Assembly (NCBI GenBank): GCA_963677495.2
Contig: CAXXOU010000003.1
Span: forward strand, 256,001 to 320,000
Length of the DNA stretch: 64,000 nucleotides
Direction: 5' to 3'
From: Candidatus Cloacimonadales bacterium
Lineage (GTDB): Bacteria; Cloacimonadota; Cloacimonadia; Cloacimonadales; JAFGVF01
Shown: positions 1 to 64,000 of the stretch, piece by piece
Numbering within the stretch: the first letter of the stretch is position 1
How the letters are laid out: each line of letters opens with the position of its first letter
Translations under genes and position numbers: made by a program
The notes under the pieces: generated by a model
Seen by the model: only the letters and a program-made list of their open reading frames with translations
Told to the model about the DNA's origin: nothing
The model's database searches: none

Positions 1-991
1 TATTAATGCCATTAGTAAGGCTGTGTGAGAAACTGCAATGATTTACGATATTAATATCGAAATTCCACCATATTGCTAACATAGCGCTATTGTTATCTCC
101 ACCACCATATTTAAAGTTTACATAATTAAGATCAACATCTTCTGAAGGATTATCTGATTCCTCACCAACTATATATACAGTACCCCAATCACCGGGAGCG
201 GGAGAAGTTGTATTTCCATCACCGTTTGTGTCTCCACCAACAGTATCATCTTTTAGTGATGTGAATGTTATGTTAATGCTTGAGTCAAAAGGAGTAATTA
301 AACCTCCGCTAAATTTGACGTTTGCTGAATCCCACATCTTCGCTATTGCACCCGAATCAAACTCAACCGGATAATGAAACTCTGTATTCTGGAAGAATAT
401 CCAAGGGAAGCTATCTGTAAATACTGAAACACTGTTATAAATGTCTCCTGTTATTATTGGACCACCATAGTTTGCTGCAGAGAAATCACAACCGATTAAA
501 CTGTTGAAACTACTATCTTCTAAATATAATGGTGCAACATCACAAGTCCCAAATGTTGTAGTTGTCAGGTGTACTGCACTATCAAGAGCTCTAATCCCTG
601 AGTTACAATACCCAATCCAGGTATCATGAGCTTCAATACTCCCTTGAGTTACCAACACTCCATCCCAGTCACCTGCTACCGGGTTACCATTTGAAATAGG
701 GATATAATCTCCAACACTATCGTCATTGATACTGGTCAGATGCACCTGATTCGAGGATGGGATGTATAGTGTACCTTCAACTATCATTTCAGTATTAGGT
801 GTAAATTTCACATTCGATTCTATAGTTAGAGTAACACCTTGTGGAATCGTAACATCAGAGGTTACCCAATATGTATTGTTACTCCATGTAGTAGTTGAGC
901 TTATTTCTCCACTAACCTGTACAACTGCTCCAAGAGAACATATATTAATTAGAAATAAAGTTATATAAATTAACCTTGCAGACTTTCGCAT
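1..991 (-). CDS. Secreted right-handed beta-helix-type protein, partial (runs off the window start)
   Basis: Not in the ORF track; read manually. GGAGG RBS, then ATG at 991: [58 protein letters not shown]...GDWDGV. Signal peptide plus VSG.I...TTW / V.IP.GVTLTI / GDWG motifs. Confidence 0.8.
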
Positions 992-1089
992 TCTTCCTCC
1001 TAAAAATAACATTTAATAATCAAAATTTCCCAATAAATGTCAAGTTCTATATGGTTAAATCTTTAGAGACATGTATTAAACTTATCTAT

Positions 1090-1231
1090 CATTGCTCCTT
1101 CATAATTCAGCACCAATTTGTATCAATTTCTACTCAGAATCTTATCACTCTCTTATGCTCTACCCCCAGAAAGGCCCAAGAGACTCTCAAAATTCGGTCT
1201 ACTTTTAATCACTTATTATGATGGAGGAATG
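1090..1231. repeat. 142-bp palindromic element, copy 1
   Basis: Ends CATTGCTCCTTCATAAT and ATTATGATGGAGGAATG are imperfect inverted repeats. Aligns along its length to the reverse complement of 13143-13284. Confidence 0.85.
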
Positions 1232-1422
1232 AAAGAACATAGAGTCTAAATCTTCTGAAACGAGAATCAGAACTCAGAATAATATTAAAAAAGATTGACA
1301 TAATACAGAATGTATGTAAAGTTTTGTATGTTAGGATTTAATCTGAAGGATTCATAGTCTTTCTGATTAAATCCTGCAAAAGAAAACAGTGTTAAAACTG
1401 TATATTATCTTTTGGAGGAATC

Positions 1423-3321
1423 ATGCAACATTTGTCAAATGAGCAAGGCTCTATCTCTTTAGCTATTATTGTAGCTATAATCGCAATCATCTCAGCTACA
1501 TCATTAGCTCTTATTGCAAAAACTGACCATGCACATCTTGGTTTAACTATTTCAAATGAACAGGAACGGATATTACTACGTTCTGAGATTGAAAGGTGCT
1601 ACACTGTTCTTAGTAATACAGACACAATTAGTGGAATGGTTTTACCTGAACGACGCGTTAACATCAAAGCAAAGAACTATGACAGGACTTACTATACTAA
1701 CTCAGAGATAAAACCTAAAACATCCACTGCTCAAGGTGTGATGAGTTATGAACTTAAATGTGGAATTAGCAACTCAAAAGGAGTTTTCAATAGGCTAAGA
1801 ACACGTGTGGATAGATATAGTTATGCCGAAGTTGGACGTCTGAATCTTGCCGGGATTCATTACTTTACAGATTCTGAGTTAACAGTAAACAACACTCAAG
1901 CTTGTTTCTGGGGAAATGATGTTGTCTATGGAGAATTACACACTAATGGTGATATTGCTGTTCAGAATGGTGGTAATAACCAATACAATGGTCCATGGCC
2001 CTGTTTCTTTAGTAAGGTGTCTATGGCAGGTGATTTAAATTGGTATAATGGTGCCGGTCCTATGGATCAAATCTTTAGAGACGGGTATCAGGAAAATGCG
2101 GAAGTTATCCCTTTCCCGAATAGTGCAGATGATATTAGAATGCTTGGAACTGTAATTGATATTTCCGGGGATATATTATATATTAGATCATTTGGAGCAT
2201 CTACAGAAGGTTATATGGGGACAATAGTTTACGCTGGAATAGATACTTTGTTTAATCTGGTACCTGAAGTTGGCACATGGACAGCATCAGATGGAGTTCA
2301 GAACCCGTATCAATACGTTCGAGACCGTTCTGCGTTTAATAGAATGACTCATAAGGATACTATTTGGAGTTCATGTTCTGTAACATGTCCGAATGGTGGA
2401 GGAGTTTTGATAGAAAATGCACAGTTATGGATAGATGGCACTTTCTCTGGTGCACAGACTTGGGCTTGTACTGACACTTTGTTTATCGCAGGAGATATCC
2501 TTTTAGATGGAACAGCAATGGGAGAGTTTCCGGACGATGTTATGCATCATAATGATAGCGACAGAGTTGGTTTGATATCAGAGGAGAGTATCGTTATCAA
2601 ATATGGCATGCCGGATTTATTAGCGGGAATAGATGGTGGGATATATCATCGCTTACACCCTAACAGTGATGATATTTACATCTATGCTGCTTTATGTGCT
2701 CTTGGAGATGGGAATAGTAACCCTAACTATGATGGAAGATTTACATTTGAGTATCAACACCCACATGCTTCAACGCCTTCTATCGGCTTTACTGAAATCT
2801 ATGATCCCGAGATGGATACTGTATTCACTAAGAACGTTGCATATCCCGACCTTCAGGGCTTATCGAACGTCAACGGCTACACTCCTACAGGATATGGAGA
2901 TATAATTGATTATAGTAGCTCAACAATAAACAATAACTGGCCCGGAGATTTGGACTTCCCGTTCTATAATCCACTATATCCCGAAGGACCTAATGACATA
3001 AATCAATATGCCGGTGAACGAGGAACTATTCACCTTTTTGGTTCAGTTGCTCAAAGAAGAAAAGGCTATGTACATCGCTCGAATTACCAGAATCTCAATA
3101 GAACCCAAAATGTTTGGATGTTCAATGATGAAGATTTCACAGGAATTGCCCAATATGGTGGAAACTGTACATCAGCAGGAGAAGGTTATGATACATATTA
3201 TATGTTCGACTCGAGATTCATTTCAACCCCTCCTCCCTTATTCCCTTTAACAAATAAACTGATATTTGTGGACCATAGTAAGATGACTAGCTCGCAAGCA
3301 GGGAGCCATGCTGACTTCTAA
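1423..3321 (+). CDS. PilX-like protein with prepilin-like N-terminus (hypothetical)
   Basis: GGAGG RBS. N-terminus NEQG|SISLAIIVAIIAII resembles a class III signal peptide. G.LHTNGD motif and C-terminal Y.FD.R...PPP.FP motif. Confidence 0.65.
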   Translation: MQHLSNEQGSISLAIIVAIIAIISATSLALIAKTDHAHLGLTISNEQERILLRSEIERCYTVLSNTDTISGMVLPERRVNIKAKNYDRTYYTNSEIKPKTSTAQGVMSYELKCGISNSKGVFNRLRTRVDRYSYAEVGRLNLAGIHYFTDSELTVNNTQACFWGNDVVYGELHTNGDIAVQNGGNNQYNGPWPCFFSKVSMAGDLNWYNGAGPMDQIFRDGYQENAEVIPFPNSADDIRMLGTVIDISGDILYIRSFGASTEGYMGTIVYAGIDTLFNLVPEVGTWTASDGVQNPYQYVRDRSAFNRMTHKDTIWSSCSVTCPNGGGVLIENAQLWIDGTFSGAQTWACTDTLFIAGDILLDGTAMGEFPDDVMHHNDSDRVGLISEESIVIKYGMPDLLAGIDGGIYHRLHPNSDDIYIYAALCALGDGNSNPNYDGRFTFEYQHPHASTPSIGFTEIYDPEMDTVFTKNVAYPDLQGLSNVNGYTPTGYGDIIDYSSSTINNNWPGDLDFPFYNPLYPEGPNDINQYAGERGTIHLFGSVAQRRKGYVHRSNYQNLNRTQNVWMFNDEDFTGIAQYGGNCTSAGEGYDTYYMFDSRFISTPPPLFPLTNKLIFVDHSKMTSSQAGSHADF

Positions 3322-3340
3322 TTTAAGTGTCTTAATATTT

Positions 3341-3369
3341 AGGGTAGACAATGTCTGCCCTTTTTCTTT
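3341..3369 (+). terminator. Rho-independent terminator
   Basis: AGGGTAGACA-A-TGTCTGCCCT hairpin followed by a T run, just after the 1423-3321 gene. Confidence 0.65.
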
Positions 3370-3389
3370 ACTCAATCATAGGAGTTAAA

Positions 3390-3950
3390 ATGACTATTAG
3401 TGAAAGACCAATATCGGATGTTATGCACATACATGAAGTTTCTATTGCCTTTGAGGTAAAGTCTGTGTGCAGATTCAAACTTACAACTGATGAATATTGC
3501 TTCATTGAAGAGTCGATAGAAAAACCATATATCAAAGACTATGATTCTATCCCAGATAATCATCCTATGGATTGGGCAAAAGAATTTGATATGCAGAATT
3601 GGGGATTACTATTCGCTCACGAAGATGATAAGATAATAGGTTCAGCTTTAATCGCATACAATACTAATGGTGTGAATATGCTGGAAGGTAGCAGTGAATT
3701 AGCTGTACTCTGGGACTTACGAGTAGCACCTAAACATAGAGGGAAAGGGGTTGGGAGAGCACTATTTGATGCTGCGAAAGCTTGGGCAAAAGCAAAAGGT
3801 TGCAAAGAGCTTAAGATTGAGACGCAGAACAACAATGTGGGAGCTCTGAAATTCTATTTCAAACAGGGAGCTGAATTAAGAAAGGTAGTTACCAATGCCT
3901 ATGATGCTGTTCCGGGTGAGGATATGCTTCTATTCTATGTGAAAATTTGA
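3390..3950 (+). CDS. GNAT family N-acetyltransferase
   Basis: WDLRVAPKHRGKGVGRALF acetyl-CoA motif and ETQNNNVGA.KFY. AGGAG RBS before ATG 3390. Confidence 0.9.
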   Translation: MTISERPISDVMHIHEVSIAFEVKSVCRFKLTTDEYCFIEESIEKPYIKDYDSIPDNHPMDWAKEFDMQNWGLLFAHEDDKIIGSALIAYNTNGVNMLEGSSELAVLWDLRVAPKHRGKGVGRALFDAAKAWAKAKGCKELKIETQNNNVGALKFYFKQGAELRKVVTNAYDAVPGEDMLLFYVKI

Positions 3951-4102
3951 GAGAAAGCATTATAAGTAACGACACGTGTATTTATTGCATAATCTCTAGT
4001 TTCAAACTCTTTAGAATCTTAAACTCTTTTTTAACACTAAGAGACTAACTTACAACTGTCTATCATAAGAAGTTAAGTAAATCATTTGCTACACTTCTCG
4101 TT

Positions 4103-4244
4103 CTAGTCCCAGCAGTAATAATTACCGTTATGATAGCGATATCTCAGTAATAACTTACCAATTACTTAGTAATTAGGCCAAGGATTGGCCAAGAATTGGC
4201 CAAGAGTTGCCTAAGGGTTTGCTAAGAATTACTGCTGGGAAATG
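4103..4244. repeat. 142-bp palindromic element with 11-bp periodic (TTGGCCAAG) array
   Basis: Perfect 13-bp inverted repeat TCCCAGCAGTAAT (4107-4119) / ATTACTGCTGGGA (4228-4240). Internal units ATTGGCCAAGA, ATTGGCCAAGA, GTTGCCTAAGG, GTTTGCTAAGA. Inverted homolog at 30829-30970. Confidence 0.85.
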
Positions 4245-4452
4245 AGAGAGAAACAAGGGTCAAGTCATAACAACTACGGATTTAAAGGTTCCCACTATTG
4301 CAAGTTTAAGTGTAAGGAGGGACAAGGAACATCATGATCAGTTCGTAAGCTAAAGGTGAACATCTGTATGCTAAAAAGATATATATATTATAGCTAAGTC
4401 TCATTACTTCGAAATTAAGATGACCGTAATGGTGGTAACTAACAATAATTTC

Positions 4453-4481
4453 TTGACATCAATGCATACATTATATGTAAT
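4453..4481 (+). promoter_or_regulatory. Sigma70-type promoter
   Basis: TTGACA-N17-TGTAAT upstream of the 4524 gene. Confidence 0.55.
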
Positions 4482-4523
4482 TAGATGTTAATTTAAAACT
4501 TATACGAAAAATTGGGAGGAAAA

Positions 4524-6791
4524 ATGAAGAAGTTTACTCTATTCGTTTTATTATTTACTCTCATCCTGACTCTGACCGCAGACAGAATGAGTGCAGACAA
4601 CAATCTTAAACCATTACCTGATGGTAAACCACTTTTCCAAGCTAGTCGTCCAATGGCAAGAGACAATGCCAGTGGAATTACTTGGGAGATGCCTTTTAAC
4701 CCTGTTGCAATTCATGGATCTAATTATTATGATTACATGATTGCCGGATATAGCAATATCCCTATCCGCAGACAAGAAGATAGTGTTGCCGGTGGTGGTT
4801 GGTTCTACAATTTTATGTCAAAACCATCTGCATCAGGCAATAGACGTGTTTATTACGGCTGGATGGATGACAATGGTCCGACTACTGATCCGCTTTTATT
4901 CACAGGTGTTGACCAATGGGAAGGTTATCCATCAATGGATCTTGATGAAGCTGGTCACATGATTATGAGCTGGCACTCAATCGGTGCTGATGATGTTGCT
5001 GATGTTAAAGTTGGTTATGACCCTTACTTTGCAGGTATCCCAGGAATTCCAAGTGATGCTTTCATGGTAATGGATAACCCAACAAACACTAATGGTTTTG
5101 ATGATAATGAATTTATCTGGCCTGGTGTACAGGTTGGTGCATCACCATTAGGTGGAGGCTATAACCGTGCTTATATAATGGCAAAGAACACAGTTTCACA
5201 TTCAGTTATTAGCGAAACAAGTGGTGAAGCGCAAGCAGTTGAGAATGTTTATATTGCTTTTGCTGACTATACTTCTGATGACATTGACTTCGGTCTTGAG
5301 CTAACCTGGAACTATACAAGTATCCCTACTATCGATGCTTGGAATGTTGATACAAACGAATGGCGTCGCCCTAACTACTCTTTCATCATTGGTGAAGGTG
5401 AAAACGAAGGGAAAATCTTCTACATAGGAACTCACCTTGGTGATCTTGCTCCTGAAGAAGCATCATTTGATGTATTTATTCATGATGATTATTGTAACCC
5501 GGAAACAGAATGGCGTACAGTTAGCTTTGACATTGAAATGCCTTTAGCAAATCCTCAGAATGCAAACAATGAATACCTCTTCATGGATGATGAAAATAAT
5601 GTACCTTATGACTTGCATTGGGATATCGTAAATAGCTCACACAACAATGCAGCTTTTGATAATATGGGTAGAATCCATTTACCTGTAACCTATTGTATCG
5701 TAACTTCAGAAGATAGTTATTATTACTATTTCCACAACCTTAAAGACATGATTTTTGATCCAATGAATGAAACACTTGAAATTGTAGATATTTTCCCACA
5801 AAGTCTTGCAGAAGGTGAACATTATGTACCTTGGGACATGGATGCAGATGGTGCTTATGACGCATACTGGGATGACGGAACATACGATGGTGTAGATGAT
5901 GGTATAACTCCGGATGTTGAAGGATATGGTAATCTTAAATATGATACAATCTGGCCTTTCCAACATTGGGATAGTGATAGTCATGAAGAAGCTATGTTCT
6001 TTAACTTAAATCACCTCAAGATGACTTATGCTAATGACGACAATGTTATGGCTGCACTATGGTTAGATTCAACAGCAGGAAGAGACTTTCTTGGTGACAA
6101 CTTAACATATTGGGAGCCTTACCAATCTACTCCTGAAATCTATGTTGCTATTTCCGGAGACAATGGTGAGACATGGACTGAGCCTTTTGCTTTCAGTGGT
6201 GTTAATGTAGAAGAAGATTTCTGGTTTGATGATGATGGTGCTTATCTTGGATTCACAGAGACTCATGAATATGTTCCTGCATGGGATGGTATGACTACAA
6301 TGTATGCTTATCCATCAGAAGAGCTTATTCATATCGGTACAGATGATGATGGTAATGAGATTTACAGACTCTTCATTATGTTCCATGATGATGATGACTG
6401 GGGTTCATCAGTTGTAGGTGAAGGTCAAGCAGGACCGGGACAGGTTCTTATGAATGCAATTGACTTCCATATCCCTGCCTCAGTATCTAACGATACAAAC
6501 TCACAACCTGTTGTTAACAGCATGCTTCAACAGAACTATCCTAATCCATTTAGCTCAACTTCTACTTTCGAATATGACCTTAAGAACTCAGGTGATGTAA
6601 GCCTTAAAGTTTACAACATTAAAGGTCAGTTAGTGAGAACACTTGTAGATAACCATCAAACTGCTTCAATGCATCAGATAAACTGGAATGGCATGAGCGA
6701 TTCAGGTGATGTTGTACCAAGTGGTATTTACTTCTATAAGTTAGAAGCTAATGGACATACAGAAACAAGAAAGATGATAAAAATCAAATAA
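4524..6791 (+). CDS. Secreted acidic protein with FlgD-Ig/T9SS-A-like CTD
   Basis: GGAGG RBS, signal peptide, S.DNGETW Asp-box-like motif, C-terminal QNYPNPF...GIYFYKL...RKMIKIK. Confidence 0.85.
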   Translation: MKKFTLFVLLFTLILTLTADRMSADNNLKPLPDGKPLFQASRPMARDNASGITWEMPFNPVAIHGSNYYDYMIAGYSNIPIRRQEDSVAGGGWFYNFMSKPSASGNRRVYYGWMDDNGPTTDPLLFTGVDQWEGYPSMDLDEAGHMIMSWHSIGADDVADVKVGYDPYFAGIPGIPSDAFMVMDNPTNTNGFDDNEFIWPGVQVGASPLGGGYNRAYIMAKNTVSHSVISETSGEAQAVENVYIAFADYTSDDIDFGLELTWNYTSIPTIDAWNVDTNEWRRPNYSFIIGEGENEGKIFYIGTHLGDLAPEEASFDVFIHDDYCNPETEWRTVSFDIEMPLANPQNANNEYLFMDDENNVPYDLHWDIVNSSHNNAAFDNMGRIHLPVTYCIVTSEDSYYYYFHNLKDMIFDPMNETLEIVDIFPQSLAEGEHYVPWDMDADGAYDAYWDDGTYDGVDDGITPDVEGYGNLKYDTIWPFQHWDSDSHEEAMFFNLNHLKMTYANDDNVMAALWLDSTAGRDFLGDNLTYWEPYQSTPEIYVAISGDNGETWTEPFAFSGVNVEEDFWFDDDGAYLGFTETHEYVPAWDGMTTMYAYPSEELIHIGTDDDGNEIYRLFIMFHDDDDWGSSVVGEGQAGPGQVLMNAIDFHIPASVSNDTNSQPVVNSMLQQNYPNPFSSTSTFEYDLKNSGDVSLKVYNIKGQLVRTLVDNHQTASMHQINWNGMSDSGDVVPSGIYFYKLEANGHTETRKMIKIK

Positions 6792-6814
6792 ACTATTAAC
6801 CCTTAAAAAGATAG

Positions 6815-6845
6815 AAAGCCCTGATTATATCAGGGCTTTATTAAT
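6815..6845 (+). terminator. Rho-independent terminator
   Basis: AAAGCCCTGAT-TAT-ATCAGGGCTTT hairpin. Confidence 0.75.
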
Positions 6846-7009
6846 TATTGGCAGATAAAATAAAAAGCATTTGACAGCATTTTACCGTTTTCGAAATTTA
6901 TGCAGAGGTTAGGAGATTATAGTTAGTTTTGGAATAATGCATAGGGAGATTCAAACCAAATGAATATTATGCATTTAATTAATAATTTCATAAAAATAAG
7001 GAGGATCTA

Positions 7010-10000
7010 ATGAGTAAGAAATTGCTATTAGTTCTTGTTGTTGCAATCATGGTATTTAGCTTACTGGCAGATGGTACAAACACTGAAGCCGGAGCTCCAT
7101 TAGTTAACGCGTTACCGTATACTGATACCGGAGACTTAAGTGATAATACTGATGACAATGCACAAAGAGGAAGAGACGAGTGGTGGGAAATCACTCCGAC
7201 TATTGATTTAACAAATGTGGACATTCATCCTGTATACGACGGTTGGGATGGATATCTTTATATTTATGATTCTAATTTAACTCAAATTGCCTATGATGAT
7301 GATGGTCCTGGTGGAACAGCTGACTCTCAAGTAATCATGGATATAGCAGCAGGTACAACTGTATACGTATGTATTGATGAATATTCAGCAAGCACAGATC
7401 AGAGAACTTTCACTCTCAATATCTCTGCTGATCAAACAGGTACTATCGTTGATGCAGATGCTCCTGATATGATTACAAACGTTAATCCTGCAAGTGGTGC
7501 CATTGATGTAGCTCTTATGCCTACATTAACTTGGGATTTCGGTGCAAACACAGAGACTTATGACATCTTGTTTGATACAGTTAATCCACCTGTCAACCAA
7601 GTTGTAACAGGTGCTACAGCCGGAGCTACAGGTTCTTATACACCAGCTGCTGATTTAGTAGAGTTTACAACATATTATTGGCAAGTTGTTTGTCATAATT
7701 CTATTACGACTACAGCTACTGTAAACAGTATGAATTTCACTACTGTTGACATGTCTGCAGGACATATTGAGAATGCAGATCCAGCTAACGCAGCTCTTAA
7801 TGTACCACTTGATCAAGTTATCACTTGGGACTTTGCAGCAAATGCTGAAACTTATGACTTATACTTCGATACAGTAAACCCTCCTGTAAACCAGATCGTT
7901 ACTGATGCTGCTGTTGCAGGCCAAGGTTCTTATACACCAACAGGTTTACAGACTGCTACTACATATTACTGGAAAGTTGTTTCTAAAAACTCAACTTCTT
8001 TACGAGACACTGAAGACTTAATGTCTTTCCAGACTACTCTTGGAACTGATGTTCTTACAATTGGTAATGGTACTGAGATTAACCATCACCTTCCAATCGA
8101 ACCTTATTATGGTTACTCTTACTCACAAACTATCTATCTTCAGAGTGAAATAAACACTCCAGGTAGAAGAATTGAGAAAGTGTATTATCAGTATAATAAT
8201 GCTGCTACACTTAATAACTGTAACGAATGGGTTATTTACATGGGACATACTGCGAACAGCAGTTTTGCAAACAATGATGATTGGACTCCTGTTGCTCAGT
8301 TAACAGAAGTATATAATGGACCACTTCCTACTATCCCTGCTGATGGTTGGATTGAGTTTATTTTAACAACTCCATTTGTATATAACAACACTGATAATCT
8401 TATAATTGCTGTTGAAGAAAACCAACCTTCATATGGTAGTAGTTCAGAAGAGTTCTTTGGTACTGCTGTTACAGACCCACGTTCTATCTACTATTATACT
8501 GATAGTGCAGCAAACAATCCTGATCCTAATGCTCCACCGACAGCTCAAGGTACTCCAAGTGTTATTCCTAACACAAGATTATACTTCGGTGATATCCCAG
8601 CTGGTGCTCAGATGATGATCAACCCTGAAACTCATGACTTCGGTACATTATACACTAACACTGCTTCTGCTCCTATAACAATTTCAATGCAGAATACAGG
8701 TTCAGGTGTATTGAATGTTCAGTCTGTTGTTCTTGATGATACAGCTAACTATACATTAACTGATAATAATGTGTATCCTTTAGCTCTTAATACTGCTGAA
8801 AGTGCAACATTTGATGTTACATTCAATCCTGTAAATGACGGTCCTTTACCTGCTACTATCACTGTAACAGATGATATTACACGTCAAACTTACACTATCA
8901 ACCTTACAGGTGAAGGTTTCAATAATACAGTTTCTGTCTTCCCATATACTCAGAACTTTGATTTAGGTGCTGACCTTCCTATCGGTTGGGAACAGGGAAC
9001 AGAAGATGACAATGATTGGAGTGTAGGTTCTTCTACACCTTCATCTAGTACAGGTCCACAAGCCGGTGACCATACATCAGGTGCTGGGAACTTCGTTTTC
9101 ACTGAAGCTTCAGGTAACTTAAACCAACGTTTTGACCTGCTTGCTCCTCCTGTTGATATTACAACACTTGCAAATCCATTCTGTTCATTCTGGTATCACA
9201 TGCTTGGTGAATCAATGGGTACACTTCACGTGGATATCTGGGATGGTACTCAGTGGAATGAAGATGTAATGACACCAATCACCGGAGATCAAGGTGACAA
9301 CTGGCTTACAATGGATGTTCCATTAGCTGGTTTTGGTGATATTGTTCAAGTTAGATTCCGTGGTGTAACAGGTGATAACTATTACAGTGACATCGCTATT
9401 GATGACATCTCTTTCTGGGATAATGGAACTGCCCCTGGTGTTGCTACATTAGTAGCTCCAACTGATGGAGAAACAGGTGTTGCTATGACTGGTACTCTTG
9501 AGTGGGATTTCGTTATGGGTGCTTCAGGTTACTATGTAAACCTTGGTACAGATAATCCACCTACAGATGTATATAACATGTCTGATGCAGGTAATAGCTT
9601 AACATTTGATTATACAGGTCTTACTGCCGGTACTACTTACTATTGGCAGGTTGTTCCTTATAATGCTATTGGTAATGCTACTAATGCTCCAGTATGGTCA
9701 TTCACAACATTTAATGACCTTCCACTAGCGACTACTGTAGTTGCTCCAGCTGATGCAGCTATTCACCAGAGTATTACTCCTGTTCTTGAATGGGATGCTG
9801 CTGCTAACTTCCCTGATGGTTATAGAGTATCTCTCGGTACTGATAACCCTCCAACTGATGTTCTTAACGCTGAAGATGCTGGCTTCGTTACTTCTTATGC
9901 AGTAACTGGTCCTTTAGCTTTCGAAACAACATATTACTGGCAGGTTGTACCTTACAACTTCGTTGGTGATGCAGTTAACTGTCCTGTTTGGTCTTTCACA

Positions 10001-12487
10001 ACTAGACCTGAAGGTATGGTAATTGTTGGTGATGGTGCTGAAACTAATCACCACCTTCCAATCGAACCTTACTATGGTTACTCATATTCACAGACTATTT
10101 ATACTGCTGCTGATATGGGTTCTGCAGGTTTCTTAAACACAATCTCTTACTATTATAATGGTGCAGGTACTCTTAGTAACTCAACTGATTGGGTTATTTA
10201 CATGGGTACTACAACTAATGATTCATATGCTGATGGAGACTCTTGGGTTCCTTTAACAGACCTTACAATGGTTTATAATGCAACTATCGCTGCTCCTGCA
10301 GGTGAAGGCTGGATTGACTTCCCATTAGACAACATGTTCTTCTATGACGGAATGTCAAACCTTGTTGTCGCTGTTGAAGAAAATGCTCCTCAATATGGTT
10401 CAAGTAACGAAGAGTTCTTAGGAACTGCTGTTGCAACTCCAAGAAGTATCTACTATTATAATGATAGTACCGATCCTGATCCAAATGCTCCACCTTCAGG
10501 TACAGTATCTTCAAATATTCCAAACACTAGATTCTTCATGATCCCTCCAAGTGATGGACCATATGTAATCATTAGTGCTCTTGATATTGAATTTGGTGTT
10601 GAAACAATTGGTTCAACTTCAGCTGCTTACAATGTAAGAATCGCTAACTTTGGTAACCAGGATGCAATTATTGATCCTGCTATCGTTATTAGTGGTGATG
10701 ATGCTGATCAGTTCACATTAAGTGATAATAACACTTATCCTATAACAATCGCTCAGTTCAATGAAGTTAACTTTGATGTTTACTTCAACCCAACAACTGA
10801 AGGTCATAAAGAAGCAATGTTAACAATCGTTGACAATGTTACTGATACAAGAGAAACACATGAGATTCCATTACACGGCTATGCATATGCAGCTGATAAC
10901 AATGACGAATCTGATGATGCTACTGAAGTAGTTCCTACTCTTGATGGTATTGAAGTTGCAGCTATTATTGAACCTGAAGATGATGTTGACTGGTATGCTT
11001 TCTGGCAAGCCGGTCCTGCTGATCTTGAAATTCATACTGAAAACCTTTATGGTTCAACTATCGATTTATCTGCAATTCTTTATGGTCCTTTCAACGACTT
11101 AGGTGAAGATGTAGATGAGTTTGCTCAATTCGCATTTGATGATGACAGCTGGACAGATGGACGTAACCCATATATTGATGCTAACATCACTGACTCAGGT
11201 TTCTATTATCTTAGAATCTCAAGATTCGATAATATTCCTATCGCAGAAAGAGAAAGAAAACTTGCTAGAACTGACCGTTGGGATACAGGCGATTATGCTC
11301 TTCATATAATCACTGATAATATCAACCCTCCTGCAGGTTTCGATCCTGTTACTAACCTTACTGCTAATATCACATACCAAGGTATTGATTTAGCATGGGA
11401 TGTTCCGGTTCCTGCAACCAGAGACCTTGTTGGTTATAATGTGTATAGAGATGATGTAGTAATCAATACAGAAGCAGTTCCTACTCCTATGTATCTTGAT
11501 ACTACAGTTGTTACTGATGTTACTTATGAATACAAAGTAACTGCTCTTTATGCTGGTCCTACAGGTGAATCACCTGCTTGTGACTCAATCATGGTTACAT
11601 TCATTGGTGTTGACCCTCCAATCATTGGTGAAGACTTCGAAAGCTATGCTGACTTCGCTACTGAAATGGCTGACTGGACACTTCTCGATGAAGATGGTGA
11701 AGGTACATATGGTTTCAATAATGGAATCGACTTCCCAGGCGAGCACAGTGCTATGTCTTATGTTATCTTCAACCCAAGTGCTACAGTACCACCTCTTCAG
11801 TTTGCTGATGCATTCAGTGGAGATAAATATGCAGCATGTTTCGCAGCTGATTCAGGTTCTAATGATGACTGGATGATTACACCAAGAATCCAAGTATCAT
11901 TAAATGATGCGACACTTTCATTCAAAGGTCGTTCATATACTACTCAGTTCGGTCCTGAACTTGTTGAAGTATTAATCTCTTCAGGTAGTGCTGATCCTGC
12001 TGACTTTACTGTTATCTCAGGTGACACTCCTCTTGAGTTACCTCTTGAATGGACTAACTTCTCATTTGATCTTAATGCATATCAAGATCAGTTAATTAGA
12101 GTTGCTTTCCGTTGCACATCAAGTCAGACATTCTTCGCAATGATTGACGATATCATGATTATGAATGATGGTGCGGTTCTCGAAGGTGAAGAACAGGTAT
12201 TCGTACCTACTACTACTACACTTCGTGGCAACTATCCTAACCCATTCAACCCAACTACTTCTATCAGCTTCGATATGAAAGAGAATGGCCCTGTAACCAT
12301 AGACGTTTACAATGTCTTAGGTCAGAAAGTTGCTCGTATCGCTGAAGGCGATTACAGTGCTGGAAGACATTCAGTAGTATGGAATGGTGATGATGCTAAC
12401 GGTACTCAAGTATCTAGTGGTGTTTACTTCTACAAGATGCAGAGCGGTACTTACACTAAATCTAAGAAAATGATTCTGATGAAATAA
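7010..12487 (+). CDS. Giant multidomain adhesin-like secreted protein A (PPC-like, Fn3-like, choice-of-anchor D-like Ig, MAM, cleaved-adhesin, CTD)
   Basis: Signal peptide, TYYWQVV repeats, MAM-like TGP..DHT.G.G and SDIAIDDI, cleaved-adhesin-like EDFES...DDWMITP...IDDI, and the CTD. Confidence 0.85.
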   Translation: MSKKLLLVLVVAIMVFSLLADGTNTEAGAPLVNALPYTDTGDLSDNTDDNAQRGRDEWWEITPTIDLTNVDIHPVYDGWDGYLYIYDSNLTQIAYDDDGPGGTADSQVIMDIAAGTTVYVCIDEYSASTDQRTFTLNISADQTGTIVDADAPDMITNVNPASGAIDVALMPTLTWDFGANTETYDILFDTVNPPVNQVVTGATAGATGSYTPAADLVEFTTYYWQVVCHNSITTTATVNSMNFTTVDMSAGHIENADPANAALNVPLDQVITWDFAANAETYDLYFDTVNPPVNQIVTDAAVAGQGSYTPTGLQTATTYYWKVVSKNSTSLRDTEDLMSFQTTLGTDVLTIGNGTEINHHLPIEPYYGYSYSQTIYLQSEINTPGRRIEKVYYQYNNAATLNNCNEWVIYMGHTANSSFANNDDWTPVAQLTEVYNGPLPTIPADGWIEFILTTPFVYNNTDNLIIAVEENQPSYGSSSEEFFGTAVTDPRSIYYYTDSAANNPDPNAPPTAQGTPSVIPNTRLYFGDIPAGAQMMINPETHDFGTLYTNTASAPITISMQNTGSGVLNVQSVVLDDTANYTLTDNNVYPLALNTAESATFDVTFNPVNDGPLPATITVTDDITRQTYTINLTGEGFNNTVSVFPYTQNFDLGADLPIGWEQGTEDDNDWSVGSSTPSSSTGPQAGDHTSGAGNFVFTEASGNLNQRFDLLAPPVDITTLANPFCSFWYHMLGESMGTLHVDIWDGTQWNEDVMTPITGDQGDNWLTMDVPLAGFGDIVQVRFRGVTGDNYYSDIAIDDISFWDNGTAPGVATLVAPTDGETGVAMTGTLEWDFVMGASGYYVNLGTDNPPTDVYNMSDAGNSLTFDYTGLTAGTTYYWQVVPYNAIGNATNAPVWSFTTFNDLPLATTVVAPADAAIHQSITPVLEWDAAANFPDGYRVSLGTDNPPTDVLNAEDAGFVTSYAVTGPLAFETTYYWQVVPYNFVGDAVNCPVWSFTTRPEGMVIVGDGAETNHHLPIEPYYGYSYSQTIYTAADMGSAGFLNTISYYYNGAGTLSNSTDWVIYMGTTTNDSYADGDSWVPLTDLTMVYNATIAAPAGEGWIDFPLDNMFFYDGMSNLVVAVEENAPQYGSSNEEFLGTAVATPRSIYYYNDSTDPDPNAPPSGTVSSNIPNTRFFMIPPSDGPYVIISALDIEFGVETIGSTSAAYNVRIANFGNQDAIIDPAIVISGDDADQFTLSDNNTYPITIAQFNEVNFDVYFNPTTEGHKEAMLTIVDNVTDTRETHEIPLHGYAYAADNNDESDDATEVVPTLDGIEVAAIIEPEDDVDWYAFWQAGPADLEIHTENLYGSTIDLSAILYGPFNDLGEDVDEFAQFAFDDDSWTDGRNPYIDANITDSGFYYLRISRFDNIPIAERERKLARTDRWDTGDYALHIITDNINPPAGFDPVTNLTANITYQGIDLAWDVPVPATRDLVGYNVYRDDVVINTEAVPTPMYLDTTVVTDVTYEYKVTALYAGPTGESPACDSIMVTFIGVDPPIIGEDFESYADFATEMADWTLLDEDGEGTYGFNNGIDFPGEHSAMSYVIFNPSATVPPLQFADAFSGDKYAACFAADSGSNDDWMITPRIQVSLNDATLSFKGRSYTTQFGPELVEVLISSGSADPADFTVISGDTPLELPLEWTNFSFDLNAYQDQLIRVAFRCTSSQTFFAMIDDIMIMNDGAVLEGEEQVFVPTTTTLRGNYPNPFNPTTSISFDMKENGPVTIDVYNVLGQKVARIAEGDYSAGRHSVVWNGDDANGTQVSSGVYFYKMQSGTYTKSKKMILMK

Positions 12488-12509
12488 TTCAGAGTTATAT
12501 AGATAACTT

Positions 12510-12542
12510 AAAAGGCCTGCCGGAAACGGTAGGCCTTTTTTT
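12510..12542 (+). terminator. Rho-independent terminator
   Basis: AAAAGGCCTGCCG-GAAA-CGGTAGGCCTTTTTTT. Confidence 0.85.
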
Positions 12543-12544
12543 GT

Positions 12545-12569
12545 GTAGTGCGAGTGTCCCCACTTGCAC
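12545..12569 (+). repeat. GTAG-type REP-like palindrome
   Basis: GTAG followed by the TGCGAGTG-TCCC-CACTTGCA hairpin. Confidence 0.5.
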
Positions 12570-12685
12570 ATAGCTCGATAGAGCTATAACCGGGAAGCAA
12601 GTCGTGCTCAAAACTAGTATTGACTATATAATCATATGCTTAGTTCTAACTTCAAACATATGATTTCTTAGTTTCGGTCAGTCGT

Positions 12686-12810
12686 AAGCTGTCACCATAG
12701 CGACCAAAGTGAATTGGGTGAATAGCGGTTTATTGCATGATTTAGTTTCGTGACAAGATGCACCTGCATAGAAGGTGCGCTCCATAGTCCAACTCGTAAT
12801 CAACAAAAAG
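12686..12810 (+). repeat. ~125-bp direct repeat, copy 1
   Basis: Closely matches 13314-13438 (AAGCTGTCACCATAGCGACCAA...TTGGGTGAATAGCGGTTTATTGCA...GTGACAAGATGCACCT...AGAAGGTGC). Confidence 0.9.
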
Positions 12811-12840
12811 CGGAAGTCCATTTCCCCTAATTTTGCTATC

Positions 12841-12984
12841 TATCTCCCCCCACTCAATAACAAATACTCAAAAATATCTCAGTTATCCACAGGATGTGAC
12901 TAACTTGATGCTTTGATCAAGTGAGTATCAAGAGAGTATCAGGTGTGTATCAAGTGTCTATCAAGTATTTAATGGGGGAAAATG
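12841..12984. repeat. ~144-bp palindromic element with DnaA-box-like pair and 11-bp GTATCAAG array
   Basis: Ends TATCTCCCCCCACTCAA / TTTAATGGGGGAAAATG. Contains AGTTATCCACAGGATGTGACTAACT and units GTGAGTATCAA, GAGAGTATCAG, GTGTGTATCAA, GTGTCTATCAA. Confidence 0.7.
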
Positions 12985-12991
12985 GGGTTCG

Positions 12992-13135
12992 AACCTGCCG
13001 GAAATCGTACAAATAACCACAGATGAACCACGGGTAAACCACGCCCAAACAACGGGAGCCGTGGTTAACCCGCGGTTAAGGCGTGGTCAACCCGTGGTAA
13101 AGTATGCCACATATGTGTATCGTCCGGGGTAGATT
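12992..13135. repeat. ~144-bp palindromic element with head-to-head AACCACG/CGTGGTT 11-bp arrays
   Basis: AACCACAGATG, AACCACGGGTA, AACCACGCCCA, AACAACGGGAG, then inverted CCGTGGTTAAC, CCGCGGTTAAG, GCGTGGTCAAC, CCGTGGTAAAG. Flanks are imperfect inverted repeats. Confidence 0.75.
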
Positions 13136-13142
13136 AAACTCT

Positions 13143-13284
13143 TATCCCTCTATCATAATAGGTGAGTGAAAGTTGGCTCATTTTTGGGAGTCTCTTGGGC
13201 CTTCCTGGGAATGGAGCACAAGAAAGTGCTAAGATTTTGGGTAGGAAAGCAACTAAATTCATGTCTAATTATGATGGAGCAATG
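13143..13284. repeat. 142-bp palindromic element (inverted homolog of 1090-1231)
   Basis: Ends TATCCCTCTATCATAAT / ATTATGATGGAGCAATG. Its reverse complement aligns to 1090-1231. Confidence 0.85.
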
Positions 13285-13313
13285 ATAGGGATGTGAATTA
13301 GATTTGAATACGC

Positions 13314-13438
13314 AAGCTGTCACCATAGCGACCAACGGGAGTTGGGTGAATAGCGGTTTATTGCAAGATTAAGTTTCGTGACAAGATGCACCTACATAGA
13401 AGGTGCACTCCATAATCCAATTCGTATTCAACTAAAAG
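13314..13438 (+). repeat. ~125-bp direct repeat, copy 2
   Basis: Closely matches 12686-12810. Confidence 0.9.
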
Positions 13439-13462
13439 AGCCCCTGCTTTCACAGGGGCTTC
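13434..13462 (-). terminator. Rho-independent terminator
   Basis: AGCCCCTG-CTTTCA-CAGGGGCT hairpin with an A run on its left. Same hairpin as 18910-18939. Confidence 0.8.
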
Positions 13463-13477
13463 TATTATGGGAATATA

Positions 13478-16400
13478 CTATTTCATTAGCATCATTTTCT
13501 TAGTCTGACTATAGTCACCTGATGTCATTCTATAGAAATAAACACCACTGGCTACACTCTGACCTGATTCGTCATTACCATTCCATACAACAGAATGTCT
13601 GCCTGCGTTAAAGTTAGCTTTAACAACGCGAGACACTCTCTGACCTAAGACATTGTAAACATCAATAGTCACATCAGCGTTCTTCTGAAGGTCGAAGCTG
13701 ATAGAAGTAGTTGGGTTGAATGGGTTAGGATAGTTGCCTCTTAGAACAGTCTTCTCAGGCATGTTTAACTGATTTTCAAGCTCTACTGTTCCGCCAACAT
13801 TATTAATCTTAATATCATCAATCATCAGCATGTAGGTTTGGTTAGAAACACAATGAAATCCAACTCGGATAAATTCATTCATATATCCGTAAATATCATA
13901 GCTATAAGAAGTCCATGAAGTTGGTGCATTAACTGGGTTTCCTCCAGTCAAAGATATAAAGTCATTAGGATCAGCACTTCCATCGGAAATTGCCACATCA
14001 TAAGACTCTGCTCCAAAAACAGTAGTGTAAGACTTTATCATGAACTCTATACTGACAAAATCACTTGAAACCTCAATTTGAGGTGAAATAAGCCAGTCAT
14101 CATTTTGAATCTCATTATTTGTGATACAAGTTGCGTATTTATCTCCACTATAAGCTTCAGCAAACTGAAGTGGAGGAGTAGTACTTGAAGGATTAAAAGT
14201 GATGAAGGACATAGGATCTCCTTCTCCGAGAAAATCGATCCCATTGTCAAAAGTAATAGTGTTACCTCCATCAACGTCAATTGTAGTCCAATATCCTAAA
14301 TCAGAGGAGAAATCTTGATATCCTTCAAAATCTTCCCAAAGGATAGGTGGTGCAATATCCTCAAAAGTCACTGTAACTGAATCTGAAAATTCAGATTCAA
14401 ACAATGGGTCATCATATAATGCGGTGACCTTGTAAACGTAATCTTGTTCTGCATTCAAATTGTCAGAACTATCTAGGTAATAAATATCGGTTATTGGGTT
14501 TTGATTGATTACCTGATCGTCTCGATAAACATTATATCCGGATAAATGACTGAAAGAGTCTATTGGCTCATCCCAAACTAAAGTAATCCCTTGGAAATCA
14601 ATTTCGGTTCCTAAATCATCAGGTGGTAGGAATCCGGGTTCCTCACCATTATTTGTAGTTGAAACAAATAATTGATAATCACCGGTATTCCATCTATGAG
14701 ATTGTCTATTAAACGTAGTGGTTGCAGAATGTCTGCTTGAAAGAGAAGTATTAGTTTCCGGTTGATTGTTTCTATTTGCAATGCGTAAGAAATAATAACC
14801 TGAGTTATCCAAATCAATGTCAATTAATGGGTTTTGATTATCAACCCAACTACTGTCATTATATGCTGTAAAATTTATCAAATCAATAGGATGCTCATGA
14901 GGTGGATAAGGTCCATAAAGATATGCATCTAAGTTAATTGATGAGTCATTTGTGTTTTCAGTGTGGATAGACAAAGAAGTGGGAGCAGATTGCCAAAAAA
15001 CATACCAGTCTATGTCTGTTTCCGGTTCAATGATAGCATCAAGACCTTCTATATCCGGTTGAATCACTAAAGCGTTTGCAGGTATATCGTTTGAATCTAT
15101 CACTGACGAATAACCATGTAACTGAACAGCATGTTGCTCTCTAGACTCGACAAAGTCATCATGGAAAACTACTTCTGAGAATTTATGTCCCTCCGTTACA
15201 GGTTCGAAGTAAACTTCTACAAAAGCATCAGTTCCACTTGGAATAACTAAAGGATAAATGTTGTTATCTGTTAGAGAGAATTGATCAGCATCATCACCAG
15301 TTATTGAAATTGGATTAGTTATTGTGATAGAGTTAGGGTTGAGATTCCTAATTCTTAGATTGTATGGAGCTGATGTAGTATTGTTAGGCACAACATCAAA
15401 GTCATATGCATCATAAACTATCAATCCATATATTGGTTCAGCTAATTCTTCAGGTGTGGTAGCATATGCTAGTGCAACACCATTACAAACGGGTCCACCT
15501 ACACCATCTAAAGAATATTGGTGCCCTATAGTTCCATCTATGTTTTCAATTCCAATGCATGCATCCCCAATCAAAGAGTCATCACCAAACTCATTATTTG
15601 GGTTTTCAAGGTTATTGTATTGAAGCTTGATTCTACCCGATTCATAAAGGATTGCCTGAACATCAATGTATTCATTTGGATCTCCATAACTACACCAAGC
15701 TTGTACACTATAAACGAAGTTTCCAACTTCATCATGACCAAATCGAGCTGTAGAAGGGATTAATCCGGTATGTAAGTCTTGAGCAAACATTGCAATACAG
15801 TCATTGGGAGATGATGTACTTGGTATTGTCATATTAGAAGCTAAAGTACCGGATGGATTAGAGAACATCATTAGTCCATTTGTGTTTAGTGATACTTGAG
15901 AGTAGTCATTACCAAAGAAATTAAAGTCAAAACCAATATCTACAGTAACAAATCCATCATCAAGATCTGAGTATTGAGGTACTTGTCCAGAAGAAGTAAT
16001 ATCAACCCAATGATAAGTTGGCTGGAAACCCAGTCCATTACCACTTGATATGTTATTGGCAAAGTAATATCCTCCATAAAGTGAACCATCTCCCCCATAA
16101 CTGTTATTGCTATTAGTGCTAAATGACCAAACATTGCAATTGTTAGCATCACCAACACTATTATAAGGAACTATTTTCCAGTAATACGTTGATGAAAAGC
16201 TGAGAGGATTTGAAATTTGATACTCTTCCACATATCCAAGATCTAATCCATCAATAAAATTAGATGGTGGATTATCAGTACCCATGTACAATCTATAACC
16301 ATCAGCAGCAATACCACTACTTTCCCATTGTAGTTTTGGTATTTCATGAATCAAACTTGAGCCATTCAATGGATAGATATTAATAGCATGGCCGGGAGTT

Positions 16401-18784
16401 TGTGTAGTAGTTGTAAAAGACCAAGCCGGACAATTCTCTGCGACTCCGGATTCATTGTAGGGCAGAACTTGCCAGAAATGGGTTAATCCTGGTGTTAAAT
16501 TAGTATAATCAAAAACATTGGTATCACCTAAATCCATTTCATCGTAAAGGACTTGATGAGGATTGACCGAAGCCATGTTAAGTAAATATCCTGTTGCACC
16601 GGGAGTTGCATTCCAAACTAATTGCCCTGTTGTAGCAACATCAATAGCATTGTTTGCAGGTGAAATTAGAGTAGGGGCATCAGGAGGTAATACATTATTG
16701 AAGAAAGAAACATCATCAATTGCCATGTCAGAATAATAACTTGAGCCGTTGATACCCCTGAATCGTAATTGAATCATATCTGAATATCCACTAATCGGAA
16801 ATTCTAACTGGAGCCAGTTATCTCCTGAATTACCGGAAAGTGAAGGAGTTACATCTAGATTCCACTGTGTACCATCCCATATATCAAAATGAAGAGTTCC
16901 CATTGTTGCACCATTAAGGCAATAGTATAATGAGCAATATGGATTATCAAGGTTTGTGAGATCAATTTCAGGGGTGATTACATCAAATCTCAAGTTAAAG
17001 TTATATGAGGACTCGGTATACATAAAATAACCATCTCCGGAAGTATGATCAGCTGAAGGTCCAGTGTTTGAAGTATCTGTTTCTTGTCCGAACTGCCAGT
17101 TACGGTCATCTTCGTCTCCATATTGCCAACCAACAGGAATCAATCCGTTGTTTTCAAAATCTTCATTAAATGGGAAAGTATGAATAACACCCCCAAAACC
17201 TTCACCAGTCAAAACTATTGTATGGGTTTGTCTTAAATCATCAGTGATAGTAATTTCCCCATCAATCACACCCTCATCTACTGGATTGAAATGAATACCC
17301 AACTGAATACTTTCGTTTGCGTTTAGTAGTACTGGATATGCATTATCATCAACGAGTGTAAAGTTGTTTGGATCGTTCATAGTGACAGAGTTCACAGAAA
17401 GAACTCCTATCCCAGAGTTAGAAACCGAAATAGTTTCCATTACAGATGAAGTGTTACAGAGCCTGGTTCCAAAGTCAAATGAATCTCTATTTATGTAAAC
17501 TTCGGGAGATGTTGGTATAGTATCAAACTGTAAGCGTGTTTCCGGTATATAGGTTGAACGTATCCCAACCCAAGGGGATGTAGGGTCCGGATTAAACTGA
17601 TCGTTTACATAATGTATACTTCTGTAGCTTGATGTGTCTTCGCAGTAAAACTCTTCTCCATCTTGACTACTAAGTGGGTCATTTTCATCTATTGCAATTA
17701 CTAGGTTATCTGTGTTGTTATATTCGAAAGGAGTCTGAAGTACAAGCTCAATCCAACCATTTTCACTCAAACTTATGTTTCCATTAAAAACCTCTGTTAA
17801 CTGATCGAATGGAACCCAATCATCATTTGTTTCGAATGCTGTTTGAGTAGTATGTCCCATATAAACAACCCAGTTGTTACTATGAATCAAGTTACTAAAG
17901 CCATTATGATGATAATATAATCTTTCAACTCGTTGATTTGGAATGTTTATCTCACTTTGGTAGTATAGAGTCTGGGTGTAACTAAAATCACTTAACGGGT
18001 CAATTGGTAAACTCTGTTCTACAGATGTTCCATTTCCAATCTGAATTGTACTTTGCCCCACCTCGGTATGGAAACTCCATTCGGCACTTATCTCATATAT
18101 ACTATTTGTGTTCTTTGCGACTACTTTCCAAATATATTGACTGTCCAACGCCAAAATCCCGGGGTTAAATGTATTCCCTACTAATGTATCTGCAACTGCA
18201 TCACTAACAATTGGTGTTTCAGGTAAAGAGTCCATACCAAAGTATATATCATATGTTTCTGTGTTGCTACCCCATTGCCATGATAGAATGCAGTTACTAT
18301 GAGTCACTCCAATCACTCCATCATTTGGTATTGGTGAGTTTGGTACACCTGGAGCTACCCCTCCTAATCCTGTTGAGCCAGTTAATTCAAGTAAGTAATC
18401 ACCTTGAGTACCTGAATGAAAACCTTGTATCTTGATGTAATACCAATCTGAGTTTTGGACAGTGTACTCAATGCGTGATTGAGTTGTACCTGCATAGGCA
18501 TCATCATTAAAAGCTAATTCTGTTGAACCTGTACTATCAAATAGATATAAATATGAGTCGAATGTGGTTTGGTTGTTTACACAGTTAATCCACAAATCAT
18601 CTCCGCTTTCTGCCCAGATTTTCCAGTAGTCCATGTCATTTTGTGTTATGCTTCCAGTCATATCACCATTCCCAACTAGTTGCACTCCAGTTGCATCCCA
18701 AGTATTGTTAGGTTCTACTTCATGAATAGAAAAAAGTTGTAACATAAAAAATAAACAAAACAACATTAATGCTAATCTTTTCAT
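13478..18784 (-). CDS. Giant multidomain adhesin-like secreted protein B
   Basis: EVEPNN PPC-like N-terminus, Fn3-like, Ig, MAM, GG.DG.LYGGYYF domain, cleaved-adhesin domain and CTD. Paralogue of A, C and D. Confidence 0.85.
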   Translation of the reverse strand: MKRLALMLFCLFFMLQLFSIHEVEPNNTWDATGVQLVGNGDMTGSITQNDMDYWKIWAESGDDLWINCVNNQTTFDSYLYLFDSTGSTELAFNDDAYAGTTQSRIEYTVQNSDWYYIKIQGFHSGTQGDYLLELTGSTGLGGVAPGVPNSPIPNDGVIGVTHSNCILSWQWGSNTETYDIYFGMDSLPETPIVSDAVADTLVGNTFNPGILALDSQYIWKVVAKNTNSIYEISAEWSFHTEVGQSTIQIGNGTSVEQSLPIDPLSDFSYTQTLYYQSEINIPNQRVERLYYHHNGFSNLIHSNNWVVYMGHTTQTAFETNDDWVPFDQLTEVFNGNISLSENGWIELVLQTPFEYNNTDNLVIAIDENDPLSSQDGEEFYCEDTSSYRSIHYVNDQFNPDPTSPWVGIRSTYIPETRLQFDTIPTSPEVYINRDSFDFGTRLCNTSSVMETISVSNSGIGVLSVNSVTMNDPNNFTLVDDNAYPVLLNANESIQLGIHFNPVDEGVIDGEITITDDLRQTHTIVLTGEGFGGVIHTFPFNEDFENNGLIPVGWQYGDEDDRNWQFGQETDTSNTGPSADHTSGDGYFMYTESSYNFNLRFDVITPEIDLTNLDNPYCSLYYCLNGATMGTLHFDIWDGTQWNLDVTPSLSGNSGDNWLQLEFPISGYSDMIQLRFRGINGSSYYSDMAIDDVSFFNNVLPPDAPTLISPANNAIDVATTGQLVWNATPGATGYLLNMASVNPHQVLYDEMDLGDTNVFDYTNLTPGLTHFWQVLPYNESGVAENCPAWSFTTTTQTPGHAINIYPLNGSSLIHEIPKLQWESSGIAADGYRLYMGTDNPPSNFIDGLDLGYVEEYQISNPLSFSSTYYWKIVPYNSVGDANNCNVWSFSTNSNNSYGGDGSLYGGYYFANNISSGNGLGFQPTYHWVDITSSGQVPQYSDLDDGFVTVDIGFDFNFFGNDYSQVSLNTNGLMMFSNPSGTLASNMTIPSTSSPNDCIAMFAQDLHTGLIPSTARFGHDEVGNFVYSVQAWCSYGDPNEYIDVQAILYESGRIKLQYNNLENPNNEFGDDSLIGDACIGIENIDGTIGHQYSLDGVGGPVCNGVALAYATTPEELAEPIYGLIVYDAYDFDVVPNNTTSAPYNLRIRNLNPNSITITNPISITGDDADQFSLTDNNIYPLVIPSGTDAFVEVYFEPVTEGHKFSEVVFHDDFVESREQHAVQLHGYSSVIDSNDIPANALVIQPDIEGLDAIIEPETDIDWYVFWQSAPTSLSIHTENTNDSSINLDAYLYGPYPPHEHPIDLINFTAYNDSSWVDNQNPLIDIDLDNSGYYFLRIANRNNQPETNTSLSSRHSATTTFNRQSHRWNTGDYQLFVSTTNNGEEPGFLPPDDLGTEIDFQGITLVWDEPIDSFSHLSGYNVYRDDQVINQNPITDIYYLDSSDNLNAEQDYVYKVTALYDDPLFESEFSDSVTVTFEDIAPPILWEDFEGYQDFSSDLGYWTTIDVDGGNTITFDNGIDFLGEGDPMSFITFNPSSTTPPLQFAEAYSGDKYATCITNNEIQNDDWLISPQIEVSSDFVSIEFMIKSYTTVFGAESYDVAISDGSADPNDFISLTGGNPVNAPTSWTSYSYDIYGYMNEFIRVGFHCVSNQTYMLMIDDIKINNVGGTVELENQLNMPEKTVLRGNYPNPFNPTTSISFDLQKNADVTIDVYNVLGQRVSRVVKANFNAGRHSVVWNGNDESGQSVASGVYFYRMTSGDYSQTKKMMLMK

Positions 18785-18909
18785 AATTTCCCCACTTAAG
18801 TTATTTTTGCTCCTACATTATATTCTGTGAATTAGCGTATAATGTAGTCTCAATATAAAATGATATTTATCATACAATATTTACTTTTGTCAACTATTTA
18901 TTCTTCAAC

Positions 18910-18939
18910 AAAAAGAGCCCCTGCTTTCACAGGGGCTTC
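18910..18939 (-). terminator. Rho-independent terminator
   Basis: AAAAAGAGCCCCTGCTTTCACAGGGGCTTC. Confidence 0.8.
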
Positions 18940-18955
18940 TATTATGAGAAATATA

Positions 18956-21900
18956 CTATTTCATTAGCATCATTTTCTTAGTCTGACTATAGTCACCTGA
19001 TGTCATTTTATAGAAATAAACACCACTTGCTACACTCTGACCTGATTCATCATCACCATTCCATACTACTGAATGTCTGCCTGCGTTAAAGTTAGCTTTA
19101 ACAACGCGAGACACTCTTTGACCAAGAAGGTTATATATATCAATTGTGACGTCAGAATTCTTCTGAAGGTCGAAGCTGATAGAAGTAGTTGGGTTGAATG
19201 GGTTAGGATAGTTACCACGAAGAGTTGTGGTTTCAGGGATTATTACCTGATCATTTGCATCAACTGTAGCACCATTATTAACAACCATAATATCATCAAA
19301 CAGAGCAAAGAAAGTCTGTTGTGATACAGTATGTATAGCAACTCTGATAACCTGTCCTGCATAATCATTTAACTGATAAGAATATTGTGTCCACTCACCA
19401 GGTAACTGGATTGGCTCATCACCGGAAATAACAGTGAAGTCATCCGGATCTGCACTTCCTGCTGAGATAGCCACTTCCACGAGTTCTGAGCCAAACTGTG
19501 TTGTGTAAGAACGAGCCATGAACTGCAAGGTAGCTTCTTCATCGCTTAACTGGATTTGAGGAGTCATTAACCAGTCATCATTAGCGTTTGTATCTGCTGC
19601 AAAACAAGCCGCATATTTACTACCGGTATAAGCATCAGCACCTTGAACAGGAGGAGTAGTTGCTAATGGATTGAAAACGATATAAGCCATAGGATTGTTT
19701 TCATTAGGGAAATCTATTCCATTATTGAAACCGTATGTATCTTCACCATCGTTATCAAGATTAACCATCAATCCCATCTCAGTTGAGAAATCATCATAGC
19801 TTTCAAAACCTTCAGCGATAACAGGAGCATCAACATGTACATGTGTTACTTGAATTGAACTACTTGGTTCAGATTCACCTGTAGGAGCACGATAAAGGGC
19901 AGTAATTTTGTATTGGTAAGTTGTACCCACTACAACATCAGTATCGAGGAAGAACTCACCTGAAACAGCTTCTGTGTTAACAACAACATCATCTCTATAT
20001 ACATTGTATCCAACAATGTCACGTGAATCAGCAGTTGGAGCAAGCCAACTAAGTTCAACACCTTGATAAGTGATGTTATGTGTTAATCCGGTTGGAGGTG
20101 TAAGTCCGGCAGGAGGTACAGGATTATCAGTTGAAAGCCATAAAGCATAATCACCTGTAGTCCAACGCATGTTTCTAGCTTCATCAGCTGCAGGAGAATT
20201 ATCTGCTCTTGCAATTCTTACATAATAGAAACCTGAAGCATCAGCAGGGATATCATATGTGATAGCAGGATTAACACCATCAGTATGCTCATTATCACCG
20301 AATGCAACAGATGTAGCTTCATCTATAGTTACGTTTATATCATCGTATGGTCCGTAAACAAACGCAGCTAAATCAATGTTTGAATCATAGATATTCTCAG
20401 TATGCAACTGGATTTGAGCAGGAGCTTCTTGCCAGAAAACATACCAGTCAATATCAGTTTCAGGTTGGATAATAGCTTCCATTCCTTCGATGTTGCCATC
20501 ATATAGAGCAATCTCAGTTGCATCAGAAGAAGCATCATTATCATCAGCTAAGAAACCATAACCGTGAAGAGGTATTTCATATACATTTCTTTCTTCTACA
20601 GTATAATCATCTTCAATTGTAAGTACAGCGTTTTTGTGACCAATAGTAGTTGGGTTGAACTGAACGCTAATTATAGCTTCACTACCTGATGCAATTGTTA
20701 AAGGATATGTATTATTATCTGTTAAAGCGAACTGATCTGCATTATCACCTGAAACAGCAGGTGCAGATGCAAGAACTATATCGTCAGTAGTGAAGTTACG
20801 TAATCTAACTTCTGTATCAACAGAGTTTTCATCTACAGTAACAATATCAAAATCTATTTCTGATGGTAAGTAGAGACCATCACCTGCATCGGAAAGTTCA
20901 GATGTTGTTGTTGCAAATGCAATAGCCATATCATCTTCTAAAGGACCGCCAACACCATCTTTTCTGTATTGAACACCAACTGTACCGGCTGCGTTTTCAA
21001 TACCGATTACAGCATCACCAAGGATTGATGAAGAACCTGTATCTCCACCAGGATTAGTGTAGTTTCTGTATTGAATTTTAATCTTACCGGTTGGATAAAG
21101 AATGAGCTGTGCATCAATATATTCGTCACTATCACCGAAATCATTCCACATCTCCACTGTATAAACAAAGTTACCCATCTCATCAGCACCATAGTAGCAG
21201 TTTGATGGAACGTTAGTGGTATGCAAATCCATTGCAACCATAGCTATAATATTGTTTGGATTGCCATCATTAGGAATACTCATGCTACCACCTGTGATTG
21301 TTGAAGTAGTTCCAAATGTTGCATATCCGTTTGTTCCTAAATGAATCTGATCATAATCTACACCAAAGTAGTTGAATGTGAAGCCTAAATCAACAGTAGC
21401 AAAACCATCATCTTCACTAGAATAAGTAACTGTTTGGCCTGTAGTTGAAATATCAATCCATTCAAAGATAGGTTGAGAACCAAGTCCATTACCATTATCA
21501 GTACTATTAGCAAAGTAATAGCCACCATAGAGGTTACCGTCACCTCCGAAGTTTGGATCAGACATTACTGTGAATGACCAAACAGGACAATCAGTAGCAT
21601 CACCGGCAAAGTTATATGGAACAACCTGCCAGTAATATGTAGCTTCATAAGTTAAAGCAGTAGTTACGGTATATGATGTCACATCACCTAAGTCATCACC
21701 ATTAATAATATCTGTTGGTGGGTTATCAGAACCAAGATAGAGTTTGTACCCTTCAGGATAGTTTCCACCATCTTCCCAAGAGAGTTCAGGTGTATCTAAA
21801 ACTGAGATTGCTCCATCAGTTGGCTCATCAATATTAGCTGGATTTGGCACTTCATTAAATGTAGTAAATGACCAAACAGGACAGTTCTCAGCACTTCCAT

Positions 21901-24541
21901 TTACATTGTAAGGTACAACTTGCCAGTAATAGTCTACTCCATGCTGAAGGTCGCTATATGCTAATTCAAGAGCGTCAACATCTTCCGCATTGTAAACATC
22001 TGTTGGTGGGTTATCTGTTCCGAGTGAAACATAGTAACCTGATGCACCCATTGCAGTATTCCATTCTAACGTACCATCTGAAAGGATGCCGGTTGCTGTA
22101 TCTACAGGTGCTACTAATGTAGTAGGTGCAGGCACAGTTGAATTATCATAGATGGAAATATCGTCGATACAGATGTCACCATAGAAACTATCAGATTCCA
22201 TCGCACGGAAATCAAACGATACGTTCTGACCAGCAAAATCTGCTAAAGCAACTTCCACATAAGCCCATCCTGTTGCACCATCTGCATCAGTTATAACTAC
22301 CACATCTGTTGTAGTTTCTGTACCAATCAGTGCATCAATATGCAGTTCTGATGTATTATCATTATCACCAATCCAGTAGTTAAACGTAAGAACGGGATTA
22401 GTTAAATCAGTAAGATTGAATACAGGTGTGTAAAGATGTGAAGGAATAGTATCAGGACTTGAGTCATCAACACCCATGTAGTAACCACCATTTCCGGTTG
22501 CTTCGTTATCTGCTCCATGATCATCAAGCTGAGTCTGGTAAAGTTCCCAACTGTCACCACTAACAACCGGATCCACAACCCAACCCATTGGTAAAGCGTC
22601 AGTATCGAAGCTCTGTGTATATGGGAATGAACTGATAGTAGCATTGAAGCCTTCACCTGTAAGGGTGATTTGATGTGTTTGTCTTAAATCATCAGTGACT
22701 GTAATAACACCGGAAATAGCACCTTCTGTTGTTGGGTTGAAAACAACTTCAAGTGACATGTTTTCTGCACTACCAAGAGTGTTAGGATAAGTGTTTGCAT
22801 CGTTTAAAGTAAAATTCACATCATCATCTACAACAACAGATTGGATATTCATAGCACTTCCACCTGTATTCATAAGAGAAATGTTAACAGGTGCTGTTGC
22901 AGTATCCATGAATACTGTTCCAAACTCTATAGATTCAGGATTAATAGTTAACTCAGCTTGAGCTGCAATATCACCGAATGTTAATCTTGTATTTGGCACG
23001 TATGCCTTCAATGTACCTGTTGGAGGTGCATTCGGATCGGGATTGTTTGAATCGTTTCTTGCGACAATACTTCTGTCTCCGGTTACATCAGTTGCATAGA
23101 AATCATCTGAACCTGAAGCATACTCAGGTTGGTTCTCTTCGACAGCAACAACCAAGTTATCAGTGTTATTGTAAACAAACGGAGTAGTAAGCGTGAACTC
23201 TACCCAACCATCAGTTCCGATAGTTGGTAAGGGACCGTTATATACTTCTGTAAATTGATCAATTGGTAACCAAGAAGTAGTTGAACTATATTCTGTCTCA
23301 GAAGTATGAGCCATATAGATAACCCATTCATTATTGTTAACCATTGCTGAGTGTTGATTATAAAGATATGAAATCTTCTCGACTCTACGTCCTGTTACAT
23401 CAATCTCAGATTGAAGATAGATTGTTTGTGAATATGTATAACCAAAGAAAGGATCAATAGGAAGACCTTGATTGAGATAACGGTCGTTACCTATAGCAAC
23501 GCCATCCGCTCCTAAGAAAGTATCAAAGTACATCTCATCTTCTGTATGTCTGATTGATTGTGAATTCTTAGATACAACCTTCCAGTAATATGTCACTCCT
23601 TCAACCATAGAAGTTGGAGTGTAAGAACCTTGTCCTGACACAACACCATCAGTAATAACTTGAGTAACCGGTGGAGTTACAGTATCAAAGAAAAGGTCAT
23701 AGGTTTCAGCATTATCAGCAAAATCCCAAGTTAGTACCTGATCTAAAGCAACGTTATATGCTGCATCTTCAGGAGTTGGGTTCGTAATATGCCCTGTTGA
23801 AAGGTCTTCAGTTGTAAAGCTTAAACTTGACTCAGAACTGTTGGGACTTGTTGAGTTATGGCAAACAACTTTCCAATAATATGTTGTAAACTCAATCAGA
23901 GCAGTATCAGGGGTATAAGAACCGGAAACATCAGCTACACCATCTGTAACAACTTGGTTAACCGGAGGGTTTACTGTATCAAAATAAAGGTCATAAGTCT
24001 CAGTGTTTGCTCCGAAATCCCATGTAAGTGTTGGATTTATGGATACGTCAGATGAACCTGAAGCAGGTACAGCATTTGTAATCATAGTAGGTGCTGATTC
24101 ATCATTAATGCTACCTGTCTGATCAGCAGATACATTCAAAGTATAGGTTGAACCTGTTGTTCCGGTTCCATACTCATCTACACAGATGTAGATAGTAGAG
24201 CCTGCAGCTAAATCCATTATTACCTGAGAATCTCCACCACCGGCAGGACCATCATCGTCAAACTGCAATACGTTAAGATCTGTGTCATAAATGTAAAGAT
24301 AGCCATCCCAACCGTCATATACAGGATGTATATCTAAATTTGTTAAACTAATTGTGGTTGTTAATACCCACCATTCATCTTCTCCTCTCAAGCCATTACC
24401 ATCTGTGTCATCAGATACATCACCTGTATCTGTGAATGGTAAGGTTGCTATTTGAGGAGCTCCGTCCTGGGTATCTGCACCATCTGCAAAAAGACTCATA
24501 GTACATAGTAATACTATAAGAACTAATACCATTTTTCTCAT
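18956..24541 (-). CDS. Giant multidomain adhesin-like secreted protein C
   Basis: AAGGAG RBS. N-terminus shared with A, middle GG.DG.LYGGYYF domain shared with B, then cleaved-adhesin domain and CTD. Confidence 0.85.
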   Translation of the reverse strand: MRKMVLVLIVLLCTMSLFADGADTQDGAPQIATLPFTDTGDVSDDTDGNGLRGEDEWWVLTTTISLTNLDIHPVYDGWDGYLYIYDTDLNVLQFDDDGPAGGGDSQVIMDLAAGSTIYICVDEYGTGTTGSTYTLNVSADQTGSINDESAPTMITNAVPASGSSDVSINPTLTWDFGANTETYDLYFDTVNPPVNQVVTDGVADVSGSYTPDTALIEFTTYYWKVVCHNSTSPNSSESSLSFTTEDLSTGHITNPTPEDAAYNVALDQVLTWDFADNAETYDLFFDTVTPPVTQVITDGVVSGQGSYTPTSMVEGVTYYWKVVSKNSQSIRHTEDEMYFDTFLGADGVAIGNDRYLNQGLPIDPFFGYTYSQTIYLQSEIDVTGRRVEKISYLYNQHSAMVNNNEWVIYMAHTSETEYSSTTSWLPIDQFTEVYNGPLPTIGTDGWVEFTLTTPFVYNNTDNLVVAVEENQPEYASGSDDFYATDVTGDRSIVARNDSNNPDPNAPPTGTLKAYVPNTRLTFGDIAAQAELTINPESIEFGTVFMDTATAPVNISLMNTGGSAMNIQSVVVDDDVNFTLNDANTYPNTLGSAENMSLEVVFNPTTEGAISGVITVTDDLRQTHQITLTGEGFNATISSFPYTQSFDTDALPMGWVVDPVVSGDSWELYQTQLDDHGADNEATGNGGYYMGVDDSSPDTIPSHLYTPVFNLTDLTNPVLTFNYWIGDNDNTSELHIDALIGTETTTDVVVITDADGATGWAYVEVALADFAGQNVSFDFRAMESDSFYGDICIDDISIYDNSTVPAPTTLVAPVDTATGILSDGTLEWNTAMGASGYYVSLGTDNPPTDVYNAEDVDALELAYSDLQHGVDYYWQVVPYNVNGSAENCPVWSFTTFNEVPNPANIDEPTDGAISVLDTPELSWEDGGNYPEGYKLYLGSDNPPTDIINGDDLGDVTSYTVTTALTYEATYYWQVVPYNFAGDATDCPVWSFTVMSDPNFGGDGNLYGGYYFANSTDNGNGLGSQPIFEWIDISTTGQTVTYSSEDDGFATVDLGFTFNYFGVDYDQIHLGTNGYATFGTTSTITGGSMSIPNDGNPNNIIAMVAMDLHTTNVPSNCYYGADEMGNFVYTVEMWNDFGDSDEYIDAQLILYPTGKIKIQYRNYTNPGGDTGSSSILGDAVIGIENAAGTVGVQYRKDGVGGPLEDDMAIAFATTTSELSDAGDGLYLPSEIDFDIVTVDENSVDTEVRLRNFTTDDIVLASAPAVSGDNADQFALTDNNTYPLTIASGSEAIISVQFNPTTIGHKNAVLTIEDDYTVEERNVYEIPLHGYGFLADDNDASSDATEIALYDGNIEGMEAIIQPETDIDWYVFWQEAPAQIQLHTENIYDSNIDLAAFVYGPYDDINVTIDEATSVAFGDNEHTDGVNPAITYDIPADASGFYYVRIARADNSPAADEARNMRWTTGDYALWLSTDNPVPPAGLTPPTGLTHNITYQGVELSWLAPTADSRDIVGYNVYRDDVVVNTEAVSGEFFLDTDVVVGTTYQYKITALYRAPTGESEPSSSIQVTHVHVDAPVIAEGFESYDDFSTEMGLMVNLDNDGEDTYGFNNGIDFPNENNPMAYIVFNPLATTPPVQGADAYTGSKYAACFAADTNANDDWLMTPQIQLSDEEATLQFMARSYTTQFGSELVEVAISAGSADPDDFTVISGDEPIQLPGEWTQYSYQLNDYAGQVIRVAIHTVSQQTFFALFDDIMVVNNGATVDANDQVIIPETTTLRGNYPNPFNPTTSISFDLQKNSDVTIDIYNLLGQRVSRVVKANFNAGRHSVVWNGDDESGQSVASGVYFYKMTSGDYSQTKKMMLMK

Positions 24542-24994
24542 AATGATCTCCTTATTATTCTAAACTAACCATTTTTTTTTGGGGGGGGATAGAGGAATTG
24601 TATATGCGTAATAATCCTATAACTACCATATAGATATTTTTTAAGAGGATAACACTTCGGCGTTATCCTCTTTATATGTACAACAATCTCTCTGTGGGGA
24701 AGCTTGTAAATTGAATGTAAACTTGTTTACTACGTGTCAACGTAGTTTACAAAATCAACCTCAAAATCAAGTGGATCTCCCTAACTATCAAGGATTCGAC
24801 CTACCAAAATCGAACCTTGCACTATATTAATACAATTATCGTTCCAATTATCACTACTTCTATGGAAATATTTTTATCTACTTGTTAATGTATAATGGCT
24901 AAGACTTGATATGTAATAACTTACCCGAAGAAGATGAGAAATAATTATAAACAAAAAAAGACTTAGGAGTTTGTGATTCAAGCCTAATCTTGGA

Positions 24995-25891
24995 TTATAT
25001 CTGCTCCTTATCTCTGTTCAACCACTTCTTAAGGATATTTGTTTTCTTCTCCCCGAAGACTTCCGGTCGTTTGAATAGGTCCATAGAACCTTTGACAATG
25101 CTCTTTGTGGTGTCGATGATAGTCTTGGTTCCAGGGAAGAGGTCACGGTCACGATCTATGTAAATCATTTTACAGTAGTTTTCTGTGATAAGCGCAACTC
25201 GGGTCAAGAGAACTGCATTCACAAATCCATCAGTTAATGATGCTGAAACTACATTGACGAAAGGAATGCTTTTTATAGTATCAGAGCCAAGCTTAGTCAT
25301 GAGCTCGTTTACCGCATATTCAACCCCTTCAGAACCTCCGATGGCAACTGAAAGATAAACTTTGCGTAGAATCACAAAAAGGTAGCGATTACTAACTCTT
25401 CCATTATAAGTAGAGAATATATCCTTGATCATGTTAACGGACGCAGAGAGTATCAAAACTGCATCAAGGAAACCATTTTGTGACACACTGGTACTAATGA
25501 AAAGCTGAGAAACATATCGCTTTCTAATCTCATTCAGACTAGGTTGGATTTTTGTGAGAAGATACTTATATTCTTCATCAGGTTCTGAGCGAGGTTCCAG
25601 CTCAACATCCCGAGCAGTAAGAAGTAATCTTAGATGTTTATTTCGCCTTTCCATGCTTTTCTGTATCTGAGTTTGTTTATCCACAGGAGAGAAGATTGCT
25701 CTAAATGTAAACATTCTAATCATTGGCAATATCACGAACCAGATTAGGACAAATGCTAGCACTCCAATCATACTATATGCAAAGTATTCGTTTATGTTAA
25801 GTAGAGCTGAGTACAGCATTACTGCTTCCTTCACTATCAGATAAACAAAAAATAGTGAAGCAATCCACAAAATTCGTTTCAATGTTTTCAT
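24995..25891 (-). CDS. YcjF/DUF697-like membrane protein
   Basis: Two N-terminal transmembrane segments, ST.VSQNG.LD and DG.VNA.L..RV motifs. Confidence 0.7.
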   Translation of the reverse strand: MKTLKRILWIASLFFVYLIVKEAVMLYSALLNINEYFAYSMIGVLAFVLIWFVILPMIRMFTFRAIFSPVDKQTQIQKSMERRNKHLRLLLTARDVELEPRSEPDEEYKYLLTKIQPSLNEIRKRYVSQLFISTSVSQNGFLDAVLILSASVNMIKDIFSTYNGRVSNRYLFVILRKVYLSVAIGGSEGVEYAVNELMTKLGSDTIKSIPFVNVVSASLTDGFVNAVLLTRVALITENYCKMIYIDRDRDLFPGTKTIIDTTKSIVKGSMDLFKRPEVFGEKKTNILKKWLNRDKEQI

Positions 25892-26115
25892 GATAACCTC
25901 GTTACATATACTGTATTAGGTTTGTACCAGTGATGAACAAGAATATAAACCTATCTTTATAATTAGGCTACCCTTTCTATGTTCATGGTAATCAGTCCCA
26001 AACTGTTTAAGAATCATATCGTTATTGTTATATCAGTTTTTTATTTAGTCAAGTTTTAATGATATCACGCTGATCTTTAGTGAACTTAACCAACAGTTAA
26101 TGGGATTGCATGATA

Positions 26116-27306
26116 CTATTTCATCAAAACCATTTTTTCAGATATAAAGTCACTTCCAATACTTAGTTTGTAGAAGTAAACGCCACTTGGAAGACTACAT
26201 TTTTTGCTATCCTTCCCGTCCCATACAACTGAGTGAGTACCAGCTGGGAATATTCTATCAAACAATCTACGTACATGTCTTCCTTTTAAACTGTAAATAT
26301 CTAGAGTAGCTGTACCTTTTTTATTTGATGTAAAGCTAATCGTGGTAGTTGGATTAAAGGGGTTAGGGTAATTTTTGAGTTCTAGGTAGGCTAATTCTGT
26401 GTTATTCTCATCAACAGCTGTAGTATTATGCAATTTCAAAGCAACTGGATAGTGGTCAGATACAAATGTATCATACGCAGTGAAACCTCCAGCCATATAG
26501 TCCCCTACTCTAATAGTTTGAATAACTGAATTATCTGCAATAAACTCTTCAAACAACTCATTAGTAATAAAAATATGATCTATATGTGATGGATACCCCG
26601 GATACGACCATCCATTAGAAGGGCCATTAGCAATATCTAAATCAGCAAACAGGAAGTTCTCTGTATCATCTAATACTTCCTGAAACACATTGTTTGGATA
26701 GTTATCAGTGATTACATCATTCATGTCCCCAAGTACAATCACCTTCTCGTTAGGTAGTGCAGTTTCAATATATTGCCTTAGATAATTGCAAGCATCATAT
26801 CTACGCATCTCCTCATCCCACGGGTCACTGTAGTTGATTGTTCCATCACCAAATGCTTTAAAATGATTATTGATTACATAGTACGACTCTCCATTGTAGG
26901 TTATATCCATAACCATAGGTGAACGCGGAAAAGGACGCCAATATGGTTCTGTTGTATATATCTCAAAGATATTATTCACAATTATTGCATCTGTTTTATA
27001 GACATAAGCAAGTCCTGCAAACCAACGGGAATAGAAGTAGTATTCATAGTTATCAATTCCATCTACCATCTGTTTAAATGCAGTAGTATCGCTGACTTCT
27101 TGAATCGCATAAATATCGAGATCAAGGCTCTGTATTATCGTTGCAACAGAGTCCATTGTCGCACTACCACATTTGGGGAACCACTCTATGTTCCAAGTCA
27201 TAATTTCTAATGCAGTATCCTCACCAAAACTCATGTCCCCTAAACTATAAGCAAACAATCCGCTTAAAACAATCAATGCAATCAGCATCAGCAATATCTT
27301 CTTCAT
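26116..27306 (-). CDS. Secreted endonuclease/exonuclease/phosphatase (DNase I-like EEP) with CTD
   Basis: TWNIEWF, AIQE, NHFKA, GDMND, IDHI and SDHYPV catalytic motifs. Signal peptide from ATG 27306. CTD present. Confidence 0.9.
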   Translation of the reverse strand: MKKILLMLIALIVLSGLFAYSLGDMSFGEDTALEIMTWNIEWFPKCGSATMDSVATIIQSLDLDIYAIQEVSDTTAFKQMVDGIDNYEYYFYSRWFAGLAYVYKTDAIIVNNIFEIYTTEPYWRPFPRSPMVMDITYNGESYYVINNHFKAFGDGTINYSDPWDEEMRRYDACNYLRQYIETALPNEKVIVLGDMNDVITDNYPNNVFQEVLDDTENFLFADLDIANGPSNGWSYPGYPSHIDHIFITNELFEEFIADNSVIQTIRVGDYMAGGFTAYDTFVSDHYPVALKLHNTTAVDENNTELAYLELKNYPNPFNPTTTISFTSNKKGTATLDIYSLKGRHVRRLFDRIFPAGTHSVVWDGKDSKKCSLPSGVYFYKLSIGSDFISEKMVLMK

Positions 27307-27567
27307 ATTATTCCTTTTCCAATTGACTTGGTAACCCTTCATTTTTTTACTTCCATTAATTATGTCAAGGTACACTCACATTTACAAGTGCAAATTTTAT
27401 CACTCTTTCACCATAAACAAGTAACACAATGTTTGTTTGTACTTCTTATTCCTCATGTAAAACCGTTGTATACTCACAAAGTTGCCCAGTTAAAAGATTA
27501 TGGCTTACTAATTGCATATGTGTAGTTCTGTTATGTAGTTACAAATTAGGATCTATTTATTTAGGAG

Positions 27568-30500
27568 ATGACTATGACTTTTTTGAAGGGATTTTTTGTA
27601 TTTCTATTCATCTGCACAGCATTTGTGCTTTGTGCTGTTAACGAAGTTGAACCAAACAACGCATACAATGACTTTGGAGTTCAAACAATCATCGATGGTG
27701 ACCATACGGGAACTGTTAATCCCGGTGAGTTAGACTTTTGGAAATTCTGGTCTGTTTCGGGAGATTTTGTAACAATTAGTTGCGTTAATAACCAGACAAA
27801 TTTCGATTCATATTTATATTTATACGACACTTCAGGGATAAATCAATTAGCTTCTAATGATGATGCAAATGGTACTGTACAATCTGAGATTCAATATCAG
27901 ATGACTACAACAGGATATCATTATTTCGCTATGGCAGGATTCGGACAATCTTCCGGTAATTATTTAGTTTCTCTATCAGGTTCTTCTCCCAACGATCCTG
28001 ACATGCCGGGAGATCTACTTAACCCAAGCCCTTATGATGGAGCTCTCAACCTTGACCCTAGCAACATAACTCTCTCATGGGATTTTGGAGCTAACACAGA
28101 AACTTACGACCTGTATATAGGTACTGTGGCCAATCCAAATATTCTCGTCTTACAAGATGAGCCGGCAGGGCTAACTGCAAGCTATACTCCAACTAACTTG
28201 CAACTTGATACTCTGTATCTTTGGCGAGTTGTTGCAAAAAACTCAATTAGTCAATATGATAATGAGGTAACATGGAGTTTCCGTACCCAAACAGCAGCAA
28301 ATATTGTACAAGTCGGTGACGATGACAATATGCAAACTACCGATCTTCCCATTGTTTCCTACGGTTACAGCTCATTCACTCAAACTATTTATACATCTGA
28401 TGAGTTAGGAGATCCCGGTTTAGTAGCTGCAATTGGCTATCAATATTCCGGGAATATGGGTATGACCAACTGTGAAGATTGGACTATCTATATTGGACAC
28501 ACAACAGTCAATGGTTATACTAGTGAGAGTAGTTGGATACCTGTAAATACCTTGCAGGAAGTATTTTCCGGTGTTGTATCTCCAACTACTAATGAAGGTT
28601 GGGTCACTATTGACCTTGATAATGCTTTCTTCTATAATGGAGTAGACAATCTGGTAGTTAGTGTATATGAGGACACACCCGGATCAGGCCAAGCTCAAGA
28701 TCGTTTCTATAAAAGCGACAGCAATATGACTAAATCAATGGTAAAAGTTTCTGTTTCTGAACCAATGTTAGACCCGTTTAATCTTGGTAGTGCTGATTAC
28801 TACCAAACCTTCTTCCCTAATACAAGATTTACTATTAACAGGGACATCGCCGGAGCCTATGTCTTAGCTTTCCCATTCGAACATGATTGGGGACTGGTTG
28901 ACGTTGGAACCACAACACAAGCCGAAACAGTTACGATCACAAACTATGGGGAAACAACAGCAACTATTAACAACCCTCCAACTCTTTTAGGTGATTTTGT
29001 CGATCAATTTACACTAACTGACAGCAATGTTTACCCTATAGCATTAGAAACTCTTGACTCAATAACATTAGATGTGTGCTTCAACCCTACTTCCGGAGGT
29101 TATAAAAGCACCGAATTATCACTTTCTCATGATTGGCAGGGAAGCACTGAAATCATTGTTCCTTTCCAAGGTAGAGGTTTAGTTTATGATTCGAATAACA
29201 CTCCTTCAAATGCTACTGAGTTGCAATTAGTCGTAGAGGATATGCTTTGTGCTATCGAACCTGCAGGAGATATTGACTTCTATTCTTTCTTCCAGACAGC
29301 TCCTGCTGAAATTTCAATATTCACTGAAGCAAACGACTTTAGTGGTATTAATCCGGAGATGTATCTATATGGGCCTTTTAATAGCATTCCCAATAGTGTT
29401 ACAGCTGAAGATTGTATAATGGCATGTGATGATTTTAATGGTTCTTTACATCCAAGAATAGACATGAATATTAATGATAGTGGTTTTTATATTGTAAGAA
29501 TTGCCAGTTACGATAACTTCCCTGACTCGAGGACATCTCATATTGGTGAATATTTACTGACTGTTTTAAGCGACAATATACAACCACCGGGTTATCTTGA
29601 ACCTCCAACAAACATAACAGCTATGAATCAAACTGATTGCATACAGCTTAATTGGGAGTTACCTCTTAACGGAAATCCTAGCGGATATTATGTGTTTAGA
29701 GATGGGGTAAGGCTCAACAATGATCTGATCACTACTTTGAGTTATTCTGACTACAACGTTAATAATAATGTTGAGTATGAGTATTATCTAACAGCCTTCT
29801 ATAACAGTTACTATGCTGAATCCATCCCAAGTGATACTCTTGCAGTAACATTTATCCCGGGTGGTGCAGGCTATCTATCAGATAATTTCGAAGGGTATGA
29901 GAACTTCCTGCTGCAGTTTGGCAACTGGATTACTGTCGATGGTGATGGTGAAAATACCTTAGGATTTACAAATGGTGTAGATTTTGCCTCAGAAGAACAA
30001 CCTATGGCATTCACTGTCTTTAATCAGTTAGCTACAACTCCACCTATCAGCTTTGCCCCAGCTTATTCAGGAGATAAAGCCCTAGCCTCTTTCGCTCCTC
30101 AAAACGGTGCAAGAAATGATTGGCTTATCTCTGAAGAGATTGCACTCTCTGATACTTCTGCCTTTGTTTCATTTTACGGACGCACAGTTTTCCCACAATA
30201 TGGTGCTGAGCAATTCAAAGCCTATGTTATTACAGATTACACTAATCCAGATAACCCTATTATGGATTGTATAAGTGGTAACACTTCAATAGAACTTCCT
30301 GCTGATTGGTGTTATTACGGTTTTGATCTTGATGAATATTTAGGTCAGAATATTCGTATAGCTCTCCTTTTAAACACTGAGTCTGGGTTCATGGCTATGC
30401 TTGATGACTTCCGAGTAACTGTTGAAGGTGTCGCAACCGAAACAGTGGAAGCTGTGCAATCTACATCGATTGTAAAGAATCTATCTAGTTATCCAAATCC

Positions 30501-30744
30501 GTTCAATCCAACTACAACCATTAAATTTGAACTCAATAAGGGTTCAGTAGTTAGTTTAGATATATATAATATTAAAGGACAGAGAATTAGCTCTTTAACT
30601 CAGAAGTATCATATCCCCGGCACACATAATTACACCTGGAATGGTATTGATAACAGCAATAAAGCTGTTCCAAGCGGTATATACTTCTACAAACTAAAAG
30701 CCGGAACATACACCAAAACAAGAAAGATTGTACTAATCAAATAG
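27568..30744 (+). CDS. Multidomain adhesin-like secreted protein D (short paralogue)
   Basis: EVEPNN N-terminus as in B. No MAM domain. Cleaved-adhesin domain and CTD. Start may be ATG 27574. Confidence 0.85.
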   Translation: MTMTFLKGFFVFLFICTAFVLCAVNEVEPNNAYNDFGVQTIIDGDHTGTVNPGELDFWKFWSVSGDFVTISCVNNQTNFDSYLYLYDTSGINQLASNDDANGTVQSEIQYQMTTTGYHYFAMAGFGQSSGNYLVSLSGSSPNDPDMPGDLLNPSPYDGALNLDPSNITLSWDFGANTETYDLYIGTVANPNILVLQDEPAGLTASYTPTNLQLDTLYLWRVVAKNSISQYDNEVTWSFRTQTAANIVQVGDDDNMQTTDLPIVSYGYSSFTQTIYTSDELGDPGLVAAIGYQYSGNMGMTNCEDWTIYIGHTTVNGYTSESSWIPVNTLQEVFSGVVSPTTNEGWVTIDLDNAFFYNGVDNLVVSVYEDTPGSGQAQDRFYKSDSNMTKSMVKVSVSEPMLDPFNLGSADYYQTFFPNTRFTINRDIAGAYVLAFPFEHDWGLVDVGTTTQAETVTITNYGETTATINNPPTLLGDFVDQFTLTDSNVYPIALETLDSITLDVCFNPTSGGYKSTELSLSHDWQGSTEIIVPFQGRGLVYDSNNTPSNATELQLVVEDMLCAIEPAGDIDFYSFFQTAPAEISIFTEANDFSGINPEMYLYGPFNSIPNSVTAEDCIMACDDFNGSLHPRIDMNINDSGFYIVRIASYDNFPDSRTSHIGEYLLTVLSDNIQPPGYLEPPTNITAMNQTDCIQLNWELPLNGNPSGYYVFRDGVRLNNDLITTLSYSDYNVNNNVEYEYYLTAFYNSYYAESIPSDTLAVTFIPGGAGYLSDNFEGYENFLLQFGNWITVDGDGENTLGFTNGVDFASEEQPMAFTVFNQLATTPPISFAPAYSGDKALASFAPQNGARNDWLISEEIALSDTSAFVSFYGRTVFPQYGAEQFKAYVITDYTNPDNPIMDCISGNTSIELPADWCYYGFDLDEYLGQNIRIALLLNTESGFMAMLDDFRVTVEGVATETVEAVQSTSIVKNLSSYPNPFNPTTTIKFELNKGSVVSLDIYNIKGQRISSLTQKYHIPGTHNYTWNGIDNSNKAVPSGIYFYKLKAGTYTKTRKIVLIK

Positions 30745-30772
30745 ATTTCCGCCTTCCTTATATGTCACACTT

Positions 30773-30800
30773 AACCCGGAGCTGAATGGCTCCGGGTTTT
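30773..30800 (+). terminator. Rho-independent terminator
   Basis: AACCCGGAGC-TGAATG-GCTCCGGGTTTT. Confidence 0.8.
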
Positions 30801-30828
30801 GTAGTTATTTACTAATTCACCACTCTCT

Positions 30829-30970
30829 TAGTGCTCCCGAATAATTCCTGGTAGACACTTGGCAAACCCTTGGTAAACACTTGGCCTATCCTTGGCCTAA
30901 TTACCAAGAATGTTACAGGTTAATGCCAGGGTTTTGCTAGCTTGAGATCAATTATTACTGCTGACACAAG
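30829..30970. repeat. 142-bp palindromic element with CTTGG 11-bp array
   Basis: Ends TAGTGCTCCCGAATAAT / ATTACTGCTGACACAAG. Units CCTGGTAGACA, CTTGGCAAACC, CTTGGTAAACA, CTTGGCCTATC, CTTGGCCTAAT. Shares TCCTTGGCCTAATTAC with the reverse complement of 4103-4244. Confidence 0.85.
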
Positions 30971-31252
30971 AAAGGAAAGGGAAGTGAAGTATCTATAACA
31001 AACTAGTTTTAGTTAGAGAATACATTTCATGAGACTAGTGGCTCTGTAGGCTAGTGTTAAATCAAACACACTCCTTACTGAGCTCCTACATACTTCTTAT
31101 TTATTCTCCTAATTGCTAGCAACTTAGCTTAACAACAGCATCAAGCTTGATACAGGAAAGATTGTTGTTGGCATGAAATAATTATTATATTGACACAAAA
31201 ACTTACAGTGTTAAATAATGTAGTGTTAATGTAATTAACTATGGAGGTTCTT

Positions 31253-33547
31253 ATGAAAAAGATTGCTTTTGTTTGTCTAATACTACTTCCCATTGCATTA
31301 TTTGCAATTACATTGGAAGTATCATTAGATAATACAACATTTTTCTCTCGCATCCAAAATGCTGTTTCCATTGCAACAAATGGAGACACTATCCTTGTCC
31401 ATCCCGGTGTTTATTACGAAAACATTAGCTTGGAAGGAAAACATGGAATTACACTCGTTTCGTCCGGTGACGAATTTGACACAGTGATAGATGGTTCTAA
31501 TGGTAACCGTGGTTGTATTGGTTTGCTTAGTGGAGAAGAAAACATAATAATTTCAGGTTTTGAAATCCGTAATGGCTCAATTCCAGCAGATTATTCTTTG
31601 CCTTCAGGTGGCATTATGATGTCTGATGCAGATAATATAACCTTACAAAATTTAGTTATTCATCACAACTATAGCACTATAGGTGGTGGGTTATGTATTA
31701 CAGATTCTGAGTTTATAGCTTTATCAAATGTTGTAGTTAGGGATAACACTGCAATCTTAAGAGGTGGTGGAGTTTACCAATCTGACAACACCAATATTCA
31801 ATATGACATGATGAATAGATGCAGTATTTATGATAATTATTCTGTGCTTGGAATGGATATCTACAGTAGAGATGTTTGTAATCTATATCTTGATACATTC
31901 TCATATCCTTACTACGGGGAAAATAATGCTTATGTCCAATATTATAACAACGATGCCAATGGTTTATCAGAAATCTTTATACAGAGCCCATTATATCAAT
32001 ATGTAACATCGTCTCTTTATCTTTCTCCCGATGGTGATGATGCTAACGATGGATTGACCCCTGAGACAGCTTTGCGAACTCCATGGGTTGCCTTTAGCAA
32101 GCTACCAGTACAAGTTAGTTCTAATCGTACAGTGTATTTTGCACCGGGTATATATAACAATACCAGAAATGGCATTGGTGTAGGGTTACATGTACCAGCC
32201 GGATTAACAATTCAAGGAGCAGGAAAAGAGGAGACAGTCATATCAATTGATAATTCCTATTATCGTGGATATGGGATGTATGTAAAACCAGATGCTTATA
32301 GAGTGGAAATTAACGATTTGACAATCAAGCAAACTAATGGTTCAGCACTTTATTGTTCTGGAGCAGAAGAGGTAATAGTGTCAAATGTTAGTTTTGAGGA
32401 CTGCCAGCATGCTTTCTACAGTTTTATTAGTATTGTTGGTGAAGACACACATGTTACATTTGATAACGTGACATTCCAAAACACCGTTAATAACCAGGAT
32501 GGTGGAGAGTTATTATGGATCGTAGGTTCAGAGGTAAGTTTAACTAATTGTCAGTTTAAGAATAATGTGATGGATATAAGCCAAGCCTGGGCTAATTACA
32601 TGATAAATATATCAGACTGTGATAGTGTATTAGTTAAAGACTGTTTGTTCATGAATAACGACACATATTACGAATACGGTGCAATGCAAATCGAAGGTTC
32701 TTCAATTGTTTGGGATAATAACCTATATACGAATAATATAACTCATACTACAGGGAATCTCTATTTCCGGGGAAGTGATGTTTATGTACTCAACTCTACT
32801 TTTTCAATGAACACTAGTTGCACATCAGATCATAACTTTCTTGATCTTATAGGACATAACAAACTAAGAGTTATTAATTGTATATCTGATAATAACACAC
32901 AGATTGATGAAATTGATTGTAGCTCAGATGACTTATTAATCGACTACTGTACATTTACTCGCCAATTTGCCTTATACGGGATTGATCCTGCAGATATAGG
33001 CAACAATGTTTATACACAAGTAGCTTTGGACCTTAATGGTGGTGACCCGGCAGATATGGACTTCTATCTATACAATGTTTCCAATCTAACTGATCCATCT
33101 ATTACAATTGATAATGGAACTACAGACTTATCTTATTTTTATCCGGGTTATATGTTCCCTACCTATGATGCAGTGGGGAACCCAAGAATCTACAATGGAA
33201 CAATAGATATCGGAGCACTTGAATTTTGTCCGGCAATGGAAGAAGACGATAACTCTTTAGCAGTGACCGGGAATCTCTTACAGGGTAACTTCCCCAATCC
33301 CTTCAACCCAACAACCACAATCAAGTTCAGCTTAGCGAAACAAGCCCAAGCTGACATTTCTATATACAATATCAAAGGACAGAGAGTTAGGACACTCACA
33401 GACAGGTCATATCAACAAGGAAAGCATGCTATTATCTGGGATGGAAAAGATGATAAAGGTAATAGCCTTAGTTCAGGGATTTACTTCTATAAGTTAAGGG
33501 TTGATAATCTGGATATATCAACAAGGAGATGCGTTTTGATGAAATAG
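31253..33547 (+). CDS. Secreted parallel beta-helix (DUF1565-like) protein with CTD
   Basis: GGAGG RBS. IQ.AV..A..GDTILVHPG.Y.E, SPDGDD.NDG.TPE.A and IDIGA.E motifs, plus CTD. Paralogue of 45735-48125. Confidence 0.85.
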   Translation: MKKIAFVCLILLPIALFAITLEVSLDNTTFFSRIQNAVSIATNGDTILVHPGVYYENISLEGKHGITLVSSGDEFDTVIDGSNGNRGCIGLLSGEENIIISGFEIRNGSIPADYSLPSGGIMMSDADNITLQNLVIHHNYSTIGGGLCITDSEFIALSNVVVRDNTAILRGGGVYQSDNTNIQYDMMNRCSIYDNYSVLGMDIYSRDVCNLYLDTFSYPYYGENNAYVQYYNNDANGLSEIFIQSPLYQYVTSSLYLSPDGDDANDGLTPETALRTPWVAFSKLPVQVSSNRTVYFAPGIYNNTRNGIGVGLHVPAGLTIQGAGKEETVISIDNSYYRGYGMYVKPDAYRVEINDLTIKQTNGSALYCSGAEEVIVSNVSFEDCQHAFYSFISIVGEDTHVTFDNVTFQNTVNNQDGGELLWIVGSEVSLTNCQFKNNVMDISQAWANYMINISDCDSVLVKDCLFMNNDTYYEYGAMQIEGSSIVWDNNLYTNNITHTTGNLYFRGSDVYVLNSTFSMNTSCTSDHNFLDLIGHNKLRVINCISDNNTQIDEIDCSSDDLLIDYCTFTRQFALYGIDPADIGNNVYTQVALDLNGGDPADMDFYLYNVSNLTDPSITIDNGTTDLSYFYPGYMFPTYDAVGNPRIYNGTIDIGALEFCPAMEEDDNSLAVTGNLLQGNFPNPFNPTTTIKFSLAKQAQADISIYNIKGQRVRTLTDRSYQQGKHAIIWDGKDDKGNSLSSGIYFYKLRVDNLDISTRRCVLMK

Positions 33548-33570
33548 CTTCAAATACAGACAAACGAGGA

Positions 33571-34275
33571 TTATTTAAACCGATGGAGAATAAAGTCGAG
33601 AAGTATATTAAATACACTTTGAATGCTAAACCATAATTTTATGCAATATGAAACTAGAACCTCGAATACCTTAGAATCATTTGAATTACTCTTTAATAAG
33701 GAAGGAACTACTTGATATACTATATAACCAAATGCAGAAGCTAAAAAAAACTTTGTCACACTTTGGGTTAATGTTTCATTTAGCACATTAACGTTAGAAT
33801 AAGCATCAATTTGCATAGTTTCCAAAGTATCAATATACTCGAACAGCAAGTAAACTTCGCTAATATCAATTGAAGTAAAATTTTTTCCGTTCAATTCTAA
33901 CAATATCTTTTGAATTTTTACGATTTGTGCTTGATATTCCTTAAAGCAATTATTTAAATGAACTCTATGATAAAATGGATATGCTTTTTTTAATCTTTTC
34001 ATTGAACTTATATGATAATCAATATAGTACTTTACTCCTAACAAATATCCACTCAAGGTTATTGATCTAGCACTATCTAAATACGAGATAATGTCTTTTT
34101 GCTTTTCAGCTGTCAATGCAAGTAAAAATGGGTCTTGAAAGTCTTTAGTAAATAGTAGCAGATCTCTTTTAGATTCTTTTGAATGAGAGAATTCTTCTGT
34201 TTGTATTTGTACATGAATCAATTTTTTGTTTAGCTCAATGATTTCTCTCAATTTAACAAGAGGGATATTATTCAT
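33571..34275 (-). CDS. Hypothetical helical protein with C-terminal hydrophobic segments
   Basis: AT-rich ORF with an AGGA RBS before ATG 34275. Lies directly downstream of the 34292 ORF. Confidence 0.65.
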   Translation of the reverse strand: MNNIPLVKLREIIELNKKLIHVQIQTEEFSHSKESKRDLLLFTKDFQDPFLLALTAEKQKDIISYLDSARSITLSGYLLGVKYYIDYHISSMKRLKKAYPFYHRVHLNNCFKEYQAQIVKIQKILLELNGKNFTSIDISEVYLLFEYIDTLETMQIDAYSNVNVLNETLTQSVTKFFLASAFGYIVYQVVPSLLKSNSNDSKVFEVLVSYCIKLWFSIQSVFNILLDFILHRFK

Positions 34276-34291
34276 TATTAATCCTATCAAA

Positions 34292-34912
34292 TTATTTTAA
34301 CAATGCAAAAATTAAAGCTATGATAGTAATTATTGCAATGGATTCTATACTGATAATTCTTTTTAACAAGGAATATCTTTTGATTTTTTTTGATTTCAAA
34401 TATAATGCTTCGAAACTATCAGCAATTTCATCAAACTTAGTGCGATAAGAAACTATTGGTTCATTTTTCCGTAGCGTTTCTTTTTTCTTTCTTATCGTAA
34501 CGATTTCTTTTAAAGTTGAAAAGTATAATCCTAAACTTATTCCATTTTCATCACATTGAGCATACATTTTGGGATACTTTTTAAAAACTCTCTCAATATT
34601 TAAGCCTGTCTCTCTTATGTAGCCATCAAAAATATCAGATTCTAATCTACGAAGATGTGATAATGATGCTTTGATTTCAGAATCGAATTTATCTTTATTA
34701 TTCTGATTAAGTAAGCAATCAAAAGCAAGAGTTATGTGATAGAATATGTGCTTATATTGGTTTAATGCTGCAACATTATTACTAATTGTGTATCTTTTGT
34801 CATAATCAAAACAAAAGATTCTAACTTTCGCATATAACTCACAAAAGTCATTGTAAGTATCACTTGTAATTAAAAAATCAAAGAGTTTTTTTTCATCCCA
34901 GTCCCCAGAAAT
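34292..34912 (-). CDS. Hypothetical protein with C-terminal TM helix; non-canonical or frameshifted start
   Basis: The frame stays open for about 120 codons upstream of the track's ATG at 34567. GGAGGT RBS precedes an in-frame ATT at 34912. An out-of-frame ATG (34896) precedes an A8 run. Confidence 0.6.
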   Translation of the reverse strand: MSGDWDEKKLFDFLITSDTYNDFCELYAKVRIFCFDYDKRYTISNNVAALNQYKHIFYHITLAFDCLLNQNNKDKFDSEIKASLSHLRRLESDIFDGYIRETGLNIERVFKKYPKMYAQCDENGISLGLYFSTLKEIVTIRKKKETLRKNEPIVSYRTKFDEIADSFEALYLKSKKIKRYSLLKRIISIESIAIITIIALIFALLK

Positions 34913-34936
34913 TGAATACCTCCGATAGTAGTTCTT

Positions 34937-35134
34937 TTAAGAAATACTATTTATAGCACCTCGAACAGAACCTACTGTTAAGTCAGCAGTTATAATAGAT
35001 TTCTTTTTATTCAGTTTTGAAGCTTTACCTAGCAAATTAGAATTCCTACGTTCAATAAAAGATCTTTCAATCGTTTTACGATTTTCTTGAAAACTATTAT
35101 TACTATCCCAATGTGTTCTCTTTTTTTTCATCAC
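34937..35134 (-). CDS. Small basic hypothetical protein
   Basis: AAGGAAGG RBS-like sequence upstream. Same frame as the downstream ORF. Confidence 0.35.
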   Translation of the reverse strand: MMKKKRTHWDSNNSFQENRKTIERSFIERRNSNLLGKASKLNKKKSIITADLTVGSVRGAINSIS

Positions 35135-35377
35135 AAAAACCTTCCTTTAAGATAAAGCAAACATTTACAATCAAATAGCTAGGTCAAGAAATAAATGTTT
35201 ATTATGACCTACAGGCTGATGGAAATCAAATCACCTATAAATCCATAAATAATTGTAGTTTCATATTTTGCAAGCTTTTTTTTGATTTTTTCCATTTTTT
35301 TAGTGATACCACTATTGCTTGCAATATATAAAGTTAGTAGTTTTCTGCAAAAACAGATGTATACTGCTAATAAATAC

Positions 35378-35408
35378 AAACGCCCTTCCTTTCCCAGGAA
35401 GGGCGTTT
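35378..35408 (-). terminator. Rho-independent terminator
   Basis: AAACGCCCTTCCT-TTCCC-AGGAAGGGCGTTT immediately after the 35415 stop. Confidence 0.75.
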
Positions 35409-35414
35409 AGTTAT

Positions 35415-35876
35415 TTAGTTACCATCGTAACTGTTTGTTAGATCATCATACTTACTGACCTTGGGCAAGAAACCATTATCAATGGCATCCTTAACTGTCT
35501 GAATCCCGATATCCAAGAGCTGGATATCAGCAAAGGTAACAGTCTTCAGGTCAATAGTAGGATCATCTTTGTGAACATTCCACCACATCTTCTGGTACAG
35601 AGCATAGAAGGTAGGTGGAACTGCATATTGATCAACGACATCGGTTTCATATCTCTGACAATAGGTTTTCAAGTCATCAACCCATCCGGAATCGAAACTG
35701 TCGTATACGATTCCAAGGTTTTTAGCAATGAGACCGATTGTCTGGTTCTGAGACGAGTAAGGTGGTGCAGCGTACTCTTTGGCAATGCATACTGCATCAT
35801 CATGCAAAGCCATGTAGGTTGTTTTGTCACGGGATCCGCTCCATGAAAGGAACGGGAAGCACATGTTAACTTTCAT
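35415..35876 (-). CDS. Small hypothetical protein, paralogue of 41242-41694 (possibly DUF6266-like)
   Basis: GGAGG RBS before MKVN. Shares IA..Y..P....N....AKNLG..Y.....G...DL..Y, KM, P..DLKT.T and LP.V with 41242-41694. Confidence 0.8.
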   Translation of the reverse strand: MKVNMCFPFLSWSGSRDKTTYMALHDDAVCIAKEYAAPPYSSQNQTIGLIAKNLGIVYDSFDSGWVDDLKTYCQRYETDVVDQYAVPPTFYALYQKMWWNVHKDDPTIDLKTVTFADIQLLDIGIQTVKDAIDNGFLPKVSKYDDLTNSYDGN

Positions 35877-35914
35877 TTTAGACCTCCTGGTCATTTGTAC
35901 TCATTAAGGCTAAT

Positions 35915-36035
35915 CGTAAAACGACTCTCCGGGTCGTTATTCCCCTCTCACAGAGGGGTGTCGTGTAACGACGGGGTGTTATCTCTTGGGTAGAGACAAC
36001 AAGTTACGTTAAACAACTCTCTAGGTCGTTATCCC
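35915..36035. repeat. REP-like composite palindromic repeat
   Basis: Reverse complement AACACCCCGTCGTTACACGACACCCCTCTGTGAGAGGGGAATAACGACCCGGAGAGTCGTTTTACG matches the repeat at 48162-48277. Confidence 0.8.
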
Positions 36036-36170
36036 CGGTTCCAATTAACCGAAAAAAATCTCTTCCTTAATAAGAGGTTGAAGGATCTGTCAGGAACTAC
36101 CACTGACGATTTACTAACTACATTTCGAGTTTTCAATGCATTGAGTTTCTATAGATTAGATTTAAAAAAA

Positions 36171-36240
36171 CATCTTTCATCATTCATTTTTCATCTTGCA
36201 TTCTTCATTCTTCATCTTGCATTTGTAATTTTGCATTTAT
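36171..36240. repeat. Degenerate 7-bp tandem repeat (TTCATCT/TGCATTC)
   Basis: CATCTTT CATCATT CATTTTT CATCTTG CATTCTT CATTCTT CATCTTG CATTTG. Confidence 0.7.
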
Positions 36241-36382
36241 TTTCTTCTCTCTATAACTATACTGGGGGAAAAATTGTTAGATTTTGTGAAAAGAGTGAAA
36301 ATTATTTATGAAATATATTTATCTTGACATAAGAAGAAATAATTTGGATTAATTTACTAAAATTATTGCTAGATGGGAAAGG

Positions 36383-37621
36383 ATGAATAAATATACATAT
36401 ATAGACTTGTTTGCTGGATGTGGAGGACTATCTTTGGGAATGAACCAATCAGGGTGGAAAGGTTTGTTTGCAGTTGAAAAGAGTCCATATGCATTTCTTA
36501 CTTTGAAAACTAATCTTATGAAGAAGTTAGATCACTTTAATTGGCCTGAATGGTTACCACAAACAGAACAAGATATAAACTCAATGCTTGAGAATCACAA
36601 AGAAGATTTATTAAAACTAAGGGGAAATATTGACTTAGTTGCAGGAGGTCCACCCTGCCAAGGATTCTCAACAGCAGGAAGAAGAATTGAAAGTGATAAT
36701 AGAAATCAGCTTATTGATTCTTACATAAGTTTCATCAGACTAGTTCAACCAAAATTAATTTTCTTTGAAAATGTAAGGGGATTTACTCAACGATTTAAAA
36801 AAAATAAATCGAATGGATTTAGATATTCAGAATATGTGAAAAAGGCATTAGAAAAGGATGGGACTGATTTTTCTGGTTATAAAGTTTATGGTGAATTGGT
36901 AGATTTCTCTGATTTTGGTGTACCCCAAAAGAGGACTAGATTTATACTAATTGGGATAAGAAAAGATTTCTCTAATGTACTTAATCCTGAGAACTTCTTT
37001 AACATTATTACAAAGAATAGAGAGTTTTTTTTCGCACAAAAATTGATTAACAAATCTACTTCAGTAAAAGATGCTATTTCAGACCTATACAAATCGAAGG
37101 TTAGGGTTGAATGTCCAGATTCGAAAAGTTTCGAAACAACCTGCTATACAAAAGAGGTTTCTCTATATCAAAAGTACTTGCGCAAAGATTATAAAAAGAG
37201 AATTCCAGATAGTCATAGGTTTACTAAACATGGGAAACAAACAATTTCTCTCTTTGAAAAATTGATAGAAAATGTACCCAAGGGTAGACGAATAAATCAA
37301 GAAATGAAAGAAAAGTTTGGGCTAAAGAAGCGAGGTTTAATTGTGCTTGACCCTAACAAACCCGCTCCGACAATTACTTCGCATCCAGATGACTATTTAC
37401 ATTATGGAACTCCAAGAATTCTAACAGTCAGAGAATGTGCAAGAATTCAGTCATTTCCTGATTGGTTTGAATTTAAAGCTAAATACACAACTGGGGGGAA
37501 ACAAAGGAAGCATGAAGTACCTAGATACACTCAAGTAGGAAATGCTATCCCTCCTCTTTTCAGTGAGCAAGCAGGAAATGCTCTAAAGGAAATGTTAGAT
37601 TATGAGCAAACAAACATTTAA
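36383..37621 (+). CDS. dcm: DNA (cytosine-5)-methyltransferase
   Basis: Motifs DLFAGCGG (I), GGPPCQGFS (IV), FENV (VI), Q.R.R (VIII), R.LTVRE.ARIQSF (IX), GNAIPP (X). Confidence 0.95.
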   Translation: MNKYTYIDLFAGCGGLSLGMNQSGWKGLFAVEKSPYAFLTLKTNLMKKLDHFNWPEWLPQTEQDINSMLENHKEDLLKLRGNIDLVAGGPPCQGFSTAGRRIESDNRNQLIDSYISFIRLVQPKLIFFENVRGFTQRFKKNKSNGFRYSEYVKKALEKDGTDFSGYKVYGELVDFSDFGVPQKRTRFILIGIRKDFSNVLNPENFFNIITKNREFFFAQKLINKSTSVKDAISDLYKSKVRVECPDSKSFETTCYTKEVSLYQKYLRKDYKKRIPDSHRFTKHGKQTISLFEKLIENVPKGRRINQEMKEKFGLKKRGLIVLDPNKPAPTITSHPDDYLHYGTPRILTVRECARIQSFPDWFEFKAKYTTGGKQRKHEVPRYTQVGNAIPPLFSEQAGNALKEMLDYEQTNI

Positions 37622-39932
37622 AATTAGTGCCGCACTTAAGGATCTAATAGGTCGAGAACTCATTACTGATGAGTTTGTTGCTGTTTTCGAGTTAGTTAAG
37701 AACTCTTATGATGCAAATGCTAAACTTGTAAAAATTGTTTTTGAGAACAATAGAGATAGTCAGAATACTAGATTACTTATTATCGATGATGGTAAAGGTA
37801 TGAATTTTATAGAACTTAAGAACAAATGGCTTTTCGTTGCATATTCTGCAAAAAAACTAGGGAAAGAGAATGAAGATTATCGTGATAAATTAGATTTTCA
37901 TCGATCCTTTGCAGGTGCAAAGGGTGTCGGAAGATTCTCATGTGATAGATTAGGAAAACATTTACGTTTGATTACAAAAAAGGATGAAAAGAAATCTAAA
38001 CTGGAAGAATTAATTGTAGATTGGGTAGATTTCGAGGGTGTAGATGATAAACAGTTTGCCAATATTGAAGTCAAACATTCAACTCTTTTAAATAATGAGT
38101 ATGAATTAGAACATGGTACTGTTCTTGAAATTTCTGGATTAAGAGATAATTGGAATAGAGATAGAATATTAAAACTAAAGAAATCATTGGTTAAACTTAT
38201 CAATCCTGAAAAAGACAATAGCAGTGATCAATTTGAAATATCTATTATCGCTAAAGATGAGTTAAAGAAAGATAAGGAAATACAGAGTAACATCCTAAAT
38301 AAGAAGAATCATTTTAGTAACATTGTCAATGGTTTCATCAAGAATATTGTGTTTGAAGCATTAGAGATAAAAACAACTAATGTATTAGTTCAAATCTCAC
38401 CTTGTGGTGAGTATATTGAAACAACTCTCCAAGATAGAGGAGATATCATATTTCACCTTAAGGAAGTAAATCCTTATACTGAATTAAGAAATATCAATGT
38501 TTACCTTTTCCAATTGAATAGAAGTGCTAAACTCACTTTTACAAGGCTTATGGGAATCCCATCAGTAGAGTATGGATCTGTTTTTGTGTACAAGAATGGT
38601 TTTAGAATCTATCCATATGGAGAAGTTGGGGAAGATCTTCTGCTTATTGATAGAAGAAAACAACAGGGTTATAATAGGTATTTAGGCACGAGAGACCTTA
38701 TCGGTCGTATAGAAATAATAGGTGAGCAACCAAATCTAAGGGAAACTACGAGTAGAGATGGAGGTTTATTTAAAACTAATGCCTATAATCAACTAGTAGT
38801 ATTTTTCAGGACTAAAGTTTTAGCTCGACTTGAGAACTATGTAGTGAATATTATCAAATGGGGCGACGAAAGAATCGAAAAAGATCAAAACGGCTATATA
38901 ATAAGTAAAAACCCTGAATTGTGGCCTGTAGATGTAAAGATTGATATTTTAGAGATGATAACAGGATTCATCAAATCAAAAGATGTTATTGATATAAGTT
39001 ATGATGATAATTTCTTAAACATAATCGAAAACAAAAAAACTAATAGTATCGATAAAAGCATTAGAAGAATTGAGTCAATCGCAAATAAATCAAAGAATAG
39101 AGAAGTTATAAAAGAAGCACGTAAAATTAAAAAAGCATTCGAAAGTGTTATTAATGACCAAAAAAAAGCCATTGATAAAGCAGATAATGCAGAAAAAGAG
39201 CTTCTCAAAAGCAAACGAGAACTGGAATATATTACAAGTCAGAATATCTTTTTAACTAATAATATTAGTGACAATTCAATTAGTCTACAAAGTATTCTTC
39301 ATCATATAGGGTTAACAACAAACTGGTTAAGATTAGATATAAAAAAACTTATAAAAGCTGTAGATGAAGATAAAGGTAAAGGGGAAATATTAAGAATTGT
39401 TAAGCGAATGAGCTATCAAAATGAAAAGATTACCTCATTTTCAAAGTATTTCAAAAAGATAAATTATGATTATCATTCCAAAAAGATGAAAGCAGATTTA
39501 ATCATATTTATTAATGAGTATATCGAAAATGTTTATAAACTTAGAGAGGATTTAGACAATAATAGAGAGTTGATTAATGTTTCAGTTCATAATCCTCATT
39601 TTCTTAAATTAGAGATGATTGTTAATCCTATAGATATTATCATTGTTATTGATAATTTAATAAGTAACTCTCAAAAGAATGATGCGAAACAAGTAGATGT
39701 TAAATGGAGGAAAAACAGCAATAATAATATTGAAATGTCTGTAAAAGATGATGGAATTGGTATTCAAGATAAGTTACTAAAAAGAATATTTGATTTTGGT
39801 TTCACAACTACTAGAGGTTCAGGCATTGGTCTGTACCATGTAAGAGATCTGTTATCCAAGATGAAGGCAGATATTTCAGTATGTAACGAGCATGAAAAGG
39901 GTGTTGAATTTATAATTGAATTTCGGAGGTAA
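37602..39932 (+). CDS. MORC/GHKL ATPase fused to a C-terminal histidine kinase (paraMORC-type)
   Basis: N-terminal GHKL motifs ELVKNSYDA, DDGKGM, GAKGVGRF and HGT. S5-like V.VYKNGFRIYPYG. Coiled coil. C-terminal H-box (ILHHI), DNLISNS, KDDGIGI, IFDFGFTT, GSGIGL. Overlaps dcm by 20 bp. Confidence 0.9.
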   Translation: MSKQTFKISAALKDLIGRELITDEFVAVFELVKNSYDANAKLVKIVFENNRDSQNTRLLIIDDGKGMNFIELKNKWLFVAYSAKKLGKENEDYRDKLDFHRSFAGAKGVGRFSCDRLGKHLRLITKKDEKKSKLEELIVDWVDFEGVDDKQFANIEVKHSTLLNNEYELEHGTVLEISGLRDNWNRDRILKLKKSLVKLINPEKDNSSDQFEISIIAKDELKKDKEIQSNILNKKNHFSNIVNGFIKNIVFEALEIKTTNVLVQISPCGEYIETTLQDRGDIIFHLKEVNPYTELRNINVYLFQLNRSAKLTFTRLMGIPSVEYGSVFVYKNGFRIYPYGEVGEDLLLIDRRKQQGYNRYLGTRDLIGRIEIIGEQPNLRETTSRDGGLFKTNAYNQLVVFFRTKVLARLENYVVNIIKWGDERIEKDQNGYIISKNPELWPVDVKIDILEMITGFIKSKDVIDISYDDNFLNIIENKKTNSIDKSIRRIESIANKSKNREVIKEARKIKKAFESVINDQKKAIDKADNAEKELLKSKRELEYITSQNIFLTNNISDNSISLQSILHHIGLTTNWLRLDIKKLIKAVDEDKGKGEILRIVKRMSYQNEKITSFSKYFKKINYDYHSKKMKADLIIFINEYIENVYKLREDLDNNRELINVSVHNPHFLKLEMIVNPIDIIIVIDNLISNSQKNDAKQVDVKWRKNSNNNIEMSVKDDGIGIQDKLLKRIFDFGFTTTRGSGIGLYHVRDLLSKMKADISVCNEHEKGVEFIIEFRR

Positions 39933-39933
39933 T

Positions 39934-40869
39934 ATGCATTTATTTTACAACATTTTGTGGATTGATAACGATATCGAAGACTATATTGAGAGAGATGAAT
40001 TAGATGACATAGAAAAATTTCTTAAAAATCTTGGATTTATTCCACACATCAAGACTGACAATGGTGATAGTGAAATTAACGATCTGTTAGGAATTACAAA
40101 TTATGATTTAATTCTCTCTGATTTCAATTTAAACGAGAAAAAAGGAGATAGTATAGTTAAAGCGATAAGAGAAATGGGAATTCTCACCGAAATCATTTTT
40201 TATTCTGCTAACACTGATTTTAAAAATGATCCTAATATTTTATCTAGCAAAGTTCTTTTTGATAGAGTAAGTTTTCACTATGGTAGAACTACTTTAATGG
40301 AAAAGATTGAAGAGATAATCAAATTAACATTAAGAAAACTACTTGAACTAAATGCAACTCGAGGGCTAATAACATCTGCTACTAGTAGCTTAGATGTAGA
40401 TATTGAGAGTTTTGTGAGGTGCTTGGTTAATAATCATGTAGAACTAACTCAAGAACAGGTCGATAAAATTGTCAACGGTTACATAACTGATTGTTTAGAT
40501 AGAAAATCGGATAAGTTCAGAACTAAATATGAGAAGTTAGGTTTCTTAGATGTATTCTCTTCAATTGAAGCCTATAGAAAATGGAAGATTTTACGAGAAA
40601 TATTGAAACTAAAGCAGGGTGTAGCATACAGCGATGAAGTTGCCGATTTTTTAAAAATCAATAAGAAATATTATGAAGAAGTAATATTTATTAGAAATAG
40701 ATTTGCGCATTCAAAAGAAGTATGTATTGCAGGGGAAAAATGTTTGCAAGGTCAGATTGAAGGAGATCATTTCCAATTTAATGAAGAAACCTGTGTAGAT
40801 ATTCGTAAAAAATTAATAAAGCACATTGAGAGTTTTAATAATCTTAAAAAATATCTAAGCATAGATTGA
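39934..40869 (+). CDS. Response-regulator receiver domain fused to putative HEPN domain
   Basis: Receiver motifs ILWIDND, YDLILSDFNL (phospho-acceptor Asp) and IIFYSA. Helical C-terminus with RNRFAH (RxxxxH). GGAGGT RBS; starts 1 bp after the kinase stop. Confidence 0.8.
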   Translation: MHLFYNILWIDNDIEDYIERDELDDIEKFLKNLGFIPHIKTDNGDSEINDLLGITNYDLILSDFNLNEKKGDSIVKAIREMGILTEIIFYSANTDFKNDPNILSSKVLFDRVSFHYGRTTLMEKIEEIIKLTLRKLLELNATRGLITSATSSLDVDIESFVRCLVNNHVELTQEQVDKIVNGYITDCLDRKSDKFRTKYEKLGFLDVFSSIEAYRKWKILREILKLKQGVAYSDEVADFLKINKKYYEEVIFIRNRFAHSKEVCIAGEKCLQGQIEGDHFQFNEETCVDIRKKLIKHIESFNNLKKYLSID

Positions 40870-40883
40870 TAGGAATTTCAGAT

Positions 40884-40972
40884 ACTCCCTTGTATTATAC
40901 TCCCCTCTCCCTAGCCCTTCCCTTGCGTGGCAAGGGAGACCCAAGAGTAACCCAAGGGAAAGGCAAGGGATG
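40884..40972. repeat. Head-to-head 11-bp CCCTTG/CAAGGG array
   Basis: CTCCCTAGCCC, TTCCCTTGCGT, then GGCAAGGGAGA, CCCAAGAGTAA, CCCAAGGGAAA, GGCAAGGGATG. Confidence 0.75.
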
Positions 40973-41241
40973 ATTATCCATTTTCATGACATTTCTATAA
41001 GTGCTTTTTAGCTGACGAAATAATAGAGGAGCCAAGAGAATAATGCAGGTTTAGCAGGTTTTTATTTACTCTAAAATTGATTTAAACATTATCATTCAGG
41101 TAAAACAACTCAAATTTTCACAAATTCAGGTCATTTTTCACCCAGTATAGTTATAGAGGAAGGTTTATTAGCTAACAGTTAAGAGCCTATAGTCTATAAT
41201 TAAAATTGAAATCCCTATTTTTGGGGGATATGGAGGAAACA

Positions 41242-41694
41242 ATGAAAGTTAATTTAGATTTGATTGGAAAAGCATTGATTGGAAGGATTGGGAAGCTTGT
41301 CTTTTATCGATTCAAGAAATCAAATGTGCTTATTGCACGAGCTTATAAGAAACCCCGTTTGACTCAGAACAACTTCGATTTGCGCACTAAAGCAAAAAAT
41401 CTCGGCGTATTCTATCACAATGTATCAGATGGTTACAAACGAGACTTACGAAACTATGCGACCAACCTGAACAATGAAACAATCGGTGATAGCTGTATCT
41501 ACAATATGTACAATGTGTTTATTAAGATGATGTATGGATTGAAACGAATTTATCCTGAAGTGGATTTGAAAACTATTACACCCGAGATTGTTATTGAAGA
41601 AGGCTATCCGGTTGATACGATCTCGCATGCTGTGGATGCGTGTACATTACCTGAAGTAAAGTTTTCAAATGAGTTTACTAATCCGATAATATGA
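41242..41694 (+). CDS. Small hypothetical protein, paralogue of 35415-35876 (possibly DUF6266-like)
   Basis: GGAGG RBS before MKVN...GRIGKLVFY...IARAY. Motifs shared with 35415-35876. Confidence 0.85.
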   Translation: MKVNLDLIGKALIGRIGKLVFYRFKKSNVLIARAYKKPRLTQNNFDLRTKAKNLGVFYHNVSDGYKRDLRNYATNLNNETIGDSCIYNMYNVFIKMMYGLKRIYPEVDLKTITPEIVIEEGYPVDTISHAVDACTLPEVKFSNEFTNPII

Positions 41695-41695
41695 A

Positions 41696-41724
41696 CTCCT
41701 CCCCTTCTTTCAAAGAGGAGGAGA
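41696..41724. terminator. Hairpin between convergent genes
   Basis: CTCCTCCCCTT-CTTTC-AAAGAGGAGGAG. Confidence 0.55.
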
Positions 41725-41730
41725 TTTGTG

Positions 41731-42318
41731 TTAGTCGTATTCTTTGATTATAAGTTCGTTTTCTTTATCCAAATTGGGTTTATAAGACAATCGCGAGTTT
41801 AGAATCAAAGTGGTTTCCAAGTATTGATTAAAGATGGGTGATTCGCTTTTGAATTGTTTCATTGCATACCTAATCCCATCTAGTACACTTCTGCAACTTG
41901 GATTAATGAAGCTTTGGGGTTGATTGTAGCTGTCATCATTTATCATTTTCTCAATTCTTTTGAGCTTGTCATGATAATATTTTGTTTGAACCGGATCACT
42001 GCGTTCGATAGCAGCTCTCCATTCATCATAACATCTCTTATAATCAGCTACAAGATTAATTAATCTGTTTGTGCTATTTCTAGGTTCAGACTCTTGAAAT
42101 CCTGTACCCGAAAACAGAATGTCTAAATCTTTGTTTGGTATTGACTTTTTGTTGGGGAAGTAATTTAGTACATAATACAAGCATGACGCATATATTGATT
42201 GATATGGATGAAAAAGTAACTCGATTATATACATGATACCCATTGTTATTTTGATGATGCTTACATGATCAGTTATGATCTTAACATATCCATCGTGTAT
42301 GCTAATTGTAATCAACAT
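41731..42318 (-). CDS. Hypothetical protein (possible regulator-associated helical domain)
   Basis: GGAGGA RBS before ATG 42318. G..YI..LL.HP...I and R.V...IRYA......P....L......SY.P pattern. Confidence 0.65.
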   Translation of the reverse strand: MLITISIHDGYVKIITDHVSIIKITMGIMYIIELLFHPYQSIYASCLYYVLNYFPNKKSIPNKDLDILFSGTGFQESEPRNSTNRLINLVADYKRCYDEWRAAIERSDPVQTKYYHDKLKRIEKMINDDSYNQPQSFINPSCRSVLDGIRYAMKQFKSESPIFNQYLETTLILNSRLSYKPNLDKENELIIKEYD

Positions 42319-43054
42319 AATATCCTCCAAGACGAATCAAAGGGTTTCTAGTCTTGGTAAACGGTATTGTTATCGTTTGCCCTTGATTACGATGTTAACC
42401 ATTCCCCACGGGATGGGGAGACCTTTTACGTAAAGATGTCCTAAGTAGTAGGACTAAGGTCAGAGCAAGAATTCATAGAACCTCCATTATTAGTGCAAGT
42501 CCATTTTTATTCACATTAGAATTATGTCAAGCATAGATATTAATAATATTATTTAAATGATAGATAGTTAATATTGTGTAACTATTGCAGGCAATAATTG
42601 TTGATAACACCAACTGAATTAGATTCAATATTAATACTTCTTAAATATACGTGAAACAAACGTATACTTTGTCAACAATTCCTATTGCATAATACTAACA
42701 ATGTTAACAGTATAATTGTGTAAAATTATTCAAATGAAACTAAATCTTAATTGATTATAAGCGGAGATTGCTTGCCTTGTGAAAATATTATATATGTTTG
42801 GAATTTCTTTTGCATATTAAATTTGCATAGGAATTCTAAAAGGAGGTAACTATGAGATTCCATAATAACTTCACTTAACTGCAAGAAATATAGTACTTTG
42901 TAGGGATTACAGACATGTTAACAGTAGAACTAAATAATAATTACATAAACTTGAAACATCGTAGTTTAATTATTACTTAATTTTATAAGTAATAGGCATT
43001 CTAAAAATAGATAGCAGATATGCTGTCACAAATTCATATTATTAGGGAATAATA

Positions 43055-45572
43055 ATGAAAAACATTAAGAGATTACTTGTACTCACTATGCTGCTCTCAC
43101 TAAGCGTTCTCTGCTTTGGTACTGATTATTATGTAGATGTAAACAATGGAAGTAACGGGAACTCCGGTTTAATTGGATATCCTGTTGCATCTATCAATTA
43201 TGCACTTGACAACTTGGTATCTAACGGAGATGTTATATATGTTGCCAACGGTGAATATACAGAGAATGTATCACTAAACAATACAAATGATATTTATAAC
43301 ATATCGATTATTGGTAATACTAATGACCCAAGTCAATGTGCTCTTGAACCAACTACGGGATATGGATTCTATATAGTTAACTCAGATCATGCCTTGAATG
43401 TAAAAATTGAAGGTTTCACTGTAAACACAGTATCATGCCCAATATATTATTCAGGTAGCTACTCAAACGCCACTTATGAATATCTAACAATTAAATCATG
43501 TAATTTCAGTTCATCTAATCGCATTCTTGCATCGTCCAATGGTAACTTCTTAGTATATTCAATGTACTATTGTGACTTTGATTATGATGGTACACAGCTT
43601 GATGCGCTGATGATTAGTGCTAATTCAGTAAATATTACCATAGACGACTGCGATATAGACTCTGAGTATGGTATTATGTATTGCCCTGAGCGAGCAGATG
43701 TACTGTCAGGATCAAGTGTAAAAATTACAAATAGCACATTTGCATGGCAGAGAAAAATCTCGGCATTTGAACTTCGTACAGATTCAAATTCTAAAAACAC
43801 TTGTGTTTACGGGTAACATTATTACCGAATCCAATCATACAGCTGCAAATGATTTGATGATATTTGAACTAGAGCATAACATTCATTCTACTAAGTTCTC
43901 AAACAATACATTTGATAAGAATAGCACACGCTCAGTTGACATTTTCAGAAAAGATGGGAATGCTACTGTAATATTATCAAGCTTCTATAATAACATACTG
44001 AATGAAATAGATGATATGGCTACATCAGGTGTTGTTGGATGGGGCACAATGTCAAACGGAAGAGATTGTATTCCAATTCATAACTGTATTAGCTCAAGCT
44101 TAGATACGGTTCTAGATGGCTATACAAGCCTTCCTGATTATGATACAGATGATTACAAGAACCTGATACAATCTCCATATTATGTAACTGGAAGTTACGC
44201 TCTCGATTGGACAACTGAGGGTCCTGAACTTATTGGAGCAGGTTACGACCCGGATATGGATAATACTAGTCAAAATGATATCAACCAGGCTCTAAGAGAC
44301 CAATTTGATGAAACAGCTGATATTGGTGCTGTTGCCTATGATGATGATAGGTTTGTAACTTATAGTTTCGCTGCCGTACCAACAATCAACTGGAAATCAT
44401 TCCCAATTCTTGATAAAACTACAGAGATGGCAATCAATGGAACTGACTATGCAATGAATGTTCCCGGAGCATTTTTCGATGAATTTACTGGATTGAACTC
44501 TGACATGGTTTGGGCTGAGTTTCAGGATGAAGGTACTTCAGGTTATACATCAGTATTTCATTATCCTAACACTCCATTGTTAACATATCATATTGATAAT
44601 GAGTATGGTAGTAAACTGAAATTTGACAACGTAGCATCAATGGATGCACATGGAATCACAATTGAAGAGGATCATGTGATTGATGTACCATTTGGTGATG
44701 AAGCAACTTGGGTTGGTTACTTCCTTGAAGATGATCAATTACCTACTGATGCCTTTGGTGAATATATGGATGAAGTGTATTATATTCAAGCTCATAACTG
44801 GACAATGGCTAGACAATTCCCTGTAAGGGGTTCTGCTTGGTCAAATGGAAGAGTTTCAGAAATCAAATATGGAGATATGGTCATTATCAAAAGATTTGAT
44901 GATGTTCAAGCGATTGATAGTTATGCATGGGATCCCGCTACATCTAAGTCAAATACTCCTGACACAGAAATACCTGAGCCTGTACATTTCCAATTTGTAG
45001 AGGAAGCAAACTACTACCCAATCTTTGTTGAAACAGGTGTCGATACTGAGCTTCAAGAGATAGCTGTTTATGTAAATGGAGAATGCCGTGGAGCAGGAGT
45101 TGTTTATAGCGAAGGTTCAACAATGGTTCCATTGTACTATGATAATAGTGAATCAATTGATGAAAACACTCAATTCAACCTTATCGGATGGGCAGGAGAT
45201 GCCAAGTCAAATGTAGAGATTGAACAGATGTTTGGTGAACAACATGGATATTCATTCTATTCAATGGTAGAAGAAGCTGATTCTCCTGAAGTATCAGGAA
45301 GATATACAATATCTAATTACCCTAATCCATTCAATCCAACAACAATCATTAGCTTCTCAATTCCTAAAGATGAGAATGTGGAGATATCCGTGTTTAACAT
45401 CAAGGGACAGAAAGTTAAGACAGTTGTAAACGATAACTATACAACCGGAAGTCATAAGGTAGTATGGGATGGTACAGATGAAAATAATAAGTCAGTAACA
45501 TCAGGCATCTACTTCTACAAACTAAAAACATCATCAAAAACATTGACTAACAAAATGATCTTGATGAAATAA
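43055..45572 (+). pseudogene. Frameshifted secreted beta-helix protein with CTD
   Basis: ORF 43055-43816 has the signal peptide and YYVD..NG..G.G N-terminus. ORF 43740-45572 has the CTD but no signal peptide. Removing one A in AAAAA (43793-43797) joins them as ...DSNSKTLVFTGN... Confidence 0.8.
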
Positions 45573-45642
45573 AGATAATATGGAGTGCATTGACTGTATC
45601 AATGCTGCAGTTGATGCACTCTTATTTATTTACAATGTGTTT

Positions 45643-45696
45643 GGAACGCAGGCTTCTTGCCTGCATTGAGTTGCGGACAGAGATGTCCTCGTTCCC
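45643..45696. repeat. REP-like inverted doublet
   Basis: GGAACGCAGGCTTCTTGCCTGCA ... TGCGGACAGAGATGTCCTCGTTCC: two hairpins in inverted orientation. Confidence 0.55.
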
Positions 45697-45734
45697 GGTA
45701 ATAACAACACTGTTATTGTACAAAAGGATATACT

Positions 45735-48125
45735 ATGAAACAGATATTATTTTTACTATGTTTACTACCACTTACCCTTATTGCTTCCATTATTAATATA
45801 CCGGCAGACTATATCACAATCCAAGAGGGTATTGATGTCGCAGTTGAAGGTGATTCTGTGCTTGTGCATCCCGGGACTTATCTGGAAAACTTAGATATGA
45901 GTAACAAATCAGGAATAACTCTTTGCTCTTTAGAAGCCACGACAGGAGATACTACTTACATTAGTACAACTATAATAGATGGAAGTTTGAATGAAACATC
46001 TACAATTCTCTGCTATGAGAATGTAGAAGAGTGCGTTATTAGAGGAATATCAATAACAGGGGGTAAGGGATATATCTATCATAGCAATGATGATACTAAT
46101 GATTGGCAAGTATTTGGTGGGGGAATCCTCATTTTCGAAAATTGTGAGATTAGTTTAATCAATTTAAAGATTTTTGATAATAGAGCATCCCAAGGTGGTG
46201 GTATATGTTTCGGTTATGAAGATGTTTTATGTACAATGTCTAATGTAAACATTTTTAACAATATTGGAAGATTCTTGGGAGGAGGGGTGTGCTTCTCAAG
46301 CTCAAACTCTGAGCATTCTGAAGTGACATTTGACCAGATTAACAGATGCAGTATATACAACAACTATAGCCCACAAGGAATGGATATTGGTTGGAGCTTT
46401 AATAGAGGATTTTCAATTGATATATACTTGGATATGTTTACCTGGTATGAGCCAAATAGATATTTTGTAAACAACTACGATTATTATTATCTCGAGATAG
46501 ATGATATATATCCTGTTTTTGATTTCCAGCAAAGCTATCTTACACCAACGGACACCGATTATTATGTTTCAATGACCGGAGATGATAACAATACAGGACT
46601 AACTCCTGATGATCCTTTTAGAACAACCTGGAAAGCGTTTCAACAACTAGAACCTTCACCCGATAATCCTCGTACTGTTCATCTGCTTGAGGGAGATTTT
46701 CATGAGATGATAAACGGGCATCCTGTATCTATTGTACTCAAAGATAATACAAGATTGCAGGGAGTTTCACCTGAGGAAACAAGAGTTCTGGCAGAGAATA
46801 TGGTTGATACTCCGGTATCTGGTGCAATCTCTATGGGAAACTATCAAGACAATATGATTGTAAAAGACCTAAGCATAACTGCAATCAACACCCCTGCAAT
46901 GGGTTCTTACACACTGTACAACTCAACTGTTGAGAATATTGAAGTATATGATTGCGATATAGAGTTTGGAGTATTCAAGTTTAATAGTCATACTACAGAC
47001 TTACTAATCAAAGATGTAATATTCCATGACAACACTGCAAGGTGGGGTATAATTCTATATACTTATATGAGAAGTATATCACTTGATAATGTTCTAATGT
47101 ATGATAATATTGCAGGTACAGATGTCAGTGATCAAACAACATCTGAATGCGGTATGTATGACTTATATGCAATTCAATCTATTACTATCAAAAACTCTAC
47201 ATTTATAAATAATTATCACTATACTGATGATGTTGGTTGGGCGACATTTAGACACTTAAGAATCAATAGCTCACCCACATTACTTATAGAGAATTCGTTA
47301 TATGCAAACAATATAACTGCGGGGAACGCAAAAACTTTTAAGGTATCTGATGATTTTAGTGAAGTAGTAATAGCAAATAATACTTTTGCAAACAATGAAG
47401 GAGTGTATACTTGTTTTATGTCTGTGAGAAGTCAATTAGACTGCTATAACAACATATTCGCTAACAACACAGGTTATTGGTATCAAATTGCTTCACAAGG
47501 TGGTTCTAATATTGATAACTGCCTATTCACTGAAACTGAGGATATCCAATCAGTATTGGAAGGAAATCCAAACAACTTTGGAAGCAACAACTTGATAGGT
47601 ACAGATCCATTATTTGTTGGTGGAGATCCAGCCTTCCCGGAATACTACTACCTATCGGGAGATGATACAAACTCGGGACCTTCACCTGCGATTGATGCCG
47701 GGACAACTGATTTAACTCTGTTCCCTACAAATTATTCATTCCCTGACAGAGACCTTGCTAACCAGAGAAGAATCTATGGAGATGATATCGATATAGGTTG
47801 TTATGAGTTCCCCGGATTTACACACGACACAGATGACACACCAAGCTATACATCCTATAGCTTATCGAACTACCCTAACCCATTTAATCCAACTACAACG
47901 ATAAACTATAGTATCCCCAGAAGAAGGAATATCGAGTTAGCAGTATTCAACGTGAAAGGTCAACGAATCAAGACTCTCATTAACGATGTAATGCCATCCG
48001 GTGAACATAGTGTTATCTGGGATGGTGATAATGATAATGGAGTTAAAGTAGCTTCAGGGATATATTTCTATAAACTACAGGCAGGGACTTATACAAAGAC
48101 CAAGAAGATGATATTGATGAAATAA
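45735..48125 (+). CDS. Secreted parallel beta-helix (DUF1565-like) protein with CTD
   Basis: IPADY.TIQEGID....GDSVLVHPGTY.EN, GDD.N.GLTPDDPF.T, SPAIDAG and IDIGCYE motifs, plus CTD. Confidence 0.85.
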   Translation: MKQILFLLCLLPLTLIASIINIPADYITIQEGIDVAVEGDSVLVHPGTYLENLDMSNKSGITLCSLEATTGDTTYISTTIIDGSLNETSTILCYENVEECVIRGISITGGKGYIYHSNDDTNDWQVFGGGILIFENCEISLINLKIFDNRASQGGGICFGYEDVLCTMSNVNIFNNIGRFLGGGVCFSSSNSEHSEVTFDQINRCSIYNNYSPQGMDIGWSFNRGFSIDIYLDMFTWYEPNRYFVNNYDYYYLEIDDIYPVFDFQQSYLTPTDTDYYVSMTGDDNNTGLTPDDPFRTTWKAFQQLEPSPDNPRTVHLLEGDFHEMINGHPVSIVLKDNTRLQGVSPEETRVLAENMVDTPVSGAISMGNYQDNMIVKDLSITAINTPAMGSYTLYNSTVENIEVYDCDIEFGVFKFNSHTTDLLIKDVIFHDNTARWGIILYTYMRSISLDNVLMYDNIAGTDVSDQTTSECGMYDLYAIQSITIKNSTFINNYHYTDDVGWATFRHLRINSSPTLLIENSLYANNITAGNAKTFKVSDDFSEVVIANNTFANNEGVYTCFMSVRSQLDCYNNIFANNTGYWYQIASQGGSNIDNCLFTETEDIQSVLEGNPNNFGSNNLIGTDPLFVGGDPAFPEYYYLSGDDTNSGPSPAIDAGTTDLTLFPTNYSFPDRDLANQRRIYGDDIDIGCYEFPGFTHDTDDTPSYTSYSLSNYPNPFNPTTTINYSIPRRRNIELAVFNVKGQRIKTLINDVMPSGEHSVIWDGDNDNGVKVASGIYFYKLQAGTYTKTKKMILMK

Positions 48126-48131
48126 AGAGTA

Positions 48132-48156
48132 ATAGGGGCAGTAATACTGCCCCTAT
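48132..48156 (+). terminator. Hairpin terminator
   Basis: ATAGGGGCAGTA-A-TACTGCCCCTAT. Confidence 0.7.
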
Positions 48157-48161
48157 ATCCA

Positions 48162-48277
48162 AACACCCCGTCGCTATGCGCCACCCCTCTTTAGAGGGGA
48201 ATGAACGCCCCAGAGAGTAGTTTTACGTAACTCAGCTGTCTTGGCTGAGAAACCAACGACCCGGAGTGACGTTTTAC
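48162..48277. repeat. REP-like composite palindromic repeat
   Basis: AACACCCCGTCGCTATGCGCCACCCCTCTTTAGAGGGGAAT...AACGACCCGGAGTGACGTTTTAC. Inverted homolog of 35915-36035. Confidence 0.8.
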
Positions 48278-48287
48278 AGGAGGTATT

Positions 48288-49958
48288 ATGAAATTATATT
48301 TATTTTATTTTATGTTAATGGTTATACCATTCTCTGTTTTTGCAGATGGAGTACAACCATTAGGAGCAGGAACAGAAGAAGCTCCTTATCAAGTAGCAAC
48401 ACTCGATAATTTGCTTTGGGTTAGTACAAATGATAGTTCGTGGGACTCTTACTTTATCCAGACTGCTGATATTGATGCCAGCGATACCCAGAATTGGAAT
48501 GGTGGTACAGGATTCAGTCCTTTAGGAATAATCCAAACAGATCAGGATGGGAATGGTGTAGCTACAATCCCTTTTACCGGTAGTTATGACGGTAATGGAT
48601 TCGAGATAAGCTCTGTTTACATTGATAGGGCTTCAGATTATGAATGGAATTCTCGGGTTGGATTCTTTGGTTATACTTACTTAGCAGATATCAAGAACCT
48701 AAGTTTGGTTAATGTTGATGTTAGCGGATATTGGGCAGTAGGTTGTCTTATTGGTGAGAACTATTATACTGAAGTTGAGAATTGTACTGTTTCCGGAGAT
48801 GTTGCAGGTAGTTATTTCACAGGAGGAATGCTTGGTTACAGTTATTTCCTTTCAATTGATAATTGTACTAATGAAGCCATGGTAAATGGTGATACAAGTA
48901 CGGGTGGAATTACTGGTATATCTCAAGAAGGATTAATATCAAATTGTTATAATTATGGTGCGATACAAGGTGATACTAAAGTGGGAGGAATAGTCGGCAC
49001 ATGCTCAAGTTCATACCTAAGCGAATGCTCAAGTGATGCTGATATTGAAGGTGGGGATGATGTTGTTGGAGGTGTTATAGGGCAAGCATCAGAATGCTAT
49101 TTGTTACAATGTAGTAATTATGGTGAAGTATCTTCTTATAATCAAGACTGCGGAGGTGTAATAGCAGTAGCTCTATACTGTGAATTAGATAAATGCTCTA
49201 ATAGTGGTCTTGTAAGTAGCCAGGAACTTGTTGGTGGATTGATTGGAGCAATCCAGCACACTGTAATCAATAACTGTTATAACGTTGGAGAGGTGCAAGG
49301 AAACACTCTTGTAGGTGGTTTAATAGCAATAGCAGCTCAAGGTGAGGTTAATTTCTGTTATAATGCCGGTGTACTTGTATATAATTCGCAGGCCGGAGGA
49401 TTGGTAGCAGATGTTCAAAGTGCATTGTTTAGTATAAATAACTCATTCTGGGATAGTGAAGTATCATACCCTGATACAGGTTCTGAAGGTATGGGTATAT
49501 TTACTCATTGGCTTCAAAACGCTCAATATCTTCAAACTAATGGTTGGGATTTTGTGGGAGAGAGTATTAATGGTACTGATGACTTCTGGAGTATAGACAG
49601 TTCTCAGAACTCAGGATATCCAATATTATCTGCTGAACCTCCACTTCCTAACATTGAAGATGAACAGGAGCAAGTTAGACAGTTATCACAAATTAACGGC
49701 AATTACCCAAACCCATTTAATCCTGTTACTACGATAAAATTCAGTCAAGCCGAGAGCGGAGATGTAGATTTGACTATATACAATCTTAGAGGACAAAGAG
49801 TTAGGACACTCCTAAACAAAACGATGTCAAAAGGTGACCATTCAGTTGTTTGGAATGGAACAGACGATAGAGATCAATACGTAAGTTCCGGTGTATACCT
49901 AATAAAACTTAATACTAACCGTAACACTGATACAACAAAGTGTATCTTGATGAAGTAG
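48288..49958 (+). CDS. GLUG-motif repeat secreted protein with CTD
   Basis: G.GT.E.PYQ, QTADIDAS, FTGSYDGNG, repeated VGGLIG...I.NCY..G.V, WDF.....G.DD.W, and CTD. Confidence 0.85.
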   Translation: MKLYLFYFMLMVIPFSVFADGVQPLGAGTEEAPYQVATLDNLLWVSTNDSSWDSYFIQTADIDASDTQNWNGGTGFSPLGIIQTDQDGNGVATIPFTGSYDGNGFEISSVYIDRASDYEWNSRVGFFGYTYLADIKNLSLVNVDVSGYWAVGCLIGENYYTEVENCTVSGDVAGSYFTGGMLGYSYFLSIDNCTNEAMVNGDTSTGGITGISQEGLISNCYNYGAIQGDTKVGGIVGTCSSSYLSECSSDADIEGGDDVVGGVIGQASECYLLQCSNYGEVSSYNQDCGGVIAVALYCELDKCSNSGLVSSQELVGGLIGAIQHTVINNCYNVGEVQGNTLVGGLIAIAAQGEVNFCYNAGVLVYNSQAGGLVADVQSALFSINNSFWDSEVSYPDTGSEGMGIFTHWLQNAQYLQTNGWDFVGESINGTDDFWSIDSSQNSGYPILSAEPPLPNIEDEQEQVRQLSQINGNYPNPFNPVTTIKFSQAESGDVDLTIYNLRGQRVRTLLNKTMSKGDHSVVWNGTDDRDQYVSSGVYLIKLNTNRNTDTTKCILMK

Positions 49959-49966
49959 GAGGAGAA

Positions 49967-52294
49967 ATGAAAAAGTTAATTATATCTTTATTAGTAGTTC
50001 TGCTTTCTACTATTATCTTAGCCGATGGTGTACAACCTTTAGGCAACGGTACAAGTGAAAATCCCTATCAGATTGAAAGCTTGGATAATTTGTTATGGGT
50101 AAGTACAAACCCTTATCATTGGAATAAGTTCTATGTTCAAACTGCTGATATTGATGCAAGTGCTACTCAACAATGGAATTCAGGTGGTGGATTTATTCCA
50201 ATAGGCAACAATGTTCATTGGTTTGTAGGAAGTTATGATGGACAAGGACATACAATATCGAACCTGTTTATTTACACCCAAACTACAGATTATGTGGGAT
50301 TCTTTGGTGAAATAAGAGATGCAAGTATATCCAATCTTAATTTGGTGAATGCTAATGTCCAAGGCTTTTTACATGTCGGAATACTTTGTGGTGATCTCAC
50401 TGGTTCAGAAGTGTCCAATGTCTTTTGTTCTGGAACTGTTACAGGGGGTAATTGTGGATTATTAGCAAGTACTATTAAGTACTCACAGATAGATAGTTGT
50501 TCTACAAGTGGTTCAGTTTATGGTTCAAACTATGTGGGTGGCTTTGCAGGAAGAGCAACTCTCTCAGAAATAAGTAACTCACACTCTACTATCAACCTTA
50601 TTAACTCAGCTAGTTACTGTGGAGGTTTTATTGGTGCTATATCCAGCAGTGACATCACAACTTGTTATGCTACAGGTTCAGTTGAAGCTTATGATAAAGT
50701 AGGCGGTTTTGCAGGAATAGTTAGCAGTTCTTTTGAGTTAAACAACTGTTTTTCAGAATGTAGTGTCGAGGGATCTAGTGAGACTGGTGGCTTTGTCGGT
50801 TTATCCTCTCGTAGTAATATAGCTAATTGCTATTCTACCGGTGATGTAAATTCTGACTTACATGTTGGTGGATTTGTAGGGCAAACATATGAAGGATTAA
50901 TCAATGAGTGCTACTCTACCGGTGATGTATCTGGATACAGTATAGTTGGTGGATTTGTTGGAACTCAAAGTCAAATAATTGATTCTGATTACTTCTCTGT
51001 TCTAAACTCATACTCAACAGGTGACATTACATGCCCAGATGGTCTTTGCGGTGGATTTGAAGGTGAGTTCAGCTATGGAGTAATGAATAACTGCCACTAC
51101 AACGCAGATGTAGTACTTATAAATGGTGAATCCTTGTTTTCACAGGGTGGTTTAACTGATCAGTTGTATACGGACTGGATAAATAACGGTTTAGTTTTAG
51201 ATGCTGATAACTATTATCAAGCTGCAGATGATATATACTTAATTTCAAGTATGACCGACTTCACCAACCTATTAGCATTTGGACAGGAAGGTCTTAGTTT
51301 TAGACTAGAGCTGGACTTGGATTTGACAAACCATCAAGGTTTTTATATCCCTTATCTACAATCAAATATTGATGGTAATGGCTTCACTGTATCCAATCTC
51401 AGTTTTGACACGGAAAATGATTATACTGGTATGTTCGGTGTAACTGATAATTGTATTATCAGTAATCTTGGCATAACAAATGCTACTGTCAGTGGTCATA
51501 ATAGTGTGGGTATCCTCACAGGCTACAGTATTAACACTCAAATCCATTGTTGCTATACATCAGGTGTAGTCTCAGGTACAGATAATACCGGAGGTATTGC
51601 CGGTAGTATAGGTTCTGGTTCTGAGATGTCTAATTGTTATAGTCGTGCTACATTAAATACCTCATTTGGTTCAGGAGGACTTATAGGAGCAATTAGTTCA
51701 TCAACACTCTCCAACTCATACTTTAGTGGTACATTATCGATGTTTAGTCAAGGCTTATGTGGTAGTACCGATGATAGCAGTCTAGTAGAAAACAGTTTCT
51801 GGGATACTGATGCAGGTTCCGCTACTTCAGGAAGCGGAGGTTTAACACAAGCGGAGATGCGGGATATTGATACATATCTCAACGCAGGATGGGATTTTGT
51901 TAATGAAACTGCAAATGGTACTGATGATTATTGGGCTATTGAAACTAATATTAATGATGGGTTCCCTCATCTCGTTTACCAACCAGTAGTTAGACCTTTA
52001 GAGCATGAAGAAGATGAGCTAGTTAACACTTTTGATAACTACCCTAATCCTTTTAATCCAACAACAACAATTAGGCTCAGTATGGCTAAAGAAGCATATG
52101 CTGAGATTAGCATATTCAATATTAAAGGTCAACGAATCAAGACTCTCATAAACGATGTATTGCCAGCCGGTGAACATAGTGTTGTCTGGAGTGGTAATAA
52201 TGATAATGGAGTTAAAGTGGCTTCAGGAATTTATTTCTATAAGCTCCAAGCTGGGACTTATATTAAGACTAAGAAGATGATCTTGATGAAATAG
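49967..52294 (+). CDS. GLUG-motif repeat secreted protein with CTD
   Basis: Tandem paralogue of 48288-49958. GGAGGAG RBS before ATG 49967. Confidence 0.85.
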   Translation: MKKLIISLLVVLLSTIILADGVQPLGNGTSENPYQIESLDNLLWVSTNPYHWNKFYVQTADIDASATQQWNSGGGFIPIGNNVHWFVGSYDGQGHTISNLFIYTQTTDYVGFFGEIRDASISNLNLVNANVQGFLHVGILCGDLTGSEVSNVFCSGTVTGGNCGLLASTIKYSQIDSCSTSGSVYGSNYVGGFAGRATLSEISNSHSTINLINSASYCGGFIGAISSSDITTCYATGSVEAYDKVGGFAGIVSSSFELNNCFSECSVEGSSETGGFVGLSSRSNIANCYSTGDVNSDLHVGGFVGQTYEGLINECYSTGDVSGYSIVGGFVGTQSQIIDSDYFSVLNSYSTGDITCPDGLCGGFEGEFSYGVMNNCHYNADVVLINGESLFSQGGLTDQLYTDWINNGLVLDADNYYQAADDIYLISSMTDFTNLLAFGQEGLSFRLELDLDLTNHQGFYIPYLQSNIDGNGFTVSNLSFDTENDYTGMFGVTDNCIISNLGITNATVSGHNSVGILTGYSINTQIHCCYTSGVVSGTDNTGGIAGSIGSGSEMSNCYSRATLNTSFGSGGLIGAISSSTLSNSYFSGTLSMFSQGLCGSTDDSSLVENSFWDTDAGSATSGSGGLTQAEMRDIDTYLNAGWDFVNETANGTDDYWAIETNINDGFPHLVYQPVVRPLEHEEDELVNTFDNYPNPFNPTTTIRLSMAKEAYAEISIFNIKGQRIKTLINDVLPAGEHSVVWSGNNDNGVKVASGIYFYKLQAGTYIKTKKMILMK

Positions 52295-52316
52295 TTTCAA
52301 AGATTGATTAAAATTA

Positions 52317-52352
52317 ATGGCAGGCAGTTGAAAGCTCAACCGCCTGCCGTTC
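52317..52352. terminator. Bidirectional terminator
   Basis: ATGGCAGGCAGTTGA-AAGC-TCAACCGCCTGCCGT between convergent genes. Confidence 0.7.
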
Positions 52353-52356
52353 TATT

Positions 52357-52788
52357 CTATTTAACTTCTTCTTTAATAACGCTGGCATTCATCATGTTAT
52401 CTGCGATAGGGCATCTTCTTGTAATCTCTTCAAGGTATGCTTCTTTCTCTTCATGAGTCATATCAGCATCGATTTTAACGAAAGCTCTAATCTCAACAAA
52501 TCCTGCACGGCCTTCAGTTGTTTTGCCCATAAGGAAATCTTTATCGATGTCGCCTTCAACATCTACTTCGATTCCACGAACATTGAGTCTTTTCTGATTA
52601 GAAATAATTCTTCCGATTGCACAGATACAAGCAGGAAGTGATGAAAGGAATATCTCCATTGGATTAGGACCTGCACCTTCTCCACCCATAGCTTTAGGTT
52701 GGTCGATGTAGAAAGTCTGTGAGCAATTAACTTCAGTTTTGAAGCCTTCTCCCATTTTTGCACCAAGTTTTAATGTTGAAATTGGCAT
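52357..52788 (-). CDS. OsmC family protein
   Basis: DQP...GG...GPNP.E......C and RCP motifs. Confidence 0.9.
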   Translation of the reverse strand: MPISTLKLGAKMGEGFKTEVNCSQTFYIDQPKAMGGEGAGPNPMEIFLSSLPACICAIGRIISNQKRLNVRGIEVDVEGDIDKDFLMGKTTEGRAGFVEIRAFVKIDADMTHEEKEAYLEEITRRCPIADNMMNASVIKEEVK

Positions 52789-53001
52789 TTTTTGTCTCCT
52801 TATCTATTTAGTTTTCTTAATTTCAAGTTTGCTTTATTCTCACTTATTAATCTGTCAAGTAAATGTACGTTTTCACTTTGACATATAAACTGAAATGCTC
52901 CTCTCTAGATAGCTAAAAGATTCAAGGATAAAGCATAGTGTTTGCTTCCTAATTATATTTACATGAAATACAAGATATTTCAATCAGACTAGAAATTCTT
53001 C

Positions 53002-53143
53002 CATTGCTCTGCTACAATAGTCATGAGACACCTATTGAATCCCTGTTAAATTCCCGTTAGGTTCCCGTTACAGATAACGGGAGATGGATTGGACAATAAT
53101 GAGCTAGAGATATGAGTTGGATTATTATTATGAGAGAGCAATG
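53002..53143. repeat. 142-bp palindromic element with CCCGTTA/TAACGGG 11-bp arrays
   Basis: Ends CATTGCTCTGCTACAAT / ATTATGAGAGAGCAATG match those of the 1090 and 13143 copies. Interior CCTATTGAATC, CCTGTTAAATT, CCCGTTAGGTT, CCCGTTACAGA, then TAACGGGAGAT. Confidence 0.85.
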
Positions 53144-53157
53144 AAACTGCAATTAAT

Positions 53158-53188
53158 GAAAAAAAGGGCAAACTTAAAAGTTTGCCCA
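53158..53188 (-). terminator. eno terminator
   Basis: A run plus GGGCAAACT-TAAA-AGTTTGCCC. Confidence 0.75.
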
Positions 53189-53232
53189 ATATTCATTTCA
53201 CGCAAGTCGTTTGCGTATTCTATTTATAAGAA

Positions 53233-54531
<1,299 letters not shown>

Positions 54532-54704
54532 CTAATCTAATTCTTTCTAATTATTGTAAATTCATACAGTTGCAAGAAAATAGGATTAGATATTTTGTCA
54601 ATTACCTTATCAGTAACTTGGATTAAGAAAGAGTTAATCAAAAATAGATTGCCAAGAATCAATCGGTATGTAAATGCTGATTTGCTACTGAGAGGAGTCA
54701 TATT

Positions 54705-55742
54705 ATGAAAAAAGTTTACATTGCTACAGGTAACAACAAATTCTTTGGTCAGGGAAGAAAACCCTGGGATCCGGTTGATATTACTATTATCCAAAAGCTC
54801 ATGTTTGAGAAGGGAATCGAGTGTATTTTCAAAAGCTATCATGAGATAGTAAACTGTGGTCTAATTGACAAATCAATCCCGGTCTTGTTTGCTTTCAGTC
54901 AAAGACCGGAAGTAAGAGAGTACATCAAAGATATGGTTGCATACCTAGCATATGAAGGGTTCGCTGTTATCCCATCAGCTGAGCTGTTACTTTGTCATGA
55001 GAATAAAGGTTTTCAGGAGCTTGTAAAGAAAAAGCATAGAATCAAAGACCTTAAAGCATACTATTTTTGCGAGATTGAAGAGATTAAAGATTACAATTTA
55101 CAATATCCTGTCGTTTTGAAAAGACTTGATGGTTCTAATGGGAAGGGAGTTTTCCTTGTACATGATGAGAAGGCTTTAGTTAAGCATGTAGAAAGTTTTG
55201 TAAGCTCTTATACGAACAATCAAAGAATTGACCTTCTAAGACGTAAATACCTACGAGGGAATAAGTCATACAAAGAATACCCAAACTATACAAATTCGAA
55301 AGACTATTTGCAATACAGACATTATATAAAAGCGCATAAACGATTTGTGATACAGGAGTTCATACCGGGACTAGACCACGATTACCGCGTGTTAAAGGCC
55401 GGAGAAAGGTATTATATTACGAAAAGACATACTAAAGATGGCGGATTCAAAGCCAGTGGCACTAAACTCTTTGATTTTGAAATAGATAATCCGGAACCTA
55501 TTCTTGATTATGCAAGTCAGATTTGTAATAAAATTGAAGCTCCATTCTTATCAATGGATATATGTGTAAAGGGCAATGATTATTACCTCATTGAGTTTCA
55601 AGGATTACATTTTGGGATGAATGTAGTAGTAAAGGGTAAGGGATATTACATTGAAAGTAAGAGCGGTTTTGAATTTATTGAAGCAACCCCTTCTCCTGAA
55701 GAGACTTTAGCACACGGAATTATCAATTATTTGAATAGATAA
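54705..55742 (+). CDS. RimK-like ATP-grasp fold protein
   Basis: YPVVLK...GS.GKGVFLV, IQEFIPG..HDYRV, MDI......YLIE. Confidence 0.8.
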   Translation: MKKVYIATGNNKFFGQGRKPWDPVDITIIQKLMFEKGIECIFKSYHEIVNCGLIDKSIPVLFAFSQRPEVREYIKDMVAYLAYEGFAVIPSAELLLCHENKGFQELVKKKHRIKDLKAYYFCEIEEIKDYNLQYPVVLKRLDGSNGKGVFLVHDEKALVKHVESFVSSYTNNQRIDLLRRKYLRGNKSYKEYPNYTNSKDYLQYRHYIKAHKRFVIQEFIPGLDHDYRVLKAGERYYITKRHTKDGGFKASGTKLFDFEIDNPEPILDYASQICNKIEAPFLSMDICVKGNDYYLIEFQGLHFGMNVVVKGKGYYIESKSGFEFIEATPSPEETLAHGIINYLNR

Positions 55743-55770
55743 GTGGCTATTTACTAAACAATAGCCACTT
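55741..55770. terminator. Bidirectional terminator
   Basis: AAGTGGCTATT ... AATAGCCACTT between convergent genes. Confidence 0.7.
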
Positions 55771-55778
55771 AATTTCAT

Positions 55779-56654
55779 TTATTTAACAACTGGAACCATA
55801 ATAATATAGTCACCAGCTATCAATCTTGATTCAATATTTACTTCCTCTTCATTAACTAGTTGAGGACTTATTACAACAATATTTAAGTTTGGGAGTAGAA
55901 TTTTGAGTCTTTGAGCTGTTCCCAGATGGCTGTTAGAATGAAAATCACCATTGAAGTGAACAACTTTTTTGCCCGGGTTGTTCATTATGTAGTCTGCTAG
56001 AGATTCAGCCATTGTATCATCTTTCAAGCACTGAGCAGCATAAATATTATCAAAGCTGGGAGTAGATTGAGTATGCATTGCAGTACTCATGTTCGACTTC
56101 ATAATTTCTATGAATCTTGCTTTATACTCATCATCCAATACTTTTAGTTCCTTAGCTACGAACTCCTTTTCTGATTCAGGAATACTATCGTAGAATTCAA
56201 TACCTTGCTTATTAATGCCTGCAGCATACCTTCTTGGCACATTCGCTGCAACTACATCCAAATTCTTCTTCTTCGCAAAATTGACTATAGGTGCATAATC
56301 TTCTTTATAGTTAGGCCAAGGTCTGGAGCCTGCAATAAATTGTTCCTCAGAAATACTTGAGCTAAGGTACTCATCCATAACTGGTTGCACATCCCTTTCA
56401 AACATCTCCATAGATATACATACATTACGATATTTCTTATAGAACTTAACAGTGAAATCGTATTCCATTGCATGGATTGTTGGATTATCGTGGAATTCAC
56501 CATAAAAGATAACATCAGCATTATCGAGTTCGTTAATCAAATTTTTCAACTTGATTTCTTTGCCGGTTTTTGATGAGAAATACTTATAACTCTTGGCTTC
56601 AACAACAGCCATTGTTAATATAAAGATCGAAAGAAGTAGTAATAATTTATGCAT
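55779..56654 (-). CDS. ChaN family (putative heme/iron-uptake) protein
   Basis: DVI..GE.HDNP..H, MEMFERD.Q, W.NY..DY.P, AQ.L.D.TMA and NG.FH motifs. Confidence 0.85.
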   Translation of the reverse strand: MHKLLLLLSIFILTMAVVEAKSYKYFSSKTGKEIKLKNLINELDNADVIFYGEFHDNPTIHAMEYDFTVKFYKKYRNVCISMEMFERDVQPVMDEYLSSSISEEQFIAGSRPWPNYKEDYAPIVNFAKKKNLDVVAANVPRRYAAGINKQGIEFYDSIPESEKEFVAKELKVLDDEYKARFIEIMKSNMSTAMHTQSTPSFDNIYAAQCLKDDTMAESLADYIMNNPGKKVVHFNGDFHSNSHLGTAQRLKILLPNLNIVVISPQLVNEEEVNIESRLIAGDYIIMVPVVK

Positions 56655-56905
56655 CCATAACTCCTTGATAATAATTACTGTCAATTATTGCTTAACTCTA
56701 AAAGCAAACAAGCTTTTTCTTAATATGCTTACTTTCAATAAAGCTCAAGCCTTTTACGTTTACTACCTGATAATGGAAAAAAACATGATTTTGCCTTTAC
56801 TTATTTTTACAGTTCTGTAATTGTTGATAACTGTCTTAAACATTCACTAAAGTCATGCGTATAATGAGTAAGACAATTCATACATTTACAAGGATAGGTA
56901 TACAA

Positions 56906-59900
56906 ATGAGAAGGATTTATGAACGCAGGATTATTATAAACTCAATTCTACTCGTAATATTCACAACACTAATTCTAACTTGCTTCGCAACTGATACGAC
57001 TCAGTTGAAAAGGATTTTATATATTAATTCGTTTAATACCAATGCTCCCACCTATTCTGAACACCTTAATGGAATTAACTCAGTATTCAAAAATCATGAT
57101 TTGAGAATAGATTATGAGTTTATGGATAGTAAAAATCTTATATCTGAAGAGATTGAATCTGATACTAAAAACTATCTTCTTAATAAGATTTCCAAGCTTG
57201 AACCTTATGATTTGATAATGGTTTCAGATGATCCTGCTTTTGAATTCATTCAGGAAAACATCTCTAATTTTAGGGATATTCCAATTGTCTTCTTTGCGGT
57301 CAATAATCGCAAAGATGCGCTGGAACTTGCAAAGTCACCTATTATTACCGGAGTAACAGAACGAGTATCTGTTCTTAAAACTGTTAGTTTGATAGAACGA
57401 TTACGCCCAAACCTTGAAAGTATTCATTTGATAATTGATGGGGTTGACCTTAAATTCCTCAATGAAAAACAGATGCTGGATGAGTTAAATCGTTTTGGAA
57501 TAAAAAAGAGAATCATAAGAACTGATAAATACAGCTGGGAAGAAATGAGAGAAAGGTTAGAAAGCATTCCAGAAGATGATGCTTTAGTTTGTGTCTCAGC
57601 ATACCATGATAAAAACAAAGTTGTTAACGACTTCTACCGAAGTTTTCAATTGATAAAGGAAAGTACTTCTGCGCCAATTTTCCATCTTTGGCCACATGGT
57701 ATCGGTAAAGGTTTTTTAGGTGGGTATGTTGTTTCCCACTATACTCAAGCAGAAAATGCCGCTAAACTTGCCATTAGGATGATCCTAAACAATGAAAAGG
57801 ATATTCCTGTCATAGATACAGAATCTAACAACTACTGCTTAGTTGACTACAAATTAGCTGAAGCTTATAATATTGATACATCTAAGTTACCGGCTAATGT
57901 AAGATATATCAATAAACCTGTTACTATTTGGAGACGTTACGGGTTAGTTATGGTTGTTGTCAGTGTGCTCATGATTCTTGAGCTAGTTCTTATAATCGCT
58001 CTTTCCTACTACTTTTTACAAAGAAAGAAGTACCTCCTGGAATCACAACAAAATGAGGAAAAGCTCAGAATTACATTACAATCTATTGGAGACGCTGTAA
58101 TAGCTACAGACATTACCGGAAAGATCACAATGATGAACATCATTGCTGAAAAGCTAACAGGCTGGAAAAGGAATGAAGCAATAGGTAAAGATGTAAGTGA
58201 CGTGTTCAATATCGTTAATGCAACTGACAATAGCAAGATTGCGAATCCTGTTACCCAAGTCTTAGAGAGCAGAGGGGTCATTGGTCTTTCAAACAACACA
58301 AAACTTCGATCCAAAGATGGGAAAGATTATCTTATAACCGATCGTGCAGCTCCTATTTTAAACATTCAAGGGGAGATTGAAGGTGTCGTAATGGTTTTCC
58401 AGGATGCAACCTCTCGTAAGCAACAAGATCAGATTATCAAAGAAAGTGAGAAACAACTTAACATGTTCTTCAACCAATCACTTTCTGCTTTTTTCCTACT
58501 TGAACTTGAAGAACCTGTGTGCATTACAGATGGTTTATTGATAAATAAATTAGATACAATTATTAACAATCTTAAATTCGCTAAAATTAACAACGCTTTA
58601 GCTGATATGTATAAACTAGATAGAGGTAGCTTGATTGGTAAGCAAATGATAAATTCAAAAAGCTGCCCCCTTGAAAGGAAAGAGTTGCTACTTGAAGTAA
58701 TTGAGAATGTGAGCCTTTCAAAAATCACTGTAGAGCACGACAGCTCAGGTGAAACTCTTTGGGTCCATGGATACTACTCTCTCGTTAAAGACCAAGAAGG
58801 TCGGATGATAGGATTGTTCGGCACTCAGTATAATGTTACTGAGAAGTATTTAAAAGAGCAAAAAATAAAGTCACTACTTGAGATTCAGAAAGGAATCTTA
58901 AATAATATTATGAGTAGTGCGGTAGTTAAGGATATAGATGATGATTTCAGAATTCTTCATTGGAATAAGTTTATTGAAAACTATACCGGAATTTCTGCAG
59001 AACAAGCAATTGGAAAAACTGATTTCGAACTATTCCCAGATGAACAAGCACGTTACATAAGAAAGAAAGACTTAGATGTACTAGCATCACCACTGCATAA
59101 AACTTATTATGAGGAACGTATTTCCGGAAAGCAAGGATTGTCACGTATTTTCAAAACTATCAAGTCTATTGTCCCAAAAGATAACTCTACCGGTTTATTA
59201 CTCTCATTCTCTTTCGATATTGATGACTTAAAGAAGGCTCAGATTGACCTACTTGCTGCAAAGGAAAAGGCTGAAACAGCAGATAGACTTAAGTCCGCAT
59301 TCTTAGCCAACATGAGTCATGAGATAAGAACTCCATTGAATAGTATTGTCGGATTCAGTTATCTGCTTTCTGTGAGTGAAGACAACAATGAATCTGAAGA
59401 GTTTTATGATATTATCAAGAACAACACTGATCTTCTGTTAACGCTGATTAATGATATTGTTGATTATTCTAAAATAGAATCTGGGAATCTCTCTCTCGTT
59501 GAAGAGAACTGTAATATTCACGCCTGTCTGGAGAATTGTGTTAACACGATTAAGCAAAAGGTACCAGAAGATATCGAACTTATTTTAGACCTTCCTTCAG
59601 AAGAGCCTATATTTGTAATCTCTGATAGCCAAAGATTACAACAAATCATGCTTAATCTACTGACAAATTCTGTTAAACATACTGATAAGGGTCATATCAA
59701 AGCCGGATACCATATCGAACAAAACCACATTCAGTTCTATTTTGAAGATACAGGTACAGGAATCGCTAAGGAATTACAAGGAAAGATTTTCGAAAGATTC
59801 TTCAAAGCTGATGAGTTTAAACAGGGAACAGGACTAGGACTCGCTGTTTGTAAACTACTATTGGATGCCTTTGGTGGTAAAATCTGGCTTGAATCTGAAG

Positions 59901-60367
59901 TTGGCAAGGGCACAACTTTCTACTTCACTATTCCATTTGTTCCTGCAGATAAGCCTAAAGAGCAAACTGTTGACTTTGGCTCATTCATTCAAATACCTGT
60001 CCGTGAAGCGGATAAGAAGACATTGCTTATTGCTGAAGACACTTCCAGTAACTACCATCTCTTACAAACAGTGCTTGGAAAATCTTATAAGCTAATTCAT
60101 GCCATCAACGGTAAGGAAGCAATTGAGTTGTTTGATAAACATAGTCCTGATGCTATTCTTATGGACTTAAAGATGCCTGTTATGGATGGTTTTGAAGCAA
60201 CAAAGGAAATTAGAGCTAAGTCTGAATCGATACCTATCATTGCCATCACAGCTTATGCGTACGATACTGATAAAGTTAAAGCTATGGATGCAGGTTGTAA
60301 TGATTATATACCTAAGCCAATTGATGTTAAATCACTCAGAAGAATATTAGGTAAATACTTATACTAG
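56906..60367 (+). CDS. Hybrid sensor histidine kinase/response regulator (periplasmic binding-like sensor, PAS domains)
   Basis: SIGDAVIATD PAS domain, FLANMSHEIRTPLN H-box, GTGLGL, and receiver domain LMDLKMPVMDG. Alternative start at 56855. Confidence 0.95.
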   Translation: MRRIYERRIIINSILLVIFTTLILTCFATDTTQLKRILYINSFNTNAPTYSEHLNGINSVFKNHDLRIDYEFMDSKNLISEEIESDTKNYLLNKISKLEPYDLIMVSDDPAFEFIQENISNFRDIPIVFFAVNNRKDALELAKSPIITGVTERVSVLKTVSLIERLRPNLESIHLIIDGVDLKFLNEKQMLDELNRFGIKKRIIRTDKYSWEEMRERLESIPEDDALVCVSAYHDKNKVVNDFYRSFQLIKESTSAPIFHLWPHGIGKGFLGGYVVSHYTQAENAAKLAIRMILNNEKDIPVIDTESNNYCLVDYKLAEAYNIDTSKLPANVRYINKPVTIWRRYGLVMVVVSVLMILELVLIIALSYYFLQRKKYLLESQQNEEKLRITLQSIGDAVIATDITGKITMMNIIAEKLTGWKRNEAIGKDVSDVFNIVNATDNSKIANPVTQVLESRGVIGLSNNTKLRSKDGKDYLITDRAAPILNIQGEIEGVVMVFQDATSRKQQDQIIKESEKQLNMFFNQSLSAFFLLELEEPVCITDGLLINKLDTIINNLKFAKINNALADMYKLDRGSLIGKQMINSKSCPLERKELLLEVIENVSLSKITVEHDSSGETLWVHGYYSLVKDQEGRMIGLFGTQYNVTEKYLKEQKIKSLLEIQKGILNNIMSSAVVKDIDDDFRILHWNKFIENYTGISAEQAIGKTDFELFPDEQARYIRKKDLDVLASPLHKTYYEERISGKQGLSRIFKTIKSIVPKDNSTGLLLSFSFDIDDLKKAQIDLLAAKEKAETADRLKSAFLANMSHEIRTPLNSIVGFSYLLSVSEDNNESEEFYDIIKNNTDLLLTLINDIVDYSKIESGNLSLVEENCNIHACLENCVNTIKQKVPEDIELILDLPSEEPIFVISDSQRLQQIMLNLLTNSVKHTDKGHIKAGYHIEQNHIQFYFEDTGTGIAKELQGKIFERFFKADEFKQGTGLGLAVCKLLLDAFGGKIWLESEVGKGTTFYFTIPFVPADKPKEQTVDFGSFIQIPVREADKKTLLIAEDTSSNYHLLQTVLGKSYKLIHAINGKEAIELFDKHSPDAILMDLKMPVMDGFEATKEIRAKSESIPIIAITAYAYDTDKVKAMDAGCNDYIPKPIDVKSLRRILGKYLY

Positions 60368-60879
60368 TTCTGAGGTGTTAACACAAACGCATCACTTCGA
60401 TAACCGTTAGCGACAGCAATAGCTATAACATTTTTGTAGGTCTCTTGATTCATTTCAGGAGACCTGCTTAATATCCAGGCATACCTTTGTCCCGGTTCTC
60501 CAACAAGTGCCCAACTATAATCCTCTGCAAGACCGAGTATCCAATAATCTCCCCAAAATATTTGCTTCCCAAAGACTTTCACAAAGCTAACCTTGAGTTT
60601 GCTATTCGAATCGTTCATAACCTTTGCAACTCCCTCTACACTCTTCATCTTGCCTTTTTTGCTCATGCATCGATTAATTACAGAGATTCTCCCATCAATA
60701 AATTGATATTCAGCAGTTGTATTGGAAACACAAGAACGTTGAAACGGATTTGGTGTTTTGCCTACCTCATACCAAGTCCCTGTATATCTAAACAGATCGA
60801 CTTGTTCCACAGTTTCAACTTCTACAGCAAACATGACCGGCATTCCGATTGCAAACAATATCAATACTAAATATTTCAT
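60364..60879 (-). CDS. blc: Bacterial lipocalin (Blc-like)
   Basis: VDL.RY.GTWYE, GDYW.L...DYS, WILSR.P. Confidence 0.85.
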   Translation of the reverse strand: MKYLVLILFAIGMPVMFAVEVETVEQVDLFRYTGTWYEVGKTPNPFQRSCVSNTTAEYQFIDGRISVINRCMSKKGKMKSVEGVAKVMNDSNSKLKVSFVKVFGKQIFWGDYWILGLAEDYSWALVGEPGQRYAWILSRSPEMNQETYKNVIAIAVANGYRSDAFVLTPQN

Positions 60880-61164
60880 CCTAATCTCCTTTGATGGCTA
60901 AATAATAATCTACTATCCCCCACAACCAAATTTAGCAGTAAGTTCTAATGGAACTGCATGAATAATAAGGATGACATCTCCTGTTTTAAGTTTTCCATTT
61001 TCACCCGTTTCTCACGCATTGAGAGTAACGAGAGAACAACCACTGATTGGAAGGTACGAAGAAGGGTACATAAAGGGACAATAAAATGATGTGGATAGTT
61101 CAATGTTTTTAAGATGCATTTTAGCAGTAATTTTTTTGTTGACACAAGATAGATTTATTGCATT

Positions 61165-61191
61165 TTAGCACTCGTATTGGAAGTTTGCTAA
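61165..61191 (+). promoter_or_regulatory. CIRCE element (HrcA operator)
   Basis: TTAGCACTC-N9-GTTTGCTAA, 2 mismatches to the consensus. Lies downstream of TTGACA (61139) and upstream of groEL. Confidence 0.85.
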
Positions 61192-61219
61192 TACAGATAA
61201 TTTTAAAACTAATAACTAA

Positions 61220-62884
<1,665 letters not shown>

Positions 62885-62903
62885 ACTAAATAGTATTATA
62901 GAT

Positions 62904-62940
62904 AAGAGTCTGCTGCCAAAACAGCAGACTCTTCTTGCTT
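62904..62940 (+). terminator. groEL terminator
   Basis: AAGAGTCTGCTG-CCAAAA-CAGCAGACTCTT. Confidence 0.8.
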
Positions 62941-63090
62941 AAATATAACTATTCCCCCTTCCCCACTCCACAATCCATTTTCCAATAAAACTTATATCTT
63001 CATATTCATATTCTAACACTTACTTATCACTTACTTTTCACTTCCATCACTGCTACAAGTCTGGTACGTGCTACATCAAAAACCTGGAAT

Positions 63091-63167
63091 CTCGCTTGTC
63101 CCTCCCTTTAGCCTCCCTAGACCCTCCCTATGAAACCCTAAAGTTATCCACATCGTGTGCATAACTT
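63091..63167. repeat. 11-bp CTCCCT array followed by an inverted pair of DnaA boxes
   Basis: CTCGCTTGTCC, CTCCCTTTAGC, CTCCCTAGACC, CTCCCTATGAA, then AAGTTATCCACA-TCG-TGTGCATAACTT. Confidence 0.7.
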
Positions 63168-63442
63168 ATTTAACGGTGCAAAGAAGCTCTTGATGCGACT
63201 TCCTAAAGAGAAGTAGTTGGTAAGAATTGAAAAAGTATTAAAGTTGAGATGATACTGGAATATACTTATCAACCATAAGGATTTCTTAACTTAAACTATG
63301 TTTAAAGCTTGATTCAAACTTTCTTAGAAATCAAAGTTTGGCATCATATCTTAATTCATATCAAAAAAGACTTGCCTTTTTTTCTTTATCTACTCTATAC
63401 TGTCTATTGAGATGAAAACAAATAATAAATAGGGGAACAAAG

Positions 63443-64000
63443 TTGAAATTATTATATGTCGATCTTCCGTTTATTGGCGAAAAAGGTGGAGATAAGAACC
63501 GCAGTAACTTCATCTGGTCTGTGTTAAATCAACACTTTGATTGCTCACTTCTATTAGTTAAAACCTGGCACAACCTGACAAAACCTTTCCCTAAAGCTGA
63601 TAGTTTTGATTATCAGTTAGTTGCAGAAAAGAGCAATAAGCTATCGGCTGAATCAATATTCAAGTATAGAGCTGATCAGTTAAAGAAGTTCAGAGAGATA
63701 CTCATAGAGCACCAGTTCGACTATATCTTCTTTAGATTCACGAGTCATGCGATGTTAATGAGCGAAGCAGCCAAGTGCTCCCCAACTACTAAGATTATTG
63801 TTGATGTTGATATGCTATTCTCACGTATAGCTGACCTATCTTGGGAGAAGAATCCGACAATTGATAACAGATACTATTTCATGGAAAGGTTCAAGATAAG
63901 AAAATTTGAGAGTCAGCTTTTCCGAAAACCCTATCTTTTCCTTTTTTCAAATAACGTTGAAAGAGATTCAGTGATCGAAAGGTATGCAGAGGATTTACCA
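63443..64000 (+). CDS. Glycosyltransferase (GT4-like N-terminal domain), partial
   Basis: Not in the ORF track. AGGGG RBS, TTG start, MKLLYVDLPFIGEKGGDKNRSNFIW...FDYIFFRF...IIVDVD. Open to the window end. Confidence 0.65.
   Translation, partial: MKLLYVDLPFIGEKGGDKNRSNFIWSVLNQHFDCSLLLVKTWHNLTKPFPKADSFDYQLVAEKSNKLSAESIFKYRADQLKKFREILIEHQFDYIFFRFTSHAMLMSEAAKCSPTTKIIVDVDMLFSRIADLSWEKNPTIDNRYYFMERFKIRKFESQLFRKPYLFLFSNNVERDSVIERYAEDLP

Follow-up and report, generated by a model that had tools for sequence, protein, structure and literature searches.

Between its genes, the genome of this Cloacimonadales bacterium (G000) carries more than 100 modules of fixed length in which a short word is repeated once per DNA turn, and most array families have one copy upstream of the family's own paralog of an orphan gene. 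We suggest, with moderate confidence, that they represent mobile modules, most families of which are paired with their own basic protein of about 150 residues, likely a cooperative binder needed for copying or keeping them. The stretch analyzed in detail (hereinafter the window) spans 64,000 nucleotides of this genome. No description of such an orphan-gene/array pairing was found in the literature searched (mainly open-access texts without supplements) and Rfam, at its gathering threshold, returned no match in the window; the sequence-only reading had recognized no named element.

The five 142-bp elements described in that reading, with degenerate 17-bp inverted ends around a 108-bp interior, were all recovered (Table 1), and their fixed length holds genome-wide. 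Indeed, a first-pass profile built from the ten ends of the five window elements gave 86 end-pairs at 142 bp and 16 at 143 bp in G000, and the refined profile gave 92 and 15, respectively (107 in 3.41 Mb), versus a mean of 0.22 end-pairs per length for the other lengths from 40 to 399; minor peaks of 2-3 pairs each include 109, 120, 131, and 153 bp, that is, 142 +/- 11n. In each element, 11-bp units form two runs that face each other head-to-head; the terminal AA and TT, or the end boxes, lie 110 bp (10 turns) apart, and a C recurs at positions 8+11k counted from each end. The 11-bp period of the interiors was also confirmed, identity at lag 11 being 0.36-0.60 depending on the family (raised at lag 22, too) versus mostly 0.11-0.37 at other lags. 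Since this phase is continuous through the terminal repeats, fading in the flanks (A at -21, -10, +2, and +13), the 17-bp ends are the outermost units of the lattice and not a separate feature.

The elements sort into about 19 array families; their interiors form stable families, and copies with about 52% interior identity align gap-free. The four copies formerly grouped as CTTGG-like split into two families, F4 (1090 and 13143) and F2 (4103 and 30829); the fifth, set apart for its core, belongs to a further family, F8. The copy at 30829 had been considered to bear one end of each type, but we read its left end as a decayed F2 end. As for the additional 11-bp arrays, those at 13015 and 40884 stand as such, whereas the one at 12921 lies inside a sixth 142-bp element and the one at 63091 inside a larger module. 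In the one orthologous pair of elements, 47 of the 52 family-conserved positions are identical versus 20 of the 46 variable ones, with no indel, so that divergence at the variable positions is close to that of neutral sites (39/111 and 149/267 at four-fold sites of the flanking genes). Given this and the stability of the families, the re-diversifying interior previously invoked is needless.

Table 1. Arrays, elements, and orphan genes of the window, with the loci of their partner genes.
Feature	Position	Strand	Partner gene and remarks
142-bp element, family F4, core CCCAAGAGACTC	1090..1231	.	Partner genes outside the window: G000 C1:781894; G001 786594 and 1194110
142-bp element, family F2, CTTGG units	4103..4244	.	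Partner genes: G000 C4:946147 and C4:1498355; G001 154721
Sixth 142-bp element, 108-bp interior, TATCAAG units	12842..12983	.	Partner gene G000 C4:777579; inverted DnaA-box-like pair
Head-to-head 11-bp array, CCACGG family	13015..13102	.	Partner gene G000 C4:453465; no terminal boxes found for this array; the family has 29 copies in G000 and, over 2.7 Mb, 1 in G001
142-bp element, family F4	13143..13284	.	Orientation opposite to the 1090 copy
142-bp element, family F2	30829..30970	.	Left end decayed
Orphan 153-aa gene, neutral clade B	35415..35876	-	No upstream array; internal negative control
Head-to-head 11-bp array, CAAGGG family	40884..40969	.	Gene-linked copy; stops 272 bp before the clade-A gene that starts at 41242
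Orphan 150-aa gene, basic clade A	41242..41694	+	Predicted beta-hairpin plus helices; putative, likely binder of the CAAGGG array
142-bp element, family F8, TAACGGG units	53002..53143	.	No gene-linked copy of F8 found in G000 or G001
CCCTCCCTAG-family module	63064..63205	.	Partner gene at G000 C1:522547, also paired in G002; DnaA-box-like pair; decayed end boxes 110 bp apart (by inspection)

The partner is an orphan gene of about 150 codons with many paralogs, the protein family counting hundreds of members in 137 of the 232 genomes of the phylum and comprising a basic clade A (median pI 9.4, net charge +7, n=93) and a neutral clade B (6.8 and 0, n=91). An array is located in the upstream intergenic region of 17 of the 22 clade-A genes, versus 10.6 expected from length-matched regions (p=0.003), and of none of the nine clade-B genes; on the downstream side of the clade-A genes the count is 0/22. 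Among further clade-A-like genes from G001-G003, seven of eight possess an upstream array, and related partner proteins carry the same array type across different genomes. Arrays are common in general (379/857 long upstream regions); a cruder first test pooling both clades was not significant (14/31 vs. 284/856, p=0.18), and the genes were poorly separated from the background by two further scores, one strict (exact 5-mers, head-to-head) and the other pooled (lag 11).

The co-occurrence with the small paralogous proteins, suggested earlier as a check, proved to be a productive lead. Considering 19 motif families in two genomes, all 22 cells (family by genome) with a partner gene hold at least two copies, three of them just 2-3 with the gene-linked copy included, and 12 of the 16 cells without it hold 0-1 (Fisher p=7e-7 for the association, computed on cells that are not independent, with motif patterns written after the arrays had been seen and with 87% of G001 read). 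This tracking of the partner gene by the copies is not explained by linkage alone. Thus, families being mostly missing where the partner gene is missing, the protein is likely to bind them and likely to be required for their spread. The four partner-less cells breaking the rule are F1 in G001 (14 copies), F8 in G000 and G001 (23 and 7), and F9 in G000 (9); that these families are cross-recognized by the F4 or F2 proteins is only a guess of ours. The same gene-array pairing recurs in other Cloacimonadota families. In two of the four tests performed beyond the genus, the upstream array of the clade-A gene was dispersed and lineage-private, with 21 matches in G025 vs. one weak match in its congener, and 78 in G045 (many on both strands) vs. 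7, 0, and 0 in three congeners; in the other two it was not dispersed, occurring at one place in G090 and two places in G043.

No recognized DNA-binding or catalytic motif was found in the partner protein, the conserved residues G14, R33, D68, and Y72 are common to clade A and the array-less clade B, and Pfam, PHROG, and PDB sequence searches gave no significant match. With DUF6266 (PF19781), a weak Atlas neighbor only (score 0.85, family on 11% of members), none of the 141 proteins searched gave a match up to E 0.05, and an HMG-box match in two of the 141 (E 0.006) was taken as chance. Foldseek searches of PDB and BFVD returned nothing at E up to 0.001, and VIA-align of the whole model placed ribbon-helix-helix (RHH) proteins in the best rows, with weak scores (TraM, Z 4.0, rmsd 2.4, 49 aligned; Arc, Z 3.7, rmsd 3.5, 71 aligned); the best Z for the low-confidence N-terminal model was 2.7. 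Such an absence of matches does not show that the fold is new.

The elements are present in four of the 232 genomes of the phylum, all belonging to one genus, and they are mobile: in the syntenic intergenic regions of G000 and its congener G001, one of the 15 occupied sites is common to both, 10 being occupied in G000 only and 4 in G001 only (1140 regions are empty). Copies standing alone form discrete modules of about 100-200 bp that lack the leader of the partner gene, an 822-bp unit embedding array, leader, and gene is duplicated with 96.8% identity, and most partner genes are not in synteny across congeners. Concerning the exact boundary, the only empty paralogous sites came from one short F2-like subgroup, with no clean edge, and seven aligned syntenic regions yielded no clean empty site either. 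The contigs of one sample cover window positions 800-7953 and 30300-35498 and contain no joints excising or flipping the elements at 1090, 4103, and 30829, rare variants being dropped from contigs. In the same contigs, about 35.6-42.5 kb of the window is nearly without cover, which proves nothing.

Some candidate mechanisms were set aside. The element ends share CATAAT/ATTATG with dif, but at 108 bp and not in every family, and a Xer/dif reading was dropped. G000 has two tyrosine recombinase genes only, probably XerC/D, and no PF00239 (serine recombinase) match (the genome is 99.5% complete). None of the four IS110 copies interrupts an element, and no flank was found at both orientations among paralogous sites, as an invertible segment would require.

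A different force that might have maintained these modules is a benefit to the host, the partners being sequence-specific nucleoid or regulatory proteins and the copies docking platforms that arise passively by recombination among intergenic repeats and persist only where the protein is present. We regard this as unlikely. In its favor, motifs and length are kept in the orthologous pair (n=1) in spite of near-saturated neutral sites, the copies are essentially all intergenic, different copies have flanks in common in a mosaic fashion, and clade A is basic. On the other hand, a host function fits poorly with the single shared site out of 15, with the irregular spacing along the genome (CV 0.86-1.09), and with the lack of a consistent pattern of orientation or distance relative to genes; families and partner genes also turn over between congeners, unlike a core chromosome function.

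It is less probable still that each array is an iteron-type mini-origin and its partner the initiator, that is, a degenerate replicon whose solo copies derive from local over-replication and ectopic integration. The TATCAAG/CTTACTC, CCCTAG, GTGACC, and CCAAGG families do embed an inverted pair that we liken to DnaA boxes, and the duplicated array-gene unit would suit such an origin; no DnaA-box-like site is present, however, in the F1, F2, F4, F8, and F9 consensus sequences, and none of the 141 members matches a Pfam Rep family, fold searches giving no clear match. According to PMC4980987, iteron origins join phased repeats, DnaA boxes, and cooperative, phase-dependent binding, as would be the case upstream of our candidate binder gene, but the iterons listed there measure 17-22 bp, whereas the units described here are of 11 bp and head-to-head, and their copies are dispersed on the chromosome.

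An ordinary MITE or REPIN moved by a known DDE IS or by the 14 Y1/RAYT-like genes of G000, with the orphan gene as a passenger, appears very improbable. Inverted ends, conserved length, and a variable spacer are REPIN-like (PMC3116915), and CT, at which RAYTs cleave (PMC8266576), is the commonest dinucleotide directly outside the ends (96/242). However, the 242 ends do not form self-folding palindromes (-1.36 vs. -1.25 kcal/mol for shuffled ones), the elements are not enriched near the REP words flanking the Y1 genes (13/167 vs. 13.9 +/- 3.4 expected), and the flanks of these genes, among those listed, carry other palindromes. In addition, the end profile gives negative scores on multi-copy IS-like repeats of at least 600 bp in G000, a search of the 107 copies for direct repeats of 2-12 bp, with boundary shifts from -8 to +8, found none (a target-duplication test weakened where insertions are old), and the presence of a family follows the orphan gene. 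Finally, a structured non-coding RNA or single-strand hairpin of fold-determined length is hardly credible, since the better-than-shuffled folding of F1 and F2 (whole-element z -1.2 to -12, 8 copies tested per family) and the F2 covariation (ends z 5.2, interior z 3.4), which two F2 sub-lineages can produce, are opposed by the largest family, F4 (n=52; z 1.5 at the ends and 0.5 in the interior, mostly weak folding), by F8, mostly folding no better than shuffles and weak, as F9 is, in the hairpin test, by the absence of Rfam matches in the window, and by the mixed orientation to transcription.

The two alternatives of the sequence-only reading are each right in part: the elements are mobile, and they look like phased protein platforms, motifs and length being kept and the largest family, F4, lacking arm covariation. 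The mobile modules with a putative private binder likely constitute, by analogy, a REPIN/RAYT-like two-part system based on parC/ParR-like phased binding, belonging to neither. As in ours, in REPIN-RAYT systems (PMC3116915 and 10.1101/2021.07.10.451892) a gene sits beside one copy of the repeat that belongs to it while tens of other copies are dispersed between genes, a genome can have several such pairs, and conserved inverted ends surround a variable spacer of conserved length. The differences are that the partner is here a 150-aa orphan with no HUH/Y1 match, that the ends are not hairpin REPs, the main family lacking compensatory pairing and the interior being an 11-bp lattice, and that the partner genes are mostly non-syntenic between congeners, one having been recently duplicated. 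The parC of plasmid R1 (PMC2241845) contains two sets of 11-bp repeats within about 150 bp, binds about one ParR dimer per repeat, and doubles as the operator of its binder's own gene; its sets, however, are direct repeats around a promoter and it is single-copy, working with the ParM ATPase, whereas our elements are chromosomal, head-to-head, and in tens of copies. No recurring partition-ATPase-like neighbor was recognized among 59 partner loci (neighbors clustered by BLAST), and the resemblance of the partner model to RHH proteins is weak. Correia, RUP, and BrickBuilt MITEs are also short, intergenic, and non-coding with inverted ends, and some bacterial MITEs carry sites for host proteins (PMC10969869), but our elements lack a target duplication or an IS with matching ends, and each family has its private non-transposase gene.

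In the model that we favor, the partner protein would bind the 11-bp units cooperatively, one per helical turn, forming a two-fold symmetric complex whose helical register would admit length changes by whole turns (11 bp) only. The gene-linked array might serve as the operator of the partner gene itself, and new sites might receive copies of the module in its coated form, much as a RAYT that does not itself move copies its REPINs; cutting and joining would then fall to the partner protein or to an enzyme recruited by it from the host. A bolder version, which we put forward only tentatively, is that of a new class of two-part intragenomic replicator in the Cloacimonadota, where a small orphan protein recognizes an 11-bp code of its own at every helical turn, assembles on the head-to-head array, and is itself the driver of the array's copying, each new paralog founding its own population of dispersed repeats.

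The spread and persistence of short bacterial repeats have been well studied for REPIN-RAYT systems and IS-derived MITEs, and in the tests performed here the elements fit neither. The model names a concrete candidate partner and predicts binding to its own array and an 11-bp periodic tolerance to length changes. The bolder version, if correct, would provide a parallel to REPIN-RAYT that dispenses with the HUH enzyme, the hairpins, and the target duplications, and the two genomes would offer about 20 natural pairs for studying protein-DNA specificity. If the protein moves DNA, this would imply a new mobilization chemistry; if it only binds, the orphan proteins would still be a new family of DNA binders, and their many pairs of protein and matching site might allow a recognition code to be read.

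The five intergenic elements of the sequence-only reading, each of 142 bp with degenerate 17-bp inverted ends, were borne out at the sequence level. Their fixed length was also confirmed genome-wide, since an end profile run over the 3.41-Mb genome holding the window (G000) retrieved 92 end pairs of 142 bp and 15 of 143 bp, whereas other lengths averaged 0.22 each and showed minor peaks at 109, 120, 131 and 153 among others. In G000 the window spans C3:256001-320000, and Atlas rows of one encoded protein are indicative of Cloacimonadota. Family profiles recovered 167 copies in this genome (107 of 142 bp and 16 of 143 bp) and 55 in the 2.7 Mb of its congener, G001. Among 232 phylum genomes, the degenerate end-N108-end pattern was present in four (46, 10, 5 and 5 places), which are all four members of one genus, and its reversed control gave 0 matches. 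The 142-bp element family is real and genus-specific.

The interiors, two head-to-head runs of 11-bp units, sort by their 11-bp word into families F1, F2, F3, F4, F8 and F9. Folding modulo 11 places C at 75% of positions 8+11k in both halves, and in the 142-bp families C8 and C63, counted from either end, are nearly invariant. The distance from terminal AA to TT is 110 bp, that is, ten turns of 11 bp, in F2, F4, TATCAAG/CTTACTC and GTGACC; the phase fades in the flanks. F4 and F8 tandem pairs recur with gaps of 98-99 bp (9 x 11) or 80-89 bp, so that the phase may run between neighbouring modules. G000 is unusually rich in repeats, with 268 intergenic 11-bp arrays genome-wide.

The suggested co-occurrence with small paralogous proteins was also found: clustering of the genes adjoining elements surfaced an orphan family of ~150 aa, with 22 members in G000, 11 full-length ones in G001 and a match in 137 of the 232 phylum genomes; 359 representatives were collected with an E-value of at most 0.001. 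The protein has no significant sequence match in Pfam, PHROG or PDB; its model (pLDDT 94) shows a short beta-hairpin region and then helices, with weak structural matches headed by ribbon-helix-helix proteins (Z up to 4.0). A tree of 58 rows, leaving out one truncated G001 row, separates clade A (32, basic) from clade B (26, neutral). A conserved ~50-60-aa ORF adjoins the clade-B genes of family f4 at seven loci (L132, L134, L136, L138, L145, L151, L153). Within the window, one clade-B and one clade-A paralog face outward around a C5 DNA methylase, an ATPase/histidine-kinase-like gene and a receiver-domain gene, an island-like and possibly defensive block. The window also encodes ten proteins with C-terminal FlgD_ig/Por_Secre_tail-like sorting domains, three of which (1768-1861 aa) carry MAM and Ig-like domains.

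A first test pooling both clades gave no significant association between arrays and genes. In clade A, an upstream intergenic array occurs at 17 of 22 genes against 10.6 expected (p=0.003), and none of the 22 has one downstream; upstream of the clade-B genes the count is 0/9. In four of the five clade-A misses an array is visible by eye but hidden by spurious ORF calls; in the fifth an array lies about 1.2 kb upstream, beyond a REP cluster. Eight more genes were classed as clade-A-like from similarity or a tree, and seven of them also have arrays. The array word agrees with the protein sub-clade across genomes for F2 (3/3) and F4 (3/3), and likewise for the CACTG, CCAAGG and CCCTAG pairs.

When 19 motif families were counted in G000 and G001, all 22 family-genome combinations with the partner gene had two or more copies, the most being 67, and of the 16 without it 12 had at most one, figures that rest on post hoc motif patterns, two genomes only and a G001 read to 87%. 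The counts in the two genomes are, for instance, 28 vs 0 for F2a and 1 vs 17 for CCCGTTG. The pattern is broken four times, by F1 in G001, by F8 in each genome and by F9 in G000; these are all 142/143-bp families whose end boxes are shared with F4 and F2. Linkage would let a gene retain its own upstream array, leaving the fate of the solo, dispersed copies unexplained. Beyond the genus, G025 (21 matches) and G045 (78, many on both strands) each have a dispersed, lineage-private array of the type that precedes their clade-A gene; in G090 (one place) and G043 (two places) the corresponding array is not dispersed.

Between G000 and G001 (median protein identity 81%), an element occurs at both genomes in one of 1155 syntenic intergenic regions, in G000 only in 10 and in G001 only in 4. 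The shared pair is identical at 47/52 family-conserved vs 20/46 variable positions, and four-fold sites of its flanking genes give 39/111 and 149/267; this pair (n=1) shows constraint in place. Each solo copy is a discrete module that lacks the partner gene's leader. The unit of array, leader and gene is also mobile (822 bp, 96.8%, ending 5 bp past the stop codon), and synteny is absent for most partner genes.

The most likely explanation, which we hold with moderate confidence, is that each clade-A protein would bind cooperatively, along two opposed half-arrays, to an 11-bp word of its own, that the gene-linked copy would act as operator in autoregulation, and that a putative copying chemistry would take the coated module as its unit. 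Such binding would account for the locked length, for variants that differ by whole turns and for the conservation of register. Platforms selected by the host and spread passively appear unlikely. The TATCAAG and CTTACTC families keep the 108-bp interior and hold an inverted DnaA-box-like pair; several array families hold such a pair inside the 142-bp frame, so that different cargo can fit it. Iteron-like mini-origins, the reading nearest to these pairs, seem less probable again.

The MITE/REPIN-like interpretation proposed earlier failed the defining tests of both classes (PMC8266576, PMC10969869): the elements show no target duplication or self-folding ends, no multi-copy IS in G000 has matching ends, and elements are not enriched near the REP words flanking Y1 genes in this genome. 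Population structure is like that of REPIN-RAYT systems (PMC3116915; 10.1101/2021.07.10.451892), and we regard an ordinary MITE or REPIN as quite improbable. G000 has 14 Y1/RAYT-like genes, whose flanks, where shown, hold distinct nests of other palindromes, and no serine recombinase. A structured RNA is the least credible reading: the expected covariation held for the arms of F2, but F2 comprises two sub-lineages, and it failed for those of F4, whose 52 interiors (mean identity 52.5%) yet stack without gaps. We read this as a pattern to be expected for double-stranded protein sites and not for a paired fold.

An IS of ~1.36 kb with two ORFs and TG...CA ends, presumably of the IS3 family, was found in six copies, every one of them no more than about 30 bp from an F2-type end and one cutting into it. 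It resembles IS elements reported to target REPs (PMC1525189), and a bound partner protein could guide it to F2-type ends.

Coordinates of elements and neighbouring features
Feature	Genome	Location
~1.36-kb IS	G000	C2:141733-143089
~1.36-kb IS	G000	C2:234313-235707
~1.36-kb IS	G000	C2:359441 onward
~1.36-kb IS	G000	C3:92603-93995
~1.36-kb IS	G000	C4:220987-222349
~1.36-kb IS	G000	C4:1237819-1239175
F4/F8 tandem pair (among others)	G000	C1:148992/149233
F4/F8 tandem pair	G000	C1:593764/594005
F4/F8 tandem pair	G000	C3:463792/464033
DnaA-box-like pair in frame	G000	window 12842-12983
DnaA-box-like pair in frame	G000	window 63064-63205
DnaA-box-like pair in frame	G003 (phylum genome)	C249
DnaA-box-like pair in frame	G003	C336
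Island-like block	G000	window 35415-41694
Ten sorting-domain proteins	G000	window 4512-52294

The binding geometry, deduced here from sequence for a putative binder, is like that of parC-ParR (PMC2241845), and the system cannot be filed with either centromeres or iteron origins (PMC4980987). No description of this gene-repeat system was found in the literature covered, namely main texts without supplements and few subscription papers. The 142-bp elements are part of a wider and apparently undescribed gene-repeat system of Cloacimonadota.

Follow-up and report, generated by a model that had tools for sequence, protein, structure and literature searches.

What role does a DNA cytosine methylase play when its partner gene encodes a kinase and no restriction enzyme lies beside it? 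The question is raised by three adjacent genes within a 64,000-nucleotide stretch of a Candidatus Cloacimonadales genome (hereafter the window), whose features are collected in Table 1. A first-pass annotation had read these genes as a phage defence system in which methylation is coupled, through a phosphorelay, to an RNase, and the present analysis followed up that reading. The best explanation, which we give an even chance of being right, is that they form a mobile R-M-like module for defence or addiction, in which a phosphorelay to a predicted RNase would stand in for restriction. Pfam domains and synteny agree on the architecture originally proposed, i.e., methylase, MORC-like ATPase/kinase and receiver.

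Table 1. Coordinates of the cassette and its parts, in window positions
Feature	Position	Strand	Basis
Outer limits of the inserted cassette	36144..41231	.	both flanks conserved in a same-genus genome
Three-gene cassette	36383-40869	+	C5 methyltransferase, GHKL ATPase/kinase, receiver protein
ORF 1 (gene 1), Dcm-type DNA cytosine-5 methyltransferase, 412 aa	36383..37621	+	PF00145, TIGR00675, PADLOC MTase_II
ORF 2 (gene 2), soluble GHKL ATPase-histidine kinase fusion, 776 aa	37602..39932	+	Pfam, NCBIfam and PDB matches, alignment
Gene 2, N-terminal MutL/MORC/Hsp90-type GHKL ATPase, residues 26-161	37677..38084	+	PF13589
Gene 2, conserved middle domain, about residues 216-545 (330 aa)	38247..39236	+	invariant columns
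Gene 2, predicted phospho-accepting H-box, H567-H568 (ESILHHIGLTT)	39300..39305	+	position, conservation
Gene 2, histidine-kinase catalytic (CA) domain, residues 676-775	39627..39926	+	PF02518, N/G1/F/G2 boxes
ORF 3 (gene 3) as open frame	39916-40869	+
Gene 3, receiver protein with HEPN-like C-terminal domain, 311 aa	39934..40869	+	ATG at 39934
Gene 3, receiver (REC) domain, residues 1-133	39934..40332	+	PF00072, fold
Gene 3, helical C-terminal domain, residues 134-311, probable HEPN RNase	40333..40866	+	AF2 model, structural neighbours
Gene 3, RNRFAH, R254-H259, Rx4H motif	40693..40710	+	conservation, model

Linkage and distribution of the cassette

The tight coupling of the three AT-rich genes that had been noticed at first is borne out by the window coordinates: genes 1 and 2 overlap by 20 bp, and the most probable start of gene 3, the ATG at 39934, leaves a gap of 1 bp after gene 2. 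The GC content is 0.27–0.34 over 36–41 kb, against about 0.36–0.40 for most of the window. A synteny survey of homologues, which had been proposed as a check, found all three genes, identically ordered, at 22 of 26 loci on genome contigs, the remaining four being cut by contig ends, so that the order is kept in 22/22 assessable genome loci. In a metagenome set of 80 loci from a divergent subgroup (22–37% identity to the subgroup query, the query's own locus being 100%), the receiver gene abuts the kinase gene in 73, with six loci not assessable and one showing an 840-bp gap. Where the whole kinase gene is present (56 metagenome loci), 54 also have a Dcm-type methylase, which lies directly upstream of the kinase gene in 48 of them and at another place in the locus in six. 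The kinase-to-receiver gap is −23 to +6 bp in all 56 complete co-directional triads, the divergence of the kinase is correlated with that of the receiver (r 0.84), and at three related loci there are two receiver genes in tandem. An order kept in about 100 other loci takes the arrangement far beyond chance; the cassette genes are translationally coupled and constantly linked.

Window positions 35414–36143 and 41232–42485 match a genome of the same genus (G113), where the slot between the shared flanks holds DUF3800, NA37-like and unassigned genes. The cassette was absent from 11/11 genomes of the same family and was the only full-length match in a sample of 232 genomes. Its relatives are spread over Bacteroidota, Acidobacteriota, Ignavibacteria, Leptospirales and one Limnohabitans, and no phage-borne copies were found. 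In other genomes the neighbours include GmrSD, type I and EcoRII R-M systems, SIR2-TPR, NACHT, a PD-(D/E)XK gene, Panacea and Fic. Patchy presence, a variable slot, low GC, cross-phylum spread and defence-gene neighbours are all signs of a conflict system, and as judged from these sequence comparisons the cassette is horizontally acquired or mobile.

The methylase and its neighbours

Gene 1 matched PF00145 in a Pfam profile search (E 7.6e-56), TIGR00675 dcm (E 1.1e-45) and the PADLOC model MTase_II (E 2.8e-80), and its catalytic Cys92 could be read from the motif GGPPCQGFS as the PCQ cysteine; by profile and motif it is an intact C5 methyltransferase. The PADLOC search suggested for the operon was informative for this gene, while genes 2 and 3 matched none of its models.

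The first-pass annotation had seen no restriction endonuclease or Vsr gene nearby, and had pointed out that a separate endonuclease carried routinely by homologues would make the locus a truncated R-M system. The flanking ORFs in the window matched no Pfam family, hence no endonuclease or Vsr was seen there, and the whole window genome (99.46% complete) gave no Vsr match. Across 106 loci an HNH_2 gene was present in four, lying 3′ of the receiver gene, and a Metallophos gene in five; no restriction endonuclease is conserved with the cassette. The idea of a type II R-M locus that lost its endonuclease and came by chance to lie beside an unrelated two-component pair could draw on these four HNH_2 genes and on residues 17–215 of gene 2, which match the NCBIfam model for the N-terminus of BbrUII/HgiDII-family restriction enzymes (E 2.4e-20). 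That match, however, is limited to the GHKL domain and reaches 72.6 bits where the cut-off is 550, and the recurrence of the triad without an endonuclease, at the assessable genome and metagenome loci counted above, contradicts the idea, which has hardly any chance of being right.

A Vsr or HhH-GPD glycosylase gene accompanies the cassette at 17 of the 106 loci, which is what an active methylase would lead one to expect. This observation, together with the resemblance of the gene 2 N-terminal domain to PMS1 (E 2.6e-5) and MutL (E 6.8e-4) in the PDB, would also suit a housekeeping role in DNA repair or epigenetics, in which the MutL-like ATPase would watch for damage caused by cytosine methylation (T:G mismatches) or for the methylation state itself, and the relay would adjust a cellular response, with no part in conflict. 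Mismatch-repair neighbours are to be expected of any C5 methylase, though, and the window genome has no Vsr; the cassette is, moreover, accessory within its own family and has spread laterally over phyla, and a housekeeping role is accordingly rated very improbable.

The methylase has a median pairwise identity of 55%, versus 37% and 29% for the other two cassette genes, and its target-recognition region can be aligned over 57 sequences, in contrast to classical R-M systems, whose specificities diversify. Such conservation suits a fixed internal signal and not a specificity arms race, as would be the case in a selfish addiction module: the methylase would silence the sensor, and upon loss of the cassette the methylation would be diluted, the kinase would fire and the effector would kill. 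The strict linkage and tight coupling, the insertion of a bare three-gene unit into a variable slot, and the lack of phage-borne copies among those found favor this scenario as well. It would, however, require the kinase and effector proteins to outlive the methylation mark after gene loss, and the defence-island neighbours elsewhere, along with the Ambrosia and Detocs precedents as their preprints in part present them (see below), indicate anti-phage use, so that addiction in place of phage defence is regarded as an unlikely explanation. Addiction and anti-phage roles are compatible with each other.

The kinase and the receiver protein

Both GHKL domains that had been claimed for gene 2 were recovered, residues 26–161 as HATPase_c_3 (PF13589; E 1.5e-28) and residues 676–775 as HATPase_c (PF02518; E 1.8e-21). 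In the first, the residues E30, N34, D37, D62, G64, G66, G105, K107, G108 and G110 are invariant in the homologue alignment; the second resembles the kinases ZraS (E 2.7e-12) and SrrB (E 8.2e-12) in the PDB. All five boxes named at first are invariant in 24/24 aligned homologues: the H-box (H567 and H568), the N box (D684, N685 and N689), the G1 box (D716, G718 and G720), the F box (F730, F732 and F734) and the G2 box (G739, G741 and G743). The H-box, which lies 117–121 residues N-terminal of the N box, matched no HisKA-type, DHp or HEF_HK profile, and was therefore assigned by position and conservation. The middle domain between the two modules has the conserved motifs YKNGFRxYPYGE, RKQQGxNR and ETTSRDGG and matched no family in Pfam, the PDB or the Atlas; an HMM built from it recovers the same domain in divergent loci, and it may be an S5/transducer and input domain that binds nucleic acid.

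The N-terminal part of gene 3 is, as had been proposed, a receiver with its phospho-acceptor. It contains D11, D13, the acceptor D63 (nt 40120–40122) and S91, the three acidic residues being conserved among relatives, and a conserved Arg (R118) in beta5 takes the place of the canonical Lys. The window copy scores 23.7 bits against PF00072, below the cut-off of 30.2, but the family matches 30/30 relatives (best E 1.4e-8) and 102 of 120 diverse ones, and the fold aligns with PorX at Z 13.2 (rmsd 2.3, 117 residues aligned).

The C-terminal domain was predicted by AF2 with a pLDDT of 82.9. R143 and G144 are invariant in its first helix, the penultimate core helix ends with RNRFAH, and a three-stranded beta-meander follows the motif. 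This placement agrees with the definition of HEPN domains as given in Anantharaman et al. 2013 (PMC3710099). The conservation of RxxxxH, on which the first-pass annotation had staked its HEPN assignment, held firmly: R254 and H259 are invariant in 120/120 diverse relatives, which argues for an active site, N255 and A258 are kept in at least 90%, and R254, N255, F257 and H259 are invariant in 30/30 gene 3 sequences. The fold fared less evenly. A comparison with 48,161 representative structures placed 13 HEPN proteins among the best 50 structural neighbours (Z 7.7–5.3), but these (VIA, Z at most 7.7) score no higher than designed helical bundles, and Foldseek returned nothing at E <= 0.001 from the PDB or BFVD. 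Only HEPN-clan families recur among the Pfam matches of the output domain, all below threshold (HEPN_Swt1 in 17/26, RiboL-PSP in 8/26 and Apea in 4/26); the window copy of the domain matched no Pfam family, and hhalign against the RiboL-PSP alignment gave a probability of 2.3%. A profile search found no wHTH or other DNA-binding family in this domain. Taken with the model, these data suggest that the tail is probably an HEPN-type RNase.

Contrary points to the best explanation include the H-box without a DHp profile, the receiver without the beta5 Lys, the HEPN Z of at most 7.7, the lack of PADLOC matches for genes 2 and 3 and the high conservation of the methylase.

Proposed mechanism and known systems

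In the defence or addiction module that we favor, the methylase would mark the host DNA, and the ATPase and middle module, bound to DNA, would signal that this DNA is unmodified or foreign, or that methylation has been lost. ATP-dependent clamping would then trigger autophosphorylation at H567/H568, from where the phosphate would move to the receiver residue D63. Dimerisation driven by the receiver would bring two Rx4H motifs together into an active HEPN RNase, which would arrest infected cells, or cells that have lost the cassette.

Precedents for phage defence by two-component systems exist in Ambrosia and Detocs, here taken from parts of the respective preprints. Ambrosia, from Pseudomonas aeruginosa, was experimentally shown to defend against phages, with the receiver Asp being required (bioRxiv 10.1101/2025.09.30.679545), and by the description of its gene content it shares with the window cassette a methyltransferase, a HATPase sensor kinase and a receiver in one operon. 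Its five genes include an XRE regulator, an N6-adenine methylase, a REC-wHTH receiver and a separate type IV HNH endonuclease, whereas the window cassette has three genes, a C5 methylase and an HEPN-like output on the receiver, with neither an XRE nor a nuclease gene. Methylation by Ambrosia did not protect phage, so the self-marking logic may not apply here, and transcriptional control was proposed by its authors. By analogy, the infection cue could be unrelated to methylation and the receiver protein could be a nucleic-acid regulator or RNA binder that alters the expression of the methylase or other genes, and not a cell-stopping RNase. The moderate fold evidence for HEPN and the existence of certain HEPN domains that bind RNA without catalysis, described in PMC3710099, would be in keeping with such a regulator. 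The output domain, however, matches no DNA-binding family, its invariant Arg and His are of the catalytic type, and there is no conserved nuclease gene for such a regulator to control; we consider this explanation improbable.

The likeness of the favored phosphorelay module to Detocs (bioRxiv 10.1101/2023.01.24.525353) is that the relay serves directly as immunity, with the receiver fused to a cell-stopping effector (predicted, in the window cassette) instead of a DNA-binding domain. The TPR kinase input, stand-alone receiver “buffer” and PNP ATP-nucleosidase effector of Detocs are missing from the window cassette, which has a methylase where Detocs, as the preprint describes it, has none. HEPN RNases, for their part, act in abortive-infection and toxin-antitoxin systems (AbiF/Abi2, HEPN-MNT toxins, Csm6 and Swt1-like proteins), and the features given for them in PMC3710099 include an Asn after the Arg of Rx4H, a helical bundle in which a weakly conserved insert separates helices 2 and 3, and R-M-associated contexts, all shared with gene 3. 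Gene 3 differs in its beta-meander and in that its sequence matches none of the HEPN families significantly; control of HEPN by a fused receiver is not described in the text available from that paper, where “receiver” has a single unrelated mention. The paraMORC and BbrUII/HgiDII-type GHKL restriction enzymes (Iyer, Abhiman and Aravind 2008, PMC2292703) share an N-terminal GHKL ATPase, the ATP-binding motifs of which are intact, and an adjoining cytosine methylase. They carry or partner nucleases or helicases, whereas the C-terminus of gene 2 is a histidine-kinase core, and the available text of that paper names no kinase or receiver partner, “histidine kinase” appearing only in the expansion of the GHKL name.

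The first-pass annotation knew of no experimental characterisation of such a system. This stands for the REC-HEPN-like variant, on which the literature search found no experiment, but not for its relatives, since Ambrosia blocks phages and the class as a whole was described in 2021. HEF_HK/Response_reg_2 pairs beside C5 methyltransferases were then reported computationally by Bellieny-Rabelo, Pretorius and Moleleki (PMC8011034), and the window cassette appears to be a variant within that class, distinct from Ambrosia, with a mechanism that we infer. According to the sections of that paper used here, the shared features are a C5 methylase followed by a soluble protein, which has HATPase_c_3 at its N-terminus, HATPase_c at its C-terminus and a DHp-like His region, and after it a receiver-like protein, along with a paraMORC affinity and an R-M context; the receiver-like protein is given no output domain. 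The window proteins match neither PF19191 nor PF19192 and the cassette is thus a sibling of the 2021 family, and four of six named organisms with a window-type cassette are missing from its supplementary tables, as judged from one supplementary file. The HEF_HK kinases of Bacteroidetes have about 970 aa in that account, compared with the 776 aa of gene 2, and the receiver proteins of true HEF_HK/Response_reg_2 members that were found have 536–541 aa and C-termini dissimilar to that of gene 3. The H-box, finally, reads HH in gene 2 and HE in the HEF_HK family.

Layout of the cassette, its methylase and its kinase

The cassette is small, with three genes in about 4.5 kb, and lies in an AT-rich part of the window (GC 0.27-0.34 across 36-41 kb, versus about 0.36-0.40 in most of the window). 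With the likeliest start of gene 3 at ATG 39934, the first two genes share 20 bp and a single base pair separates gene 2 from gene 3, which is the tight coupling that the first-pass annotation had described and which is confirmed here from the ORF ends and this start codon. Large secreted proteins with type IX sorting domains lie to either side (see the table), and on that ground the genome is assigned to Bacteroidota.

Features of the cassette and its surroundings (positions in the window)
Feature	Positions	Strand	Remarks
Gene 1, C5 methyltransferase	36383-37621	+	ORF call
Gene 2, GHKL ATPase-histidine kinase	37602-39932	+	ORF call; 776 aa
Gene 3, receiver with HEPN-like output	39916-40869	+	ORF call; likeliest start ATG 39934, six codons inside the ORF; 311 aa
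Least confident stretch of the gene 3 model	40249-40287		Residues ~106-118, including R118; pLDDT ~60
Upstream flank kept in same-genus genome G113	35414-36143
Downstream flank kept in same-genus genome G113	41232-42485
GC-rich hairpin	35377-35409		13-14 pairs; end of conserved flanking gene, outside the cassette
GC-rich hairpin	41696-41723		12 pairs; end of conserved flanking gene, outside the cassette
Large secreted protein	27568-30744		FlgD_ig and type IX secretion C-terminal sorting domains; flanks the cassette region
Large secreted protein	31241-33547		As above
Large secreted protein	43740-45572		As above
Large secreted protein	45735-48125		As above

Gene 1 encodes a Dcm-type cytosine-5 DNA methyltransferase (PF00145, E 7.6e-56; TIGR00675, E 1.1e-45; PADLOC type II methyltransferase model, E 2.8e-80) whose catalytic motifs FAGCGG, GGPPCQGFS (with Cys92), ENV, QKRxR and GNAIPP are intact. 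Conservation is much higher in this protein than in its two partners: median pairwise identity is 55%, as against 37% (kinase) and 29% (receiver protein). Its target-recognition region can be aligned over 57 sequences, in contrast to classical restriction-modification (R-M) methylases with their variable specificity domains, and this gives a soft hint that the carriers may have a common methylase specificity. A second C5 methyltransferase gene is present in the window's genome (G000:C1:610036-610968; PF00145, E 1.1e-89), and a genome-wide search found no Vsr gene.

The product of gene 2 carries two GHKL domains separated by a long middle region. The N-terminal one is a HATPase_c_3 domain (PF13589, residues 26-161, E 1.5e-28) that also resembles PMS1 and MutL in a PDB sequence search (E 2.6e-5 and 6.8e-4), and its ATP-binding residues E30, N34, D37, D62xGxG and GAKGVG, the intact motifs expected of a MORC or paraMORC ATPase, are invariant in 24 aligned homologues. 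Residues 17-215 resemble the N-terminus of the BbrUII/HgiDII restriction enzymes (E 2.4e-20); the match covers profile positions 14-198 of 659 and scores 72.6 against a cut-off of 550 bits for that family (NF050001). At the C-terminus lies the catalytic domain of a histidine kinase (PF02518, E 1.8e-21; ZraS in the PDB, E 2.7e-12), whose N, G1, F and G2 boxes are invariant in 24/24 sequences. About 120 residues ahead of the N box, in ESILHHIGLTT, lies a His-His pair, H567/H568, that is likewise invariant in the 24 homologues; since no HisKA-type or HEF_HK profile covers it in a Pfam scan of gene 2, it is assigned as the predicted phospho-accepting H-box from its position and conservation only. 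The middle domain (330 residues, 216-545) is rich in invariant Arg, Lys and Gly, matches no Pfam or PDB family and returned unnamed clusters only from the ESM Atlas. It follows the first GHKL domain, where a MORC-type ATPase would carry its defining S5-fold domain. The input half of the kinase recurs in at least 6,422 clusters (90% identity) among 7,998 candidates.

The three genes travel together. When one genome per species was scanned, 26 loci of the family came up; 22 of them show the gene order methylase, kinase, receiver, and the remaining four are cut by contig ends. A further 80 metagenome loci were fetched from a divergent subgroup, with a query set of 14 sequences, and in 73 of them the kinase gene abuts the receiver gene (six could not be assessed and one has a gap of 840 bp). 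Where the whole kinase gene is present (56 metagenome loci), the immediate upstream neighbour is a Dcm-type methylase in 48, and in six more the methylase stands at another place in the locus; one of the two others has an AAA_14 gene instead and the last has no room on its contig. Among 56 triads that are complete and co-directional, no gap between kinase and receiver genes falls outside the range -23 to +6 bp, and the divergence of the two proteins is correlated (r 0.84).

No restriction endonuclease gene was found in the window, and none is conserved across 106 related loci, which served as the base for all counts of accessory genes. The first-pass annotation had allowed that the cassette might be a truncated R-M locus if its homologues routinely carried a separate endonuclease, an objection that falls away because no nuclease gene recurs routinely in these loci: an HNH_2 nuclease is present in 4/106 and a calcineurin-like phosphoesterase (Metallophos) in 5/106. 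The latter gene (in L083, L086, L096, L101 and L103) directly follows the receiver gene and is translationally coupled to it, overlapping its stop by 3-10 bp; its product may serve the relay as a phosphatase or be an additional nuclease. An HhH-GPD glycosylase gene occurs in 10/106 loci and a Vsr gene in 7/106.

The receiver protein and its output half

The AlphaFold2 model of the gene 3 product has a mean pLDDT of 82.8, and in this predicted structure residues 3-135 superpose on receiver domains, with PorX at Z 13.2 (rmsd 2.3, 117 aligned). The (beta-alpha)5 fold, the acidic pocket (D11, D13), the acceptor D63 and the Ser after beta4 (S91) of a receiver domain are found and the residues are conserved, save that the Lys of beta5 is replaced by a family-conserved Arg (R118), a departure from the canonical domain. 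The window copy scores 23.7 bits against PF00072, below the gathering cut-off of 30.2, and the same profile is matched by 30/30 close relatives and by 102/120 diverse ones.

The first-pass annotation had taken the C-terminal half for a HEPN domain bearing the RxxxxH motif as RNRFAH. The conservation of the motif held up: R254 and H259 are invariant in 120/120 diverse relatives, which have 21-45% identity to the window protein, and N255 and A258 are kept in at least 90% of them. RNRFAH also agrees with the general HEPN form Rx4-6H, in which a polar residue usually follows the Arg. The fold fared less clearly, with the motif, the arrangement of helices and HEPN structural neighbours in its favor, whereas the profile matches stay below threshold and Z does not exceed 7.7. 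On balance, the output half probably belongs to HEPN.

A separate model of residues 132-311 (pLDDT 82.9) predicts that the domain opens with a long helix, followed by a helical insert of low conservation and by the motif, which would close the penultimate core helix (115-127 of the domain model), before a long last helix. HEPN is defined by this arrangement of helices and motif in section 7 of Anantharaman et al. (PMC3710099), and the predicted model has that arrangement. In an all-against-all structural search (VIA, 48,161 representative chains), HEPN proteins made up 13 of the top 50, at Z 7.7-5.3; they comprise Roquin (two entries), HEPN-MNT toxins, AbiF, 1wwp, YutE, AF_0298, Csm6, sacsin, Swt1 and AbiA. 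The best of them are Roquin (Z 7.7, rmsd 2.8, 105 aligned), the HEPN toxin 7ae2 (Z 7.2, rmsd 4.3, 107 aligned) and AbiF 8vz6 (Z 7.1, rmsd 5.2, 146 aligned), and designed helical bundles reach Z values as high. Foldseek gave no match at E <= 0.001 in the PDB and none in BFVD for the output-domain model; when its top 1000 were rescored, HEPN toxins came out at Z 7.0 and 6.7, equalled by designed bundles and gp41 helices. The structures of Roquin, SO_3166 and AbiA are ones that we take to be HEPN proteins. The HEPN identity of the top-50 structures was read in some cases from entry titles and in others from the 2013 HEPN paper (PMC3710099).

Among 26 relatives, the only recurrent Pfam matches of the output domain, spanning the motif region, are to the HEPN clan, and these are sub-threshold: HEPN_Swt1 in 17/26 (best E 8.6e-4), RiboL-PSP in 8/26 and Apea in 4/26. 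They are sporadic over 120 diverse members, and the output domain of the window copy has no Pfam match at all. A PDB sequence search with the output-domain profile gave nothing better than E 1.7 and 6, and the ESM Atlas returned unnamed clusters only. When the domain was compared by hhalign with a RiboL-PSP HEPN alignment built from 10 bona fide genomic matches, the probability was 2.3%, though the motifs were aligned. A bona fide RiboL-PSP-type HEPN protein is encoded elsewhere in the window's genome, unlinked to the cassette (G000:C4:866029-866583, E 1.1e-15).

The output-domain profile collects 516 clusters (50% identity) at E <= 0.001; among the best 150 of the 516, nearly all proteins are 300-330 aa long with the domain placed alike. 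The family is thus large, and it carries no functional name.

Related relay systems and a possible mechanism

The closest published counterpart is that of Bellieny-Rabelo et al. (PMC8011034), who, in the part of the paper available, describe proteins with HATPase_c_3, HEF_HK and HATPase_c domains that have Response_reg_2 proteins as partners and lie downstream of C5 methylases, and propose a two-component-like system tied to R-M, leaving the output domain unnamed. HEF_HK (PF19191) has no match to gene 2 at E <= 1, and when the genome was searched in six frames at E <= 10, only an unrelated place on another contig came up. This weak match (G000:C2:194511-194684, E 0.065) lies inside an open frame of 1837 aa that is probably an ordinary large hybrid kinase. 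Response_reg_2 (PF19192) is matched nowhere in the genome at E <= 10 and is not among the 25 of 38 families listed for 30 relatives. For the output domain of gene 3, hhalign against a true Response_reg_2 protein gave a probability of 0.7%. True members are 536-541 aa long with unrelated C-termini, versus 311 aa for gene 3; the HEF_HK kinases of Bacteroidetes are about 970 aa long, versus 776 aa for gene 2; and 4/6 named carriers of the window-type family are missing from the available supplementary tables of PMC8011034. Because neither Pfam family is matched and the receivers, kinases and listed carriers differ, the cassette is, as judged from its sequences, a sibling family of that system with the same logic. 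The accessible text of the 2008 paraMORC paper (PMC2292703) mentions no kinase or receiver partner, and the word "receiver" occurs once, in an unrelated sense, in the main text of PMC3710099.

Experimental precedents come from two other systems. As Detocs (bioRxiv 10.1101/2023.01.24.525353) shows, a relay from a kinase to a receiver-effector can by itself be an abortive-infection defence, its parts being a TPR sensor kinase, a buffer receiver and a receiver-PNP effector. Genes 2 and 3 hold no TPR or PNP family and match no PADLOC model, of Detocs or otherwise. Three of the related loci (L071, L072 and L081) have receiver/HEPN-like genes in tandem, the second at about 6990-7965. This additional copy, which is whole in L081 but broken into two ORFs in L071 and L072, recalls the Detocs buffer receiver. 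Ambrosia (bioRxiv 10.1101/2025.09.30.679545) joins a HATPase kinase and a REC-wHTH regulator to an N6 methylase, an XRE regulator and a type IV HNH nuclease. In P. aeruginosa it protects against phages, for which every gene and the receiver Asp are required. It validates the broader class, with parts that differ from those of the cassette. That the receiver protein is an Ambrosia-like regulator would draw on the methylase, HATPase kinase and receiver common to both; it is judged unlikely. The Ambrosia methylase is of the N6 type versus C5 in the cassette and its output a wHTH versus a HEPN-like domain, and the ORFs flanking the cassette contain no HNH or HTH family. MADS was set aside, having eight genes with OLD-type ATPase-nuclease modules. 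A figure legend on DefensePredictor names a predicted, unvalidated system with HATPase and REC domains, possibly this family. Literature searches found no published experiment on the REC-HEPN-like variant.

From the domains, motifs, linkage and mobility observed, we infer a mechanism of marking, signalling and RNase action in which the methylase would mark the host DNA, and the GHKL and middle module of gene 2 would bind DNA and report unmodified DNA or failing methylation. This signal would turn on autophosphorylation at H567/H568, from where the phosphate would pass to D63 of the receiver; dimerisation of the receiver would then join two RxxxxH motifs to form an active RNase, and the cell would be arrested. 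The cassette might further represent a very widespread "restriction-less R-M", in which a methylation-reading ATPase of the MutL/MORC type acts through His-to-Asp transfer on a HEPN RNase that is fused to a receiver and switched by Asp phosphorylation, a reading that is put forward tentatively, as possible rather than probable. If true, receiver phosphorylation would be a fourth gate of HEPN RNases besides antitoxins, cyclic oligoadenylates and guide RNAs, and so a new control of these nucleases, with a self/non-self read-out linking the epigenetic state of DNA to abortive infection at the RNA level. It would also show how a histidine kinase can sense through a MutL/MORC-type ATPase, and explain many "orphan" Dcm-type methylases of Bacteroidota and other phyla. 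The hypothesis is directly testable, because the cassette is small and its predicted catalytic residues are clear.

Mobility and the insertion slot

In a 232-genome sample of the phylum, a full-length match was found in the window's genome only, and the receiver gene is absent from 11/11 other genomes of the same family, three of them of the same genus. Carriers are scattered over Bacteroidota, Acidobacteriota, Ignavibacteria, Leptospirales and one Limnohabitans. A search of viral contigs gave 66 pattern matches, none of which encodes a relative. Defence genes are frequent among the further neighbours of the related loci (GmrSD, type I and EcoRII R-M, SIR2-TPR, NACHT, a PD-(D/E)XK gene, Panacea and Fic). 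A circuit for repair or epigenetic housekeeping, with which the occasional glycosylase and Vsr genes would be in keeping, is very improbable beside this patchy distribution. A purely selfish addiction module would account for the mobility of the cassette and is somewhat less improbable, with the many defence genes alongside to be set against it; defence or addiction through a methylation-gated relay is still the reading preferred here.

In the complete same-genus genome G113 both flanks of the cassette are kept (see the table), and the slot between them, of 4.7 kb (L033, G113:C1:2264500-2274500, locus 2734-6746), holds a DUF3800 gene, ORFs of 164 and 496 aa and a gene for an NA37-like nucleoid-associated protein. 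This suggests a variable cargo hotspot between conserved genes of 159 and 162 aa. The DNA of the cassette was present in four sequencing runs, all from a single study, and no RNA run containing it is listed. The two GC-rich hairpins of the table are strong and look like bidirectional terminators.
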